Shown one piece after another: positions 1 to 64,000 of a stretch of DNA of 64,000 nucleotides. This stretch comes from Scenedesmus sp. PABB004 (Eukaryota). Numbering within the stretch: the stretch's first letter is position 1; every line of letters starts with the position of its first letter. The stretch lies in contig JABVCE010000012.1 of assembly GCA_014905635.1 (NCBI GenBank), positions 124,001 through 188,000 on the forward strand, read 5' to 3'. Below the pieces are notes generated by a model. The model had not been told where the DNA came from and searched no databases. It was given only the letters and a program-made list of their open reading frames with translations. A program made the position numbers and the translations under genes.

Positions 1-28
1 CCCCCTCCTCGTCCGAGCTGCAGCCCTC

Positions 29-1043
29 CTACTCATCATCTGAGTCCCAGTCAGCGCCATCGTCCGCCGCCGCGGGCTGCTCCTGGATCCACGCGACCAC
101 GGCCTCGTGGCCCTCGCGTGTCGCCCCGCGCTCGCACATTGTGCGCCACCACGGGCAGCCGTTGGTGCGCAGCCAGCACAGCGCCTCGAGCTGCCCGTTC
201 CAAGCCGCCAGGTAGCACGTGTGATCGTCCCACGGCGCGGGCTCGGCCTGGGCGCGCGCCCAGCGCAGCATCTCCACGTCGCCGCGCCGCGCAGCAAAGC
301 GGCACACCCAGTCGCCCCAAGGCAGCGGCGGCGCCTGCGCGCGCGCCCAGCGCAGCACCGCCAGCTGCCCGCCCTCGGCTGCTCCCTCGCACACGTCCCG
401 CAGGTCCAGCCCCTGGTCGCGCGCCCACTCCGGCACGGCAAGCTGGGCATGGCGCGCTGCTTTAAGGCCCACGCCCGGGTCCATGGCGCAGCCGGCGCCG
501 CGCAGCCAGGCCAGCCCCGCCACGTCGCCGCACGCCGCACGCGCCCCGGCCAGCTGTTGCTGCTGAACCTGCTGCTCCCACCCGTCACCCTGCACCGACC
601 GCCAGGCATCCTGCACCGCCGCCAGCGGCAGCTCGGGGCAGCGCAGCGAGACACGCCTGGCGCCGCGGAAGCGCTCGCGCGCCGCCTTGCAGACCAGCTT
701 GGCGGTCCACGCCTGCAGGGACGGCGGCAGGAAGCTCAGGACGTGGAGCACGAGGGGCTCGGGCAGGTCTGGCTGCGGGCTGAGGGCGGCGCGGTGGGGC
801 GATGGCGGGCGCGCGCGTGCAGAGGTCGGCGGTGAGGCGGCGCACGGCGCCTGCTGCGCCTGGCTGTGGCTGGGTGCTCAGTGCCCGCATAGCCAGGCAG
901 CCCCACACAGGGGGGCACCAGCAGCAGCCGCGCGCCCACCTCGCCGCCGCCTCTGCACTGCCGGGCGCCTCGCCCGCCGCAGCTGCCGCCCGCGCGCGCG
1001 TGGTCGGTCCGGCGCGCCGCTTGCCCGCCGGCGCAGCAGACAT
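29..1043 (-). CDS. F-box + ankyrin-repeat protein, cassette copy 1 (2 exons)
   Basis: Exon 1 MSAAPAGKRRAGPTTRAR...AAR, donor AG|GTGGGC near 940. Exon 2 has the F-box-like DLPEPLVLHVLSFLPPSLQAWTAKLVCKAARERF, then GQLAVLRWAR / GDVEMLRWAR / GQLEALCWLRTNGCPW ankyrin-type repeats. Confidence 0.8.
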
Positions 1044-1635
1044 GGCGGGTGCTGGGGCCCTGCGGGCCAGCAGGGAGCAGCAGGCGGCGCCGGCAGCGGG
1101 CGTGAGCGCTCGGGCGGCGTGAGCGCAGCAGCAGCAGCAGAGCGCGGCGCCCGCCTCGGCGCCCAGGCGCGGCGGCGCGGCGGCGGGCCTGCCAGCGGCG
1201 CTCGAGGCGCGCAGGACCGGCAGTCCATGCCACACGCCCGCCCGCCGCGCACCCCCGCAGCCCCCGCCGCCCGCAGCGGGTGCCGTGCAGCGCGGCCAGC
1301 CGCTGCCTGCTCACCGCCTGCCCGCGCGCGCGGCTCGCCTGGCGCTGCACTGGACGGGTCAGCCCGGCCGTCAGGCGCCCGGCGCGCGTCGCCCCGCCTG
1401 GCCAGGGGCGCGCCGCGGGCGCGGGCGGGCGCTGGGCGGCGGCGGCGCGTGTGCGTGCGGGGCTGTGGGCCGCGGCCGGCGCTCGTGCGTGTGTGTGTGG
1501 CAGAGAGGCGCTGAGGGCGGCGGCTGTGTTGGGCGGCGGGCCGGCGCGCGCGGGGCCCTCCTCGGCGGCGGCGCGGGCAGCCGGCCGGGCGGCGCCTGCG
1601 GCCTGGGCCCTGCACCGCCGGCGGCCCGGCCGGGC
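1044..1635 (-). repeat. Conserved non-coding leader of cassette copy 1
   Basis: Shares blocks such as CCCCTGGCCAGGCGGGGCGACGCGCG..GGGCGCCTGACGGCCGGG and CAACACAGCCGCCGCCCTCAGCGCCTC with the other leaders. Confidence 0.85.
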
Positions 1636-1710
1636 GCGCCGCGCGGTGCAGCGCGTGCGGTGGATGCGTGTTGCAGCACCCCGCCGCGGCCCCCCCTCTG
1701 CTAGCTCGCC

Positions 1711-3301
1711 TCACACGCCGGCGCCACCGGCCGCCGCGGCCGCCGCCGCGGCCGCGGCCGCGGCCGCTCGCCGCCGCGCGTCGCGCCCGCGCTCGCTGTC
1801 CGTCTTGGCGCACGCCTCGTCGCGCTCGCCCGCGAGGCTGCACGCCGGCACGAAGCAGGGCTGGCCGTAGACGGGGTCGGCCTCGATCGGCGGCGGCGCC
1901 TGGCCAAAGATCATCTCGCAGGACAGGTCCTCAAAGTTGGGGTTCATCGTCAGCGGCATGCCAAAGTCGTTTGTGAAAAAGCTCTGCGTCGGCACCTGCG
2001 GCCCCAGGCGGCGGCGGGCGCGGGCGTCAGGCGCGGCGACCGGCAGCGGGAGAGCGGTGGCGGGCGGGGAGGAGGACGGGGCGTCGGGCGCGGGCGGCGC
2101 GGGCGGCGGGCGGCGGGCGGGCACCTAAACCGCCGCACCTTGCACATGTTGGTGCAGAGGCCCACGCAGCCGCTCGCCTCGAGGTAGCGGCACTTTTTGA
2201 TGTGCACGACGCTGCGCTGCTCGCGGACCACGCCCGGCGCCACCTCGACGTCCGCGCTGCGCAGCTCGCACTCGCCGACGAGCCACGAAAACCCGCTCGC
2301 CGCGACGGCCGCGTTGACCTCGGCCGCCCACTGCGTCGGCCGGAACAGGAACCTGCGGGGCGAGAGGGGAGGACGGGGCCGCGCGGGCCGCCGAGGCGCG
2401 GGTCGGCGCGCGAGCGCGCGGCCCGCTGCCGCCGTGTGCCGCCGGCGCCGCCGCAGCCGCGAGCGCCGCGCGGCTCACTTGAACGCGGCGGGCAGCCCCG
2501 GCGGCATCAGCGACAGCAGCACGCGCCGCACGAGCGCGCGCTGCTCGAGCGTGGTGCGGCCGCGCAGAATCTCCCGGCTGACGCGCACAAAGTCTTCGTA
2601 GCTGCTCACCCCGCCCGGCGCCACGCCTGCGCGGCGGCGGCGGCGGCGGCGGCGGCGGAGGGGGCGTCGCTCAACCTCGCGCGCGCGCGGCGCGGCTGCC
2701 GCGCGCGCTTCCTGCGCCGCGGCGCGCCCGCGACCGCGCCCACGCCCGCGCCGCGCCCACGCCCGCGCCGCGCCCACGCCCGCGCCCGCGCCGCGCCCGC
2801 GCCGCCGTGTGCCGCCGCGCGCCATGCGTCGCGCCGCGCACCCGGGCCGAGCTGGTCCGCGATCTTCCGCGTGAAGAGCGTGATGAACAGCCGGTCCAGC
2901 GGGCCGTCAGAGTAGGCCGTGCGCTCGGCAAACGGGTCCTGCGCGGCCCGGCGGTGGCGCGGCGTGTGCTGAGACGCTCGGCGCTGCCGCGGGCGCGCGC
3001 GCGGCGCCCCGGCCCCGGCGCGGCGCGGGAGGGCGGCAGTCCGCCCGGGCCGCCCGGGCCGACCAGGGGAGGGGCGGCGCGGCGCGCGGCGGCGCGCGCA
3101 TGGGCGGCGGCGCCGCACCTTGGTCGCCGCTGCTGCGGGCGCCGGCGCCGGCGCGGCCTGTAGCTCCTGCGGCTGCGCGGCCGCCTGCCAGCGCTGCACA
3201 CGCTGCCGGCGAGGGCGAGGGGCGGGGCCAATTGGCACGCCGCGCGGCGGCGCGACTGCGCCGCGTGTGGTGGCCGGCGGCCGCAGCGCGAGCGGCGGCA
3301 T
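1711..3301 (-). CDS. Beta-carotene isomerase D27-like (DUF4033) protein, 5 exons, transit-peptide-like N-terminus
   Basis: Exons encode DPFAERTAYSDGPLDRLFITLF, SYEDFVRVSREILRG, WLVGECE...VHIKKCRYLEASGCVGLCTNMCK, VPTQSFFTNDFGMPLTMNPNFEDLSCEMIFGQAPPP. This is the D27-family Cys pattern. Confidence 0.88.
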
Positions 3302-3931
3302 GCTGGCGCGTCGCTGGTGCCGTCGGTCGCCGACGATCACGGATGCTGTGCAAGAGCGGGCGGGCGCGGGAGCCTTCCGGCTTTGGCACTCGCGGCCTGG
3401 GAGCAGCAGGACCCAGCAGGCTGCTCGCCTGCCGGTGCAGCTCACCGTCCGGCAGCACTCTCTCCTCACTCCCGACCGCCTCTCGCTCGTTGCTGTCGCG
3501 CGTTCGCCACACCGCGCGCGCGCGGCAAGCCCTCGCGCCCCCGAACGCAGCGCCCCGCCGGCCCACGCGAGCCGGGAGCTCCTGATCAGCCAGATCTGCG
3601 CGGCGCAGGCCCAGCAGCGGAGCTGCGGAGGCCCGGCGCAGCAGCAGCGGCGCGCGCGCAGGCGAGCGCGGCGCGGCGGCGTGGGGCCTGCGCGCCCCGG
3701 CCCGGTGCTTCACGCGCCGGGGCCAGCGCCCGGTCCAGCGCCTCGGGCGGGGCGGCGCGCAGGGAGGGAGGGAGCGGCGCCGCCGCTGCGCGCGGGGGAG
3801 CAGCGTGGCCGACGCAGCGCCTCCCCTCTCCCGCGCCGCCCCCGCCGCAGGCCGCGGTCCGCGCCACCGCCGCCGCCGCAGCCGCCGCCGCGAGCGCGCG
3901 CGCGCGCGGCCCCCGCCCGCCCGCCGCCGGC

Positions 3932-4595
3932 ATGGCGCAGCAGCAGGAGGGCGCGCTCGTCGCGGTCATTGCTGACGAGGACACCATCACCGGCTTCCTG
4001 CTCGCGGGTGCGCGCGCGTGTGTGTATGTGTGTGTGTGGGGGGGGGGGGGGGGGCGCAGCGGCAGGCGCAGCCCCGGCAGCGGGTGCAGCGGCAGCAGCG
4101 GCGGCGGCGGCACCAGACAGAGGCGCGGCGGCGGCAGGCGTGGCGGGTGTGGGGGCGGCCGCCGAGCGTCTGCCGCCGCGCGCGTCGCCGTCGCCGCCGC
4201 GCAGGCGTGGGCGACGTCGACCTGCGCAAGCGCTCCAACTTCCTCGTCGTCGACGGCAAGACCACGGTGCGCGCGGTCGAGGCGGCGTTCCGTGACTTTA
4301 CGTCGCGCGACGACGTCGCGATCGTGCTCATCAGCCAGCCCATCGCAAACATGATTCGCCACGTCGTCGCGGCGCACAACAAGGTGCGGGCGCGGCGGGG
4401 TCGTCGGGGCCGCGGGGGTGCGGCGGCGCACGGCGCGAGGCGGCTAGCAGCGCAAGGCGCGCCAGCCCGACACAGGCCCGCCCGCCGCCGCAGCCGGTGC
4501 CGGCGCTGCTCGAGATCCCCAGCAAGGACGCGCCGTACGACCCCAACCAGGACTCGCTGCTCACGCGCGTGCGGCACCTGCTCGGCATGGCCTGA
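3932..4595 (+). CDS. VATF: V-type proton ATPase subunit F, 3 exons
   Basis: [18 protein letters not shown] | [19 protein letters not shown]...[18 protein letters not shown] | [26 protein letters not shown] at 4593-4595. Confidence 0.95.
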
Positions 4596-5416
4596 TGCGC
4601 GGCGACGGCGTGGGTGGCGACGCTGGCGGCGGACGGCGGCGGCGGCAACCGCGTGCGCCGCCCCACGCCGCCCGTGCGTGCGCGTTTCGAGTTCGTGGCA
4701 GCCTCCGGCGCGGGTGGGGCACGACGGGAGATCGCGCCGCGCGCGCGCGGGCCAGCCAGCTGGCGCGGACCTGGCGGCAGCTCCCAGGTCCCTGACCCGA
4801 ACCGCGCCTGCGTCGCGCGTCAGCTGGCCCTGGCCGCGTCGCCTAGAGCTCGCGCGCCCCCGCCAGAGCTCACCGCCCCCGCCCCCGCGCGCCTGGCGAG
4901 GCGCCGCGCGCAGCCCGCCTCCAGCCCGCCCGCCAGCCCGCGCCCCCCGCCCAGCGCGCCCGCGGCGCCCGTCCCGCGGAGCCGCGTTCATCGACCACAC
5001 CCCTCCCACACTCCTCCAGCCCACCCCGCGCGCCGGCGTGGGCCGCGCGCTCCGCGCCAGGTGCGCGCAGCGCTGGGCGGCCGGCGCCCGCCCGAGGCGC
5101 GCGGAGAACAGAGGGGTAGTTTGTGCAGCAGCGCCAGCGGGCCGCCGGGCCGGCGCGGCGGCCGGGCGCGGCGCCAGGGGCGGGCGCATCACCGGCCGGC
5201 AGCAGCAGGCCGAAGGCGCGGCCTCTGGGGCCGCCATGACCCCGCGGCGCAGCGCGGTCGTGAGGGCACGGCCTGACTCGCAGCTGGCCAGCGCCGCGCG
5301 CCTCCTCGCGGCTCACGCCGACGCCGCCCGGTGCCGCCGCTGCTGCTGCCGCGCGCCGCAGCGGCCCGCCCCTTCTTCCCTTCCTGCCGCGGCGCCGGCC
5401 AAGGCCCCCCGCGGCC

Positions 5417-8400
5417 ATGGACCCGCGCGCCGGCGGGGGGTACCCCCGCCCCGCGTACGGCGCGCCGGAGCAGCAGCACGCGGCGCTCGACGCCGCGGAG
5501 GAGGGCCTGCCGCGCGGCGACCCCTTCTCTGCGCCGCCGCCGGCGCCGCCGCCGCCGGCGGGCGCGCAGCTCTTCGCCAACCCCTTTGCCCCCAGCGATG
5601 ACGCCGGCGGCGCCGCCGCCCCCGGCGCGGCGGCCGGCTACCCGGCGCCGAGCGAGCACGCGCTGCCCGACCCCTTTGCCCCGCTGCCGCCGTGGCAGCA
5701 GCACGCCCAGCACGCCCAGCACGGCCGCTCGGTGAGCTACCCGGGCGTCGCGCTCGGCGACGCCGGCGACGACGCGTTTGGCGGCGGGCACGGCCTCGGC
5801 GCCGGCGGCGCCGGCGCGCCCGACACGGCGCCGCAGCGCGACGCCGCGCCGCGCCACGAGCACCGCGCGAGCTGGAGCGCCGGCGCCGGCGGCGGGCAGT
5901 ACCCCGCCATCGCCCCGTGGGCCGCCGGGGGCCCGGCGCCGCCGCCGGCGGCGCGCCGGGGGCGTCGCCGTTTGCCGGCGCCGCCGGCGGCGCGCCGCCG
6001 CCGCCGCCGCCGCGCCGCCGCCGCCGCGCGGGCTGCCGGCGCCGCTGGCGCACGCGCCGCCCGCGCCCGGCGGCGCGCTGAACCCGGCCAACTGGCTCCG
6101 CAAGCCCCCGCCCGCCGCGGCGCCGCCGCCGGGCGCGCGCCCGCCGCCGCTGGCGGCGGCCGCGTCGGCGGCGCGGCCGCGCGTCGTGTGGGCGCCGCGG
6201 ACGCCGCCAAACCCCTTTCGCACCGCGTTCAGCCCGCTCGCCGCGCTGATCCTGCTCGCCTTCCTGGCGGCCACCGGGTTTTACCTCTACGTCCGCGCCA
6301 CCTTCACGCTCGCCATGGGCGGCCACACCTGGTGCGCGCGCGCGCTGTGCGTGCTGGGATTGTGGTTGTGCGCGCGCGCGCTGTGCGTGCTGTGGTTGTG
6401 GTTGTGCGCGTGCGGCGCGGGCGCGGCGGCGCGGCCGGGCGGCCCGGCTGCCGCCGCTCACGCACGCCCGCCGCGCCGCCGCTGCGGCGCGTGGCGCGCA
6501 CTCGGGCAGGTACGGCGTGCTGGTGTTTGTGACGGAGCTGCTCGGCCTCACCTCGGTGCTGCCCTACGGCCTGCTGCTGCCCGTCGCGACGCTGCCGGCG
6601 GGCACGCGCGGCCTGCCGGTCGACGACGGCCGCGTCGTGCTGCCGCCGGGCAAGCGCTTCCGCGTCCACATCCTCGTCCCCTGCTACAAGGTGCGGCGCT
6701 GCGGCGGTGGCGTGGTTTGGCGGGCGGGCGGTGGCTTTATTGGCCGCTGCTGCGCGCGCGCTGTGCGTGCTGGGCGTGCGTGCGTGCGGCACACAGGCAC
6801 GCGCTGCGCACTCGCGCGCCGCCGCGCTCGCTTGCCGCCGCCGCAGGAGTCGCTCGCGGTCATCACCAACACAGTCACCGCCGCGCTCGCGGCCGAGGTG
6901 CCGCCGGGCGTGAGCCGCACGCTGTGGCTCTGCGACGACGGCAAGGACGCCGCCAAGGCCGCGTTCATCGCCACCCTCGGCGACGACGCGCGGTGAACGC
7001 CGCGCCGTCCGCGCCCGCGGCGCCCGCGGCGGCGCTCGGGGTGTGGCGTGCTGCGCCCGCCGACCCGGCCGCCGCCGCGCCGCCGCGTCGCGCAGCTACG
7101 TGAGCGGCCGCGTGCGCGCGCCGGGGGAGATTAACGGCAAGAGCGCCAACCTCAACAACGCGCTGCGCAACGTCATCTTCCCCGCCTACGCCGGCCGCCC
7201 GCCGTCCGACATCCCGGGCACCGAGCTGGTGGTCGTCTTTGACGCCGACATGGCCGCGCGGCGCAACTTCCTGTTGAAGGTGCGCCGCCGGGTGCTGTGT
7301 GTGTGTGCGCGCCCGGGCGCGTGCTTGTCTCTGGGCGCGCCTGTGTTTGCTCTCACACTCCAGAGGAGTGTGAAGTGTGTGCGCGCGCGCTGCGCGCCGC
7401 CCACGCCGCCGCGCCCCTCCCTCCCTGCCCTGCCGCCCCGCCCCGCCGTTGCAGGTGCTCGAGGCGCTGTGGGACGACCGCGTGTCGCTCGTGCTCACGC
7501 CCCAGGCGTTCAGCAACATCGCGCCGGGGGGCGACATCTTCAACAACATCAACCAGCAGTTCTGGGAGTGAGTCGCTGTTAGTTTAATTGTTAGTTTGTT
7601 GTTAGTTCAGTGTCAGTTGTGCACGACGGCGCCGCGGCTGCGGGAGGAGGCAGGGCGCGGCGCGCGCGCAGGCCCTGACGCCGCGCGCGCGCGCCGCCGC
7701 GCGTCGCCGCGATGCAGGTACGTGCTGCCCGGGTGCGACGCCTGGGGCTACATCGCGTGCACGGGGACCAACTTTTGCATCCGCGCGCGCGCGCTCGCGA
7801 CGGTGCGGCGGCGCCCCCGCGCGCGCGCCGCGGCGCCGCGGCGCGCGCGCGCGCGCTCCTGCGCCAGCGCGGGCCGGGCCCCACTCGCTGCCCCGCACGC
7901 ACACGCGCGCGCTGAACCGCCCTGCCCTGCTGCGCCCCGCCCCCCTCCTTGCCCCCTGGCAGGTGGGCTGGTTCCCAGAGTACACCATCACCGAGGTGCG
8001 GCGGCATTTGCAGCGGCGCCGGCGCTGCAGCAGCACCACCAATGCGCGCAACGCGCCCTCCCCCGCTGGCCAGCCCCGCGGCGCGGCGCCGCCCGCCCCG
8101 CGCACGCCGCCGAGCGCCCCGCCCGCGCCGCCCCGCCCACACGCCCTCCACCAATCGCCGCAGGACTATGCGCTGTCCATGGAGCTCAAGGCCGCCGGCC
8201 TCAAGGGGCGCTACCTGGTGCGTGGGCGCCTGTGCGCCTCCTGGGCCCGCGCCTGCGCCTGCGCGCCCGCGCCCGCCCCGCCCCGCCGCCCGCCGCGCGT
8301 CCACACGGCTCGCCCGCCCTAAACCGCCGCCGCGCCGCCCCGCCCTGAACCGCCCCGCCGCTCCCCCCCCCAAGGCCGAGTACCTGGCGGTCGGCGAGGC

Positions 8401-9954
8401 GCCGGACGAGGTCCGCAACGTCTGCCGCCAGCGCAGCAGGTGCGCGCTGGCGCCGCCTCCGCGCCTCCGCACCTCGCCGCCGCGCACCGCGCCCCCAACG
8501 TGCACCGCGCGCCGCACCTCCGCGCCACCGGCGCCCCGCTGAGCGCGCCCCGCCCCGCCCAACCTTGCCGTCCTGCTGGCGGGGCGCCGCAGGTGGACGA
8601 AGGGCCACATGCAGATCTTCTTCAGCCGCCGCTCGCCGCTGCTCAACGGCCGCCTGCCGCTCGTGCACAAGATGCTCTACACCAACGGCACCTGGGCGTG
8701 AGCGCGCCGCGCCGCTGCGCCGCTCTCGCTCCGCGCCCTGCGCGCTCCTCCTCCCGCGGCGCGCCCCCAACCGCCCCAGCCAACCTCCCGCCCGCCCGCC
8801 CCGCCCGCCCGCCGCCCCGCCTAAACCCTGACCACGCCCCGTCCCCTAAACCGCAGCTACTTCACGACCATCCTCACCACGCTCGTCTTCCTCTTCGTCC
8901 CGTTCAACTCGCTCGTCTTTGGCCTCCACCCGGTCGCGTTTGGGCGCGAGTTTGCGCTCGCCGCCAGCCTCTACCTGCCGCTGAACTTTGCGCTCATGAA
9001 CTACGCCCGCACGCCGCGCCACGTGCGCGGGCAGTGGATGGCGCAGGTGCGTGGGCCGATCGAGGTGCAGGGCTTAGGGCGCGCGCGCTGCTGCTTGAGA
9101 TCAGCTGTGGTGCACAGAGAGCCCGCGCGGCCCGAGCCCGCCCGCGTGCCGCGCGCGCGCGCCGCCGCCGCCCGCCGCCCGCCGCCTAAACCCCGCCGCG
9201 CCCGCCCGCTGCCCTAAACCCTGCACCCCCCAGGTGTCCAACCACATCCTCACCTTCACCTACATGAAGGCCGTCGCCAACACGCTGCTGTGAGCGCCCT
9301 GCGGCCGCGCGCGCTGGGGCCGGGGCCTGTGGCCCTCTCGCCCGCCGCCGCGCGCCCGTCTCTCCTCTTCTGCAGCCTCGGAGGCCTCACACGCCCGACC
9401 GCCGCGCCCCGCACCGCAGCTCGCTCGCCGGCGTCAAGGCGACGGCAGGGTTCAAGGCGACCGACAAGTCGGGCGGCGACGCGGCGGGGCCGCTCGGGGC
9501 GATCAAAAGCCTCATGAACCGCGCCGGCAGCGGCGGCGCGCCAGGCGCGGCGGCGCCCGGCGGCGCGGCGGCGGGGCCGGCGCCGCCGCTCGCGGCCGCG
9601 GCCGCCGCGGCCGCGGCCCCGCGCGGCCCGCCGCCGCGGCCGCCGCCGATGGCGTCCAAGCTCGTCGTCGGCGGGGACGGCCGGCCGTACGCGCTGCCCC
9701 CGCGGCCGCTGACGCCGGCGGAGGTCATCCAGGCGCAGCTGCGCGCGCGCGGCGCGCGGGCGGCGCGCCGCGCCGCCGCCGCGGCTGCTGGGCCTGGGTC
9801 AACGCGCGCACGCTCGAGGGCGCGCTCGACCCGCTGTTCCTCGCGTTCAGCCTCTCCGTCAGCGCCGCCGCGCTCGCGGCGGGCGTGTTCAGCGTCGTGC
9901 GCAGCGGCGCGCTCGCGGTGCGCGTGAGCTCGTGGTCCGACTTCACCCAGGTGC

Positions 9955-10022
<68 letters not shown>

Positions 10023-10783
10023 TGGCGGGAGGGAGCGAGCAGCCCTGAGCGGGCCCCTGAGAGGAGCCCTGAGAGGAGCCCCGAGCCCGCCCTGTGCCCC
10101 GAGCCCTGCCAGCCCTGCCCTGGGAGCCCTAAACCCTGCGCCCACCGCCCGCCCTGAACCCCAGGTCTTTACGAGCGGCCGGCTCGACGTCTACCTGCTC
10201 GTGCCGATGCTCTGGGCGCTCTACAACGCCATCCCCCCGGGTGAGGGGCGTCACTCTTGATGTTGTTTTGCTGTCACTGACGAGTTTTGTTGTCACTGAC
10301 CCCCGCTTGCTGTGTGCGTCCGTCGCCGCCGCGCCGCCGACCCGCACCCGCTCCCCCACCTTGCCTCCCTTAATCCTAAACCCTAACCCCCCCCCTGCCC
10401 CCCCCCCTAAACCCCGCAGTGCTGTTCTTTGTCTACTTCTTCCACAAGGGCCGCCTCCTCCGCGCCCTCGCCTCCTTCCTGCGCGTCTTCGGCACGCTCC
10501 TCGCCCTCCGTGAGCGCCGCCGCCGCCGCCGCCGCCGCCACGGCCGCGGGGCGCTCGCGCGCGCGCGGCCCGCCGACCCCGCCCGCCGACCCCGCCCGCC
10601 GACGCCGGCCGCCGCGCGCGCCCGCACTGCGTAGTCGCGATCGGCTCGCTGTGGCTGGGCATGGCCGTGCCGTACCGCGGCGCCGTGGGCGACGCGCCGA
10701 TCAAGGCCATCTCCAGCTCCCTCGGCAGCGCGATCAGCAAGGCGCGCGCCAACATGCCCGCCCTGCCGCCGGGGGCGCCCTGA
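5417..10783 (+). CDS. GT2 processive glycosyltransferase, cellulose synthase BcsA/CesA-like, many exons
   Basis: VHILVPCYK|ES, LCDDG, NGKSANLNNAL, VVFDAD, LTPQAF, CTGTNF, TITE|DY, QRSR|W (D,D,D,QxxRW), then several hydrophobic TM exons; TGA at 10781-10783. The start and two GC-rich stretches (~5950, ~9760) need a frame correction. Confidence 0.9.
9968..10019. repeat. (GT)n microsatellite in an intron
   Basis: Perfect GT dinucleotide run. Confidence 0.95.
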
Positions 10784-11350
10784 GGCCCGGGGCCCTGGAG
10801 GCCAGGAGGCGGCGGCGCCCCGGGCGGGAGGGAGGTCTTTCCCGCGAGCGGCGCAGAGCGCGCCTGTGCGGCGCCTGCAGCTGCGCAGCATGCGGATTTA
10901 GTCTAGACGCCACGTGGCCCCCGGCCCGCCATTTTGTTGCCCCAAAGGCAAGTCGATTTCGTCGCAGCGCGCCGCGCGCGCGCGCGCGCGCCCAGGCGCC
11001 GCCGCCACGCGGAGGCGCGCGGGCCGCGCGCTGCGCGGCGCCACTGCCAGCAGCACTGCACCGCCGAGTCGGAGGGAGAGAGGGGCGCTGCGCTGCTGGG
11101 CTCGGCTCTGTCTGTCTGTCTGCCGCGCGCATGCAGCCCATTGTTTTCAACTTCCTGGTTGCCAGCGGGCTGGATGCCGCCGCGCGCATGCCGCGTCGGC
11201 CGGGCGGCGGCTGCAACACGCCGTGCGCCGCGACGCACACCCACACAGGCATGCGCGCTCCCATCCCCCCAGCGCCAATGCACGCCGCGCCAGCGCCAGC
11301 GCCCCGCTGTGTAACGCAGTCGCTTGCTCGCCCGTGCGGCGGTGGCTCAC

Positions 11351-12233
11351 TCACTCGGGCTGCGCCCGGATCCACGCGGCCACAGCTGTGTGGCCACACT
11401 CAGCCGCCACGCGCTCGCACTCGCCACGCTCCCACGGGCAGCCGTTGGCGCGCAGCCAGCGCAGCGCCTCCAGCTGCCCGCGCTCAGCAGCCCTGAAGCA
11501 CGCCCACAGATCCCACGGCGCGGGCTCGTCCTGGGCGCGCGCCCAGCGCAGCACCGCCAGCTGTCCGCCGTGGGCTGCTGTTGCGCAAACGCCCCCCAGG
11601 GCCTGCATCGCGATGCGCGCCCGGTACATCGCGGCGAGCTGGCCGGCGCGTGTTGCTCCCCAGCTCACGCTCCAGTCCCGGTGGCCCCAGTCCATGTTGA
11701 GGATGTCGTAACCGCACACTGCGCGCAGCCAGGTCAGCCCCGCCACGTCGCCGCACGCCGCGCGTGCCCTGGCCAGCCGCCCCTGCTGCCACCGATCACC
11801 CTGCGCCGCCCGCCAGGCCTCCTGCACCGCCGCCAGCGGCAGCTCGGGGCAGCGCAGCGAGACGACCGTGGCGCCGCGGAAGCGCTCGCGCGCCGCCTTG
11901 CACACCAGCTTGGCGGTCCACGCCTGCAGGGACGGCGGCAGGAAGCTCAGGACGTGGAGCACGAGGGTCTCGGGCAGGCCTGTCCACGGGCTGCGGGCGG
12001 CGCGGCGGGGCGAGAGGGGGTGAGCAGGGGAGGGGCGGGGGTGGGGGGGGGGGGAGGCGGTGAGGCGGCGCGCAGCGCCTGCTGGAGCTGCCTCTCGTTG
12101 TTGCGCGCCCGCCAGCCAATCAGCAGGCGCACCTCGCCTCCTCCTCGCCGGGCCCTTCCTCGCCTGCTGGCGCCGCCGGTGCGGGCGCGAGCGACAGACC
12201 GGCAAGCGAGAGTTCTGCCGGCGGCGATGACAT
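11351..12233 (-). CDS. F-box + ankyrin protein, copy 2 (type-B exon 1, one repeat fewer, replaced middle segment)
   Basis: Exon 1 MSSPPAELSLAGLSLAPAPAAPAGEEGPGEEEAR. Exon 2 PWTGLPETLVLHVLSFLPP...GQLEALRWLRANGCPW. Confidence 0.8.
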
Positions 12234-12850
12234 GGCGGGATGCTGGGGCCTGCGGGCCAGCAGGGAGCAGCAGGCGGCGCCGGCAGCGGGCGCGAGCGCG
12301 CGGCGGCGTGAGCGCAGCAACAGCAGCGCCCGCCCCGCCCGTGGCGCGGCGGCGGGGCGGTGTGCCTGCCAGCGACGCCCGGGACGCGCAGACCCGGCAG
12401 CACACGCCACACGCCCGCCACCCGCGCACCGCCGGCGCCCCCGCCGCCCGCAGCGAGCCCCGCGCAGCGCGGCCCGCCGCCGCTGCCTGCTCACCGCCCG
12501 CCAGCGCGGCTCGCCTGGCGCTGGTCTGGGCGGGCCGGCCCGGCCGTCAGGCGCCCGACGCGCGTCGCCCCGCCTGACCAGGGGCGCGCCGCGGGCGGGG
12601 CGGGCGCTGGGCGGCGGCGGCGCGCGTGCGTGCGGGAGCTGCAGGCCGCGGCCGGCGCTCGTGCGTGCGCGTGCAGCAGGGAGGCGCTGAGGGCGGCGGC
12701 TGTGTTGGGCGGCGGGGCGGCGCGCGGGGGGGGGCTCCTCGGCGGCGGCGCGGGCAGCCGGCCGGGCGGTGCCTGCGCCCTGGGCCCTGCACCGCCGCGC
12801 GCCTGCCGGGCGTCGCGGCGCGGCCGTCGTGTGGTCAGCCGGTTGCCAGC
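12234..12850 (-). repeat. Cassette leader, copy 2
   Basis: Same conserved blocks; bounded by the GCTGGCAACCGGCTGACC motif at ~12833-12850. Confidence 0.85.
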
Positions 12851-13020
12851 GCGCGCGGGGCGCCGCGAGCATCAACTTTCAACGCTGCCACCGCCACAGC
12901 ACACGCGCGCAGCGCGGCCCGCTGGTGCGCCCCCGCACACGCGCACAGCCAGGCAGGCGCGGGCAACCCCAGAGCCCTACGGCGAGCGCGCAGCCGACCG
13001 CTGCAGCCAAGCATCGTGCC
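12851..13020 (-). repeat. Conserved 3' trailer of the cassette (also ~17660-17870, ~19460-19630, ~40590-40790)
   Basis: Shared block GCACACGCGCACAGCCAGGCAGGCGCGGGCAACCCC and AACGCTGCCACCGCCACAGCAC downstream of copies 3, 4, 5 and 7. Confidence 0.8.
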
Positions 13021-13042
13021 CCCCTCCCCCCATCCCTCCTCC

Positions 13043-14108
13043 TCACCACACCTGCTCGTCCTCGTCCTCCTCCTCGTCCTCGTACGGCAACCACCAGCCA
13101 CACATGAGCAGCGCCTCCTGATACTCCTCATCGTTGCTGTCGTCCGGCGCCGCGGGCTGCGCCCGGATCCACGCGACCACGGCCTCGCGGCCGCCGCGCA
13201 CCGCCTGGCGCTCGCACACGGCGCGCTCCCACGGGCAGCCGCTGGCGCGCAGCCAGCGCAGCGCCTCCAGGTGCCCTTGCTCAGCCGCCGCCCGGCACGC
13301 CCTCCCGTCCCACGGCGCGGGCTCGGGCTGGGCGCGCGCCCAGCGCAGCATCTCCAGGTCGCCGCGCGCCGCAGCCCGGAAGCACACGTGAGTGCCCCAG
13401 GGCAGCGGCGGCGTCCGCAAGCGCGCCCAGCGCAGCACCGCCAGCTGCCCGCCCAGGGCTGCTCCCTCGCACACCTCCCCCAGGTACAGCCCCTGGTCGC
13501 GCGCCCACTCCAGCACAGCGAGCTGGCCGGCGTGCGCTGCCCGGCCCACAATGTTGCCCATGCCGCAGCCGGCGCCACGCAGCCAGGCCAGGCCCGCTAC
13601 GTCGCCGCACGCCGCGCGCCCCCCTGCCAGCCGCCAGTCCTGCATGGAACCACACTGCACCGCCCGCCAGGCCTCCTGCACCGCCGCCAGCGGCAGCTCG
13701 GGGCAGCGCAGCGAGACGACCGTGGCGCCGCGGAAGCGCTCGCGCGCCGCCTTGCACACCAGCTTGGCGGTCCACGCCTGCAGTGCCGGCGGCAGGAAGC
13801 TCAGGGCGTGGAGCACGAGGGGCTCGGGCAGGTCTGTCCACGGGCTGCGAGCGGCGCGGCGGGCGAGCAGACAAGGGGGCGGCAGTGAGGCCGCGCGCGG
13901 CGCCTGCTGCGCCTGGCTGTGGCTCAGTGCTCGGCGCCCGCCTGGCCAGGCAGCCCAAGACAGGGGGGCACCAGCAGCAGCAGCGCACCCACCTCGGCGC
14001 CGCCTCTGCGCCGCAAGGCGCCTCGCCTGAGGCGGCCGCTGCTGCCGCAGCCGCCCGCGCGCGCGTGGTCGGCCCGGCGCGCCGCGTGCCCGCCGGCGCA
14101 GCAGACAT
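13043..14108 (-). CDS. F-box + ankyrin protein, copy 3
   Basis: Exon 1 MSAAPAGTRRAGPTTRAR. Exon 2 PWTDLPEPLVLHALSFLPPALQAW... ending in an acidic tail EDEEEDEDEQVW. Confidence 0.8.
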
Positions 14109-14785
14109 GGCGCCGCCTGGGGGCCTGCGGGCCAGCAGGGAGCAGCAGGCAGGACGCCGGCAGCGGGGGCGAGCGTGCGCGGACGGCGTGAGCGCAGCGG
14201 CAGCAGCGGCGCGCGGCGCCCGCCCCCGCCCCGGCGCGGTGGCGCGGCGGCGGGCCTGCCAGCGGCGCCCGGGACGCGCAGACCCGGCAGCCCACGCCAC
14301 ACGCCCGCACGCCGCGCACCGCCGCGGCCCCCGCCGCCCGCAGCGGGCGCCGCGCAGCGCGGCCCGCCGCTGCTGCCCTTCCCGCCTGCCCGCCCGCGCG
14401 GCTCGCCTGGCGCTGCGCTGGGCGGGTCGGCCCGGCCGTCAGGCGCCCGACGCGCGTCGCCCCGCCTGGCCAGGGGCGCGCCGCGGGCGGGTGCGGGCGC
14501 TGCAGCGGCGGCGGCGCGTGTGCGTGCGGGAGCTGTGGGCCGCGGCCGGCGCTTAGTGTCCGTGTGTGGCAGGGAGGCGCTGAGGGCGGCGGCTGTGGGC
14601 GGCGGGGCGGCGCGCGGGGGGCCTCCTCGTCGCGGCGCGGGCAGCCGGCTGGGCGGCGCCTGCGCCCCGGGCCCTGTGCCGCTCTCCTCGCGCTGCCGCT
14701 GCCGGGCGCGCGCAGCGTGGCACGGCGCAGAGGCCGCCGCCAGTGCCCGGTGGCGGCAAAGGCGCGGTCAGCCGGTTGGAAGCGT
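14109..14785 (-). repeat. Cassette leader, copy 3
   Basis: Conserved blocks; degenerate boundary motif at ~14764-14783. Confidence 0.85.
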
Positions 14786-14874
14786 GGCCGGAGGGTGGTC
14801 ACGCGTTGCACGCAGCCGCCCCCCCCCCCCCCCGCGAACCCCAGCCCCCCCGCCTGCGCCGGGCCTCGCGTGGC

Positions 14875-17224
14875 CTAGGCGCCGCCGCGCGACACCGCGG
14901 CGCGCAGGGCCGCCAGGTTTGCCTCCGCGGCGCGCAGCGCGGCGTCCTGGTGGGGCTGCAGGCCCTGGCCGCCAAAGCTCGACACGTCCTCCCAGTAGGG
15001 GTCGACCACCTGCGCGCGCAGCAGCAGCCGGCGGCGCGCGGCGCTCGCACGCGCCGCCGCGCGCGCCGTCGCAGCCGTCCTGCAAGCGCGCGGCCGCCGC
15101 GCCTTGCTGCGCAGGCCCGCCAGCTCCTCAATGACGGCGAGGCCGCAGAAAGGGACGTAGAGCTCGCTGTAGCCGCCCTCGTGCACCGCGACGACCCGCC
15201 CCGCGCACGACGGCGACGCGTCGGCGTGCGCGCGCAGCACAGAGGCAAAGTAGCTGCGGCGGCGCGGCGCGGCGGCGCGGCGGCGCGGCGCAGGCGGGGC
15301 GGCGCAGGCGGGGCGGTCGGGGGCCCGCCCTCGCACGCTTGCGCGCGAGACAGAGAGAGACAGAGAGAGAGACAGGCGGCCACACGCAGTTTGGAGGCCC
15401 CGCGGCGCGCGCGCGCAGCCGGCGCGCCGCCGTGCGCCGCCGGGCCTCCCGGGCGCACCGGAAGTCCTCGCTGCCGAGCATCATGTGGCCGAGCGGGTCG
15501 AGGTAGCTCGCGTCATAGCCTGGCGAGGCACGCAGCGGCGGCGGCGCGGGGGTGAGGGCTAACAGCCAGCAGCGCTGCTGCCATGTGCCACAAGCAGCAG
15601 CGGCCCTGGGTGCGCGCAGGGCTGGCGCGGCGCGCACCCGCAGACACCAGGATGAGCTGGGGCGCAAACGCGTCGAGCGCGGGCGCGACGATCCGTTCAA
15701 ACGCGGCGCGGTACGCCCCGCTCCCGCTGCCCGGCGGCAGCGGCACGTTGAGCGTCGTGCCCGCGCCCGCGCCCGCGCCGGTCTCGGACATGGCGCCTGG
15801 CGGCGGGGCGCCGCGGCGGTCAGCGGCGGTCAGCCGTGCACAGCGAGCACAGCGCGCTCAGCACGCGCAACTGCGCGCAGCGCACCCGAGCCGATGGGAT
15901 AGTTGCTGTCCTGGTGGAGCGACACAAACAGCACGCGCGGGTCCTCCCAAAACGCCTCCTGCGCGGCGCGGCGGCGCGGCCGGCGGACGCGCGCGACTCG
16001 GGCGGCCGCCGCCGCGGCGGCAGGGCCGGCAGGCCCCTGGCCTTGGCCGCACGGCGGCCGCGGGCGGCGGCGCGCGCCGCGCCTGCGTGCCGTTGCCGTG
16101 GTGGACGTCGTAATCAACGATCGCCACGCGCTCCAGGCCGTGCGCGGACAGCGCGTGCGCTGCGGCGACGGCCACATTGTTGAAGATGCAGTACCCGCCG
16201 CCGTCACGTGGCGTGGCGTGGTGCCCCGGCGGCCTGCCCCGCGGCGGCAGCGGACGGCGCGGCAGGTGGTGGTTGGTGGTTGGTGGTTGGTGGTGGCCAC
16301 CAACGGTGGCGGCGGCCGCCGCGCGGGCGGGGCCGGCGTGCGCCCGCTCGCCGCGCCCGCGCGCGCAGAGGGGAGGGCAGGGAGGCGCGGGGGCGGGGGC
16401 GGGGCGCGCCGGCGCGCCTGCAGAGGGCGTACGCGTTGCGCACGGCGCCGCCCAGCACCGCCTCGGTCGCCGCGATCGCGCCGCCCGCGGCGAGCGCGGC
16501 GAGGGCGTAGCCGCCGGGCATGAACGCAGACTCGTCGCCCACGCGGTGCACGCCCGCGCTGCCGTCGGCGCTCAGCGCGGCCACGCGCTCCACGTACGCG
16601 AGCGTGTGCACCCTGGCACGCCGGCGCGCAGCGCGGCATCGGCGCGGAGCGCGGCGCGGAGCGCTCGGCTCGGCCGCCGCCGCCGCACCGCGTGAGCTCC
16701 TCAACGCTCGCCTCGCGCGGCTGCAGCACGGCCAGCTGCTCCAGCAGCCCGCTGACGGTCACCAGGTTGTGCAGGCGGCGCTTGGTCTCCGCGTGCTCGG
16801 GGTACTGCCCCCGCGGCGGCGGCGTGCGGCGGTGAGCGCGGCGCGCGCGGCGGGCGACGGCGCGGCGGCAGGGCGCCCTCTCCGCGCGCGGCGCTCCAGC
16901 GGCGCCCGCCCGTGCGCCCCTGCCCCGCACCTGCATGGGCTGCACGTACTCCCGCAGGCTGCCCCAGGGCCCGGGGCAGTGCCAGAAGAACAGCTCGCTC
17001 CACAGGTAGCCCGTGCGCAGCGGCGCGCCACCGGCGCCGGCGCCGTCCCCGGCCGCACGCGCGGCGGCGCCGGCAACGGCGGCGACGCGCGGCGCCGCGC
17101 CGTGCCGCCGCGCTGGCGGCGGCGGCGGCGGCCGCCGCGCGGGGCGCGCGCACCGCCGCGCCGGCGCGCCGAGCAGCGCCGCGCCGCCCGCGCGCACTCC
17201 GTCGAGCCGCACGGGCGCTAGCAT
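14875..17224 (-). CDS. Class II histone-deacetylase-like amidohydrolase (bacterial HDAH/PA3774 type), paralog 1, transit-peptide-like N-terminus
   Basis: [92 protein letters not shown]. Confidence 0.92.
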
Positions 17225-17871
17225 GGCGCAGATCTGGGCGCTGTGCTCGGGGCAAGCACCCCGGACACACCACGCTGCTGCGCTCGCCGGCGGCGGCCCC
17301 TGGGCGGCGCAGCGAGCGCGAGCAGCGGGACGCGTTGCTGCTCCGGCGCCGCGCCGCCGCACAGGGCGGCCTGCTCCGCGCCGCTCCACCGGCGTGCGTG
17401 CGGGCGAGGATGCTGCCTCCACGGGTCGCGAAGCGGGCGGGCGGACGGCGCGTGCGGGCCGCGGGCGCGCGCGGCAGCGAGCGGCGGCGGTCGCGTGGCG
17501 TTGCGGGTGGAGGTGGAGCTGCGGCGCGAGGGCGGCCTGGATCGGGTGATCGGGGCGCCACGGGAGCGGGGATTGGGGCCTGCAGGCGGACAGTCAACGC
17601 CAGAACCGCCGTGGTTGACCGCCCGGCGCGGACGCGGGCGTCGTCGCGCGGTCAGCCGCGTTGCCACCGCGCGCGCGGCCGTCCGCCGCGAGCGTCAACC
17701 TCCCACACCGCCACCGCCACAGCACACGCTCCGCGCAGCTCGGCCCGCTGGTGCGCCCTAGCACACGCGCACAGCCAGGCAGGCGCGGGCAACCCCAGAG
17801 CATGGCAAGGCGCGCAGCCGACCGCTGCAGTTGACTGCAGTCAAGCGCCATGCTCCTCCTCAACTCCCGCG

Positions 17872-18841
17872 TCAGCGGCCGTCGTCCGGCGACGCGGGCT
17901 GCGCCCGGATCCACGACACCACGGCCGCGTGGCCGTTGTCTGCCGCCGCACGCTCGCACGTGCCGCGCTGCCACGGGCAGCCGTTGGCGCGCAGCCAACG
18001 CAGCACCTCCAGGTGCCCCCCCTCGGCCGCCGCGTGGCACACCCGCCCGTCCCCGGGTGCAGGCTGCGCCTGGGCACGCGCCCAGCGCAGCATCTCCAGG
18101 TCGCCGCGCAGCGCGGCGTGGTAGCACACGTAGTTGCCCCAGGGCAGCGGCAGCACCTGCCCGCGTGCCCAGCGCAGCAACGCGAGCTGCCCGCCCATGG
18201 CTGCTGCCATGCACACGTTAAGCAGGTACAGCCCCTTGTCGTGCGCCCACTCCAGCACAGCGATCTGGCCGGCGCGCGCTGCTTCCCAGACCACGCCGCC
18301 CGTGCCGCAGCCGGCGCGGTGCAGCCAGGCCAGCCCCGCCACGTCCCCGCACGCCGCGCGGGCCTCGGCCAGCTGTTGCTGCCGCTCCCTATCACCCTGC
18401 ACCGCCCACCACGCCTCCTGCACCGCCGCCAGCGGCAGCTCGGGGCAGCGCACCGACACAACCGTGGCGCCACAGAAGCGGTTGCGCGCCGCCTTGCAGA
18501 CCTGCCTGGCGCTCCACGCCTGCAGGGACGGCGGCAGGAAGCTCAGGACGTGGAGCACGAGGGGCTCGGGCAGCTCTGATAGCGGGCTGCTGGCGGCGCG
18601 GGGCGGGGGCGGGCGCGCGCAGGGGCGGCGGTGAGGCGGCGCCTGCTGCAGCTGGCTGTGGCTCAGCGCTCAGCGCCCGCCTGGCCAGGCAGCCCCAGAC
18701 AGGGGGGCACCAGCGCAGCCAGCGCGCCCACCTCGGCACCACCTCTGCACCGCCAGGCGCCTCGCCCGCCGCCGCTGCCGCTGCCGCCCGCGCGCGCATG
18801 GTCGGCCCGGCGCGCCGCGTGCCCGCCGGCGCAGCAGACAT
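17872..18841 (-). CDS. F-box + ankyrin protein, copy 4
   Basis: Exon 1 MSAAPAGTRRAGPTMRAR; exon 2 ELPEPLVLHVLSFLPP...GHLEVLRWLRANGCPW...DDGR*. Confidence 0.8.
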
Positions 18842-19460
18842 GGCGGGTGCTGGGGGCCTGCGGGCCAGCAGGGAGCAGCAGGCGGCGCCGGCAGCGGGCG
18901 TGAGCGCTCGGGCGGCGTGAGCGCAGCAGCAGCAGCAGCGCGCGGCGCCCGCCTCGGCGCCCCGGCGCGGCGACGCGACGGCGGGCCTGCCAGCGGCGCC
19001 CGGGGCGCGCAGGGCCAGCGACCCACGCCACACGCCCGCCACCCGCGCACCGCCGCGGCCCCCGCCGCCCGCAGCGGGCGCGGCGCAGCGCGGCCCGCCC
19101 GCCGCTGCCTGCTCACCGCCCGCCCGCGCTGCTGGGCTCGCCTGGCGCTGCACTGGGCGGGTCGGCCCGGCTGTCAGGCGCCCGACGCGCGTCGCCCCGC
19201 CTGGCCAGGCGCGCGCCGCGGGCGGGGGCGGGCGCTGGGCGGCGGCGGCGCGTGTGCGTGCGGGAGCTGTGGGCAGCGGCCGGCGCGTGTGTGTGCGTGT
19301 GTGGCACGGAGGCGCTGAGGGCGGCGGCTGTGGGTGGCGGGGCGGCGCGCGCGGGCGCCTCCTCGGCCGGCCGGGCGGCGCCTGCGACCTGCGCCCTGCA
19401 CCGCTGCGCGTCCGCCCGTGCGCGCTGCGACCGTTGTGGTCAGCCGCGTTGCCAGCGCGC
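18842..19460 (-). repeat. Cassette leader, copy 4
   Basis: Conserved blocks; boundary motif at ~19438-19457. Confidence 0.85.
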
Positions 19461-19633
19461 ACGGGGCGCTGCGAGCATCAACTTCCAACGCTGCCACCGC
19501 CACAGCACACGCGCGCAGCGCGGCCCGCTGGTGCGCCCCCGCACACGCGCACAGCCAGGCAGGCGCGGGCAACCCCGGCAAGGCGCGCAGTCAACCGCTG
19601 CAGTCAAGCGCCGTGCCGCCCTCCTACTGTGCG

Positions 19634-20686
19634 TCAGCGGCCGTCGTCCGGCGCCGCGGGCTGCGCCCGGATCCACGACACCACGGCCTCATGGCCTTTG
19701 CTGGCCGCCGCTTCCTCGCAGAGGCCACGCTCCCACGGGCAGCCGTTGGCGCGCAGCCAGCGCAGCGCCTCCAGGTGCCCGTGCACAGCCGCCACCTGGC
19801 ACGCCCTCCAGTCCCACGGTGCGGGCTCGTCCTGGGCGCGCGCCCAGCGCAGCATCTCCAGGTCGCCGCGCGCCGCAGCGCAGTGGCACACCCAGTCGTC
19901 CCGTGGCGCAGGCTCGTCCTGGGTGCGCGCCCAGCGCAGCATCGCCAGGTCGCCGCGCGCCGCAGCGTGGTAGCACACCCAGTCGCCCCAGGGCAGCGGC
20001 GGCGCCTGCGCGCGCGCCCAGCGCAACACCGCCATGTGCCCGCTCGAGGCTGCTATGTTGAATGCGTACCCCAGGTCCAGCCCCTCGCCGCGTGCCCACT
20101 CCAGCACAGCGATCTGGCCGGCGAGTGCTGGTGGCCCGACCACCTCGAGCACGTCGCAGCCGGCGCCGCGCAGCCAGGCCAGCCCCGCCACGTCGCCGCA
20201 CGCCGCGCGTGCCCTGGCCAGCCGCCCCTGCTGCCACCGATCACCCTGCGCCGCCCGCCAGGCCTCCTGCACCGCCGCCAGCGGCAGCTCGGGGCAGCGC
20301 AGCGAGACGACCGTGGCGCCGCGGAAGCGCTCGCGCGCCGCCTTGCACACCAGCTTGGCGGTCCACGCCTGCAGGGACGGCGGCAGGAAGCTCAGGACGT
20401 GGAGCACGAGGGGCTCGGGCAGGCCTGTCCACGGGCTGCGGGCGGTGCGGCGGGGCAGGGCGCGGGGCGGCGGTGAGGCAGCGCACGGCGCCTGCTGCAG
20501 CTGGCTGTGACTCGCTGCAGCGCCCGCCTGGCCAGGCAGCCCCAGACAGGGGGGGCACCAGCAGCAGCAGCGCACCCACCTCGGCGCCGCCTCGTCGCCG
20601 CCAGGCGCCTCGCCCGCCGCCGCCGCCGCAGCTGCCCGCGCGCGCGTGGTCGGCCCGGCGCGCCGCTTGCCCGCCGGCGCAGACAT
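19634..20686 (-). CDS. F-box + ankyrin protein, copy 5 (one extra ankyrin repeat)
   Basis: Contains both GDLAMLRWARTQDEPAPRDDWVC and GDLEMLRWARAQDEPAPWDWRAC, i.e. an internal repeat duplication. Confidence 0.8.
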   Translation of the reverse strand: MSAPAGKRRAGPTTRARAAAAAAAGEAPGGDEAAPRWVRCCCWCPPCLGLPGQAGAAASHSQLQQAPCAASPPPRALPRRTARSPWTGLPEPLVLHVLSFLPPSLQAWTAKLVCKAARERFRGATVVSLRCPELPLAAVQEAWRAAQGDRWQQGRLARARAACGDVAGLAWLRGAGCDVLEVVGPPALAGQIAVLEWARGEGLDLGYAFNIAASSGHMAVLRWARAQAPPLPWGDWVCYHAAARGDLAMLRWARTQDEPAPRDDWVCHCAAARGDLEMLRWARAQDEPAPWDWRACQVAAVHGHLEALRWLRANGCPWERGLCEEAAASKGHEAVVSWIRAQPAAPDDGR

Positions 20687-21342
20687 GGCGGGTGCTGGAT
20701 GCCTGCGGGCCAGCAGGAGCGGCAGGCGGCGCCGGCAGCGGGCGCGAGCACGCGGGCGGCGTGAGCGCAGCAGCAGCAGCAGCAGCGCCCGCCCCCGCCC
20801 CGGCGCGGCAGCCCGGCGGCGGGCCTGCCAGCGGCGCCCGGGGCGCGCAGGCCCGGCAGCACACGCCACACGCCCGCACGCCGCGCACCGCCGCAGCCCC
20901 CGCCGCCCGCAGCGGGCGCCGCGCAGCGCAGCCCGCCCGCCTCTGCTGCCGTCCCCGCCCGCCCGCGCTGCTGGGCTCGCCTGGCGCTGTGCGGGTCAGC
21001 CCAGCCGTCAGGCGCCCGACGCATGTCGTCCCGCCTGGCCAGGCGCGCGCCGCGGGCGGGGGCGGGCGCTGGGCGGCGGCCGCGCGGCGTGTGTGTGCGG
21101 GAGCTGTGGGCCGCGGCCGGCGCTCGTGTGCGTGTGCGTGTGTGGCAGGGAGGCGCTGAGGGCGGCGGCTGTGTTGGGCGGCGGGCCGGCGCGCGCCGGG
21201 CCCTCCTCGGCGGCGGCGCGGGCAGCCGGCCGGGCGGCGCCTGCGCCCTGCGCCCTGCACCGCCGGCGGCCCGGCCGGGTGGCGCGGTCGCCGGCGCTGG
21301 AGCGTGGCAGCGCGTTTGCAGGCCGCCGTCGTCGCGCGGTCA
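20687..21342 (-). repeat. Cassette leader, copy 5
   Basis: Conserved blocks; begins within a few bases of the stop codon of deacetylase paralog 2. Confidence 0.85.
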
Positions 21343-21346
21343 ACGC

Positions 21347-23419
21347 TCAAGCGCCGCCCCGCGCGGCGACCGCGGCGCGCAGCCCCGCGAGCGGGCCCGC
21401 CTCCGCCGCGCGCAGCAGCTCGTCCTGCCACGGCTGCAGGCCCTGGCACCCGACCGCGGTGTCGGGCAGCCCCGGGTCGACGACGGTCGTCGCCGCGCCG
21501 CTGAGCTCCTCCAGCACGGCGAGGCCGCAGAAGGGGACGTAAAATGACGAGTAGCCGCCCTCGTGGAAGTGGAGCAGCCGCCCGCCGCAGTGACGCGCCG
21601 CCGCGGCCGCGAGCACGCGCGTGAAGTACCTGCCAGCGCGCCGCGCGGCGCGGCGCGGGGGTGGGCGCGCTGAACCCTACGCGCTGCGGGCACGCGCTGC
21701 ACGCGGCGCGGGCGCACCGGTAGTCCTCGCTGGTGCACATCTGGGCGGCGAGCGGGTCATAGAAGCTGGCATCAAAGCCTGACGGGGGCAGGGCGGACGC
21801 GGGGCGGAGGCGGTGCGGGCGGTGGGCAGAGAGGCGGCGCCTGGCTGGCTGGCTGCGGGCGGGCGGGCGGCGTGCACGTACGGCTCCGGCCGCGTCGCGC
21901 GTGCGCGCAGGGCTGGCGCGGCGCGCACCCGCAGACACCAGGATGAGCTGGGGCGCAAACGCGTCGAGCGCGGGCGCGACGATCCGGTCAAGCGCGGCGC
22001 GGTACGCCCCGCTCCCGCTGCCCGGCGGCAGCGGCACGTTGAGCGTCGTGCCCGCGCCCGCGCCCGCGCCGGTCTCGGACATGGCGCCTGGCGGCGGGGC
22101 GCCGCGGCGGTCAGCGGCGGTCAGCCGTGCACAGCGAGCACAGCGCGCTCAGCACGCGCAACTGCGCGCAGCGCACCCGAGCCGATGGGATAGTTGCTGT
22201 CCTGGTGGAGCGACACAAACAGCACGCGCGGGTCCTCCCAAAACGCCTCCTGCGCGGCGCGGCGGCGTGGCCGGCGGACGCGCGCGGTCGGGCGGGCGCG
22301 GCGCGGTCGCGGCGGCAGGGCCGGCAGGCCCCTGGCCTTGGCCGCACGGCGGCCGCGGGCGGCGGCGCGCGCCGCGCCTGTGTGCCGTTGCCGTGGTGGA
22401 CGTCGTAATCAACGATCGCCACGCGCTCCAGGCCGTGCGTGGACAGCGCGTGCATTGCGGCGAGGGCGATGTTGTTGAAGATGCAAAACCCCATGCCCTG
22501 CGCCGCGCGCGCGTGGTGCCCCGGCGGGCTGCCCCGCGGCGGCGGGCGGCGGGTGGTGGTGGTGGTGCGGCGGCGGAGCGTGAGCGCCCAGGACAGGCAT
22601 GGGCGCGGGCGCCGGCGCTGCAGCCGGAGCCTGGAGCGGCGCGCGGCGCTTGCGCCCCGCGGGCCCCGGGCGGGCGCCGCTCACCGCACGAGCGCGTAGC
22701 CGCCCTCGATGTCGCCCCGCAGCGCCGCGTCGACGAGGGCGAGGCTGCCGCCCGCCGCGAGCGCGGCAATCTCGTAGCCGCCGGGCGCCATCGACACCTT
22801 GGGTGTGGGTTGTGTGGCGGGGCGCGGCGGCAGGGGCAGCGGGTGGGAGGAGGGCGGCAGGCGGGTCGGCCGCGCCGTGCGGGGCCGTGGCCCGGGCCGG
22901 GGCTGCTAGCTCCCGCCGCGCCGCGCCTCGGGGCCGACGCGGTGCATGCCCTTGCTGCTGTCGCGGCTGAGCGCGGCGACCGCGTCGACGTAGTCGGGCG
23001 TGTGCACGCGCGTGAGCTCCTCGCGGCTCGCCGGCCGCGGCTTGACCTGCACGAGCGCGTCGATCAGGCCCGACGCGTGCACCAGGTTGTTCAGGCGGCG
23101 CTTGGTGTCGGCGTTCCTTGGGGTGCAAGTTTGGAACGGCGGCGGCGGCGGCGAAGGCGGCCATGACGCGCCGCGCTCGCAGGACGCGCACGCGCGCGGC
23201 GGCGGGCCGCGGCGCCGCTCCAACAGAAGAATGACGCGGCGCGCCTCACTCAAAGTGCTCGACCGGCTCGAGGCCCTTGCCCGCGTTCTGCATCGCCCCG
23301 GGGTTGTGCCACATGAAGAGCTCGTGAAAGAGGTACCCCGTGCGCCGGGAGGCACGCGGCGGCGAGCCCTGCGCCGGCGCCGAGCCCCCCGCCGGCGCCG
23401 AGCCCAAAGTCTCAGCCAT
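21347..23419 (-). CDS. Class II histone-deacetylase-like amidohydrolase (HDAH/PA3774 type), paralog 2, short N-terminus
   Basis: [12 protein letters not shown]...[84 protein letters not shown]. Confidence 0.92.
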
Positions 23420-23743
23420 CGCCGCCGCTGCTGCGCCGCGCCGCGCCGCGCCGCTGTGTGCGTGCGGTCCGCCCGCCGCGAGCGCTGTCGGTGCGGTGTT
23501 GCTGACGCGGCGGCGCTGAGCGGGCGGGCGGCTTGTGGCGGCGCGGGCGGCAGCGGCGCGGAGGCAGCAGCGAGCATCTTGGCAAACCGCCGGGGCTTAA
23601 AGCTGGGCGCCCGCGCTTGCCCTGTGCCCCCGCAAGTTGACGGCCGGCCACTCGGCGGTGCGCACGCAGCAGCCTGTGGGGGGACGCGCACGCGCGGGCA
23701 GCGGAGGTGCGCGTGGCGGCGGCGAAGACTGCGCGCGGCGGCG

Positions 23744-25289
23744 ATGGCGCGCCCGAAGGCGGATCTCCTGCTGGCGGGCAAAGAGGCGGCCTCGAAGAAG
23801 GCGGCCTCGAAGAAGGCGCAGCTGAAGAAGTACAAGGGCCGCGTCGCGGCGCTGCAGGTGGGCAATCGTGGCCGGCGCCTGCCCTGCCTGCCCTGCCCGC
23901 GGCCGCGCGCGCCTCACCGCTGCCCCCAGCGCGCGCCCCTGGTGCCCAGGCCCGCGAGCGCGCGGCGGCGCGCCCAGCGGCGCCGCGCATGGGCCGCCGC
24001 GCCCGCGCGCCGCGGCCGCTGCCGCTGCTGCTGCGGCCAGCGTAGCACGCTCCGCCGCGCCGCCGCAGGGCGAGGTCACCGCTCTCCAGGCGCGCGTGGC
24101 GGCGGAGGAGGGCGCGGCGGCTCGCTACTACGACGCGCTGGAGGCGCGCGGCCTCATCTGCGGCGTCTGCTTCGAGGGTGCGCCGCGCCGCGCCGCGCTC
24201 GCCGCGCCTCGTGCTGCACGCCAGCTCACGCGCGGCGCCCCTGCTGCGCTCGGCGCCGCGCCGCGCAGACGTGGTGCAGGCCGCCGACCTCGCCTGCTGC
24301 GCCAACCGGCTGTGCGCGGGGTGCGAGGCCGCCGTCGCGGCGCGCCACGCGGCGTGCCCCTTCTGCCGCGCCTCGTGGCGCACGGCGGCGCAGGAGGCCG
24401 AGGCGGCCGCGCGGCGGCGGCGGCGGCGGCGCCCGGCGACCCGGGGGAGGCGCTGCTGCGCACGCTGCGCGCGGCGGCGGCGCGCCGCGAGGCCGGCGGG
24501 GGCGCCGGCGGCGCCGGCGGCGCGCCCGACGGCGACTACACCGTGTTGCTCGCCGCGGCGGCGGAGGCCGCGGTCGCGGCGCACAGCGGGCCGAGCGCGG
24601 CCTGCGGGCTCTGCGGCGACGTGCTGCTGCGCGCGAGCCTCGCGACCGCGGAGGCGCTGCCCGACGTGCTGCTGTGCCGCAGCTGCTGGCGCAACTGCCC
24701 CGACCTCGCGGGCGCGCCCTTCCCCGCGCGCGGCGCGGGCGCGCTGCACCTCGCGTTTGGCGGCGGCGGCAGCGACAGCGACAGCGGCGACCTCAGCGAC
24801 AGCGAGGCGGAGGCAGAGGCAGCGGCGTTCGCGGAGGCGCTGCGGCGGCACCACGCCTCGGCGGCGACCGCCGCGGCGCCCGCGGCGGGCGCGGCGGCTG
24901 AGGGCGCGGGCGCGTCGCCGCGCAGCAGCCGGCGCCTGCAGGCCGCGAGCGCGCGCAGCCCCGTGGCGGGCACCACGGGCGGCGCGCGCGGCGGCAGCAG
25001 CGGCATGCGCGACAAGGGCGACGCCGGCGGCAGCATCGGCAAGCGCGACAAGCGCGGCGCCGGCGGCAGCGGCGGCAAGCGCGACAAGGGCGACGCCGGC
25101 GGCAGCGAGCGCAAGCGCCGCCGCGACAAGGGCGGCGCCGGCAGCAGCAGCGCTGCTGCCGCGGCGGCGGCGGTCGCCGACGCAGCGGCGCCGGCCAAGA
25201 AGCGCAGCAAGTCGGCGAGCAGCGGCGGCGGCGGCAGCAAGAGCAGCGGCGGCAAGCGCAGCAGCAGCACACGCGCCGCGGGGCGCTAG
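23744..25289 (+). CDS. Coiled-coil + RING-finger protein (putative E3 ligase) with low-complexity basic tail
   Basis: MARPKADLLL...KKYKGRVAALQ | ...LICGVCFE|DVVQAADLACCANRLCAGC...ACPFCR. Second Cys cluster CGLC...CRSCWRNC. Apparent 1-base frame slip near 24410. Confidence 0.7.
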
Positions 25290-25633
25290 GCTGCGCTGTC
25301 AGCCGACCAGCTGGTTGCGGGGCAGAGCGCAGTGACCGCGTGTACAACAGTGAGAGGCGCTGTGAGCAGCTGCCGTGTAAAGGCGTTGTGGTCGGCGGCG
25401 GCGACGACGCGGGCGGGGCCGGGGCGCAGCGCGTGCGGCGGGGCGCAGCGCGGCGGGGCGGTGTCTTCCGGCGGCCCGCGCCTGCTTCCGCACTCGCTCC
25501 CCGCATCCCGGCCGCTCCTGGCGCCCTCCCGCACTTGCTCAGCCCCGCGAGCGTTCGGTTGGGCGTCCCATCACCCGCGCGCTCACGACCCGCCCGCCCG
25601 CGCCCGCGGTCGCGGCAGCAGCGGTCCGGGGGC

Positions 25634-29766
<4,133 letters not shown>

Positions 29767-29983
29767 CCGCCGCCACACCGCACAGCAGCACGCGCTCACA
29801 CACACACGCGGCGTGCGCGGCGCGCAGGGCGCCTCAGCAGCAGCTGCGCGCGGGCGCGCGGCGTCGGCGTGCGCGGCGGCGGCGGCGGGGTCCGCGTGCA
29901 ACGAGGTTGCCGCCGCACGCGCCAGTCAGCACGCACCAGTCAGCACGCCAGCGGCAGCTCCTCGTTATTCAGGCCCGGCGTCG

Positions 29984-30973
29984 TCAGGCTTGCTCGTCCG
30001 CCGACGCGGGCTGCGCCCGGATCCACGACACCACGGCCTCGTGGCCGTTGCGGGCCGCCTCGCGCTCGCAGCCCCCGCGCCACCACGGGCAGCCGTTGGC
30101 GCGCAACCAGCGCAGCGCCTCCAGGTGCCTGTGCATAGCCGCCGCCCAGCACACGTGGCTGTCCAACGGCGCGGGCTCGGCCTGGGCACGCGCCCAGCGC
30201 AGCATCTCCAGGTCGCCGCTCCAAGCAGCCCAGAAGCACACCCGGTCGCCCCAGGGCAGCGGCGGCGTCTGCGCGCGCGCCCAGCGCAGCACGGCCATGT
30301 GCCCAGCAAAGGCTCCTGAACTGCACACGCCCCCCAGGTCAAGCCCCTGGCCGCGCGCCCACTCCAGCACGGCGAGCTGGCCGGCATGCGCTGCCGAGCC
30401 GACCATGTTGCCCATGCTGCAGTCGCCGCCGCGCAGCCAGGCCAGCCCCGCCACGTCGCCGCACACCGCGCGCGCGCTGGCCAGCCGCCCCTGCTGCCAC
30501 CGATCACCCTGCACCGCCCGCCACGCCTCCTGCACCGCCGCCAGCGGCAGCTCAGGGCAGCGCAGCGAGACGGCGCCGCGGAAGCGGTCGCGCGCCGCCC
30601 TGCAGACCAGCTTGGCGCTCCACGCCTGCAGGGCTGGCGGCAGGAAGCTCAGGACGTGGAGCACGAGGGGCTCGGGCAGGTCTGCCCACGGGCTGCGGGC
30701 GGCGCGGCGCGGGCGAGCAGTTGAGGCGGCGTGCGGGGGCGTGCGCGCAGGGGCGGCGGTGAGGCGGCGCGCGGCGCCTGCTGCAGCTGGCTGTGGCTCA
30801 GTGCTCGTCGCCCGCCTGGCCAGGCAGCCCCAGACAGGGGGGCACCAGCGCAGCCAGCGCGCCCACCTCGGCACCTCTGCTCCGCCAGGCGCCTCGCCCG
30901 CCGCCGCTGCCGCTGCCGCCCGCGCGCGCGTGGTCGGCCCGGCGCGCCGCGTGCCCGCCGGCGCAGCAGACAT
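29984..30973 (-). CDS. F-box + ankyrin protein, copy 6
   Basis: Exon 1 MSAAPAGTRRAGPTTRAR; exon 2 PWADLPEPLVLHVLSFLPPALQAW...NGCPW...ADEQA*. Confidence 0.8.
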   Translation of the reverse strand: MSAAPAGTRRAGPTTRARAAAAAAAGEAPGGAEVPRWARWLRWCPPVWGCLARRATSTEPQPAAAGAARRLTAAPARTPPHAASTARPRRAARSPWADLPEPLVLHVLSFLPPALQAWSAKLVCRAARDRFRGAVSLRCPELPLAAVQEAWRAVQGDRWQQGRLASARAVCGDVAGLAWLRGGDCSMGNMVGSAAHAGQLAVLEWARGQGLDLGGVCSSGAFAGHMAVLRWARAQTPPLPWGDRVCFWAAWSGDLEMLRWARAQAEPAPLDSHVCWAAAMHRHLEALRWLRANGCPWWRGGCEREAARNGHEAVVSWIRAQPASADEQA

Positions 30974-31670
30974 GGCGCCTGTTGGGGCCTGCGGGCCAGC
31001 AGGGAACAGGCTGCGGCGCCGGCGGCGGGCGCGAGCGCGCGGGCGGCGTGAGCGCAGCAGCAGCAGCAGCAGCGCGCGGCGCCCGCCTCGGCGCCCTGGC
31101 GCGGCGGCGCGGCCTGCCAGCGGCGCCCGGGGCGCGCAGGCCCGGCGGCCCACGCCACACGCCCGCCACCCGCGAACCGCCGGCGCCCCCGTCGCCCGCA
31201 GCGGGGCCGCGCAGCGCGGCCCGCCCGCCGCTGCCTGCTCACCGCCCGCCCGCGCTGCTGGGCTCGCCTGGCGCTGCGCTGGGCGGGTCAGCCCGGCCGT
31301 CAGGCGCCCGACGCGCGTCGCCCAGCCTGGCCAGGGGCGCGCCGCGGGCGGGGGCGGGCGCTGTAGCGGCGGCGCGTGTGCGTGTGCGAGCTGTGGGCCG
31401 CGGCCGGTGCTCGTGTGTGTGTGTGTGGCAGGGGGGCGCTGAGGGTGGCGGCGGCTGTGGACTGCGGGGCGGCGCGCGCGGGGGGCCTCCCCGGCGGCGG
31501 CGCGGGCGGCCGGCCGGGCGGCGCCTGCGCCCTGCGCCCTGCACCGTCGCCCTCGCGCCGCCGCTGCCGGGCACGCGCAGCGCGGCACGGCGCAGGGAGG
31601 CCGCCACTGCCCGGCGGCGGCAAGGAATGCGTGCGGCCCGGCACGGCGTGCGGCCAGCCGGTTGCCAGAG
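30974..31670 (-). repeat. Cassette leader, copy 6
   Basis: Conserved blocks; boundary motif CAGCCGGTTGCCAG at ~31655-31668. Confidence 0.85.
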
Positions 31671-31911
31671 CGCTGTACGCCGTGCCTCGTGCGAGCGCTG
31701 CGCAGTTCTGTGCGAGCCGAACGCTTCACACCACCTCGCCCACCCCCCTGTCACGACCCGCCGCCCGCCCCCGCCCAGCCCCCACCGACGCGCGGCTGGC
31801 GCGCAAACCAGCCGCCGCTGACGGGCCGTGGGTACGCCGGCGGCAAGCCGCCCAGCGCCGGCCCGCCGCCGCCGAGAGCGGGGCCGAAGCGCCCCCCCCC
31901 CCCCGCCGGCC

Positions 31912-31945
<34 letters not shown>

Positions 31946-32006
31946 CGCCCGCGCCGTCGACGACGCGGGCGCCGCCGTCCCGCCGCCGCCGCCGCCGCGC
32001 CGCAAC

Positions 32007-32032
<26 letters not shown>

Positions 32033-32037
<5 letters not shown>

Positions 32038-32850
32038 CGGAGGCGCCGAGGCATGGCGCGCGCCGCGCGCGGTCCTGCGGCCCCGCGATCGCGGCAGGCC
32101 GGGCTGCTGTGCTGTCGCAGATGCTGGCCGGCCCCTGCGCGCCCGCCCGGCGCCGCTCACCGCCGCGCTGGCGGGCCGGGAGGCCCCGGCGCGGCTGAAG
32201 GCTCCGGTGAGGCTGAACGCTGCCCGGACGGACAGCGCGGCGCGGCTCGCGCGCGGTCGCAGCGCGGGCGTGCCCCCCGGCGCGCCCTGCGGCGCCCGGC
32301 GGGCGCCGCCGGCGGCCACGTTGGCGGTGCTCCGCAGCATGGCGCGCCCGGGCGTGCGGGCTGGCCGGAAGGGCGTGACCGAGCGGCGCGTGCGTGCGAA
32401 TGGGTTCCCCTCCCGCGCGGGAGCAGTGCGCGCAGGGGCGGCGGGGGTGCTGGCGTCGGGGAGTGCGGTCGCGGCGTGCGGTCGCGGTGCGCGGCACAGC
32501 GCCCGGCGTCGCCCGTGGCCTGCGACGGGGGCCAGGGTGCGTCCGACGTGGCTAACAGAATGACAGGCGCGCGGCGGGCGCAGAGGCGCGGGCGCACGCC
32601 GGCGACGCGCCCGGTGCACTCGGGCGCGGGCGCCCGGGGCGGCGGCGCCGCGCCGCCGCCGTCGCCGCCGCTGCTGCCGACGCTGCTGGCGAGCCTGTGG
32701 CGCCTGCCCAGCGCGCCTCGAGTCGCAGGCTCTCAGGGCCCACGGAGCAGAACCCGGGCCTGGCCCCCAGCTGGCGCGCCCATCTTGGCCGATCGCGCCG
32801 CCGTGTGCACTAGGCCGCGCCCCGCGAGCGCCCGCGCGCCGCAGCAGCCG
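32033..32850 (-). repeat. Left arm of ~820 bp inverted duplication (upstream region + exon 1 + most of intron 1 of the lipase-like gene); truncated gene fragment
   Basis: Reverse complement of 35787-36612; encodes MLRSTANVAAGGARRAPQGAPGGTPALRPR on the minus strand versus MLRSSANVAAGGARRAPHGAPGG at 36305. Confidence 0.92.
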
Positions 32851-32870
32851 CATCAGGCGCCGGGAGCAGC

Positions 32871-35520
32871 ATGAAGGCGCTAGCGCGGCGCACTCCCGGC
32901 CGGGCGGGCCGGGCGCAGGTCGGTGCCGCCGGCGCGGCGCAATCCCGAGTGCAGGGCGGGCAGACAGGCCCTCCCGACCGGCGCGGGGGCCTCACACCGC
33001 CCCTGCGCGCCACCGCAGGCCCATCTCGCCGGGGCACCCGCGCCACAGCGGCCCCAGCGCGTCGCCAGGCGCTCAGGTGCGGCGAGGACGCTGGCGGGGG
33101 TGCACGCGTGTGAACGCGCCCCAATGGGTGCCGCCCCGCTCACGCTGCCGCCCGCGGCTGGGGCCCACCTGCAGGCCGGGCTGCTGCCCTGGAGGGCGCG
33201 TCGGTGGAGGCTGCAGCCGCGCCCGCGGCACCGGCAGCCCTGGACGCAGCTGCGCCCGCGGCGCCGGCGCTGCCCGCCATCACGCTGCCGACGGGTGCGG
33301 CGCCCGGGCGCCGCCGCTGCTGCTGGCGCTGCTGCTCCGCCATGCGCCATGCGCCGCCGCCCACACACGCCGCTGCTGGCCGCCGCCGCCGCTGTCGCCG
33401 CTGTCCCTGTAGACTTGCCGGTGTACCCGGGCTTGCGCGCCGCCTCGGACGAGGCCGCCAAGGCGGCGGCGGGCCTCGGCGGCGGCGTGGGCGACAAGGC
33501 GGCGGAGCTGGCGAGCGCGGCGAGCGCAGCGACGTCGCAGCTGGCCGGCGGCGCGAGCAAGGCGGCCGCGGAGCTGACCGGCGGCGCGAGCAAGGCGGCC
33601 GCGGAGCTGACCGGCGGCGTGAGCAAGGCGGCCGCCGACCTCACCGCCGCGCTCGCGGGCGCGACGTCGGGCGTGGGCAGCTCGGTCAGCGGGCTCGCCG
33701 GCAGCCTGGGCGAGGGCGCGAGCGGCGTCGCGGGCGCGGTCGGCGGCACGCTCGGCGGCACGCTCAGCAGCGTGCGGGGCGGCCTCGAGCAGGCCAAGGG
33801 CGGGCTCGACCAGGCGACCGCGGGCGTGGCCGGCGCGGTGGGCGGCGCGGTCAGCAGCGTCACCGCCACCACGCAGGCCGCGACGAGCGCGGTCGGCGCG
33901 GGGATCGCCGCGGGGCAGGCGACGGTGGCGTCGAGCCTCGACGCCGTGAGCGCGCAGGCCGCGGCGGTGAGCGCCGCGGTCGGCGGCGCCGTCGACGGCG
34001 CGGCCGCGGCCGCGCTCGGCGCGCTGCCGCCGCCGCGCGCGACGCGGCGCTCGCGCTCGGCGGCGCGCTCGCGGCGGGCGCGCACGCCGCGGCCGCGCAC
34101 CCGCGCGCCGCGGCGGTCGTGGGCGCCGCGGTCGCGGTGCCGGCGACGCTGCGGTACTACAAGCGCCGCTACGGCGGCTTCGCGGGCGAGCTGTCGCCCG
34201 ACCAGGTGGGCCGCGCGCGCGGCGGCGGCAGCAGGGCGCAGCGGCGGCCGGGCGCGGCGGCCGGGCGGGCGCGGGCGGGCGGGCGCCGCCGGCGCACCCC
34301 GCACGCCGCGCGCCGGCGCCGCCCGCCGACCGCCGACCCCCGGCGCCGCCCGCGCGCGTCGCGCAGGTGTCGGCGCTGCTGGCGGGCGACGGCAGCGTCT
34401 TCCTGGTCGACATCCGGCCAGAGGAGGTGCGGCGGCCCCGGGGCCTGCGGCGGCCCCGCGAGCAGCGCCGCGGCCCCGGCGGGCGCCCCGGCGGGGCCGC
34501 GCCCGCGCCCGGCGCCGTGCTGCTGACGCGCAGAGCCGCCGCCGGCGCGTGTCGGCGCAGGTGCGCGAGAAGGAGGGCCTGCCGGAGCTCAAGCTGTCCG
34601 CGCGCTTCAAGGTCGCCGCCTTCCCCCTGCAGGTGCGCAGCTGGCGCCGGCAGCACTGGCGGCTGCACTGCCCGCGCCGCCCGCCGCCGCCCCGCCGCCG
34701 CCGCCGCGCGCGCGCCGTGCGCGCCGCCGCCGCCGCCGCCGGACGCCCTCCCACACCCCCCCTCCCCCCGCACCGCCGCTCGCCGCCGTGCGCGCCCGCC
34801 CCGGCCGCAGTCCAACGTCGTGCCGCCGCGCGTCGCGCGCGAGGCGGCCAACGCGGACGAGCTGCGCACGCTCGTCAACGCGGCGTACGTGACGGGCCTG
34901 CCGCAGGCGGCGGCGGGCCGCTGACCAAGATTGTCGTCATGGACAGCGCCGGCGGCGAGCGCGCGCGCGGCCTCGCGCGCGCACTCGTGAGCCTCGGCTT
35001 TGGGCTCAGCTACGTGCTCGAGGGCGGCTTCCGGGGCTGGGCCGAGGCGGGGCTGCCGGTGAACGAGGGCGGCGCCGAGTACGACGTGTCGCCGGGCGCG
35101 GTGATCGGGGACAACGTCGAGGCGCTCGCCGCGGCCGCGGGCGAGGCCGCCGCGACGGTGGCGCGGCCGTCCGTGGGGCTGCCGCTGCTCGGCGGTGGCG
35201 CGGCGCTCGCGCTTGCGGTCGCCAACTACCACACCACGCTGCGCTACATCGGCGTGCTCGGCATCCTCGCGACGCTCGCGGGCAAGGCGCTGAGCTACGA
35301 CAGCCCCGGCGCCGCGCTCGCCGACGTGCAGGGCGGCCTCGCGGCGCTCGGCGGCGCGGCAAAGGGCCTCGGCGGCGTCAAGCTGCCCAAGCTCCCCGCC
35401 GCGCTGCCGGGCGGCGCCGCGGCGGCGGGCGCCGCGGCGGCGGCGGCGGCGGCCGCGGGCGAGGAGGGCGAGGAAGGCGAGGCCGCGGAGGGCGAGGCGG
35501 CCGAGGCGCAGGCGCAGTGA
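32871..35520 (+). CDS. CAS-like thylakoid rhodanese-domain protein (At3g59780-type) with long Ala/Gly/Ser-rich N-terminal region
   Basis: RYGGFAGELSPDQ | VFLVDIRPEE | VREKEGLPELKLSARFK | KIVVMDSAGGERARGLARAL...YVLEGGFRGWAEAGL...LSYD. Exact 5' exons uncertain; frame slips near 34030-34130 and 34915. Confidence 0.8.
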
Positions 35521-35786
35521 CGGCGGCGCGGGCGAGGCCGCGCGCTGGCAGCGACGACAAACGGACAGCAGGGGGACGATCAACGTGGTGTGCGCCGCGC
35601 GCACGTGCGCGCGTGCGCGGTGGCGGCGGCGCGTGTCTGCAGCGCAAGCAGCGAGTGCGCTTGTGCGCCAGCCAGGGGGAGACAACAGGGCACCCGAGCG
35701 CTCGCGGTGTTTGACCAGTGCTGTGTGAGCGAACGAGTGAGCGAGCGTGGCGGCGGACGGCGCCAGAGACGTGAAACAGCGAGTGA

Positions 35787-36612
35787 CGGCTGCTGCGGCG
35801 CGCGGACGGGGCGCGGCCTGGTGCACACGGCGGCGCGATCGGCCAAGATGGGCGCGCCAGCTGGGGCCAGGCCCGGGTTCTGATCCGTGGGCCCTGAGAG
35901 CCTGCGACCTCGAGGCGCGCTGGGCAGGCGCCACAGGCCCGCCAGCTGCGACAGCAGCGGCAGCAGCGGCGGCGGCGGCGGCGGCGGCGGCCCCCAGGCG
36001 CCGCCGCCCCTGGCACGTGCGCCCGAGTGCGCCGGGCGCGTCGCCGGCGTGCGCCCGCGCCTCTGCGCCCGCCGCGCGCCTGTCATTCTGTTAGCCACGT
36101 CGGACGCACCCTGGCCCCCGTCGCAGGCGCGGGCGACGCCGGGCGCTGTGCCGCGCACCGCGACCGCACGCCGCGACCGCACTCCCCGACGCCAGCACCC
36201 CCGCCGCCCCTGCGCGCACTGCTCCCGCGCGGGAGGGGAACCCATTCGCACGCACGCGCCGCTCGGTCACGCCCTTCCGGCCAGCCCGCACGCCCGGGCG
36301 CGCCATGCTGCGGAGCTCCGCCAACGTGGCCGCCGGCGGCGCCCGCCGGGCGCCGCACGGCGCGCCGGGGGGCACGCCCGCGCTGCGACCGCGCGCGCGC
36401 CGCGCCGCGCTGTCCGTCCGGGCAGCGTTCAGCCTCACCGGAGCCTTCAGCCGCGCCGGGGCCTCCCGGCCCGCCAGCGCGGCGGTGAGCGGCGCCGGGC
36501 GGGCGCGCAGGGGCCGGCCAGCATCTGCGACGGCACAGCAGGCCGGCCTGCGGCGACGGCGGGGCCGCAGGACCGCGCGCGACGTGCGGCATGCCTCGGC
36601 GCCCCCGCGCCG
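35787..36612 (+). repeat. Right arm of the inverted duplication (native 5' region of the lipase-like gene)
   Basis: See the left arm; e.g. GCCTGTCATTCTGTTAGCCACGTCGGACGCACC here versus its reverse complement at ~32537-32568. Confidence 0.92.
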
Positions 36613-38575
36613 TCGACGACGCGGGCGCCGCCGCCCCGCCGCCGCCGCGCCGCAGTCCGTGGAGACGCCGGCCGCTGCGCCCGCGACGGGCGTGCTGCAG
36701 CCGCGCAAGGCCGTGCAGGCCGTGCCGCCGGCCGACCGCCCCATGGTTGAGCTCGTCATGGCGCTGACCAGCCTGGCGGCGCACCCCAACGGCCCCCTGG
36801 TGCGCGGCCGCGGCGGGGGCCATGCTGGCGCCGCCCACGCGCTCCGCCGCCGCCGCCGCTGCTCGCGCCGCTGCTGCCAGCTGCCGCCGGCTTGGCGGCG
36901 CCCCCGCATGCGCGGCCCGCCCTCGCGCCGCGCCCACGCCCCCGCGTCCGCGCCGCGCAGGCCGCGCAGCTGGCGGAGCACGAGCTCGCGCTCGTTACGA
37001 CGAGCGCGACGTGCGACGACATGTTCTCCGCTGGCGCGATGGACAGCTACAGCGAGGACGTGCTCGCCGCGGGCGACGGCATGGCGCTGCCCATCGCCGA
37101 CGTGCGCGCGGCGGCGGAGCAGCTCGCCGCCGAGGTGCGCGGCGGCGCGGCGCCCGACTGGAACCCCGCGACCGCGCCGTCGGGCGGCGGCTTTGGCGGC
37201 GGCGCCGGCGCCGGCGGCGGCGCGCACGCGCTGGAGCAGCTCATGGCACAGAGCGAATACAACAACACAATGCGCGGCGGCAGCAGCGGCGGCGGCGGCG
37301 CCGGCGGCGGCGTGATGGCGCGCGTCGCGTCGCTGCAGGGCCAGATCCGCGCCGCGGCGGCGCGCGCGGCGGCGGCGAGCAAGCCGCTCGCCGGCGGCGG
37401 CGCCGCCGCCAAGGCGGGCGGCGCCAAGGCCGGCGCCGGCGCGGCGGCGCCGGGCGCGGGCGAGCGGCCCGGCGCGGGCAGCGGCAGCGCGAGCGACGAC
37501 GACGCGTCCTACGGCGACGCGGCGGCGATGGCGGTGCTGCCGCGCGGCGGCGCCGGCGCCGGCGGCGGCCTCGCCGCCGGCGGCGCGGCGGCCGCGGCCG
37601 CGCTGCGCGCGGGCGCGGCCGCGCGCGGCGCGGTGCAGTCGCCCGCCGTGCTGCCCGACCCCGCGTCGTCGTGGCTCGTCGCCGACTCGGCCGACGGCCT
37701 GCTGCGCACGATCGTCGTGTGCGCGCCGCCGGAGCTCGCGGCGCGCGTGTCCGGCGGCCGCGCGGCGGCCGACCTCGCGACGTTTGAGGCGTACGGCCTC
37801 GGCGCCAAGCTCAACAAGGCGCTGTATGCCGAGGCCAACGCGCTGTACAACCGCTTCATGCCCCTGGTGCTGGACCACCTGGAGGAGGCGGGCCCGGGCG
37901 CGCGCGTGATGCTCGCGGGCGCGGGGCTCGGCGGCAGCCTCGCCGCGGTGCTGGTGCTCATGCTGGTGTGCCGCGGGCTGCGCCCCGCGGCGCTCGCGCC
38001 CGCCGTCACGCTCAACGCGCCCGCCGTGCTCTGCGAGGTGCCAGACTTCAAGCAGTGGTGCTCAAAGGTGCGGCGCCGGCAGCAGCCGCGCCCGCCGCGC
38101 CGGCGGCAGCAGCCGCGCCTGCGCCTCGCGCCCGCCGCGCCTCGCTCGCGCGCCCCGACGCGGCCGCGCGCTCACCCCCGCCGCCGCCGCCGGCGCCGCG
38201 GGGTCCGCGCCGCAGGACGGGTGCAGCCTGGCCGACCTGGACGGCATGCTGGAGGACCTGCTGCACCGCGGCATCCTCTCCCAGCTCGGGCTGGCCCAGG
38301 ACGCGATACGCAACGTGTACCACTCGCCCGAGTCGGCGGCGTCCGCGGTGCGCGCGCTGCCGCCGACGCCGCTCGCGGCCGCGGCGGCGGCGGGCGGCAA
38401 GCGCGTGAGCGCGGCGGTCGCGTCGCTCGACGTCGGCGCGCTCGCGGCGCGCGGGCTGCTGCCCGACGTGCTGCGCGGCTGGCTCGCGTCGAGCGCGGCG
38501 GGCGGGGCGCTGCAGATCCTTAACCCCGTGGGCAAGCTCTGGCTGTACGTCGCCGCGCCCGAGCCCGCCCGCTGA
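36305..38575 (+). CDS. Plastid lipase PLIP-like class 3 lipase homolog, catalytic serine absent
   Basis: SSWLVAD...LRTIVV, TFEAYG..KLNKALYAEANALYNRFMP, VMLAGAGLGGSLA..LML..RG, VTLNAP.VLC, ILSQLGL, PVGKLWL are colinear with plant PLIP1-3. Transit-peptide-like N-terminus. Confidence 0.75.
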
Positions 38576-39089
38576 GCGGCGCGGCGCGGCCGAGGCGCAG
38601 CAGCGTGGGGCGGAGGGCGGCTGGTGCATTGCGCGCGCGCAGGAGCGCTTGCTTGTGTGGGGCCGCGGCGCGGGGTGCGCGTGTGTGCGTTCGGGGCGGG
38701 CGGGGGGCCTCGCCGCCGCCAGCAGCGTGAATAACGACGGCGGCCGCGCGCTAGGCGGGCGGGGGCAGGCGGCGCATGATCGCCTGGCCGACGAGGGGGA
38801 GGCAGGCGGGGGCACACGGACCGGGGGAGGGGGGCTCCCGGCGGCGGCCGAGCACAGGCGGGGCAGGGCGCGCGGCGGCCGCCAACGCGCGGCGCGCGGC
38901 GGCACTGGCCCACACCCCCGCACAGGCCAGGCCGCGCGGTTGAGTTCGATTTTGCCCTCGCACACACAGGAGGCTGGTCCCGACTCGCGCGACGCGAGTT
39001 TTTGTTTGTGTGTTGGTCGTCGTCGTCGTTTTGGCGCGAGGCGTCTCCGGACGGGTAGAGGTTTGGCGGCCGTCACGCCTGAGCCCTGC

Positions 39090-39626
39090 GCACTCGCCCC
39101 GCCGACCGCACAGCTGCCGCCCACACAGCCGCCGCCCACAGCGCCTGCCACACACGCACACACACACGAGCGCCGGCCGCTCCACGCACACACACACACA
39201 AGCGCCGGCCGCGGCCCACAGCTCCCGCACGCACGCACACGCGCCACCGCCGCCCAGCGCCCGCCCCGGCCCGCGGCGCGCCCCTGGCCAGGCGGGGCGA
39301 CGCGCGTCGGGCGCCTGACGGCTGGGCTGACCCGCCCAGCGCAGCGCCAGGCGAGCCGCGCGGGCGGGCGGGCGGGGAGGGCAGCAGCGGCGGCGGCGCT
39401 GCGCGGCGCCCGCTGCGGGCGGCGGGGGCGCCGGCGGTGCGCGGCGGGCGGGCGTGTGGCGTGGATCGCCGGTCCTGCGCGCCCCGGGTGCCGCTTGCAG
39501 GCCCGCCGCGCCGCGCCGCCGCGCCGGGGCGGGCGCCGCGCTGCTGCGCTCACGCCGCCCGCGTGCTCACCCGTTGCCGGCGCCGCCTGCTGCTCCCTGC
39601 TGGCCGACAGGCCCCCAGGTGCCACC
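39090..39626 (+). repeat. Cassette leader, copy 7 (5'-degenerate)
   Basis: Conserved blocks CACGAGCGCCGGCCGC and CCCCTGGCCAGGCGGGGCGACGCGCGTCGGGCGCCTGACGG. Confidence 0.8.
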
Positions 39627-40586
39627 ATGTCTGCTGCGCCGGCGGGCAAGCGGCGCGTGGGTCGACCACGCGCGCAGCAGCAGCGGGCGAGGCGCCCGGC
39701 GGCGAGGATGAGGTGGCGCCGAGGTGGGCGCGCTGCCGCTGCTGTTGCTCGCCTGACTGGGGCTGCCTGGCCAGGCGGGCGCTGAGCACTGGGCCTCAGC
39801 CGGCTGCAGCAGGCGCTGCGCGCCGCCTCACCGCCTGCCGCCCCGCCCTCGCCCCGCCGCGCTGCCCGCAGCCCGTGGACAGACCTGCCCGAGCCCCTCG
39901 TGCTCCACGTCCTGAGCTTCCTGTCGCCGGCACTGCAGGCGTGGAGCGCCAAGCTGGTCTGCAAGGCGGCGCGCGGGCGCTTCCGCGGCGCCACGGTCGT
40001 CTCGCTGCGCTGCCCCAAGCTGCCGCTGGCGGCGGTGCAGGAGGCCTGGCGGGCGGCGCAGGGCCACCAGGCGCGGCAGCGGCAGCTGAGCGAGGCGCGC
40101 GCGGCGTGTGGGGATGTGGTGGGGCTGGCCTGGCTGCGCGGCGCCGGCTGCGACATACGCGGCGTGTGCTTCGAAGCTGTGGAGCACAGCCAGCTCGCCG
40201 TGCTGGAGTGGGCGCGTGACCAGGGGCTCGACCTGGAGTGGGTGTGCAATGGAGCAGCCGAGGGCGGGCAGCTGGCGGTGCTGCGCTGGGCCCGTGCGCA
40301 GACGCCGCCGCTGCCCTGGGGCGACGGTGTGTGCGTCAACGCTGCGGCGCGCGGCGACTTGCAGATGCTGCGCTGGGCGCGCGCCCAGTCGCCGCCCGCG
40401 CCGTGGGACTGGTGGACGTGCTTGATTGTGGCCAGACACGGGCAGCTGGAGGCGCTGCGCTGGCTGCGCGCCAACGGCTGCCCGTGGCGCCGCGGCTGCT
40501 GCGAGCGCGCGGCGGCACGCGAGGGCCACGAGGCCGTGGCCGCGTGGATCCGGGCGCAGCCCGCGGCGCCGGACGACGGCCGCTGA
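39627..40586 (+). CDS. F-box + ankyrin protein, copy 7 (exon 1 appears frameshifted by 1 nt: pseudogene or sequence error)
   Basis: Exon 1 reaches the donor in phase 1 rather than phase 2. Exon 2 from ~39872 is intact: PWTDLPEPL...NGCPW...DDGR*. Confidence 0.7.
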
Positions 40587-41359
40587 CGCGGGAGTTGAGG
40601 AGCACGGCACTTGACTGCAGTCAACTGCAGCGGTCGGCTGCGCGCTCGCCATGGGGCTCTGGGGTTGCCCGCGCCTGCCTGGCTGTGCTGTGCGCGTGTT
40701 GTGCGGGGCGCACGAGCGGGCCGCGCTGCGTGCGTGCTGTGGCGGTGGCAGCGTTGAAAGATGACGCTCGCGGCGGAGGGCCCCGCGCGCGCTGGCAACG
40801 CGGCTGACCGCGCGACGTCTGCAGCGCGCATGGGCGGGGGCAGTCGTCGGGGCGGCGTTGCAGCCACACGCTGCGCTCAGGCGCTCTATCGTACACCGGC
40901 GGCCGGCGGCGCCGCCGCGGCGGTCCGCCCCGCCCGCCTGTCTGCCCTGCCCCGCCCGCCTGTCTGCCCCGCCCCGCCCGCCCCGCCCGCCCGTCTGCCC
41001 CGCCGACCCTGCCGCCCCCTCGCTCCCTGCACCGCGGCCACCCTCGCGCGCGCGCGCGAGGCGAAGCGCGCCCGGCCCCGCCGCCAATCGCCCGGCAGTG
41101 CTCGGGCCCGGCCGCCGCCGCCCCCGCCAACCGCTCCTGCAGGCGCTCCCGCCACGGCCGCCGCCGCCCGGCAGCAGCAGCCGTCGCCGGCAGCCGCCGC
41201 GCGCGGCCCCGACAGTCCTCCGCGGCAGGGGACCGACTCGCTGCGCCTGCCTGCGTGACTGCCCGCCTGCCTGCCTGCCTGACTGCCTGGCCGACTGTTG
41301 TTGATACAGCCAGTCAGTTGGAGCAGTCAGTCAGTTGGAGCAGTCACGCAGTCGCAGTC

Positions 41360-41795
41360 TCAGAAGTAGTCGCAGAAGAGCAGCCGCTCCCACGCGACGC
41401 CCTTGAACGTGAGTTCCTTGGCCACCGCCGACGCGAGCTCGCCGCCCAGCCCCGCGAGCAGCACCGTCGCGTCGGCCGCGCGCCCGCCGACGACGCTGTC
41501 GAGCCCGTGCTCGTGCAAGAAGAGCCCCTGCTCCAGCAGGCCCGTGATGTCCTCCGCGCTCACCTCGCCGCCGGCGTCGCCGCCGTCCGGCGCGGGCGCG
41601 GGGCCGCCGCCGCCGTTGGCGGGCGACCCGCCGTTTGCGGCGCCCTCGCCCGGCGGCGGCGGCGCGAGCAGCGTCTCGGTGTAGAGGGGATTGAACGTGA
41701 TCTGTGCGCACGCGCACGCACGCAGGCGTCAGCGGCGCGGCGCGGCGCCCGGGCGCGTCGCCGACGGCGGCAGCAGCGGCGGCAGCACGCGCGGC

Positions 41796-41871
<76 letters not shown>

Positions 41872-43738
41872 CGCGCGCACCCCGGCCTCGCGCCACTGGT
41901 CCCACTCGGCCAGGAAGGCGGCGGAGGAGGGGGACTTTGTCACGTAGTAGCACACGACCTGCGGGGCGTGGGCGTCACGTGACGCCGTCAATAACATGGC
42001 AACGCCGTGCTGACGTGGACGCGTGGGCGCGGGCGCGCCGCTGCGCGCGCCCTGCACCTTGTGCGATGTCGCGTGCGCCTGCACGGGCGCCCAGTTGAGC
42101 ACGGCGCGCATCGCGGCGATGCCCCGCACGCCCACCGCGATGGCCAGCAGCGGGCGCTGCTCCTGCGAACCCCGGCCGCGGCGGCGCGGCGCGGCGCGGC
42201 TCGGCGCCGGCTCGCCGGCGGCGGCGCGCAGGCGGCGCGGCGCGCGCGGCACGCTCGCCGCGCACCTCGAGCGAGCTGGGCAGCCCCGAGTAGCTGTTGA
42301 ACAGCGAGGCGAACCCCCGGCCCACCACCTGGCTGACCTGCGCGCGCGGAGGGGGCCGGGTGCACGTGTTTTGCCGCGGCGCGCGGGCGCGGGCCGCCGC
42401 CCGCGCGCGCCGGGCGGGCGGGGACCGCCGCGCGCCGCGCACCTCGACGTTCGCGCCCGGCGCCAGGTCCGCGAGCACCGCCTGGTCGCCGCCGCTGCCG
42501 CGGTCGACCACCACCTGCGGCGGCGGCGGCGGCGCGGCGGCGGCCGCGGGTCGGCGCACTGCGCCGCGGTGCGCCGGCCGCCGCGCCGCGCCCCGCCGCG
42601 CTGCCGCTCTCTGTCCCCGCGCCGCGCCGCCGCCGCGGCCGCCGCCGCGCCTCAATGATGGATCCGCTGATGTACGCGCTGTCGCGGCGCGACTCGTAGG
42701 GCGAGCAGGCGATGGTGTAGAGCCGCTGGTCCTTGGTCAGGCCGTTGGCCTCGCCGCCGCCGCCGCCCGCGGCGGGGACGCGCACGCCCACAAACTGCCC
42801 CGGCACCTGCGGGCGCGGCGCCGCGCGCGGGCGCGGTCGGCGCGGCGCGGCGGCCTCGCCCCGCCGCCGCTGCCGGATGCACAACCTGCTGCTGCTGCCG
42901 CTACTGCATGGTGCCCGCCCACCCCACACACGCCCGCCCGTGGCGCCGCCGCAGCCGCCCACCGTGAACGACTCGATCCAGCGCACGGTGTCGGGCACCG
43001 CCGTGATCTTGCGGCCATACAGCATGTCCACCTGGCGCCCGGGGCAGGGCGGGGCAGGGAGGCGAGGCAGGAGGCGGCGGGGTCGGCGCCCGGGCGCGCA
43101 GCGGCGCCCGTGCCCGCGCCGCATGCATGCGCGCGGCCGCTGCGGGCGGGCCGGGCAGGGCCGAGGCGGGCAGGGCGGGCCCGGGGGCGCACGTCGTCCG
43201 AGACGCTCATGTGCAGCAGGCGGTGCGTGCCGGTGAGGTTGACCGCCCTGCGCGGCGGCGGCGGGCGGTTGCGGCGGCCGCGCGGGGGCGCGGGCGCCGC
43301 CGGTCGCGCCGCGCGCTGCGATCGGCGCCCGGCGCGCGGTGCGGCGCCCGGCGCCGCAGCGTGCGCCCCGGTGCGCCGCCGCCGCGCGGCAGCAGCGGCG
43401 CGGCGGCGGCGGGCTCACTCGTTGCGTATGACCGTCGCGGGCGACCAGGTGAGGTTGGCCTTCACCTCCTTGATGCCCGCCGCCACGTTGGGGCCCAGCT
43501 TGGCCTCGTGCAGCGCGTCCGGGTCCTCCGACGACCGCGCCGCCACGCAGCGCCGGCGCGCCGCCGGCGCGGGCGCGGCGGCCGGCGCGGCGGGCGCCCC
43601 GCGCCGCGCCCGCTGCTGCTGCCGCGCCGCCGCGCCGCCGGCGCCGCTGCCGCCGCGCCGCGGCCTGCTGCTGCCGCCCAGTGCGGACGGGGCCCCCAGG
43701 GCGGGGCCCCGGTCCCGCACCACGCGCTGGTTGAGCAT
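41360..43738 (-). CDS. Plastid FNR-like FAD/NAD(P)-binding oxidoreductase (pKIWI502/At1g15140-like)
   Basis: WSPATVIRNE, FT|VPGQFVGVRV, RLYTIACSP, VSQVVGRGF, LLAIAVGVRGIAAMRAV, VLLAG, GVAWERLLFCDYF*. Confidence 0.75.
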
Positions 43739-44223
43739 GGATCGGTGCGCTGCGGGCCGGGTCGGTGTGATTGCTGTTCGAGGCTGCCGGGCCGGCGAGG
43801 GAGGGCCGCTGCCGCCGCGCTGCGTCGCCGACGTGACGCAAGATCGCCGCGACTGTGACCGGGCGGCGTGGCGTGGGCGGTCGCATGCCAGGGAGGCGGA
43901 GGGGCGCGGGCCTGCTGCCGCGCTGTGCCGCGACGACCGCCTGATACGTCGACAGCGCGCGCGCCCGGGCCAAGCTTCGACATCGTGACCGCCCGCACCA
44001 CCACGCGACCCGCTGCTCGCCCACGCCCTCGCCGCGCGCCGCGCGACAGCTACCGCGCTCGCGGGACGACCCCGCTCGGGCAAAGCGGGCCCCAGCCCTT
44101 TCACGCCGGCGGGCAGGGCGCTCTGGGCGGCATGGCGCGGCGCTGAGGCGGCGGCGCAGCTCGAGGGCAGCCCCAGCGGGCGGGCGGCGCCGCGCGGCGC
44201 GCGGCGCCCGCTGCTGTCGCGCG

Positions 44224-44711
44224 ATGGCCGGCGGCGAGGTGCGGGGGGTGCGGCTCCAGCTCGCTGCTGGTGGCCTGACGCCTCCTGGCAAACGCCGCCG
44301 AGCGCGACGATGCTCAAGGCCGTGCCCGCCCACTGCCGCAGGGCGCGCCGCCGCCGCCGCCGCAGCCGGATGCAGCAGCGGCGGCGCCGTCCCCGCCGCC
44401 GCCGCAGCCGCCGCCGCAGCCGCCGGCGGGCGCCACGGAGCCGGGCTCGCCGGGTGCCGGCCGCGCGCCGCGCGCCAGCGGCGGCAGCCTGGCCTCCAAG
44501 ATCGCCGCGTTTGCGAGCGGCGTCGCGCCGGTGCGGCAGGGCCTGGCCAACGCAGGCGAGGACGCGATGTCGGTTGAGGACGTGCTGCACAAGCTCGAGG
44601 GCGCGGCGCGGGTGCGGCGGCGCGGCGCGGCGGCGGCGCTGCTGCGGGCGGCGCGCGGCGGGCGGGCCAGGCGGCGGCGCGGGGGCCAACCGCCCCAACC
44701 GCCGCGGCGGC

Positions 44712-44744
<33 letters not shown>

Positions 44745-44763
44745 GCGGCCACGGGAGCTGACT

Positions 44764-44797
<34 letters not shown>

Positions 44798-47522
44798 CGT
44801 GGGCGGGCGCAGACGCCGGGCGGCGGGCCCGCGAGCCTGCCGGTGCCGCTCGTGCGCGGCGCGTACGAGGCCCTCGTGGCGGCGCGGGAGGACGCGGGCG
44901 CGCTGTCGCGCGAGCTCGCGGAGCTGCGCAGCAGCCGCGTGCAGCTCATCCCGCCCTCCGCGTGGGTCAAGCGGGAGACAAAGTACAAGATGGACCTCGA
45001 AAAGTACGAGCACACCATCGCCATGCAGGCGCGCCCCAGCGCGGCGCGGCGCGGCGCGGGGAAGCAAGCGAGGCGGGGCGCAGCACGCAGGGCGGCAGCC
45101 GGGCGGCGCAGCGGGCGAGGGGCGGGGGGCGAGGGCGCGCGCGCTGCCCACGTGGCCGCGCCGCCGCCGCCGCCGCAGGCCCAGCGCGTGGAGCGGCTCG
45201 AGCGCGAGCTGCAGGTCCTGCGCGAGGGCAGCAACGTGAAGCCCCTGGAGCAGCGCATCGAGGTGCGGCGCCGCCAACCCCGCTGGGCGGGGTTCAGGGA
45301 GACTGCGCCCTGGCCCCCCCGCCGTGGCCCCGCCCGCGCCGCGCCGCCCCGCGACCGACGCTGCCGACGCCGTGCTGCGTCGCAGGAGCTGGAGCACCAG
45401 CTCTCCGCGGCGGCGGAGGAGAAGACGGCGGTGCAGAGCAAGTACCATGAGCTGTCGATCAAGCACCGCCAGCTCATCGAGACGAGCCCCCAGGTCGCGA
45501 CGATCTGGAACGAGGTGCTCGTGCAGCAGGCCGCGGCGCACGGCGACGCCGCCGCGCTCGCGCGGCTGCAGAACTTCGACCTGCGCCACACGGGCGCGCA
45601 CGGCGGGCTCGGCAACGGCGCGCCCGGCGGCGGCGGCGGCGGCGGCGGCGCGCCGGCGGCCGCGGCCGCGCCGGGCGCGGTCAGCCCGCGCAAGCTTGTG
45701 GGCGTCTCGGCGGCCGCGGCGATCTTCAGCGGGCAGGGCCCGCCGCCAGGTGCGCGGGGCGGGGGCGGCGCGGGAGCGCCGCGCGGAGCCAGGGGCTGCG
45801 GGGATGCCCGCCCTCGCAGCGCGGCTGCCGACCGCCGCCACGCCGCCGCCGCCGCAGTGCCGAGCGCTGCAGCAGCAGCGGCAGCGACCGGCAGCGGCGG
45901 CAGCAGCGGCAGCCCCGCGCCCGGCGGCGGCCCCGGGCCGCCCGGCGGGGGCGGGCCCGCCGCCGCGCCGCCCGGCGCCGGGCGCGGCGCGCCCGCGCCC
46001 GCGCCTGCGGCGCCGGCGAGTGCGGAGGAGCGCGCCGCGGCACTCATGGCGGCGGTCGCGCTGGAGGGGCTGTCGCCCGAGGCGTCCATCGCGGCGCTGC
46101 AGCAGCTCAACTATGACGTCACGATGCAGCTCGGGTGCTACCAGCAGATGGTCGGCCGGCTCAAGGACGCGCTCGAGCAGAGCGACCTCGAAAAGGCGGA
46201 GCTCGAGGCCGACCGCACCGCGCTGCTCGCGCAGCTGACCGCGCACGGCGGCGAGCCGCTGCCCGGCGCGGGCGGCGGCGCGCACGCGGGCGGCGGCGGC
46301 GGCGGCAGCGCGCGCGGCGGCGGGCGCTGGGGCCTGTTCTGGCGGCGCGGCGGCGGCGAGGAGGGCGAGGGCGAGGGTGGCTCGGCCGACATGGCGAGCC
46401 TGGGCAGCAGCCGGCGCAGCAGCGCCGACCTCGACGGCTCGCCGCTGTCCGCCGCGGCGCGCGCCGCGTCGGCGCACGCCGGCGGCGCCGGCGACGAGCA
46501 GCAGCACGACGCGGCGGCGCGCGCGCTGCGGCGCACGAGCAGCACCGGCGGCGGCGCCGGCGGCGGCGGCGCCGACGTGGCGCCCGAGGCGCCGTCGCCG
46601 ACCGCCGCGCGGACGGGCAGCGGCGTCGCGGCGGGGCTCTTCGGCGCGCGGCGCGCGCGCGCCGCCGCGCGCGACGCCAACACGCTCGCGGCGCTGGGCA
46701 AGGAGGTCAAGGAGCTGCGCCGCCAGCTGGCGGGGCTGAGCGACGAGAACCGCTTCCTGGTGCAGAGCCTGGTCGAGATAAAGATGGAGCTCGCCGAGAC
46801 GCAGGGTGCGCGCCGGCCGCAGCGGCGGCGGCGGGGACTGGGCAGCGCACGCACGCCGCGCAGGGCGGGGCTCGTGCCGGGGCTGGGCGCGCTGAGGCTG
46901 CCGCCGCCCACGCCGCCGCCGCCGCCGGCGCGCGGCCGCAGGGAGCCACGACCAGGCGAAGCGCGCGCTGGTGCGGGCGATGGACAAGGAGGAGCTGCTG
47001 GACCTGCGCGTGACAGAGCTCGCCCACATGCTCGACCTTGCCACGCAGCAGCAGGCCGCGAGCGCAAACGCAAAGGCCATCGCCGCCGCGGGCGCCGCGG
47101 TCGCGGGCGCCGCGGCGGCCGCGCTCGAGGGCGGCCGCGCCGCGGCGAGCCGGCTCGGGCGGCGCGCCGGCTCGGGCGGCCGCGGCGGCGGCGCGAGCGA
47201 GGGGCTGAGCGAGGCGCCCGAGGACGGCGGCGGCGCGGGCGAGGCGCCCAACGATGTCGGCGGCGCCGACAGCGGCGGCGACAGCGACGGCGCCGACAGC
47301 GGCAGCGCGGACAGCGGCAGCGACAGCGGCGCCGGCGCGGACGAGGCGCCGGCCCGCGTCGCGACGCACGCTGTGGACGCCGGCAGCAGCAGCGGCGGCG
47401 GCAGCAGCAGCGGCGAGAGCTACGACAGCACGCTGAGCAGCTCGGCCGCCGGCGGCGGCCCTGCCGACGAGGCCCCCGCGCTGCAGGCCGGCGAGGCGGA
47501 GGAGTCGCCGCCGGCCGCGTGA
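44224..47522 (+). CDS. Coiled-coil protein of unknown function, multi-exon
   Basis: Splice-compatible heptad-rich exons (WVKRETKYKMDLEKYE, VERLERELQVLRE, EVKELRRQLAGLSDENRFLVQSLVEIKMELAE). Start MAGGE| is tentative. Confidence 0.7.
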
Positions 47523-47845
47523 GTGAGGTCTGTGCGTTCTGTACACAAACGAATGTGCAACACGGTCGAGGACGGCGTGAGTGAAGAGTTCTGCGCGCGC
47601 CGGCTGTCGCGTTTTTTTTCGGGTCGCGGCGGCTCTGCGCGGCGCGCCGCCGGTGCAAAGGCGGCGCCGAACGCCGGCCTCAGAGACAGGCCGACACGCC
47701 ACGCACAGCCGCGGGGACGCCGATCGGGGCTGCAGTCGCGGCCGCGCAGCAGAGGGGCCGATGCTGCTGCCCGCGCCGCCGGGCGCGGCCTGCTGCCGGG
47801 GCGCCCTGAAAACCGGACCCGGGACGCAGCTCGTGGCACCCCGCC

Positions 47846-49903
47846 ATGCCCTCGCAGCAGCGGGCGCGCAGGCGCGCGTGCCCGGCCTCGGCGGCCCGCG
47901 CAGCAGCCGCTGGAGCCGGCCACGCGGCGCCGGGTGAGCGGCTCTATGCCCCCGACCAACCACCACGCTTCGCGCTCGCCCCACGCGCGCGCGCAGGCGC
48001 ACCCGCGCCCCGGGCGCGCCAGATCGGCGCGCAGCAGCGGCGCGGCGGCCGCCGCGCCCGCGCCGACCGCGCCGCGCCCGCGCCGCCCGCAGCCCGCGCG
48101 CGGCGGCCGCGTCGCCGCCGCCGGAGCGTGACATCGGCGGCTACACGCCCGCGGAGTACATCTCGTGGAGCGACGACCCGACGCGGCAGTGCCATCACGC
48201 CGCCGAGGTGGTCGTCGACGCCCCGATCGGCGCCGCGTTCGCGCTCTGGGCCGACTGGGCGCGCCTGATCGAGTTCATGGACCTCGTCGGCCAGGCGCGG
48301 CGGCGGAGCGAGCGCGGGAGGGCGCGGGGGCGCGGCGCAGCTGCCCTCCGTGCCGTAGTGCTGCCCCGTGAGCGCTGCGTGCGGCCGCCGCTCATGCTGC
48401 GCTCGGCTGCCGCCGCCGCCGCCACTGCCGCCAGATTGGGCTGGACCCCGACACCCCGGACATGGCGCTGTTTCAGTGCTTCTACCGCTGGCGTGAGTGG
48501 CGGCGGCGGGGCGCGGCGGGCCCGCGCGGCGCACGCAGCGGCGCCAGCAAGCACCACCAGCGCAGCCGCCAGCGCGGCCCCCGCGCGCAGCCTTGTTGGG
48601 CCGGCGGGCCCGCCCCGTGCCCGCGCGGCCTGCAGAACGCTGCCAGAGCGCCTGCGCGCAGCAGCCCCTCCCTTCTGGCACAGATGGCGCCGCCACGGCC
48701 ACGTGTGCATTCACAGGAGGGGACAGCGACAGCCGCCGCGTCGCCCCGCCACCGGCCGCCCCGCCGCCGCCCGCCGACCGCCGCTCACCGCCCCTCCTGC
48801 CCCTTCCCCCCTCCTCCGCCCATCTCCCCGCCGCGCCGCCGCCCTGCTGTCGATGCGCTTCGAAATGTGTCACTTTTTGTTTTCAAACTCGTCCTCCCAG
48901 GCAAGCTCCCGATGATGGAGATCATCTTCCTCCTCGAGCGCACGTGCGTCGAGCCGGACGCGCGCATCACGTTCGAGAGCGCCACCGGGATGCCCATCAA
49001 GGGTGCGGCCTCAAGGAGGCGGCGCCGCGCCCGCCGCCCTCGCCGTGCCCGCGCTCGCGCCCGCGTGCCAGGCGGCGCGCACGCCGCCGCGCCGCGCACG
49101 CCCACGCGCCGCGCACGCCCACGCGCCGCGCAGGCGAGGTGCGCCTGCAGGAGCAGGCGGACGGGCGCACGCGCGTGGCGCTCGCGTTCAGCCATCCCGT
49201 GCCCAACCTGCTCGTGCAGCTGCAGGTCGGGCCCTTTGGCCTCGAGACTGACCTCCTGCGCATACTGCGGGAGAACCTGGAGACCTACAGGCGCCTCGCC
49301 GAGGCCGCCGCGCCGCCAGACTGGCCCGCCGCGCGCGCCGCGGCGGCGGCGCGCGGCGCGGCGCGCGAGGCGGCCGAGGCGGCCGAGGCGGCGGCGGCGC
49401 AGCGCGAGCGCCGCGCGGCGCCGGCGGCGGCGCGGCGGCCGGCCGCGCAGCAGCGGCAGCCGCCGCCGCCGCAGCAGCAGCAGCAGCAGCAGGAGCAGGA
49501 GCAGGAGCAGGAGCAGCAGCAGCAGCAGCCCGTGCGGGAGCAGCAGCCGCAGCAGCCGCCTGTGCCCGCGGCGCGCAAGCAGCGCACCAGCCGGCGCACG
49601 GCGGCGGCCGACCTGTTTGCGCCGGAGGAGCCGGCAGCAGCAGCAGGGCGGCCGCGCAGCAGAGGCGCCAGCGGCCGGCGCACCGCCGCTGCGGCGCCGG
49701 GCGCGGAACCGGGCGCCGCGGGGGGCGCCGGTCAGCGCCGCAGCCGCGGCAGCACGGCGGCGCGCAGCGCTGGCGGCGACGGCGGCGACGGCGGCAACGG
49801 CACCAGCAGCGGCGCTGGCGGCAGCGGGGACGCGACGGCGCAGCCGGGGGCTGTGGCGCCGCGCGCGTCTCGGCGCAGCAGCCGGCGCACGGCGCCGCAA
49901 TAG
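47846..49903 (+). CDS. SRPBCC / polyketide cyclase-dehydrase (START-like) domain protein with low-complexity tail
   Basis: HAAEVVVDAPIGAAFALWADWARLIEFMDLV, EPDARITFESATGMPIKG|EVRLQE..GRTRVAL, LRENLETYRRLAE. Confidence 0.78.
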
Positions 49904-50039
49904 GCGGAGGGAGAGGTGGGCGCTCCGATCCGTGCGAGCGGGGGCGGCCGGGCACGCTGGTTTTTGAGGGGGCGGCCAGCGGCGGGGCGGAGCTGCCAGA
50001 CATGACGGGGCGCAGCGGCGGCGCGTGCGACGGCGGCGT

Positions 50040-50722
50040 GCGCTGGCAACCGGCTGACCGCGCGGCACCCTTTCGCGGGCCGTGCGCACCCGATGCAGCC
50101 GCCCTGTGCTGGCAGCGGCACTCTCTGCGCGCCGCGGTGCGCCACGCCCGCCCGGCGGCGGCGGCGCAGGGCCCAGGGCGCAGGCGCCGCCCAGCCGGCT
50201 GCCCGCGCTGGCGCCGAGGAGGGCGCGCCCCGCCCTGCCGCCCACAGCCGCCGCCCTCAGCTTCCTCTGCCACACACGCACAAGCGCCGCCTCAGCGCTC
50301 GCGCACGCGCCGCGCCACTCAGCGTTTGAACTGCGGCGCCCTTCCCCGCCCGCGGCGCGCCCCTGGCCAGGCGGGGCGACGCGCGTCGGGCGCCTGACGG
50401 CCGGGGCGACCCGCCCAGTGCAGCGCCAGGCGAGCCGCGCGCGCTGGCAGGCGGAGAGCAGGCAGCGGCGGGCGGCCCGCGCTGCGCGGCGCCCGCTGCG
50501 GGCGGCGGGGTCTGCGGTGGCGCTCGGGCGGCGGGCACGTGGCGTGGACCGCCGGGCCTGCGCGCCCCGGGCGTCGCTGGCAGGCCGCCGCCGCGCCGCC
50601 GCGCCGGGGGCGGGGGCGGGCGCTACGCGCTGCTGCCGCTGCGCTCACGCCGCCCGCGCGCTCGCCCCCGCTGCCGGCGCCGCCTGCTGCTCCCTGCTGG
50701 CACGCAGGCCCCAGGCGGCGCC
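50040..50722 (+). repeat. Cassette leader, copy 8
   Basis: Starts with GCTGGCAACCGGCTGACCGCGCG at ~50042. Confidence 0.85.
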
Positions 50723-51780
50723 ATGTCTGCTGCGCCGGCGGGCAAGCCGCGCGCCGGGCCGACCACGCGCGCGCGGGCGGCTCCGGCGGCGGCGGCGGGC
50801 GAGGCGCCCGGCGGCAACGAGGCAGCGCCAAGGTGGGCGCGCTGCCGCTGCTGCCCCTTCCCCCTGACTGGTGCTGCTGGCCAGGCGGGCGCTGCGCAGC
50901 GAGCCTCAGCCGGCTGCAGCAGGCGCCGCGCGCCGCCTCACCGATGCCCCTGCGCGCGCGCCTCACCGCCGCCCCGCGCCCGCCCGCCCCGCCCTGCGCC
51001 GCCCGCAGCCCGTGGACAGACCTGCCCGAGCCCCTCGTGCTCCACGTCCTGAGCTTCCTGCCGCCGGCCGTGCAGGCGTGGCGTGCCGAGCTGGTCTGCA
51101 AGGCGGCGCACGAGCGCTTCCGCGGCGCCAGGCGTGTCTCGCTGCGCTGCCCCGAGCTGCCGCTGGCGGCGGTGCAGGAGGCCTGGCGAGCGGTGCAGGG
51201 TGACGGGTGGAAGCAGCAGGATAAGAGGCAGCAGCTGGCCAGCGCGCGCGCGGCGTGCGGCGACGTGGCGGGGCTGGCCTGGCTGCGCGCCGCCGGCTGC
51301 AGCATGGTCAGCATGGTGGGCTCGGCAGCGCGCGCAGGCCAGCTCGCCGTGCTGGAGTGGGCGTGCAGCGAGGGGCTGGACCTGGGGGGCGTGTGCATGG
51401 CAGCAACCGACGGCGGGCAGCTGGCGGTGCTGCGCTGGGCGCGCGCGCAGGCGCCGCCGCTGCCCTGGGGCGACTACGTGTGCACCATCGCTGCGCTGCG
51501 CTGCAACCTGGAGGTGCTGCGCTGGGCGCGTGCCCAGGCCGAGCCCGCGCCCTGGAGCGAGGAGACGTGCGTAGTGGCGGCTGGGCGCGGGCAGCTGGAC
51601 GCGCTGCGCTGGCTGCGCGCCAACGGCTGCCCCTGGCTGCGCGTCGGCTGCGAGCGCGCGGCAGCACGCGAGGGCCACGCGGCCGTGGCCGCGTGGGTCC
51701 GGGCGCAGCCCGCGGCGGCGGACGACGGCGGTGTTGAGGATGATGACTCTGATCAGGAGGAGTATGTGGACTACTACTAG
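50723..51780 (+). CDS. F-box + ankyrin protein, copy 8
   Basis: Exon 1 MSAAPAGKPRAGPTTRAR; intron ~50832-51008; exon 2 ends EDDDSDQEEYVDYY*. Confidence 0.82.
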
Positions 51781-51974
51781 GATTATGTGGGACTAAGAGG
51801 TCCTCCTTTCAGGGGTGACGCCGCGAGACTGCAGCGGCCGGCGGCGTGCTGCGCCAGGCACTGGCCGCGCACGACTGGGCCGCTGGCCGTGCCACGGCGG
51901 CGGGTGAAGGCTCTCGGGCACGTGCGTGCACGCAGCGAGGAGAGTTGGCGGCAGGCGCGAGCGAGCGGCAGCGC

Positions 51975-52638
51975 GTGCTGGCAACCGCCCGACCGCGCGC
52001 TCTCCCGCGCCGCCGGGCGATGACGGCGGCAGCCTCTGCGCCGCGCCGCGCCGCGCCCCGCCTGGCCGAGGGCGGCGGTGCAAGGGCCAGGGCGCAGGCG
52101 CCGCCTGGCCGGCTGCCCGCGCCGCCGCGAAGGAAGGCCCCCCGCGTGCGCCGCCCCGCCGCCCAACACAGCCGCCGCCCTCAGCGTCTCCCTGCCACAC
52201 ACGCACACACACGAGCGCGGCCTACAGCTCCCGCACGCGCCGCTGCAGCCCAGCGCCCGCCCCCGCCCGCGGCGCGCCCCTGGCCAAGCGGGACGACGCG
52301 CGTCGGGCGCCTGACGGCCGGGCTGACCCGCCCAGCGCAGCGCCAGGCGAGCCGGGCGCGCGGGCAGGCGGTGAGCAGGCAGCGGCGGCGGGCCGCGCTG
52401 CGCGGCGCCCGCTGCGGGCGGCGGGGGCTGCGGCGGTGCGCGGCGGGCGGGCTTGTCGCATGGGCGGCCGGGCCTGCGCGCCCCTGGCGCCGCTGGCAGG
52501 CCCGCCGCCACGCCGCTGCGCCGGAGCGGGGGCGGGCGCGCCGCGCTGCTGCTGCTGCTGCGCCCACGCCGCCCGCGCGCCGCCTGCCAACGCTGCCTGC
52601 TGCTCCCTGCTGGCTCGCAGGCCCACACAATCGACGCC
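51975..52638 (+). repeat. Cassette leader, copy 9
   Basis: Starts with degenerate motif GCTGGCAACCGCCCGACCGCGCG. Confidence 0.85.
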
Positions 52639-53631
52639 ATGTCGTCGTCGCCGGCAGAGCTCTCGCTCGCCGGGCTGTCGCTCGGCCCCGCAGCGGCGGC
52701 GCCAGCAGGCGGCGAAGGGCCGAGCGAGGAGGCGGCGAGGTGCGTCTGCTGCTGGCCAGGCGCCTGCTACTTCCCGGGCGGGCCCCTGCGCGTTCTCCGA
52801 CGACAGCAGCGGGCGCCGCGAGAGCCGGTCAGGGCGGCCTGACCTGACCGCCCCGCGCGCCGCCGCCGCTGCCCCTCCCCGCTCCGCAGCGAGGCAGCCC
52901 TGCTGCAGTTGCCCGAGCCGCTCGTGCTCCACGTCCTGAGCCTCTGGCCTCCTTCACTGCAGGCGTGGTGCGCCAGGCTGGTCTGCAAGGCGGCGCGCGA
53001 GCGCTTCCGCAGGGCCATGGTCGTCTCGGCGGCCTGCCCTGAGCTGCCGCTGGCGGCGGTGCAGGAGGCGTGGCGGGCGGTGCGGGGCCACGAGCGGCAG
53101 CAGTGGCGGCTGGCCGAGGCGCGCGCGGCGTGCGGCGACGTGGCGGGCCTGGCCTGGCTGCGCGGCGCCGGCTGCGACACGCGCTACGTGTGCTGGGCAG
53201 CTGCGCGCGCAGGCCAGATCGCGGTGCTGGAGTGGGCGCGCAGAGAGGGCCTGCGCCTGCAGGGCGTGTGCGCAAGAGCGGCCAAGGGCGGGCAGCTGGC
53301 GGCGCTGCGCTGGGCGCGCGCGCAGGTGCCGCCGGCACCCTGGAACAACTGGGTCTGCTACGAAGCTGCGTCGCGTGGCGACCTGGAGATGCTGTGCTGG
53401 GTACGTGGCCAGGCCGCCCCTGCGCCGTGGAACGAAGACACCTGCTGGGCGGCGGCCGCCAACGGGCAGCTTGACGCGCTGCGCTGGCTGCGCGCCAGCG
53501 GCTGCCCGTGGCTGCGCAGCGAGTGCGAGCGCGTGGCGGCCGGGCGCGGCCACGCTGCCGTGGCCGCGTGGATCCAGGAGCAGCCAAGAGGCATTGTCCT
53601 GGCACAGAACTGCCTCGAGACTGAAGAGTGA
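52639..53631 (+). CDS. F-box + ankyrin protein, copy 9 (type-B exon 1)
   Basis: Exon 1 MSSSPAELSLAGLSLGPAAAAPAGGEGPSEEAAR; exon 2 QLPEPLVLHVLSLWPPSLQAWCARLVCK...SGCPW. Confidence 0.8.
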
Positions 53632-53659
53632 CTGAAGCGAGCGGTGTCCCGCCCGGCCG

Positions 53660-54170
53660 CGGCGGCAGGCCAGGGCGGCGGTGCAGGGCCCAGGGCGCAG
53701 GCGCCGCCCGGCCGGCTGCCCGCGCCGCCGCGAAGGAAGGCCCCCGCGCGCGCCGCCCCGCCGCCCACTGCCGCCGCCCTCAGCGCCTCCCTGCCGCACA
53801 CGCACACACACGAGCGCCGGCCGCGGCCCACAGCTCCCGCACGCACGCGCGCCGCCGCCGCCCAGCGCCCGCCCCCGCCCGCGGCGCGCCCCTGGCCAGG
53901 CGGGGCGACGCGCGTCGGGCGCCTGACGGCCGGGCCGACCCGCCCAGCGCAGCGCCAGGCGAGCCGCGCGCGCGGGCAGGCGGGGAGGGGCAGCAGCGGC
54001 GGGCGGGCCGCGCTGCGCGGCGCCCGCTGCGGGCGGCGGGGGCGCCGGCGGTGCGCGGCGGGCGGGCTTGTCGCGTGTGCTGCCGGGCCTGCGCGCCCCG
54101 GGCGCCGCCGGCAGGACCGCCGCCGCGCCAGGGCGGGGGCGGCGCACGCTGCTGCTGCCGCTGCCGTCGT
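53660..54170 (+). repeat. Orphan cassette leader (copy 10) with no F-box/ankyrin gene, directly upstream of the BRE-like gene
   Basis: All main leader blocks present; similarity ends ~50 bp before the ATG at 54219. Confidence 0.85.
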
Positions 54171-54218
54171 CGCCGCTCCACGCCGCGTTCGGCCGCGCGC
54201 CGCCCGCAGAGCACGGCC

Positions 54219-55935
54219 ATGGAGCGGCTCACCCTGTTCCAGCGGCCCTGGTGCAACGAGCAGCTGGAGTGGCAGCTGATCGGCAGCCCGTCCGACCGGG
54301 GCAAGGCGCCGGACGTCGTGTTCTGCGACCCGACCTTCAGCCCGCTCGCGCCCGGCGGCGCCGGCGCCGGCGGCGCGCGCCTCGCGGAGCTGCTGGACGC
54401 GTGGACCGGCCCCGAGTGCCTCCCGGCGCTGCTGGACGAGCTGCTGCGCCTCTATGCTGAGCACCAGTGCGCCGCCGCTGCCGCCGCCGACGCAGCGCCG
54501 CCGCCGCAGCAGCAGCTGCCGTGGCAGTGGCGTGCGCGCTCCTTGCCTCCGCTTGCGTCGCCACCATTGCCGCGCGCCCTGCTGTGGTTCCGCCGGCGCT
54601 TGCAGGAAGGCCAAGGTCGCGGCGCTCGGGGACGAGCGCATGCTCTTTGAGCTGGCCATGCTCGACGACCTCGGCTGCACCGAGGTCGCCCAGGCCGGTG
54701 CGCGGGGGGCCGCCGCAGGGGCCCCCCTCCCCCTCGCCCGCCCTCCGCGCGCGCAGCGCGCTCTCCGCACGCGCATCGCGCCCTCCGCACGCGCCCCACG
54801 ACACACCCGCGCGCGCCGCCCTGACCGCCGTCCTAACCGCTCTTAACCCCCCCCCCCCCGCCCCGCCGCAGGCTCCTTTGACGGCTCCTTCCAGCAGGCC
54901 TGCTTCTCCATCCCGCTCGCGGCCGACCTCGGCCCCGCGGCGCGCCTGCGCGAGTTTGCGGCGGCCGCGGCGGCGGGGCCGAGGCGCCGGGCGCCGCGCG
55001 CGCGCGGTGGCGGCGGCGGCGGAGCAGCAGCAGCAGCAGGAGGAGGAGGGGGGCTTTGTGCTGCACGTGGCCTTCCGCGTCGGCCCCGGCGCGCGCAGCC
55101 ACGCCGCGCCCGACCTGTCGCTCGCGAGCCCGCCCTGGGCGGCCGCGCACCTGCCGCCGCTCGCGCTGCCCGCGTGGGACCCGCAGAGCTCGCTCGTGGA
55201 GTTTGTCCCCGCCGCGGCGGAGCGGCTGGGCAAGCACCTGTCCGACCACTGCCCTCCCGCGGCGCTGCGCTTCGAGCTGCTCGCCGCGCTCGGGGGCGCG
55301 CTCGGCGCGCCGCTCGAGACCGTCGCGCGCGCGCCGCCGCCGCGGCCCGGCGGCGCGAGCAGCGCGGGTGCGGCGGCGGCGCGCGGCGCGCCTGCGGCGC
55401 GCGTGCGCGCGCGCGCCCGTCGCCGGCGCCGCGAGCCACCCCGTGCCGCCACCTGCCGCGCGCGCAGGCGCCAGCGCCGGCGGCGCGCGCGGCGGGGGCG
55501 GCGGCCGCGCCGCGAGCACCGCGCTGTTTCAGGTCGCGTGCGAGGCGCAGCCGCTGCTGCTGCACGTGGAGCTGTCGCCGGGCTTCCCCGCCGACGCGCC
55601 GGTGCTGGTGCTGCAGAGCGCGCGGTGCGGCCCGGCGGGGCGTTTCCCGCGGGCCCCGCCGCGCGGCGCGCCGGCGGTGGCGAGCCGAGCCGAACCGCCG
55701 CCCCGCCCGCCCGCCGCCCCGCGCCGCGCCGTCCCGCGCCGCGCCGCGTGCGCGCAGGCGGCAGGGCCCCGACAGCACCACGACGCTGGCGGGCGTCCCC
55801 TGGAGCCCGCGCTGGCCCGTGGATGAGATGGTGGCCCGGCTGTTCAACTTCATCAAACAGCAGGCCCCCGCGTTTGCGCGCGAGGCGGGCGGCGGCGCGG
55901 GCGCGGGCGCGAGCGGCGGCGGCGCGCCGCCCTAG
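54219..55935 (+). CDS. BRE: BRE/BRCC45/BABAM2-like subunit of BRISC and BRCA1-A complexes
   Basis: ERLTLFQRPWC.EQLEWQLI...APDVVF, LLDELLRLYAEHQ, LPAWD..SSLVEFVP, LLHVELSPGFP..APVLVLQS, PWSPRWPVDEMVARLFNFI. True start uncertain; frame slips near 54990 and 55400. Confidence 0.8.
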
Positions 55936-55939
55936 GCCG

Positions 55940-56597
55940 GCCTGCAACGGCTGGGCGCCCGGAGTCGTAGCACCAGCGCCGCCGCGCCGCACTCGCCGCA
56001 CCGCTGATCGCCCGCCGGGCGGCAGTGCAGGGCGCAGGGCGCAGGCGCCGCCCGGCCGGCTGCCCGCGCCGCCGCCGAGGAGGGCCCCCTGCGCGCGCCG
56101 CCCCGCCGCGCAACACAGCCGCCGCTCTCAGCGCCTCCCTGCCACACGCACGCACACAAGCGCCGGCCGCGGCCCGCAGCTGCCACACGCACGCGCCGCC
56201 GCCGCCCAGCGCCCGCCCCCGCCCGCCGCCGCCCCTGGCCAGGCGGGGAGACGCGCGTCGGGCGCTTGACGGCCGGGGTTGAACCGCCCAGCGCAGCGCC
56301 AGGCGAGCCGGGTGCGCGGGCAGGCGGGGAGGGGCAGCAGCGGCGGGCGGGCCGCGCTGCGCGGCGCCCGCTGCGGGCGACGGGGGCTGCGGCGGAGCGC
56401 GGCGGGCGGACGTGTGGCGTGGGCCGTCGGGCCTGCGCGCCCCGGGCGCCGCTGTCAGGCCCGCCGCCGCGCCGTCGCGCCGGGGCGGGGGCGGGCGCCG
56501 CGCGCTGCTGCTGCTGCGCTCACGCCGCCCGCGCGCTCGCGCCCGCCGCCGGCGCCGCCTGCTGCTCCCTGCTGGCCGGCAGGCCCCAGCAGGTGCC
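55940..56597 (+). repeat. Cassette leader, copy 11
   Basis: Clear similarity from ~56010; possible degenerate boundary motif at ~55941. Confidence 0.8.
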
Positions 56598-57472
56598 ATG
56601 TCCTCCGCGCCGGCGGGCAAGCGGCGCGCCGGGCCGACCACGCGCGCGCGGGCAGCTGCGGCAGCTTCGGCGGACGAGGCGCCCGGCGGCGACGAGGCGG
56701 CGCCGAGGTGGGCGCGCTGCTGCTGTCAATCCCTGGCTGGTGCCGCTGGCCAGGCGGGTGACGAGCACCGAGCCTCAGCCAGCTGCAGCAGGCGCCGCGC
56801 GCCGCCTCACCGCCGCCCCGCGCCCTGCCCCGCCACGCCGTCGCCCGCAGCCCGCTGCCCGAGCTGCCCCAGCCCCTCGTGCTCCACGTCCTGAGCTTCC
56901 TGCCGCCGGCGCTGCATGCGTGGACCGCCAAGCTGGTCTGCAAGGCGGCGCACGAGCGCTTCCGCGGCGCCACGGTCGTCTCGCTGCGCTGCCCCGAGCT
57001 GCCGCTGGCGGCGGTGCAGGAGGCGTGGCGGGCGGTGCAGGGTGGTGGGGAGCGGCAGCAGATTCGGCTGGCCGGGGCGCGAGCGGCGTGCGGCGATGTG
57101 GCGGGTCTGGCCTGGCTGCGTGGCGCCGGCTGCGACATGGGCGGCGTGGCCTGGGCAGCAGCGGAGCACGGCCAGCTCGCCGTGCTGGAGTGGGCACGCG
57201 ACCAGGGGCTGGACCTGGAGGCGGTGTGCGTTGCAGCAGCCAAGGGCGGGCAGCTGGCGGTGCTGCGCTGGGCGCGCGCCCAGGCCGAGCCGCCGCCGTG
57301 GGGCGACCTGCCGTGCTTCATCGCGGCCATCCGTGGGCAGCTGGACGCACTGCGCTGGCTGCGCGCCAACGGCTGCACGTGGTCGCGCGACCTGTGCGAG
57401 AGCGTGGCGGCAGACGAGGCCGTGGTCGCGTGGATCCGGGCGCAGCCCGCGGCGGCGGACGACGGGCCCTGA
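56598..57472 (+). CDS. F-box + ankyrin protein, copy 11 (one repeat fewer; acidic tail out of frame to 57554)
   Basis: Exon 1 MSSAPAGKRRAGPTTRAR; exon 2 PLPELPQPLVLHVLSFLPP...NGCTW. Confidence 0.8.
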
Positions 57473-57729
57473 CTGGGACACGGATGAGGAGGAGGGCTGG
57501 AGCTCGGACGAGGGGGAGGACGAGGACGGGGAGGAGGGGGAGCACGCCGCGTGAGTGCGGCCGGCCGCGCGCCGCGCGCCGCCCCAGGCTGTGCCCGGCC
57601 GCGGCTGGCGGCCAACCGGTTGCGCGTGTGCGTGTGTGGGGTGGCGCCGCGCTGCCTGAGCCTGAGCCCGTGGCGGCAGCGGACACACGGCTCAGCGCGC
57701 GCGGCGGGGCGAGTTGACGCTGGCGCCAC

Positions 57730-58424
57730 GGGCTAGCAACCGGCTGAGCGCGCGGCGGACCCTTTCGCGGGCCGTGCGCACCCAACGCGGCTGTCGTGTG
57801 CTGGCAGCGGCGCCCTCTCTGCGCCGCCGCACCGCGCCCGCCCGGCGGCGGCGGCGCAGGGCCCAGGGCGCAGGCGCCGCCCGGCCGGCTGCCCGCGCCG
57901 CCGCCGCCGAAGAGGCCCCCCGCGCGCGCCGCCCCGCCGCCCACAGCCGCCACCCTCAGCGCTCCTGCCGCACACGCACACGAGCGCCGGCCGCGCCCCT
58001 CACAGCGCCCACACGCACACCGCGCCGCCGCCGCCCCGCGCCCGCCCCCGCCCGCGACGCGCCCCTGGCCAGGCGGGGCGCGGACGTGCGGGCGCCTGGT
58101 GACTAGGCCGTGCCGCCGAGCGCAGCGCCAGGCGAGCCGGGCGCGCGGGCAGGCGGGGAGGGCAGCGGCGGCGGGCGGGCCGCGCTGCGCGGCGCCCGCC
58201 GCGGGCTGCGGGGGCACCGGCGGTGCGCGGCGGGCGGGCATGTCGCGTGGGCGGCCGGGCCTGCGCGCCCCGGGCGTCGCTGGCAGGCCCGCCGCCGCGC
58301 CGCCGCGCCGAGGCGGGGGCGGGCGCCGCGCGCTGCTGCTGCCGCGCTCACGCCGCGCGCGCGCTCGCCCGTTGCCGGCGCCGCCTGCTGCTCCCTGCTG
58401 GCCCGCAGACTCTCAGACGGCGCC
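57730..58424 (+). repeat. Cassette leader, copy 12
   Basis: Starts with GCTAGCAACCGGCTGAGCGCGCG; the following CCTTTCGCGGGCCGTGCGCACCC is shared with copy 8. Confidence 0.85.
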
Positions 58425-59338
58425 ATGTCTGCTGCGTCGACGGGCAAGCGGCGCGCCGGGCCGACCACGCGCGCGCGGGCGGCTGCGGAAGCGGCAGCCG
58501 CCGCAGGCGAGGCGCCTGGCGGCGCAGAGGCGGCGGCGAGGTGGGCGCGCTGCTGCTGCTGCTGCTGCCCCCCTGTCTGGGGCTGCCTGGCCAGGCGGGC
58601 GCCCATCACTGAGCCACAGCCAGGCGCAGCAGGCGCCGCGCGCCGCCTCACCGCCGCCCCTGTGCGCCGCCTCACCGCCGCCGCCCTCGCCCCGCCAGCG
58701 CCGCCAGCAGCCCGTGGACAGACCTGCCCGAGCCCCTCGTGCTCCACGCCCTGAGCTTCCTGCCGCCGGCCCTGCAGGCGTGGCGTGCCAAGCTGGTCTG
58801 CAAGGCGGCGCGCGAGCGCTTCCAGGGCGCCACGGTCGTCTCGCTGCGTTGCCCCGAGCTGCCGCTGGCGGCGGTGCAGGAGGCGTGGCGGGCGGTGCAG
58901 GGTGATGGTGAGGTGACGAGGGCGCGCGCGGCGTGCGGCGACGTGTCGGGCCTGGCCTGGCTGCGCGGCGCCGGCTGCAGCATGGACAGTGGCGTGGGCT
59001 GGGAAGCAGCGAAGCACGGCCAGCTCGCCGTGCTGGAGTGGGCGCGAGGCGCGGGGCTGAACCTGCAGCTCGTGTGCGCTGGAGCAGCCCTGGGCGGGCA
59101 GATGGCGGTGCTGCGCTGGGCGCGCGCCCAGGACGAGCCCGCGCCGTGGGACCACCTGTCGTGCTTTGCGGCGGCTTGGAAAGGGCACCTGGAGGCGCTG
59201 TGCTGGCTGCGCGCCAACGGCTGCCCGTGGCGGCGTGGCGTGTGCGAGCGCGGCGCGGCACGCGAGGGCCACGAGGCCGTGGTCGCGTGGATCCGGGCGC
59301 AGCCTGCGGCGGCAGACGACCAGCCGGGCTGGGGATGA
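58425..59338 (+). CDS. F-box + ankyrin protein, copy 12 (one repeat fewer)
   Basis: Exon 1 MSAASTGKRRAGPTTRAR; exon 2 PWTDLPEPLVLHALSFLPP...GHLEALCWLRANGCPW. Confidence 0.8.
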
Positions 59339-59494
59339 GTCTGAGGGGGAATGGGAATGGGAATGGGAATACGAGTGGACTCCTGACGCTGCCAAGCGTG
59401 GATCCGGACGCAGCCCTGGTGAGCGAGCGAGTCATGTCAGCTCGCCGTTGCAACGCTTGGCAGAGCCGCCCGCCGCCGCCGCCCGCCGCCGCGG

Positions 59495-62400
59495 TCACGC
59501 GCGCCGCAACACCGGCAGTGCTTCCGGGCCAGCCGCGGCGAAGTGCTTGGCGACGCCGGCAGCGGCGCTGACCGTGCAGCATGCCGCCGCGTCGCTCTCA
59601 TCGTCAACGCTGGCAACGCGCGCGCTGCTGGCGCCCGTGGTGCGGCTGCGCGACGAGGGCTCCGCGGGCGCCGCCCAGCCCGCGTTGAGGCGGCCCACCA
59701 CCTCCTCGGTCAGCCGCAGCGGCGGCACCGCCGCCGCACCCGCCGCCGACGCGCGCACGCCCGGGCCCGGCTGCCGCGACTCGCCCGGCGCGGGCGCCGA
59801 CGCGGCGCCGCCGCTGCCGGGCGCCGCCGCGCTCGCTGCGGGCCGCGCGCCCGGCGCCGTCGGCGGCGGCGGGCCGGCGCGCGGCAGGGGCCCGGCTGCC
59901 AGCTCGGCAGCGCCCCCGCCCGGCGGCGGCCGCGCCTGCTCGCCGCGCCACCCGGCCGGCAGCGCGCCCACCACCGCGGCCAGCGCAGCGCGGCGGGCGT
60001 GCCGCAGCCAGCCGCCGACGGTGGCCCGCTCCGCCGCCTGCCGCGCCGCCTGCGCGGGGCGGGCGCGGGCGCGCCGCGCCGGTGAGCTCGCCCGCGCGCG
60101 TGCGGGGCCGCAGGCCGAGCGATGCGCGGTGCGCGCACCTCGAGCTCCGCGGGGTCGCGCCACGGCTCGCCCGCCTCGCAGCGCGCGAGCCAGGGGTGGC
60201 GCAGCAGCGCGTCCGCGCCGGGGCGCGACGCCGGGTCCTTGGCGAGCGCGGCCGCGAGGAAGGCCAGGCAGTCGGGCGGCAGCCCGCCCGGCGGCACCTC
60301 GACGTCCGCCCACAGCGCGAGGCCGGCGCTCTCCAGCTTGGACTCCACCTGGCATCAGTGCCGCAGACGGCCACGCAGCAGAGTTATGAATCGCCTCAGG
60401 GCGGCGCGCGCCGCGCGCCGCGCGCCGCGCGGCGGCCTGCGCCATCAGTCGAGCGCCACGCGGGCGGCGCACCTCGAACGGCATGCTGCCGCACAGCAGC
60501 TCGTGCACGAGGCAGCCGACCTGCCAGATGTCGACCTTCTCGTCGTAGCAGTCCCGCGCCTCCCACACCGCCACGCCGCCGCCGCGGCCGCCGCCGGTGC
60601 CGTGCCGCGCGCCCGCGCCGCCGCCGCGCCGCCGCCGCCGGCCGGGCGGCGGCGCACCCGGCTCCGGCGACGCGCCGGCGCTGCGCTCCAGCGCCGCCGG
60701 CTGCTGCACGCGCTGCCGCTGCCCCTGCTGCTCCTGCTTCTGCTGCTGCTCCAGGTGCTGCGCCCGCGCCTGCGCCTGCCCGCACTCGCTGCCGGCAGCG
60801 CCGCCGCCGTCGCTGCTGCTGCCGCCGTCGCCGCTCTCGTCGTCGCTGCCGGCGAGCGCCGCCGCGAGCTCGCGCGCGTTGGGCGGCGCGGCGCTGAGCA
60901 TCTCGGGGGCCATGTAGTCGAGCAGCGCGGTGCGCGAGCGCGGGCGCTCCGCGAGCGCGTCGACCGCGCGCGTGAGGTGCCCGAGGCGCAGCCCGCCGTC
61001 GATGCCGACGTACACGTTCTCGGGGAGCACGCACCTGGAAGCGGGTGGGAGGGGCGAGTGGACGGGGAGGGGTGGGCGGGAGGGGCGGGAGGACAACGGG
61101 CACGGGACGAGGGCGTGGCGAGCGGGGGCCGCGCACGCGCGCGCGCGGCGGCGGCGGCGCCCAGGCGCACGGCCCCGGGCCCCGGCGCGGCGGCGGCGGC
61201 ATGCCGCCCACCGGTGGATGATGCCGTTTGCGTGGAGGTGCGCGAGCGCGGCGAGCAGCGGGCGCACGAGGCCCAGCGCGACGTGGCGCTCGGTGTAGCG
61301 CTCGGGGTGGGCGATGGCGTCGTTGAAGACGTCGCCCTTGCCGCAGTACTCCTCCACTGGTTTGAGGTTACGGGGGTCAGGGTTTAGACGTTTGAAGGGG
61401 CGGGCGGGCGGGGCAGGAGGCGGGGCGGCGCGGTCGGCCGAGGCGCGCGCGGCCGGCGCGGGCGCCGCGGCCGCGGGGCGAGGCGCGGCGCGGGGGCGCC
61501 GCAGGCGGCGGCGGCGGCGCCGCACCGACGAAGATCGCGTCCGCGTCCTCCCACTGTCCCACGCAGCGCACGAGGTTAGGGTGGCTCAGCAGCTCCGCAA
61601 ACGCGATCGCGCGCCGCACGCCGCGCTCCTCCGCGGGCACCATCTTGTCTGCGCGCGGGCGCGCGCGCGCGCGCGCGCGGATGGGCGGGCGGCGGCGCGC
61701 TCGCGCCCCGCCGCCGGGGGTGTGCTGCGCGCGCCGCCGCCGCCCCTGTGCCCGCCCTCCGCCGCTGGCCTCGCTGCCGCGCCCTCCCCGGCGCCGCCCC
61801 TGGCTCCCAGCCAGCTGGCTCAGCCCCCTGCCCGGCTCCCAGCGCAGCAGCAGCGGCGGCGGCCAGCAGCTAGCGGCTAGGCGGCTCACGCTTGTCATAC
61901 TTCTTCAACAGGTAGTGCGTGCCGTTGCGCAGCGCGCAGGCAAAGTAGGCCGTCATAACGCGCCCCCGGTGCAACATGTGACAGATGGGCCGAAAGTCCT
62001 CCAGCCCGCCAAACCAGAGCTCCGCGGCGGCGCCGTCGGCGCCGCCGCTCGCGCCGCCGCCGCTGCCGCCGCCACCGCCGCTGCCGCCGCTGCCGCCGCT
62101 GCCGCGGCCGGTGAGGGTGAGGCTGCCGAGCAGCCGCGCGCTCGCGCCGCTGATCAGGCCGCGGAGCGAGGCGGAGAACGAGTGCGGCGCCGCGGCGGCG
62201 GCGGCCGAGGGCGTCTGCGCCTCCGACCCCGCGCGCGACCTGCGCGCGCGGGCGGCGGCGCCGGGCGCGGGTGGGCCGCCGCGCCGCGGCCGCTGCGGTC
62301 GGGCCGTCGCGCCCGATGCGCTCACCGCGCGGTCGAGGGGCCGTCCCAGTCGTCGGCCGCCTGACCACCGCCACCGCCGCCGGCGTCGACGCTGGACGCG

Positions 62401-62957
62401 CCCTCGGATCGCGCGAACGATTTCTGCGCCGCGCGCGCGGGTCGCGCGGGTCGCGCAGAGCGCACGGGCCCGCCGGCAGGCGCGCGCGCGCCGCCGGGGG
62501 CCGCCTGCCGGCGCGCGCGCGCACTCGCCTTCAGGCGACCAAAGAAGCCGCGCCGCGCGGTGGCGTTGGCGCCCGGCTCCGCCGCAGCGCCGGAGCGGGG
62601 GCTGGCGCCGGGGCTGCCGGCGGGCGCGACAAACTTGACGTGCTGCGCCCGCGCCGTCGCGCCGCCGCCGCGCGCCGAGGTCGACGCGCCGCCCGCCGGC
62701 TCATCGCGCTGCCGCTCCCGCGCCTGCTGCTCGTACCTGCGGGCGGCGGCGGTCGGGCGAGGCCTGGGACGCGCGCTGCCGGCACGGGCCGCTCCTGCGT
62801 CGCCGGTGAGCGCGCAGCTTTCGCCAGCCCCCGCCGCGCACCACTCGGGCTGAGCCCCGGGCAGGATGGTGGCCCCAGACGGGCTGCCGGCGCGCGGCGG
62901 CGCCTCGGCGGGCAGCGCGGCGATGGTCTTCACGCCGAAGACCGCGCGCTGCTGCAT
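59495..62957 (-). CDS. Aurora/CAMK-like Ser/Thr protein kinase fold, probable pseudokinase
   Basis: YLLKKYDK, LSHPNLVRC, EEYCGKGDVF, LAHLHANGIIHR|CVLPEN, LRLGHLT, LDYMAPEML, YDEKVDIWQVGCLVHELLCGSMPF, LAKDPASRP...LLRHPWL. Frame slip near 62330. Confidence 0.85.
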
Positions 62958-64000
62958 GCCGCTGCGGCCGCCGCGCGGCGCCTGGCGCTACGCGGAGCGC
63001 CGTGTGTGCTGTGAGGACGTTCGAAAACGCGACGGCGCTGGGCGAGCCCGTCGGGCGGCAGGCGCCGCCGCCGCCGCGCGCGCCCGCGCCGCTGCTGCGG
63101 CGTCGCTGGCGAGGACGAGAGAGCGGGCGTGGGCGTGGGGGCAACTGGGGAGAGTGCGGGATGGAGCAGCGGCGCGGCGCCTCGCGTGGCCGCCACCCCG
63201 TTACAACAGCCGACACACGCCGAATCCCGCAGGCACGCCGGTCGCGCCTGGAATCGCAGCAGCTGCACACACACACGCCACACAGCAACACCCAAGGCCA
63301 GCGCAGTGCCTCGGTCGATCGATCGCTCCCCCAGCCGGCGCCGGCGCCGGTCGGCACGCGCGCGCTGGCGGCGGCCTCCGCAGCGCCGACGACAGAGCGC
63401 CCCCAAGGGAATGCTGGTGGTACAGCAGCGGCGGCCAACCGATCAATCCATGGCGCCCCGACGCACACGCGCACGAGTCAAGTCAGCCACCAGCAATCGG
63501 GTGAGGCGGGCGCCGCTCGTCGCTCGCGCCGAGTGCAGCACTCAGCAGCAGCGGCGGCGGCGGCCCGCCGGTGTTGCACAGCGGCCCTGTTGTACAGCGC
63601 GGCGCGCCGCGTCGGCGCGCGCACATACACATGAAGGCATGCGACGAATTCCCTCCCCCCGCCTCGCGCCGCGCGCGCGCGCGCGTGCCCGCGGCACAGC
63701 GCCGCGCGGCGGCGGCGGCGCACGGCGGCGCGCAGCGGCAGAGGCCTGCCCGGCTGGCCCGAGCCCGCGGCCTTGCGGCGCGGTTTAGCGGCCTGGGGCG
63801 TGCACGCTTTATGCCCGCCCGTGCGCGTCCCCCGCCGGTGAGGGCGGCGTCAGATGTCGGCGGGGCGGGCGCCCCGCCGCACGAACGAGCACCCCCGCCC
63901 GGCGCCCCAGAGCGCCCAGCGCCACCCCCGCGCCCCCTCACCACCGGCCGCTGGGCCGGAGTCGTCGGGGGCGCGCCCCGTGCGAGCGCCGAGCGCGTCG

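Follow-up and report, generated by a model that had tools for sequence, protein, structure and literature searches.

A clustered family of F-box-like/ankyrin genes in Scenedesmus sp. PABB004, probably amplified by local duplication

Introduction

A stretch of 64,000 nucleotides from Scenedesmus sp. PABB004 (contig JABVCE010000012.1, positions 124,001 to 188,000; hereafter the window) carries many copies of one gene cassette, interleaved with unrelated genes. What do the copies encode, and by what process did they multiply? An earlier note on this DNA had offered two readings, a non-autonomous, gene-carrying mobile element or a locally amplifying repertoire of SCF receptors. The second fits the evidence presented here. 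We favor, at a probability of about 0.7, a family of SCF-receptor-like genes, lineage-specific and clustered, that expanded by tandem and segmental duplication and is subject to concerted evolution.

Results

Anatomy of the repeated unit

BLASTN of window positions 1-1700 against the window, together with a self-comparison, identified 12 related units (Table 1) and nothing comparable in the rest of the window. Eleven are complete copies that were modelled as genes, and one consists of a leader only; the earlier note gave the same count, and its outer limits, 29 and 59338, are identical to ours. Units measure 1.6-2.0 kb and run from a leader of about 600 nt through exon 1 (97-116 nt in the 11 modelled copies) and an intron (142-176 nt) to exon 2, which encodes the F-box-like and ankyrin regions. 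The splice donor is AG/GTGGG in nine of the eleven copies and AG/GTGCG in c02 and c09, the acceptor is CAG/C in ten, and the intron lies in phase 2 in ten, the exception being c07, whose 97-nt exon 1 has a 1-nt deletion. The phase-2 intron with AG/GTGGGC...CAG/C boundaries that had been ascribed to every copy is correct for most, but not for these. A trailer of about 190-230 nt 3' of the stop codon is common to c03, c04, c05 and c07, the expected four copies. The region 52008-52714 was considered as a second leader-only piece and rejected; it is the 5' part of c09, in which the intron has diverged.

Table 1. Repeated units and associated features, in window coordinates.
Feature	Position	Strand	Description
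c01	29..1660	-	Leader ~1044-1660; exon 1 1043-940; exon 2 779-29 including stop; directly downstream of D27-like gene, same strand
c02	11351..12830	-	Exon 1 12233-12133 (variant type B); exon 2 11990-11351; one ankyrin repeat fewer; second member of tandem pair with c03
c03	13043..14777	-	Exon 1 14108-13993; exon 2 13844-13043; trailer continues into c02 leader
Histone-deacetylase-domain gene segment	15610..16278	-	Repeated at 21901-22567, 94% identity, 275-nt identical tract
c04	17633..19429	-	Trailer ~17633-17871; exon 2 18586-17872; exon 1 18841-18732; then leader; second member of tandem pair with c05
c05	19634..21296	-	Exon 2 20435-19634, one extra ankyrin repeat by in-frame insertion; exon 1 20686-20580; then leader
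Histone-deacetylase segment, second copy	21901..22567	-	Partner of 15610..16278
c06	29984..31622	-	Single copy; exon 2 30692-29984; exon 1 30973-30867; then leader; upstream of it ~45 nt like distal end of trailer
Inverted repeat, left arm	32030..32850	.	830 nt, 94% identity, 187-nt identical tract
Inverted repeat, right arm	35787..36615	.	Pairs with 32030..32850
c07	39117..40837	+	Single, aberrant; leader 5'-truncated, homology from about -440 to -510 relative to ATG; exon 1 39627-39723, 1-nt frameshift; exon 2 39883-40586; trailer to ~40837
c08	50042..51780	+	Exon 1 50723-50832; exon 2 51009-51780; first of three-unit array
c09	51982..53631	+	Exon 1 52639-52739 (type B); exon 2 52890-53631; intron diverged; C-terminal tail aberrant
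c10	53651..54204	+	Leader only; homology stops ~85 nt short of ATG position of other copies; 3' neighbor a different ORF, ATG at 54219
Multi-exon gene, no recognised family	54219..55890	+	Immediately 3' of c10 leader
c11	55981..57472	+	Exon 1 56598-56707; exon 2 56851-57472; one ankyrin repeat fewer; first of pair with c12
c12	57732..59338	+	Exon 1 58425-58540; exon 2 58711-59338; one ankyrin repeat fewer

Coding exons and a noncoding leader

Mean pairwise identity over 55 pairs is 0.853 for the leader (range 0.777-0.909), 0.810 for exon 1, 0.731 for the intron and 0.821 for exon 2 (range 0.763-0.860), so the impression by eye that the leader is about as conserved as the coding scaffold (85.3% vs 82.1%) was sound. 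Distinct internal gap runs were counted by whether their size is a multiple of 3. Such runs make up 18/18 in exon 2 and 8/9 in exon 1, against 4/19 in the intron and 14/79 in the leader. In-frame indels at this frequency, compared with the leader, show that coding capacity is maintained in the exons; codon-position GC periodicity was found in no leader. DNA-level copying, proposed earlier from the retained intron, is upheld, with intron and upstream region both retained and the intron confirmed by the indel pattern.

Exon 2 has pS 0.183 and pN 0.180, a ratio of about 1. The leader matches exon 2 in conservation because exon 2 diverges like silent sites, and the similar identities therefore give no reason to suppose that the leader is specially constrained. 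Variation in exon 2 is periodic, with invariant scaffold columns and hypervariable register positions. At repeat register positions 5, 6, 7, 9, 10, 13 and 14, which were picked post hoc from the alignment, pN/pS reaches 1.50 (bootstrap 1.24-1.85), compared with 0.66 for the remainder of the ankyrin region and 0.79 for the F-box part; a literature-style register set (2, 3, 5, 13, 14) gives just 1.15 (0.82-1.49). These hypervariable positions may form a diversifying binding surface over a conserved frame and scaffold. The overall ratio of about 1 could alternatively reflect relaxed constraint, an observation that counts against the favored reading.

Carried further, the same ratio would suit decaying, functionless duplicates whose frames are open only because stops are rare in 80% GC DNA. 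The window holds 425 stop-free frames of at least 100 codons, spread over all six frames, c07 is visibly damaged, and the F-box match described below is sub-threshold. Decay nevertheless seems quite improbable to us, given the contrast in indels between exons and leader, the periodic variation around an invariant scaffold, and the preservation of splice-site dinucleotides and phase in 10 of 11 copies.

Ankyrin repeats preceded by a probable F-box

In the small proteins of this family, five to seven ankyrin-type repeats come after an F-box-like motif at the N terminus. There is no doubt about the ankyrin domain: Ank_4 exceeds the Pfam cut-off in 9 of 11 copies, a family profile searched against PDB sequences matches designed ankyrin proteins (E 1.6e-30), and an AlphaFold2 model (mean pLDDT 89.3) retrieves ankyrin proteins with Foldseek, among them FEM1 E3-ligase receptors. 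The F-box half of the architecture claimed in the earlier note is probable, judged from sequence matches. F-box-like matches fall at one common N-terminal site in 10 of 11 copies, and of ten PDB matches to a profile of the N-terminal 66 residues the seven best are F-box proteins (best E 0.0014). Of 47 profile positions the match spans only about 30, and none of the 11 copies reaches the Pfam gathering threshold (best score 22.8 vs 24.3 bits), which counts against a family of SCF receptors.

Alignment with cellular F-box SCF receptors in PDB (MAX2/D3, FBXO42, FBXO2, FBXW7) places the family's LPxxLxLxxLSFL ... VCK at the start of the F-box, and those receptors likewise carry a repeat domain after the N-terminal motif. 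Theirs is made of LRR, WD40 or Kelch repeats, whereas the algal family has ankyrin repeats and a partial, sub-threshold F-box match, with predicted SKP1 binding. The predicted model finds FEM1B and FEM1C among its best structural matches (Foldseek probability 1.00), and the likeness lies in an ankyrin solenoid through which an E3 ligase binds its substrate. FEM1 proteins, however, recruit CUL2 via a different motif; they are larger, and their genes are conserved and single, while the algal family is expanded and clustered. With an F-box-like motif ahead of ankyrin repeats, the algal proteins probably act as substrate receptors of SCF ubiquitin ligases and may be interchangeable in that role, with substrate recognition predicted for the ankyrin region.

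Relatives in viruses, algae and protists

In giant viruses and poxviruses, ankyrin-repeat proteins with F-box-like motifs likewise join the repeats to a motif that recruits SCF, and they too make up large families of paralogs; giant-virus contigs encode the same GHLExLRW...NGCPW repeat type as the algal family. Passages of two articles describe A682L and A607R of chlorovirus PBCV-1 as ankyrin proteins that bind Skp1 (PMC7019647, PMC10583209). The Skp1-binding motif of chlorovirus and poxvirus proteins is C-terminal, according to a portion of one of them (PMC7019647), while the putative motif of the algal family is N-terminal. The algal genes also differ from viral ankyrin genes in being cellular and intron-containing, with host base composition.

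Viral contigs yielded 198 candidate stretches, 181 of which encode relatives at 30-47% identity; many lie on contigs of 0.6-2.5 Mb that have numerous copies apiece. A Pandoravirus protein is present among the protein matches. Other algae and protists have relatives of similar identity. The same ankyrin type is abundant in all these sources, as the earlier note stated for green algae and giant DNA viruses, and the N-terminal part is sometimes matched too. Giant-virus genomes have large ankyrin and F-box families, and the viral matches could thus suggest that the cluster is the remnant of an integrated one. We consider this very improbable. GC content is uniform (0.76-0.81) over cassettes and host genes, the copies are interrupted by a GT-AG intron, the genes between them are of ordinary cellular kinds (V-ATPase subunit F, proteasome AAA ATPase, D27-like isomerase, lipase, kinase), relatives at comparable identity occur in other algae and protists, and Pfam scans of the window ORFs found no virus-indicating families.

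Arrays, unit ends and duplicated neighbors

The units form four head-to-tail arrays (c03 to c02, c05 to c04, c08 to c09 to c10, and c11 to c12) and three singles. Two are partial, c10 (leader only, 3'-truncated) and c07 (5'-truncated leader). The leaders of c03, c06, c08, c09 and c12 are preceded by remnants of the trailer's distal end. Duplication extends to neighboring genes. Two genes with histone-deacetylase domains (15.5-17.1 kb and 21.4-23.9 kb) have a 670-nt segment in common at 94% identity, within collinear blocks (11223-17334 vs 17751-23688) comprising two cassettes and the histone-deacetylase gene segment. The 830-nt inverted repeat sits between minus-strand and plus-strand copies; it is part of the gene upstream of c07, with an inverted copy upstream of c06. 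The interleaved genes had been called single-copy, which is true of most but not of the histone-deacetylase pair or the inverted repeat.

Units c02 and c05, 85% identical overall in exon 2, have in common an identical run of 233 nt (P about 1e-16.6 given column-wise conservation), which is a gene-conversion tract. Long identical tracts in the histone-deacetylase pair (275 nt) and the inverted repeat (187 nt) also speak for conversion.

Under the favored reading, whole transcription units (leader, exon 1, intron, exon 2 and sometimes trailer) would have been duplicated at the DNA level, the leader being an intergenic promoter/5'UTR with predicted promoter activity and the intron presumably being spliced in vivo. 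Unequal crossing-over may have produced tandem duplications and so the arrays of head-to-tail units; segmental duplications nearby, in direct or inverted orientation, would have taken along pieces of neighboring genes; deletions would account for partial units; and ectopic gene conversion among copies would keep parts of them alike.

Tandem-adjacent copies are not mutual closest relatives, and this counts against that reading. Since most interleaved genes are unduplicated, segmental duplication alone needs many later losses. A tree of 34 copies is star-like, with no well-supported inner branch and no close pair, and leader identities between copies all fall within 78-91%; a single burst fits these data as well as conversion-limited divergence does.

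Copies beyond the window and the case for mobility

Other Scenedesmus sp. PABB004 proteins at NCBI, 22 in number, contain 28 further cassette-like segments, a count that reflects our merging of search rows and of which none maps to the window. Six of the 22 gene models have two copies each. Cassettes again lie between unrelated genes, with gene models tagged HT031_003954 to 004038. Twenty-five of the 28 share a 1,235,393-bp contig with the window's own models P0121 and P0128, and three are on other contigs; these three count against the favored reading.

The earlier note took ragged ends and confinement to one locus as signs of ordinary local segmental duplication. The copies largely show these signs. 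The 3' ends are ragged, with the trailer in only 4 of 11 copies and some units truncated, but the 5' homology edge, which has several extension classes, is fairly uniform, most pairwise alignments beginning 560-620 nt before the ATG. Confinement likewise holds for the 25 outside copies on the same contig but not for the three elsewhere. The uniform 5' edge weighs against duplication of the locus, as a transposon would also explain it.

A non-autonomous gene-carrying DNA element (Pack-MULE, Helitron or unknown type), with its enzyme encoded elsewhere and nearby re-insertion, would account for this edge, for the star-like tree with its narrow range of pairwise identities, and for cassettes placed between unrelated genes and on other contigs. 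We judge it unlikely, and the earlier note's mobile-element reading is not sustained. No terminal inverted repeats span the units in the window, target-site duplications are not consistent, with flank matches at chance level in five of six arrays, and no transposase, reverse transcriptase, recombinase or helicase was found by Pfam scans (E <= 1e-4) among the window's 285 ORFs of at least 110 aa outside the cassettes, in agreement with the note's own remark that no mobilising enzyme is seen there. Helitrons begin with TC at the 5' end, whereas the unit begins GTGCAGGG. Ragged 3' ends, partial units, head-to-tail arrays, co-duplicated segments of neighboring genes and the concentration of outside copies on one contig also speak against an element, as does a genome repeat content reported as 1.31% (PMC12571836).

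Excision of single units or short arrays from tandem arrays as circular DNA, or their copying by template switching in replication, followed by local re-insertion that would scatter whole transcription units among host genes without a dedicated enzyme, is a rather improbable route. It would suit c03, c06, c08, c09 and c12, which seem circularly permuted with a distal trailer piece before the leader, and the interleaved genes, most of which are not duplicated. The remnants are also expected if segmental duplication began inside the preceding unit, and the window showed no junction that would be diagnostic of a circle.

Comparison with plant gene clusters

F-box and NLR clusters of plants are fast-evolving families shaped by tandem duplication and gene conversion. 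Features in common with the algal family are head-to-tail arrays, birth and loss through partial copies, conversion mosaics, hypervariable binding positions set in a conserved scaffold, and repeat numbers that vary. The algal copies differ in being spread singly or in pairs among unrelated genes instead of forming one long array, and in their setting, a genome of 39.8 Mb with 78.5% GC and 1.31% repeats (PMC12571836). Among the partial units, the leader of c10 is possibly a captured upstream region of the multi-exon gene behind it.

Anatomy and coding status of the unit

The window contains twelve related units, c01 to c12, of about 1.5-1.7 kb each, and no other repeat of that size was found by BLASTN of its first 1700 bases against the window or by self-comparison. 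An earlier note on this DNA had offered two readings of these units, a gene-carrying mobile element and a locally amplifying SCF-receptor repertoire. The second is the best reading, and we put the probability that the units are a locally amplifying repertoire of SCF-receptor-like genes at about 0.7. Eleven units have the same anatomy in the multiple alignment and gene models: a leader, a short exon 1, an intron, and an exon 2 that encodes an F-box-like region followed by ankyrin repeats. The twelfth, c10, consists of the leader only. Sizes, splice signals and coordinates are collected in the feature table. The intron lies in phase 2 in ten of the eleven copies, and a trailer of about 190-230 nt is common to c03, c04, c05 and c07. 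The stop codons of c01 and c12 provide the outer coordinates, 29 and 59338. The anatomy first read from the sequence by eye, with its units, introns, leader-only copy, four trailers and outer limits, is borne out in all parts. One aberrant copy, the plus-strand single c07, has lost 1 nt from exon 1 and part of the 5' end of its leader.

The GC content of the window is 76-81% throughout, in cassettes and host genes, and ORF length carries little information at this GC content. Coding status was judged from distinct internal gap runs, scored for lengths that are multiples of 3 in nucleotide alignments blind to codons. All 18 gap runs in exon 2 are in frame, as are 8 of 9 in exon 1, where the exception is the c07 frameshift; the corresponding counts are 4 of 19 in the intron and 14 of 79 in the leader. 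In a sliding scan, codon-position GC periodicity shows in exon 2 of the copies and in exons of neighboring genes, and in none of the 12 leaders. Gap runs and periodicity together argue that the reading frame is maintained in both exons and that leader and intron are non-coding, and they lend comparative support to the splice model. The spacing from exon 1 to the F-box, 28-35 residues, equals the spliced spacing in 12 of 13 NCBI gene models of PABB004, and the intron is retained in one model.

A second type of exon 1 occurs in c02 and c09, with about 60-66% identity to the other nine. The leaders of these two copies are ordinary, and in c09 the second type of exon 1 is accompanied by an unrelated intron; the units are thus mosaics of modules. 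A 5'UTR intron inside the leader, with an acceptor-like CAG 17-20 nt before the ATG, was considered and rejected because candidate donors are not conserved, GGTGAG occurring in 5 of 12 copies in an alignment inspected by eye.

Parts of the cassette and coordinates of features in the window (window positions)
Feature	Position	Strand	Size	Remarks
Leader			~600-620 nt	ends at conserved ATG
Exon 1			97-116 nt
Intron donor				AG/GTGGG in 9 of 11; AG/GTGCG in c02, c09
Intron			142-176 nt	acceptor CAG/C in 10 of 11
Exon 2			620-800 nt
Unit c10	53651-54204			leader only
Second-type exon 1, c02	12233-12133
Second-type exon 1, c09	52639-52739
13-mer, leader of c03	14461-14473			example site
13-mer, intron of c03	13937-13949			example site
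Collinear block	11223-17334 and 17751-23688		~6.1 kb
Histone-deacetylase-domain paralogues	15516-17050 and 21371-23913	minus		each directly upstream of a cassette pair
Inverted repeat	32030-32850 and 35787-36615		~830 nt	94% identity; 187-nt identical tract; 2.9 kb between arms
Proteasomal AAA ATPase (Rpt-type) gene	26633-29763	plus
Multi-exon gene behind c10	54219-55890	plus		ATG at 54219, 15 nt after end of leader-only copy
NCBI model P0121	23413-11354	minus	1966 residues	named histone deacetylase-like amidohydrolase; fuses two deacetylase genes with c05, c04, c03, c02
NCBI model P0128 (HT031_003976)	32871-40583	plus		upstream genes joined to c07; ends in c07

The encoded protein and its relatives

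Pfam model Ank_4 scores above its gathering score in nine of the eleven copies, while c02 and c12 reach 20.5 and 21.2 bits, below the cut-off of 22.7 bits. When PDB sequences are searched with a profile built from the family and related proteins, ankyrin proteins, both designed and natural, are matched with E-values down to 1.6e-30. The AlphaFold2 model of c04 exon 2 has a mean pLDDT of 89.3 and paired helices over residues 52-228. Foldseek with this model returns 38 PDB matches at E <= 0.001, of which the top-ranked are ankyrin proteins, FEM1 cullin-ligase substrate receptors included. Both hallmarks of the ankyrin family are present, repeats of about 33 residues according to Pfam and the PDB profile, and a helix-turn-helix solenoid fold according to the predicted structure.

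The case for the F-box that had been proposed for the N-terminus is weaker. An F-box-like match lies at exon 2 residues 1-32 in 10 of 11 copies, the exception being c09, where Pfam gives no such match, but it never rises above the gathering score, the best value being 22.8 against 24.3 bits. For the fused NCBI model P0121, which contains four copies, the precomputed Pfam annotation names PF00646 and PF12937. A search of PDB with a profile of the N-terminal 66 residues gives 10 matches at E <= 10; the top 7 are F-box proteins, in which the alignment falls at the F-box start, and the best E-value is only 0.0014. The N-terminal helices of the c04 model, residues 7-15 and 19-38, have block-mean pLDDT values of 64-83. 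The family is best classed as ankyrin-repeat proteins whose F-box is probable but unproven, and we infer a role as SCF substrate receptors.

Giant viruses and poxviruses commonly encode ankyrin proteins that have F-box-like motifs, and those of chloroviruses bind Skp1 through a C-terminal motif, according to passages in two reports (PMC7019647, PMC10583209). The cassette motif is N-terminal, a position that differs from that in chlorovirus proteins and agrees with that in cellular F-box proteins. Of 198 candidate stretches in giant-virus contigs, 181 encode relatives with the cassette's repeat type, at 30-47% identity, and some of these matches extend to the first residues of the query. The matches listed also include relatives from Chloropicon, Tetraselmis, diatoms, Tribonema and Balamuthia. 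As to whether the window itself represents a recent viral insertion or an integrated giant-virus element, the evidence speaks against it: Pfam scans of the window show no virus-indicating family, GC is uniform at 0.76-0.81, the intron is present, and housekeeping genes are interleaved with the cassettes.

Leader conservation and divergence of exon 2

Averaged over pairs of copies, identity is highest in the leader (0.853), followed by exon 2 (0.821), exon 1 (0.810) and the intron (0.731). The impression recorded in the earlier note, that the leader is about as conserved as the coding part, holds as a comparison of numbers (0.853 vs 0.821), but it reflects a property of the coding part and not of the leader, because exon 2 as a whole diverges at the silent-site rate. 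Its replacement-site divergence (pN 0.180) is about equal to its silent-site divergence (pS 0.183, both by the Nei-Gojobori method) and to the divergence of the leader. The leader is evenly conserved along its length, not in patches: 30-nt blocks range over 0.81-0.94, with drops to 0.66 at the upstream edge and to 0.72 in the last block, across the ATG. As a caution of method, equal conservation of coding and non-coding sequence in extreme-GC DNA indicates neither function nor mobility.

Divergence is distributed unevenly within exon 2. The N-terminal 64 codons have a pS of 0.108 and a pN of 0.086. In five ankyrin repeats, pN/pS is 1.50 (bootstrap 1.24-1.85) at register positions 5, 6, 7, 9, 10, 13 and 14, which were chosen post hoc from the alignment, and 0.66 in the other 100 ankyrin columns. 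A stricter register set known from designed-ankyrin work (2, 3, 5, 13 and 14) gives 1.15 (0.82-1.49). Because the first positions were chosen post hoc and the stricter set yields 1.15, diversifying selection at the ankyrin register positions is suggested, not proven. The number of repeats changes by in-frame indels, with one repeat more in c05 and one fewer in c02, c11 and c12.

Arrangement and probable mode of duplication

The units form four head-to-tail arrays (c03-c02, c05-c04, c08-c09-c10 and c11-c12) and three singles (c01, c06 and c07). Copies left of about 34 kb are all on the minus strand, and those right of it are all on the plus strand. The inverted repeat listed in the table is located exactly at this switch of orientation: 830 nt of the gene that lies upstream of c07 recur in inverted orientation upstream of c06. 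Its right arm overlaps an exon of P0128, and neither arm matches a Pfam family.

Most pairwise leader alignments start 560-620 nt before the ATG, and several reach 70-120 nt further; exceptions are c02 and c04, which run on into the preceding trailer, and c07, which starts late. The 3' ends of homology vary, falling near the stop codon or after the trailer, and in c09 homology breaks off within the C-terminal tail, only about 20 nt short of the leader that follows. Fragments similar to the distal part of the trailer precede the leaders of c03, c06, c08, c09 and c12, as expected if duplication began inside the preceding unit.

Tandem or segmental duplication under concerted evolution is indicated by the four arrays, the partial units c07 and c10, a collinear block and a long identical tract. 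The two parts of the collinear block, each with two cassettes and part of a histone-deacetylase gene, share 72% identity over their length against a background of about 58%, as a mosaic in which stretches of 98-100% alternate with stretches of 75-85%. The deacetylase pair is 98-100% identical over about 500 nt, including a 275-nt identical run, and elsewhere near background, which suggests recent gene conversion between old paralogues. The identical tract, 233 nt, is shared by the non-adjacent copies c02 and c05 (P ~1e-16.6 given column-wise conservation). Other long identical runs (97 nt between c03 and c10, 82 nt between c01 and c04) are not significant allowing for the number of comparisons. 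The earlier note's argument for DNA-level copying rather than retroposition stands: the intron is present in 11 of 11 copies and the upstream 600 nt were copied too, whereas a retrocopy is marked by the lack of an intron, the lack of a promoter and a poly(A) tail.

A quick tree of 34 copies is star-like, with no well-supported inner branch and a median terminal branch of 0.51. It contains a weak grouping by place, c02-c06 falling together with an SH-aLRT of 88, and the window label changes 6 times on it, against a mean of 9.5 after shuffling and with values as low in 5 of 500 shuffles. Identity between copies reaches a ceiling of 91% in the leader and 86% in exon 2, and the closest relatives of copies are not their tandem neighbors. 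This pattern could represent one amplification burst, or divergence held in equilibrium by short-tract conversion. Pure segmental duplication would demand many subsequent losses, since most of the interleaved genes are not duplicated.

On account of the star-like tree, the tandem neighbors that are not closest relatives and the unduplicated interleaved genes, we retain a low probability for a cassette spread as a non-autonomous mobile element. The ends of the unit are not joined by inverted repeats, those present in three units being short, GC-rich and 70-95% complementary. Between flanks, direct matches reach at most 6-8 nt in five of six arrays, that is, chance length (null mean 8.0), in a test where boundaries are imprecise and short target-site duplications could be missed. 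The sixth array has a 14-nt flank match, a length reached by 1.5% of 3000 random window pairs, uncorrected for six tests. Pfam searches of the 285 ORFs of at least 110 aa outside the cassettes in the window yield no transposase, reverse transcriptase, recombinase or helicase, in agreement with the earlier remark that the window holds no mobilizing enzyme. The first of the two original readings is not supported.

Helitrons have 5' TC and 3' CTRR ends, a subterminal hairpin and, in autonomous copies, a Rep/helicase. A motif search finds that the units start with GTGCAGGG in 8 of 11 leaders and with GCGCAGGG or GCACAGGG in the other three; this start, the 3' ends that differ between copies, and the lack of any helicase in Pfam scans of the window all argue against a Helitron.

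On the same grounds of tree, neighbors and interleaved genes we retain some probability for a transposase-free route, such as one through circular intermediates, slightly below that of a mobile element. A self-contained unit with a portable upstream region would then spread between host genes without a transposase over several hundred kb of one chromosome, for example by circular excision from tandem arrays and local re-insertion, and would donate its leader to other genes too, maybe at 53651-54219. We regard this fuller proposal as a long shot. If true, transposase-free spread would supply the alga with a fast-diversifying repertoire of ubiquitin-ligase receptors, perhaps as part of a conflict with those giant viruses that encode this protein type.

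Family size and public annotation

The family is not confined to the window. The closest named proteins among the matches listed are from Scenedesmus sp. PABB004. Two NCBI models of this alga, P0121 and P0128, map to the window at 93-100% identity and lie on a contig of 1,235,393 bases. At least 22 further PABB004 proteins match at no more than 80% identity and are therefore outside the window. A profile search, with its rows merged, places at least 28 cassette-like segments in these 22 proteins, six of which have two copies each. The 1,235,393-base contig carries 25 of the 28 segments; the other three are found one each on contigs of 433,685, 795,618 and 1,005,304 bases, the last being a more distant relative. 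Locus tags with cassettes extend from HT031_003954 to 004038 among the matches listed. Counted from these sequence matches, the family has no fewer than 39 members, the majority in a single chromosomal region reaching well beyond the window, and 39 is a lower bound, with only 5 of the 11 window copies present in the models recovered.

The PABB004 genome (39.8 Mb, 78.5% GC, 7,092 genes, 1.31% repeats) is described as the smallest of its family and the one with the most gene-family contractions (PMC12571836). In so streamlined a genome a family with 39 or more copies is conspicuous, as a candidate recognition repertoire of a protein type shared with giant viruses. A description of the family in this alga was not found in the literature searched, and the terms "ankyrin", "F-box" and "tandem dupl" do not occur in the main text of PMC12571836.

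NCBI models fuse cassettes with their neighbors, a consequence of the scarcity of stop codons in this DNA. Elsewhere on the contig, the named models that include cassette-derived segments number more than a dozen, among them aspartyl aminopeptidase, BGL1A, fbiC, FZR2, CM1, BMS1 and thioredoxin-like 4. The fused public gene models of the region need correction and would mislead comparative studies.

The leader-only copy, neighboring genes and minor features

Homology of c10 to the other leaders ends about 85 nt before the usual position of the ATG. The 1.7 kb after 54219 have coding-like GC periodicity in five same-strand segments, and the gene there matches no Pfam family and, among longer proteins, has no homologue. 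Judging by position only, the c10 leader may be the upstream region of this unrelated orphan gene.

Pfam matches among the non-cassette ORFs are a D27-like isomerase, V-ATPase subunit F, two histone deacetylases, a proteasomal AAA ATPase, a class-3 lipase and a protein kinase, and there is one apolipoprotein match below the cut-off. The AAA ATPase gene and c06 are arranged tail to tail at a distance of about 220 nt. That a proteasome subunit is found inside a cluster of putative ubiquitin-ligase receptors is probably a coincidence. The window gave no Rfam match at gathering thresholds and no gene in a tRNA search.

The 13-mer CTGGCCAGGCGGG, which contains the palindrome CTGGCCAG, has 17 sites in the window against 0.01 expected, only inside cassettes. 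One site is in the leader, some 350 nt ahead of the ATG, and one in the intron, with the same orientation; seven copies have both. The 13-mer is a candidate regulatory motif.

The polyadenylation signal of green algae is TGTAA. TGCAA or TGGCAA occurs 60-170 nt before leader starts, for example in 1616-1700, 14680-14870, 21261-21350 and 55930-56024, and could be this alga's version of that signal. Each leader starts 75-190 nt past the stop codon of the gene or cassette before it.

A 21-nt F-box motif matched two metagenome loci, which were set aside as chance matches; both have 70% GC and no similarity to the window. Stop-free frames of at least 100 codons number 425 in the window, distributed over all six frames, and 162 of them have at least 250 codons. 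Overlapping exact self-matches mark short tandem repeats at 41797-41871 and 9969-10019, with periods of 6 nt and 2 nt. Elsewhere in the window there are GC-rich low-complexity stretches, many of which cross-match at 75-85%.

Follow-up and report, generated by a model that had tools for sequence, protein, structure and literature searches.

We found that a 64,000-nt stretch of DNA from Scenedesmus sp. PABB004 (hereafter, the window) carries 11 paralogous two-exon genes, each encoding an F-box-like N terminus followed by 4 to 6 short ankyrin repeats (26 to 29 residues). The window is nuclear DNA of a Scenedesmus-type green alga with a G+C content of 74 to 82%, and the family is a lineage-specific set of small two-exon nuclear genes. 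These genes very probably form a real, functional family under diversifying selection, and we are reasonably confident that the best explanation as a whole is a rapidly diversifying family of F-box-ankyrin substrate receptors.

A six-frame scan of the window for the motif L[RK]W[ALV]R gave 28 matches, which fell into 11 stop-to-stop frames and were spaced by 87 nt (29 aa) within a copy. All 11 copies possess an alignable last exon, in every case free of frameshifts, and 10 of them fit a gene model without stop, with an intact ATG and a GT..AG intron in phase 2 (Table 1). A frameshift in repeat 1 of c2 was considered and ruled out, the nucleotide alignment containing in-frame insertions only. 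The preliminary description had placed the family at 11351..59338, which runs from the stop codon of c2 (11351) to that of c11 (59338); c1 (29-1043), one of the copies that it quoted, falls outside this interval. According to Pfam, the copies are interspersed with genes for V-ATPase F, a proteasome AAA ATPase, a lipase and a kinase. Lists of open reading frames were uninformative at the G+C content of the window, in which 238 ORFs of at least 150 aa were present in all frames. Only 7 of the 99 long ORFs outside the gene units had a Pfam match at E≤1e-4, and one of these seven, to Apolipoprotein, was rejected as spurious (25 versus 90 bits). The public gene models of the region are partly chimeric, and the family is therefore largely invisible in current protein sets.

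Table 1. Gene copies, positively selected codons and upstream segments in the window
Feature	Position	Strand	Remarks
Copy c1	29..1043	-	Exon 1 940-1043, intron 780-939, exon 2 to stop 29-31; 5 ankyrin-like repeats; acidic tail
Copy c2	11351..12233	-	Alternative exon 1 type (MSSPPAELSLAG...); one repeat missing; in-frame 30-nt insertion in repeat 1
Copy c3	13043..14108	-	Two-exon model intact; long C-terminal acidic tail
Copy c4	17872..18841	-	Two-exon model intact
Copy c5	19634..20686	-	Two-exon model intact; one additional 29-aa repeat, a duplicate of repeat 3
Copy c6	29984..30973	-	Two-exon model intact
Copy c7	39627..40586	+	Last exon intact, the protein modelled; exon 1 carries a 1-nt deletion absent from the other ten copies, which puts the shared ATG out of frame
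Copy c8	50723..51780	+	Two-exon model intact; acidic tail
Copy c9	52639..53631	+	Alternative exon 1 type; intron 52740-52889 (GT..AG, read from sequence); most divergent copy
Copy c10	56598..57472	+	Intact; one repeat unit lost via a repeat 3/repeat 4 junction
Copy c11	58425..59338	+	Intact; without repeat 3
Selected codons in c7, start positions (first eight of 16)	40080, 40173, 40239, 40248, 40251, 40260, 40326, 40338	+
Selected codons in c7, start positions (last eight of 16)	40347, 40410, 40413, 40422, 40434, 40488, 40497, 40581	+
Upstream non-coding segment (example, 5' of c8)	50157..50721	+	~560 nt, duplicated with every copy; pairwise identity 84-91%
Solo upstream non-coding segment	53674..54164	+	82.5% identity to the c8 unit; not followed by a gene

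Apart from two other repeat pairs, the gene units account for all self-similarity in the window. The duplicated unit spans about -860 to +700, counted from the F-box start, and includes the upstream segment, which is presumably the promoter and 5' UTR. We detected no 3-base coding periodicity in the upstream 565 nt (p = 0.42), a test with little power here because the coding parts, too, lacked a third-position excess (p = 0.67 and 0.83). The symmetric spacing of the copies suggested that the whole locus might have been duplicated as a mirror image; this was ruled out, as the intervening DNA is dissimilar and mirror partners are not paired in the gene tree. Outside the window, at least 15 further paralogue segments were found in the same alga, the size of the family there being taken from protein databases. 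Recombination among the copies was detected (PHI p = 0.002), and their pairwise distances are mosaic. The family would have grown by repeated local duplication of a unit of ~1.65 kb comprising promoter and gene, often leaving head-to-tail pairs 1.85 kb apart, and gene conversion and unequal crossing-over between repeats probably also contributed to some extent.

The repeats had been described as ankyrin-type, and this was borne out. Pfam Ank_4 matched every one of the 11 copies at E≤0.01; nine reached the gathering score (22.7 bits), and c2 (20.5) and c11 (21.2) fell short of it. The AlphaFold2 model of the c7 last exon (pLDDT 90.8, and 96 to 98 in the repeats) has paired helices in every repeat, stacked as helix-turn-helix units into a curved solenoid. 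It matched ankyrin domains and DARPins, the best PDB matches in Foldseek being Espin-1 AR, DARPins, AnkB, EHMT1 and FEM1. A profile of the family gave 265 matches in the PDB, with DARPins first and E values down to 1.7e-29; a single-sequence phmmer search of the PDB gave no match at E≤0.01. The repeat periods were 26, 29, 29 and 27 residues and not those of the canonical 33-residue repeat with its protruding β-hairpin. By its sequence, the family repeat is thus a short variant of the ankyrin fold. The likeness to DARPins that had been proposed is close, though inexact: the framework is constant, the variation falls on the β-turn/N-cap and helix 1, and DARPins are the best profile matches, but the repeat has 29 instead of 33 residues and a hairpin shortened by ~4 to 6, the DARPin hairpin needing 4 to 6 extra residues per repeat in the profile alignment.

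The preliminary description had further claimed that hypervariable positions sit on a nearly fixed scaffold, and this, too, was confirmed. All strings that it quoted are present, 11 of 11 for one repeat (DDHTCYLAAWNG ... DHLSCFAAAWKG) and 7 of 7 for the preceding one (VCRF ... VCYE). In the codon table, most scaffold columns contain 1 or 2 residues, often encoded by a single codon across all copies. At the variable positions, 5 to 8 different residues occur among 8 to 11 copies, and the positions are not all equal. At the residue that directly precedes the conserved Cys (V/T/A), variability is only partial, and the second position after the AA pair varies, yet does not reach P>0.5 in the site models described below. 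At the 16 best sites, the amino acid differs in 89.9% of 775 copy pairs, compared to 11.8% of 8296 pairs at 162 constrained sites, and Gly, Trp and Cys are found among the variable residues. In an independent set of 15 segments from outside the window, 87.8% of pairs differ at the same 16 sites and 19.3% at the constrained sites (MWU p = 1e-10).

We analyzed selection with codon site models (GY94, own script). Diversifying selection had been proposed for the variable positions, and the models support it over mere relaxation: neutrality was rejected both by M2a versus M1a (2ΔlnL 184.6) and by M8 versus M8a (139.0); the M7/M8 comparison, which had been suggested as a check, gave 191.4, although the M8 fit probably stopped at a local optimum. 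The p values of the site-model tests ranged from 1e-12 to 1e-42. The M0 model gave ω = 0.50, and M2a assigned 68% of sites to ω0 0.11, 24% to ω1 1 and 8.6% to ω2 37, the size of ω2 being model dependent (3.8 to 41). Recombination can inflate such tests. The rejection of neutrality held when three partitions were analyzed on their own trees, M2a versus M1a giving 12.4, 96.7 and 54.5; the statistic was 187.9 without c2 and c9, the two most divergent copies, and 180.6 with F61 frequencies. The maximum in 15 simulations under the M1a null was 8.0.

With NEB (not BEB) posteriors, P(w>1) exceeded 0.95 at 16 of 233 codons (Table 1). The ankyrin domain contains 14 of these, the F-box not one. By profile alignment to DARPin sequences, the sites in the ankyrin domain correspond to consensus positions 4, 5, 6, 7, 9, 10 and 13; this alignment and helix periodicity place them at the N-cap and along one face of helix 1. 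In canonical ankyrin repeats, positions 6 and 9 belong to the conserved framework. At the 37 variable positions named in the preliminary description, JC dN was 0.94. The neutral yardsticks were considerably lower, with intron JC distances of 0.155 to 0.20, an upstream p-distance of 0.128 and a dS of 0.20 (overall 0.13 to 0.21).

That the copies are instead redundant or dead, with surface positions drifting under relaxed constraint, is most improbable. A whole-gene NG86 dN/dS of 0.97 and the exon 1 frameshift of c7 would fit such decay, and open frames are weak evidence at such a G+C content, as the number of ORFs given above illustrates. However, the models with ω = 1 are rejected, ~68% of the sites evolve at ω ~0.11, the last exon has kept its frame in every copy, and divergence at the selected sites far exceeds that of intron and upstream DNA.

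A second way to produce this pattern with selection playing a minor part would be directed mutation, either hypermutation aimed at particular codons or gene conversion that copies patches from diverged donor cassettes. We regard this as very unlikely, even though several observations speak for it: 77% of the copy pairs with different residues at the selected sites differ at 2 or 3 nucleotides, GC3 there is 0.76 compared to 0.93 elsewhere, and recombination is detectable. Furthermore, pairs sharing a residue differ synonymously about twice as often at the selected sites (16/68) as at the constrained sites (765/6777), so that some local rate elevation is possible. This twofold excess is nevertheless small next to the ~7.6-fold excess of residue differences. 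In addition, variable and near-invariant codons alternate every 1 to 4 codons over five repeats, which is impossible for conversion tracts, and donor cassettes were not seen in the self-similarity of the window. Strong diversifying selection very probably exchanges the residues on the helix 1 face and the N-cap in every repeat, and purifying selection keeps the F-box and the ankyrin framework. As these residues are replaced, each paralogue would present a different binding surface.

The N terminus is F-box-like in several comparisons. The F-box-like profile (PF12937) matched 9 of the 11 copies with E values from 7.6e-5 to 7e-3, over profile positions 1 to 30 of 47 only, and no copy reached the gathering score of 24.3 bits (best, 22.8). 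When a profile of the N-terminal 80 aa was compared to the PDB, all six matches were F-box proteins (E 1.3e-3 to 0.05). The model of this region has helices at 8-16, 20-30 and 32-37 and a pLDDT of 72. Foldseek returned nothing for it at E≤0.001 (best E, 1.6). F-box proteins occupied ranks 1 to 4 and 7 of that search, all at non-significant E values. In VIA-align, the top row was Legionella AnkB bound to Skp1, with Z 3.8 (tied with unrelated helical chains), 43 aligned residues and 26% identity. Judged by their titles, about 9 of the 50 rows were F-box chains, and those checked showed 18 to 29% identity compared to mostly 2 to 14% in other rows.

Taken together, the family probably consists of putative SCF (SKP1-cullin-F-box) receptors. 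The alternative is a family of diversifying ankyrin binders without a working F-box that act outside SCF, as stoichiometric inhibitors, adaptors of other pathways or factors of self/non-self recognition. The subthreshold, partial Pfam matches of all 11 copies speak for it, as do the pLDDT of the N-terminal model and its lack of a significant Foldseek match. We nevertheless consider it unlikely, since the PDB matches of the N-terminal profile are all F-box proteins, F-box chains in Skp1 complexes lead the VIA-align ranking and are distinguished by their sequence identity, and no other part of the gene is as conserved as the motif (dN 0.075), which holds none of the 16 sites at P>0.95.

The genes might also be endogenised giant-virus genes and not a host family. 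The model matches ankyrin proteins of Pandoravirus, Cedratvirus and Pithovirus in BFVD (E 2.8e-10 to 1e-6, 21 to 38% identity) much better than any solved ankyrin structure, and two of these matches are Pandoravirus proteins annotated as F-box domain containing. In contrast, the G+C content of the copies equals that of their surroundings, spliceosomal GT..AG introns are present, and the copies lie among the cellular genes listed above. Additionally, a scan of a viral contig collection with c7 gave 6 pattern matches and no relative by tblastn. A viral origin is, in our judgment, highly improbable.

In the preferred model of an SCF receptor family, each protein comprises a short Ala/Arg-rich leader, a conserved F-box-like motif of three predicted helices with a linker, and 4 to 6 short ankyrin repeats that would serve as the target-binding domain. 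Each paralogue may act as the substrate receptor of an SCF ubiquitin ligase and take a different, fast-changing target to ubiquitination. Proteins of viruses, parasites or selfish elements are the most plausible candidates for such targets; that the targets are pathogen proteins, in line with the defence repertoire put forward in the preliminary description, is a tentative suggestion, doubtful rather than probable. More speculative still is a green-algal "degradation immunity," intracellular and germline encoded, in which each receptor of the F-box-ankyrin repertoire seizes a different viral or parasite protein for the proteasome. If true, this would be a non-NLR, non-RNAi form of immune recognition in Chlorophyta, built on a natural DARPin-like scaffold, and the algal repertoire would mirror the F-box-ankyrin families carried by giant viruses.

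Hardly any systems are known by which green microalgae recognize viruses or parasites, and the family represents a concrete candidate for one. It offers a compact gene of ~270 codons with a putative effector handle (the F-box) and 14 defined candidate specificity positions. Its short (29-residue) ankyrin scaffold, which evolved naturally and tolerates very different residues at fixed positions, may interest binder design. The literature searched yielded no description of an F-box-ankyrin family under positive selection in green algae, and the main text of a comparative study of Sphaeropleales mentions neither "ankyrin" nor "F-box."

Among known systems, the ankyrin and F-box multigene families of Pandoravirus and Cedratvirus share the short ankyrin subtype, some with an F-box, and are the best structural matches (TM up to 0.70; BFVD). 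They are, however, genes of amoeba viruses, and the algal family has no close relative in the viral contig collection. Legionella pneumophila AnkB (PDB 5k35) has the same domain order, an N-terminal F-box (F-box-like in the alga) and then ankyrin repeats, but it is a single bacterial effector gene and not a diversifying host family, and the match is weak (Z 3.8). Among the positions randomised in the designed ankyrin library ANK-N5C are, according to PMC4308713, consensus positions 5, 10 and 13; these are shared with the algal selected sites, and 6 and 9 are additional in the alga.

Fungal NOD-like receptors carry positively selected hypervariable ankyrin/TPR positions within the inner helices as well as the hairpin, at the concave face (Dyrka et al. 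2014, PMC4986451). Common to them and the algal family are a conserved ankyrin framework, a varying repeat number and positive selection at helix-1/hairpin positions. Unlike the fungal receptors, which contain a NACHT or NB-ARC domain and within-protein repeats at least 85% identical (same source), the algal proteins have pairwise only 2 to 17 of 29 residues in common among the five repeats of c7, and no NACHT, NB-ARC or NOD domain was found in the 11 proteins by Pfam at E≤0.01. The algal diversity lies between paralogues and not in shuffled internal repeats.

Finally, F-box families of nematodes and plants show lineage-specific tandem expansions in which the F-box is under purifying selection and the C-terminal recognition domain under positive selection (Thomas 2006 as cited in PMC8120010), and a pathogen-directed role has been proposed for them as well. 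Their recognition domains are FTH, FBA, LRR, WD40 or kelch (same source) in place of ankyrin repeats, whereas the host here is a unicellular chlorophyte and the F-box is divergent and below the Pfam cut-off. The algal family is nevertheless like them, as they appear in that source, in being tandemly expanded, with an F-box-like motif under purifying selection and a positively selected C-terminal recognition domain.

The preliminary description proposed that the ankyrin binding face of a duplicated algal gene family is under diversifying selection, and this claim is well supported. The underlying observation of repeats hypervariable at fixed positions on a constant scaffold is real, and all strings quoted for it were found in the window by a motif scan and an alignment of the copies. 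In a six-frame scan, the LRW(A/L/V)R motif matched 28 times in 11 frames, with a spacing of 87 nt inside copies. One of the 11 copies, c1, lies outside the interval 11351 to 59338 originally assigned to the repeats. Each gene starts with an exon of 97 to 116 nt, followed by a phase 2 GT..AG intron of 142 to 176 nt and a last exon encoding the F-box-like motif, the linker and the ankyrin repeats. Nine copies share the exon 1 leader MSAAPAGKRRAGPTTRAR..., while c2 and c9 carry another one. Gene models were intact in 10 of the 11 copies; in c7, the shared ATG is out of frame owing to a 1-nt deletion. Repeat number also varies, c5 having one additional unit of 29 amino acids and c2, c10 and c11 each being one repeat short, with junctions within the conserved LRWARAQ or AA motifs.

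Features of the window and their positions
Feature	Position	Strand	Remark
Copy c1	29-1043	-	
V-ATPase subunit F exon fragment	3976-5598	+	Pfam match
Leader of c2	12133-12233	-	MSS(P/S)PAELSLAGLSL...
Direct repeat, first copy	15610-16278		
Direct repeat, second copy	21901-22567		
Histone deacetylase fragment	22909-23913	-	Pfam match, below cut-off
Proteasomal AAA ATPase exon fragment	26633-28231	+	AAA 58.5 bits, OB-C domain
Inverted repeat, first arm	32030-32850		
Match to public model P0056	32161-40583	both	97-100%, at least 7 pieces
Inverted repeat, second arm	35787-36615		
Class-3 lipase exon fragment	36751-38520	+	Pfam match
P0056 piece, lipase-like gene	36961-38548		
Last exon of c7, as folded	39870-40583	+	
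P0056 piece, copy c7	39876-40583	+	
Leader of c9	52639-52739	+	MSS(P/S)PAELSLAGLSL...
Solo upstream segment	53674-54164		82.5% identical to c8 unit
Protein kinase exon fragment	59498-61585	-	Pfam match

Pfam Ank_4 was detected in all 11 copies at E<=0.01, above the curated cut-off in nine. The protein encoded by the last exon of c7, folded using a 61-sequence alignment, gave a model with a pLDDT of 90.8 overall and 96 to 98 over the repeats, and its best PDB matches were ankyrin domains and DARPins. The F-box-like profile matched nine copies (E 7.6e-5 to 7e-3) over the first 30 of its 47 positions only and never reached the cut-off. With a profile built on the 80 N-terminal residues, six PDB sequences were retrieved at E<=10, all of them F-box proteins (MAX2/D3 four times, FBXO42 and FBXO2). 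Folded alone, this domain had a pLDDT of 72 and formed three short helices within residues 8 to 37. Foldseek returned no significant match for this model; nevertheless, ranks 1 to 4 and 7 were F-box proteins. Among 48,161 chains compared by VIA-align, the top hit was Legionella AnkB bound to Skp1 (Z 3.8, rmsd 3.3, 43 aligned residues, 26% identity), and about eight more F-box chains were among the top 50 rows, judged from their titles, with Z values equal to those of unrelated helical fragments. On this evidence, we consider the motif a likely rather than a proven F-box. For the ubiquitin-based part of the initial proposal, an SCF-receptor mechanism is likely, although it depends on this subthreshold match. 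The family may also have the hypothesized role in defence.

The selection tests were based on an alignment of all 11 last exons, restricted to the 233 codons present in at least eight copies (GC3 of 0.91). The mean Nei-Gojobori dS and dN were 0.21 and 0.20 over the whole region, 0.10 and 0.075 in the F-box, and 0.20 and 0.115 in the ankyrin framework; at the 37 variable positions of the W-xxxxC-xx-AA-xx-G pattern, dN reached 0.94. Intron divergence (JC 0.155 to 0.20) and that of the co-duplicated upstream noncoding DNA (p-distance 0.128) were also measured. Codon models were fitted on a star-like gene tree (bootstrap values of 14 to 81) with a purpose-written GY94 likelihood program using F3x4 frequencies. 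The one-ratio model M0 gave w = 0.50 (lnL -4322.2). M2a (lnL -3980.9) assigned w of 0.11, 1 and 37 to 68, 24 and 8.6% of the sites and was strongly preferred to M1a (lnL -4073.2; 2dlnL = 184.6, p = 8e-41). With branch lengths proportional to M0, 2dlnL was 191.4 for M8 versus M7 and 139.0 for M8 versus M8a. In 15 simulations under the M1a null on the same tree, 2dlnL ranged from 0 to 8.0, with one value above 5.99.

Naive empirical Bayes placed 16 of the 233 codons at P(w>1) above 0.95, namely, 14 in the repeats, one in the linker helix, one at the C-terminal end and none in the F-box. Alignment of the family profile with DARPin sequences ("rtcaaAArgGhLev" over "TPLHEAARAGHLEI") equates the conserved cysteine with consensus position 8, the AA pair with positions 11 and 12, and the glycine with position 15. 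On this numbering, the selected sites fall at position 10 in repeat 1; 6, 9, 10 and 13 in repeat 2; 6, 10 and 13 in repeat 3; 5, 6, 9 and 13 in repeat 4; and 4 and 7 in repeat 5, while positions 8, 11 and 12 are invariant. The i, i+3/4, i+7 spacing of positions 6, 9/10 and 13 puts them on the same side of helix 1. A designed ankyrin library is reported to have been randomized at positions 2, 3, 5, 10, 13 and 33, described as a continuous binding surface located on the beta-turn and helix 1 (PMC4308713). For this reason, judging from alignment and helix geometry, the selected sites appear to lie in the ligand-binding region of ankyrin domains.

Pairwise distances between copies were mosaic; c4 and c6, for instance, are 4.8% apart over exon 1 and the intron but 20.6% apart in the ankyrin region. 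Because recombination can inflate site tests, we refitted the models under several conditions. The recombination screen that had been called for was positive (PHI test, own implementation, p = 0.002), yet the positive class was kept in all refits of M2a versus M1a: on separate trees for F-box plus linker (2dlnL 12.4), repeats 0 to 2 (96.7) and repeats 3 to 5 (54.5), without c2 and c9 (187.9), and with F61 frequencies (180.6). How large w becomes in this class varies with the model, between 3.8 and 41, whereas the presence of the class is independent of it.

Comparisons independent of a tree were then considered. At the 16 best sites, the residue differed in 89.9% of 775 copy pairs, and 77% of the differing pairs were separated by two or three nucleotide differences. 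Even the closest copy pairs differ at 10 to 16 of 12 to 16 selected sites. Pairs sharing a residue used different codons in 16 of 68 cases at these sites versus 765 of 6,777 at the 162 constrained sites, a two-fold excess that may stem from convergence or from a slightly raised local rate and is far too small to account for the residue variability. Selected sites were enriched in Trp, Glu, His, Tyr, Ile and Asn, and their GC3 was 0.76 versus 0.93 elsewhere, as expected where codons turn over quickly. The contrast extends beyond the window: in 15 further family segments from 12 PABB004 proteins encoded elsewhere, 87.8% of pairs differed at the 16 sites chosen in the window versus 19.3% at constrained sites (Mann-Whitney p = 1e-10).

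Database searches with the repeated protein gave their best matches to proteins named by NCBI as Scenedesmus sp. PABB004 (44 to 72% identity). Public data contain few examples of the N-terminal module: 53 of 1.84 billion representatives match at E<=1e-3, 10 of them at E<=1e-30; of 10 representatives looked up, three came from this alga and seven from environmental assemblies. The literature searched contained no account of such a family from green algae. Other family members are buried in public models of 850 to 1,500 amino acids. P0056 (1,486 amino acids), whose pieces match both strands, include a lipase-like gene and c7 and, in several exons including c7, fit the window at 100%, is a chimeric gene model, and P0021 fuses an Rrp36-like protein to an F-box fragment.

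The genome is described as 78.5% G+C and 39.8 Mb with just 7,092 annotated genes (PMC12571836). G+C was 0.74 to 0.82 in all 2-kb windows across 1 to 64000, and 238 ORFs of at least 150 amino acids were spread over all six frames. At such G+C, ORF lists are uninformative and the lack of stops in a frame says little about function; we therefore used homology. Among 99 long ORFs scanned there were seven Pfam hits, six of which come from the ordinary nuclear genes that lie between the copies (V-ATPase subunit F, a histone-deacetylase fragment, a proteasomal AAA ATPase, a class-3 lipase and a protein kinase). The window is host nuclear DNA and not a viral island.

Self-comparison defined a duplicated unit of about 1.65 kb, consisting of about 560 nt of upstream DNA and the gene, with homology stopping abruptly at the stop codon. 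Four head-to-tail pairs (c2-c3, c4-c5, c8-c9 and c10-c11) have a spacing of 1.85 kb. Each of the pairs c2-c3 and c4-c5 has, on its upstream side, one copy of a direct repeat about 670 nt long (94% identity), which suggests that a gene pair was duplicated as a block; the genes inside these blocks are far more diverged than this flank. Up to about 35 kb, the six copies all read from the minus strand; beyond that point, the five remaining ones read from the plus strand. The two groups are separated by an inverted repeat about 830 nt long (94% identity). Copy spacing is nearly mirror-symmetric between the arms (10257/1849/4742/1854 versus 11137/1887/3955/1860), but the DNA between the copies of the two arms is not similar. 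A solo upstream noncoding segment directly follows c9, with no gene after it.

The structures closest to the c7 model were ankyrin and F-box proteins of Pandoravirus, Cedratvirus and Pithovirus, with Bodo saltans virus also represented among the ankyrin matches; in the viral structure library, these giant-virus matches reached E 2.8e-10 to 1e-6 at 21 to 38% identity, whereas all solved ankyrin structures matched far less well (E 1e-4 or weaker, 10 to 21% identity). The short 29-residue ankyrin subtype seems common to protists and their giant viruses. No close viral relative of the algal family was found in the viral contig collection, and the base composition, the introns and the genes nearby speak for resident host genes. 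With fungal NLR repeats, the family shares hypervariable sites, predicted in the alga to lie on the concave face, on a conserved ankyrin framework; fungal NLRs, as described in PMC4986451, differ in having NOD domains and near-identical internal repeats. The 11 algal proteins gave no NOD-domain match, and the internal repeats of c7 were not near-identical. In nematode and plant F-box expansions, the F-box is reported to evolve under purifying selection and the recognition domain under positive selection (Thomas 2006, cited in PMC8120010). The algal family matches this reported logic, a conserved F-box-like motif being combined with a diversifying recognition domain.
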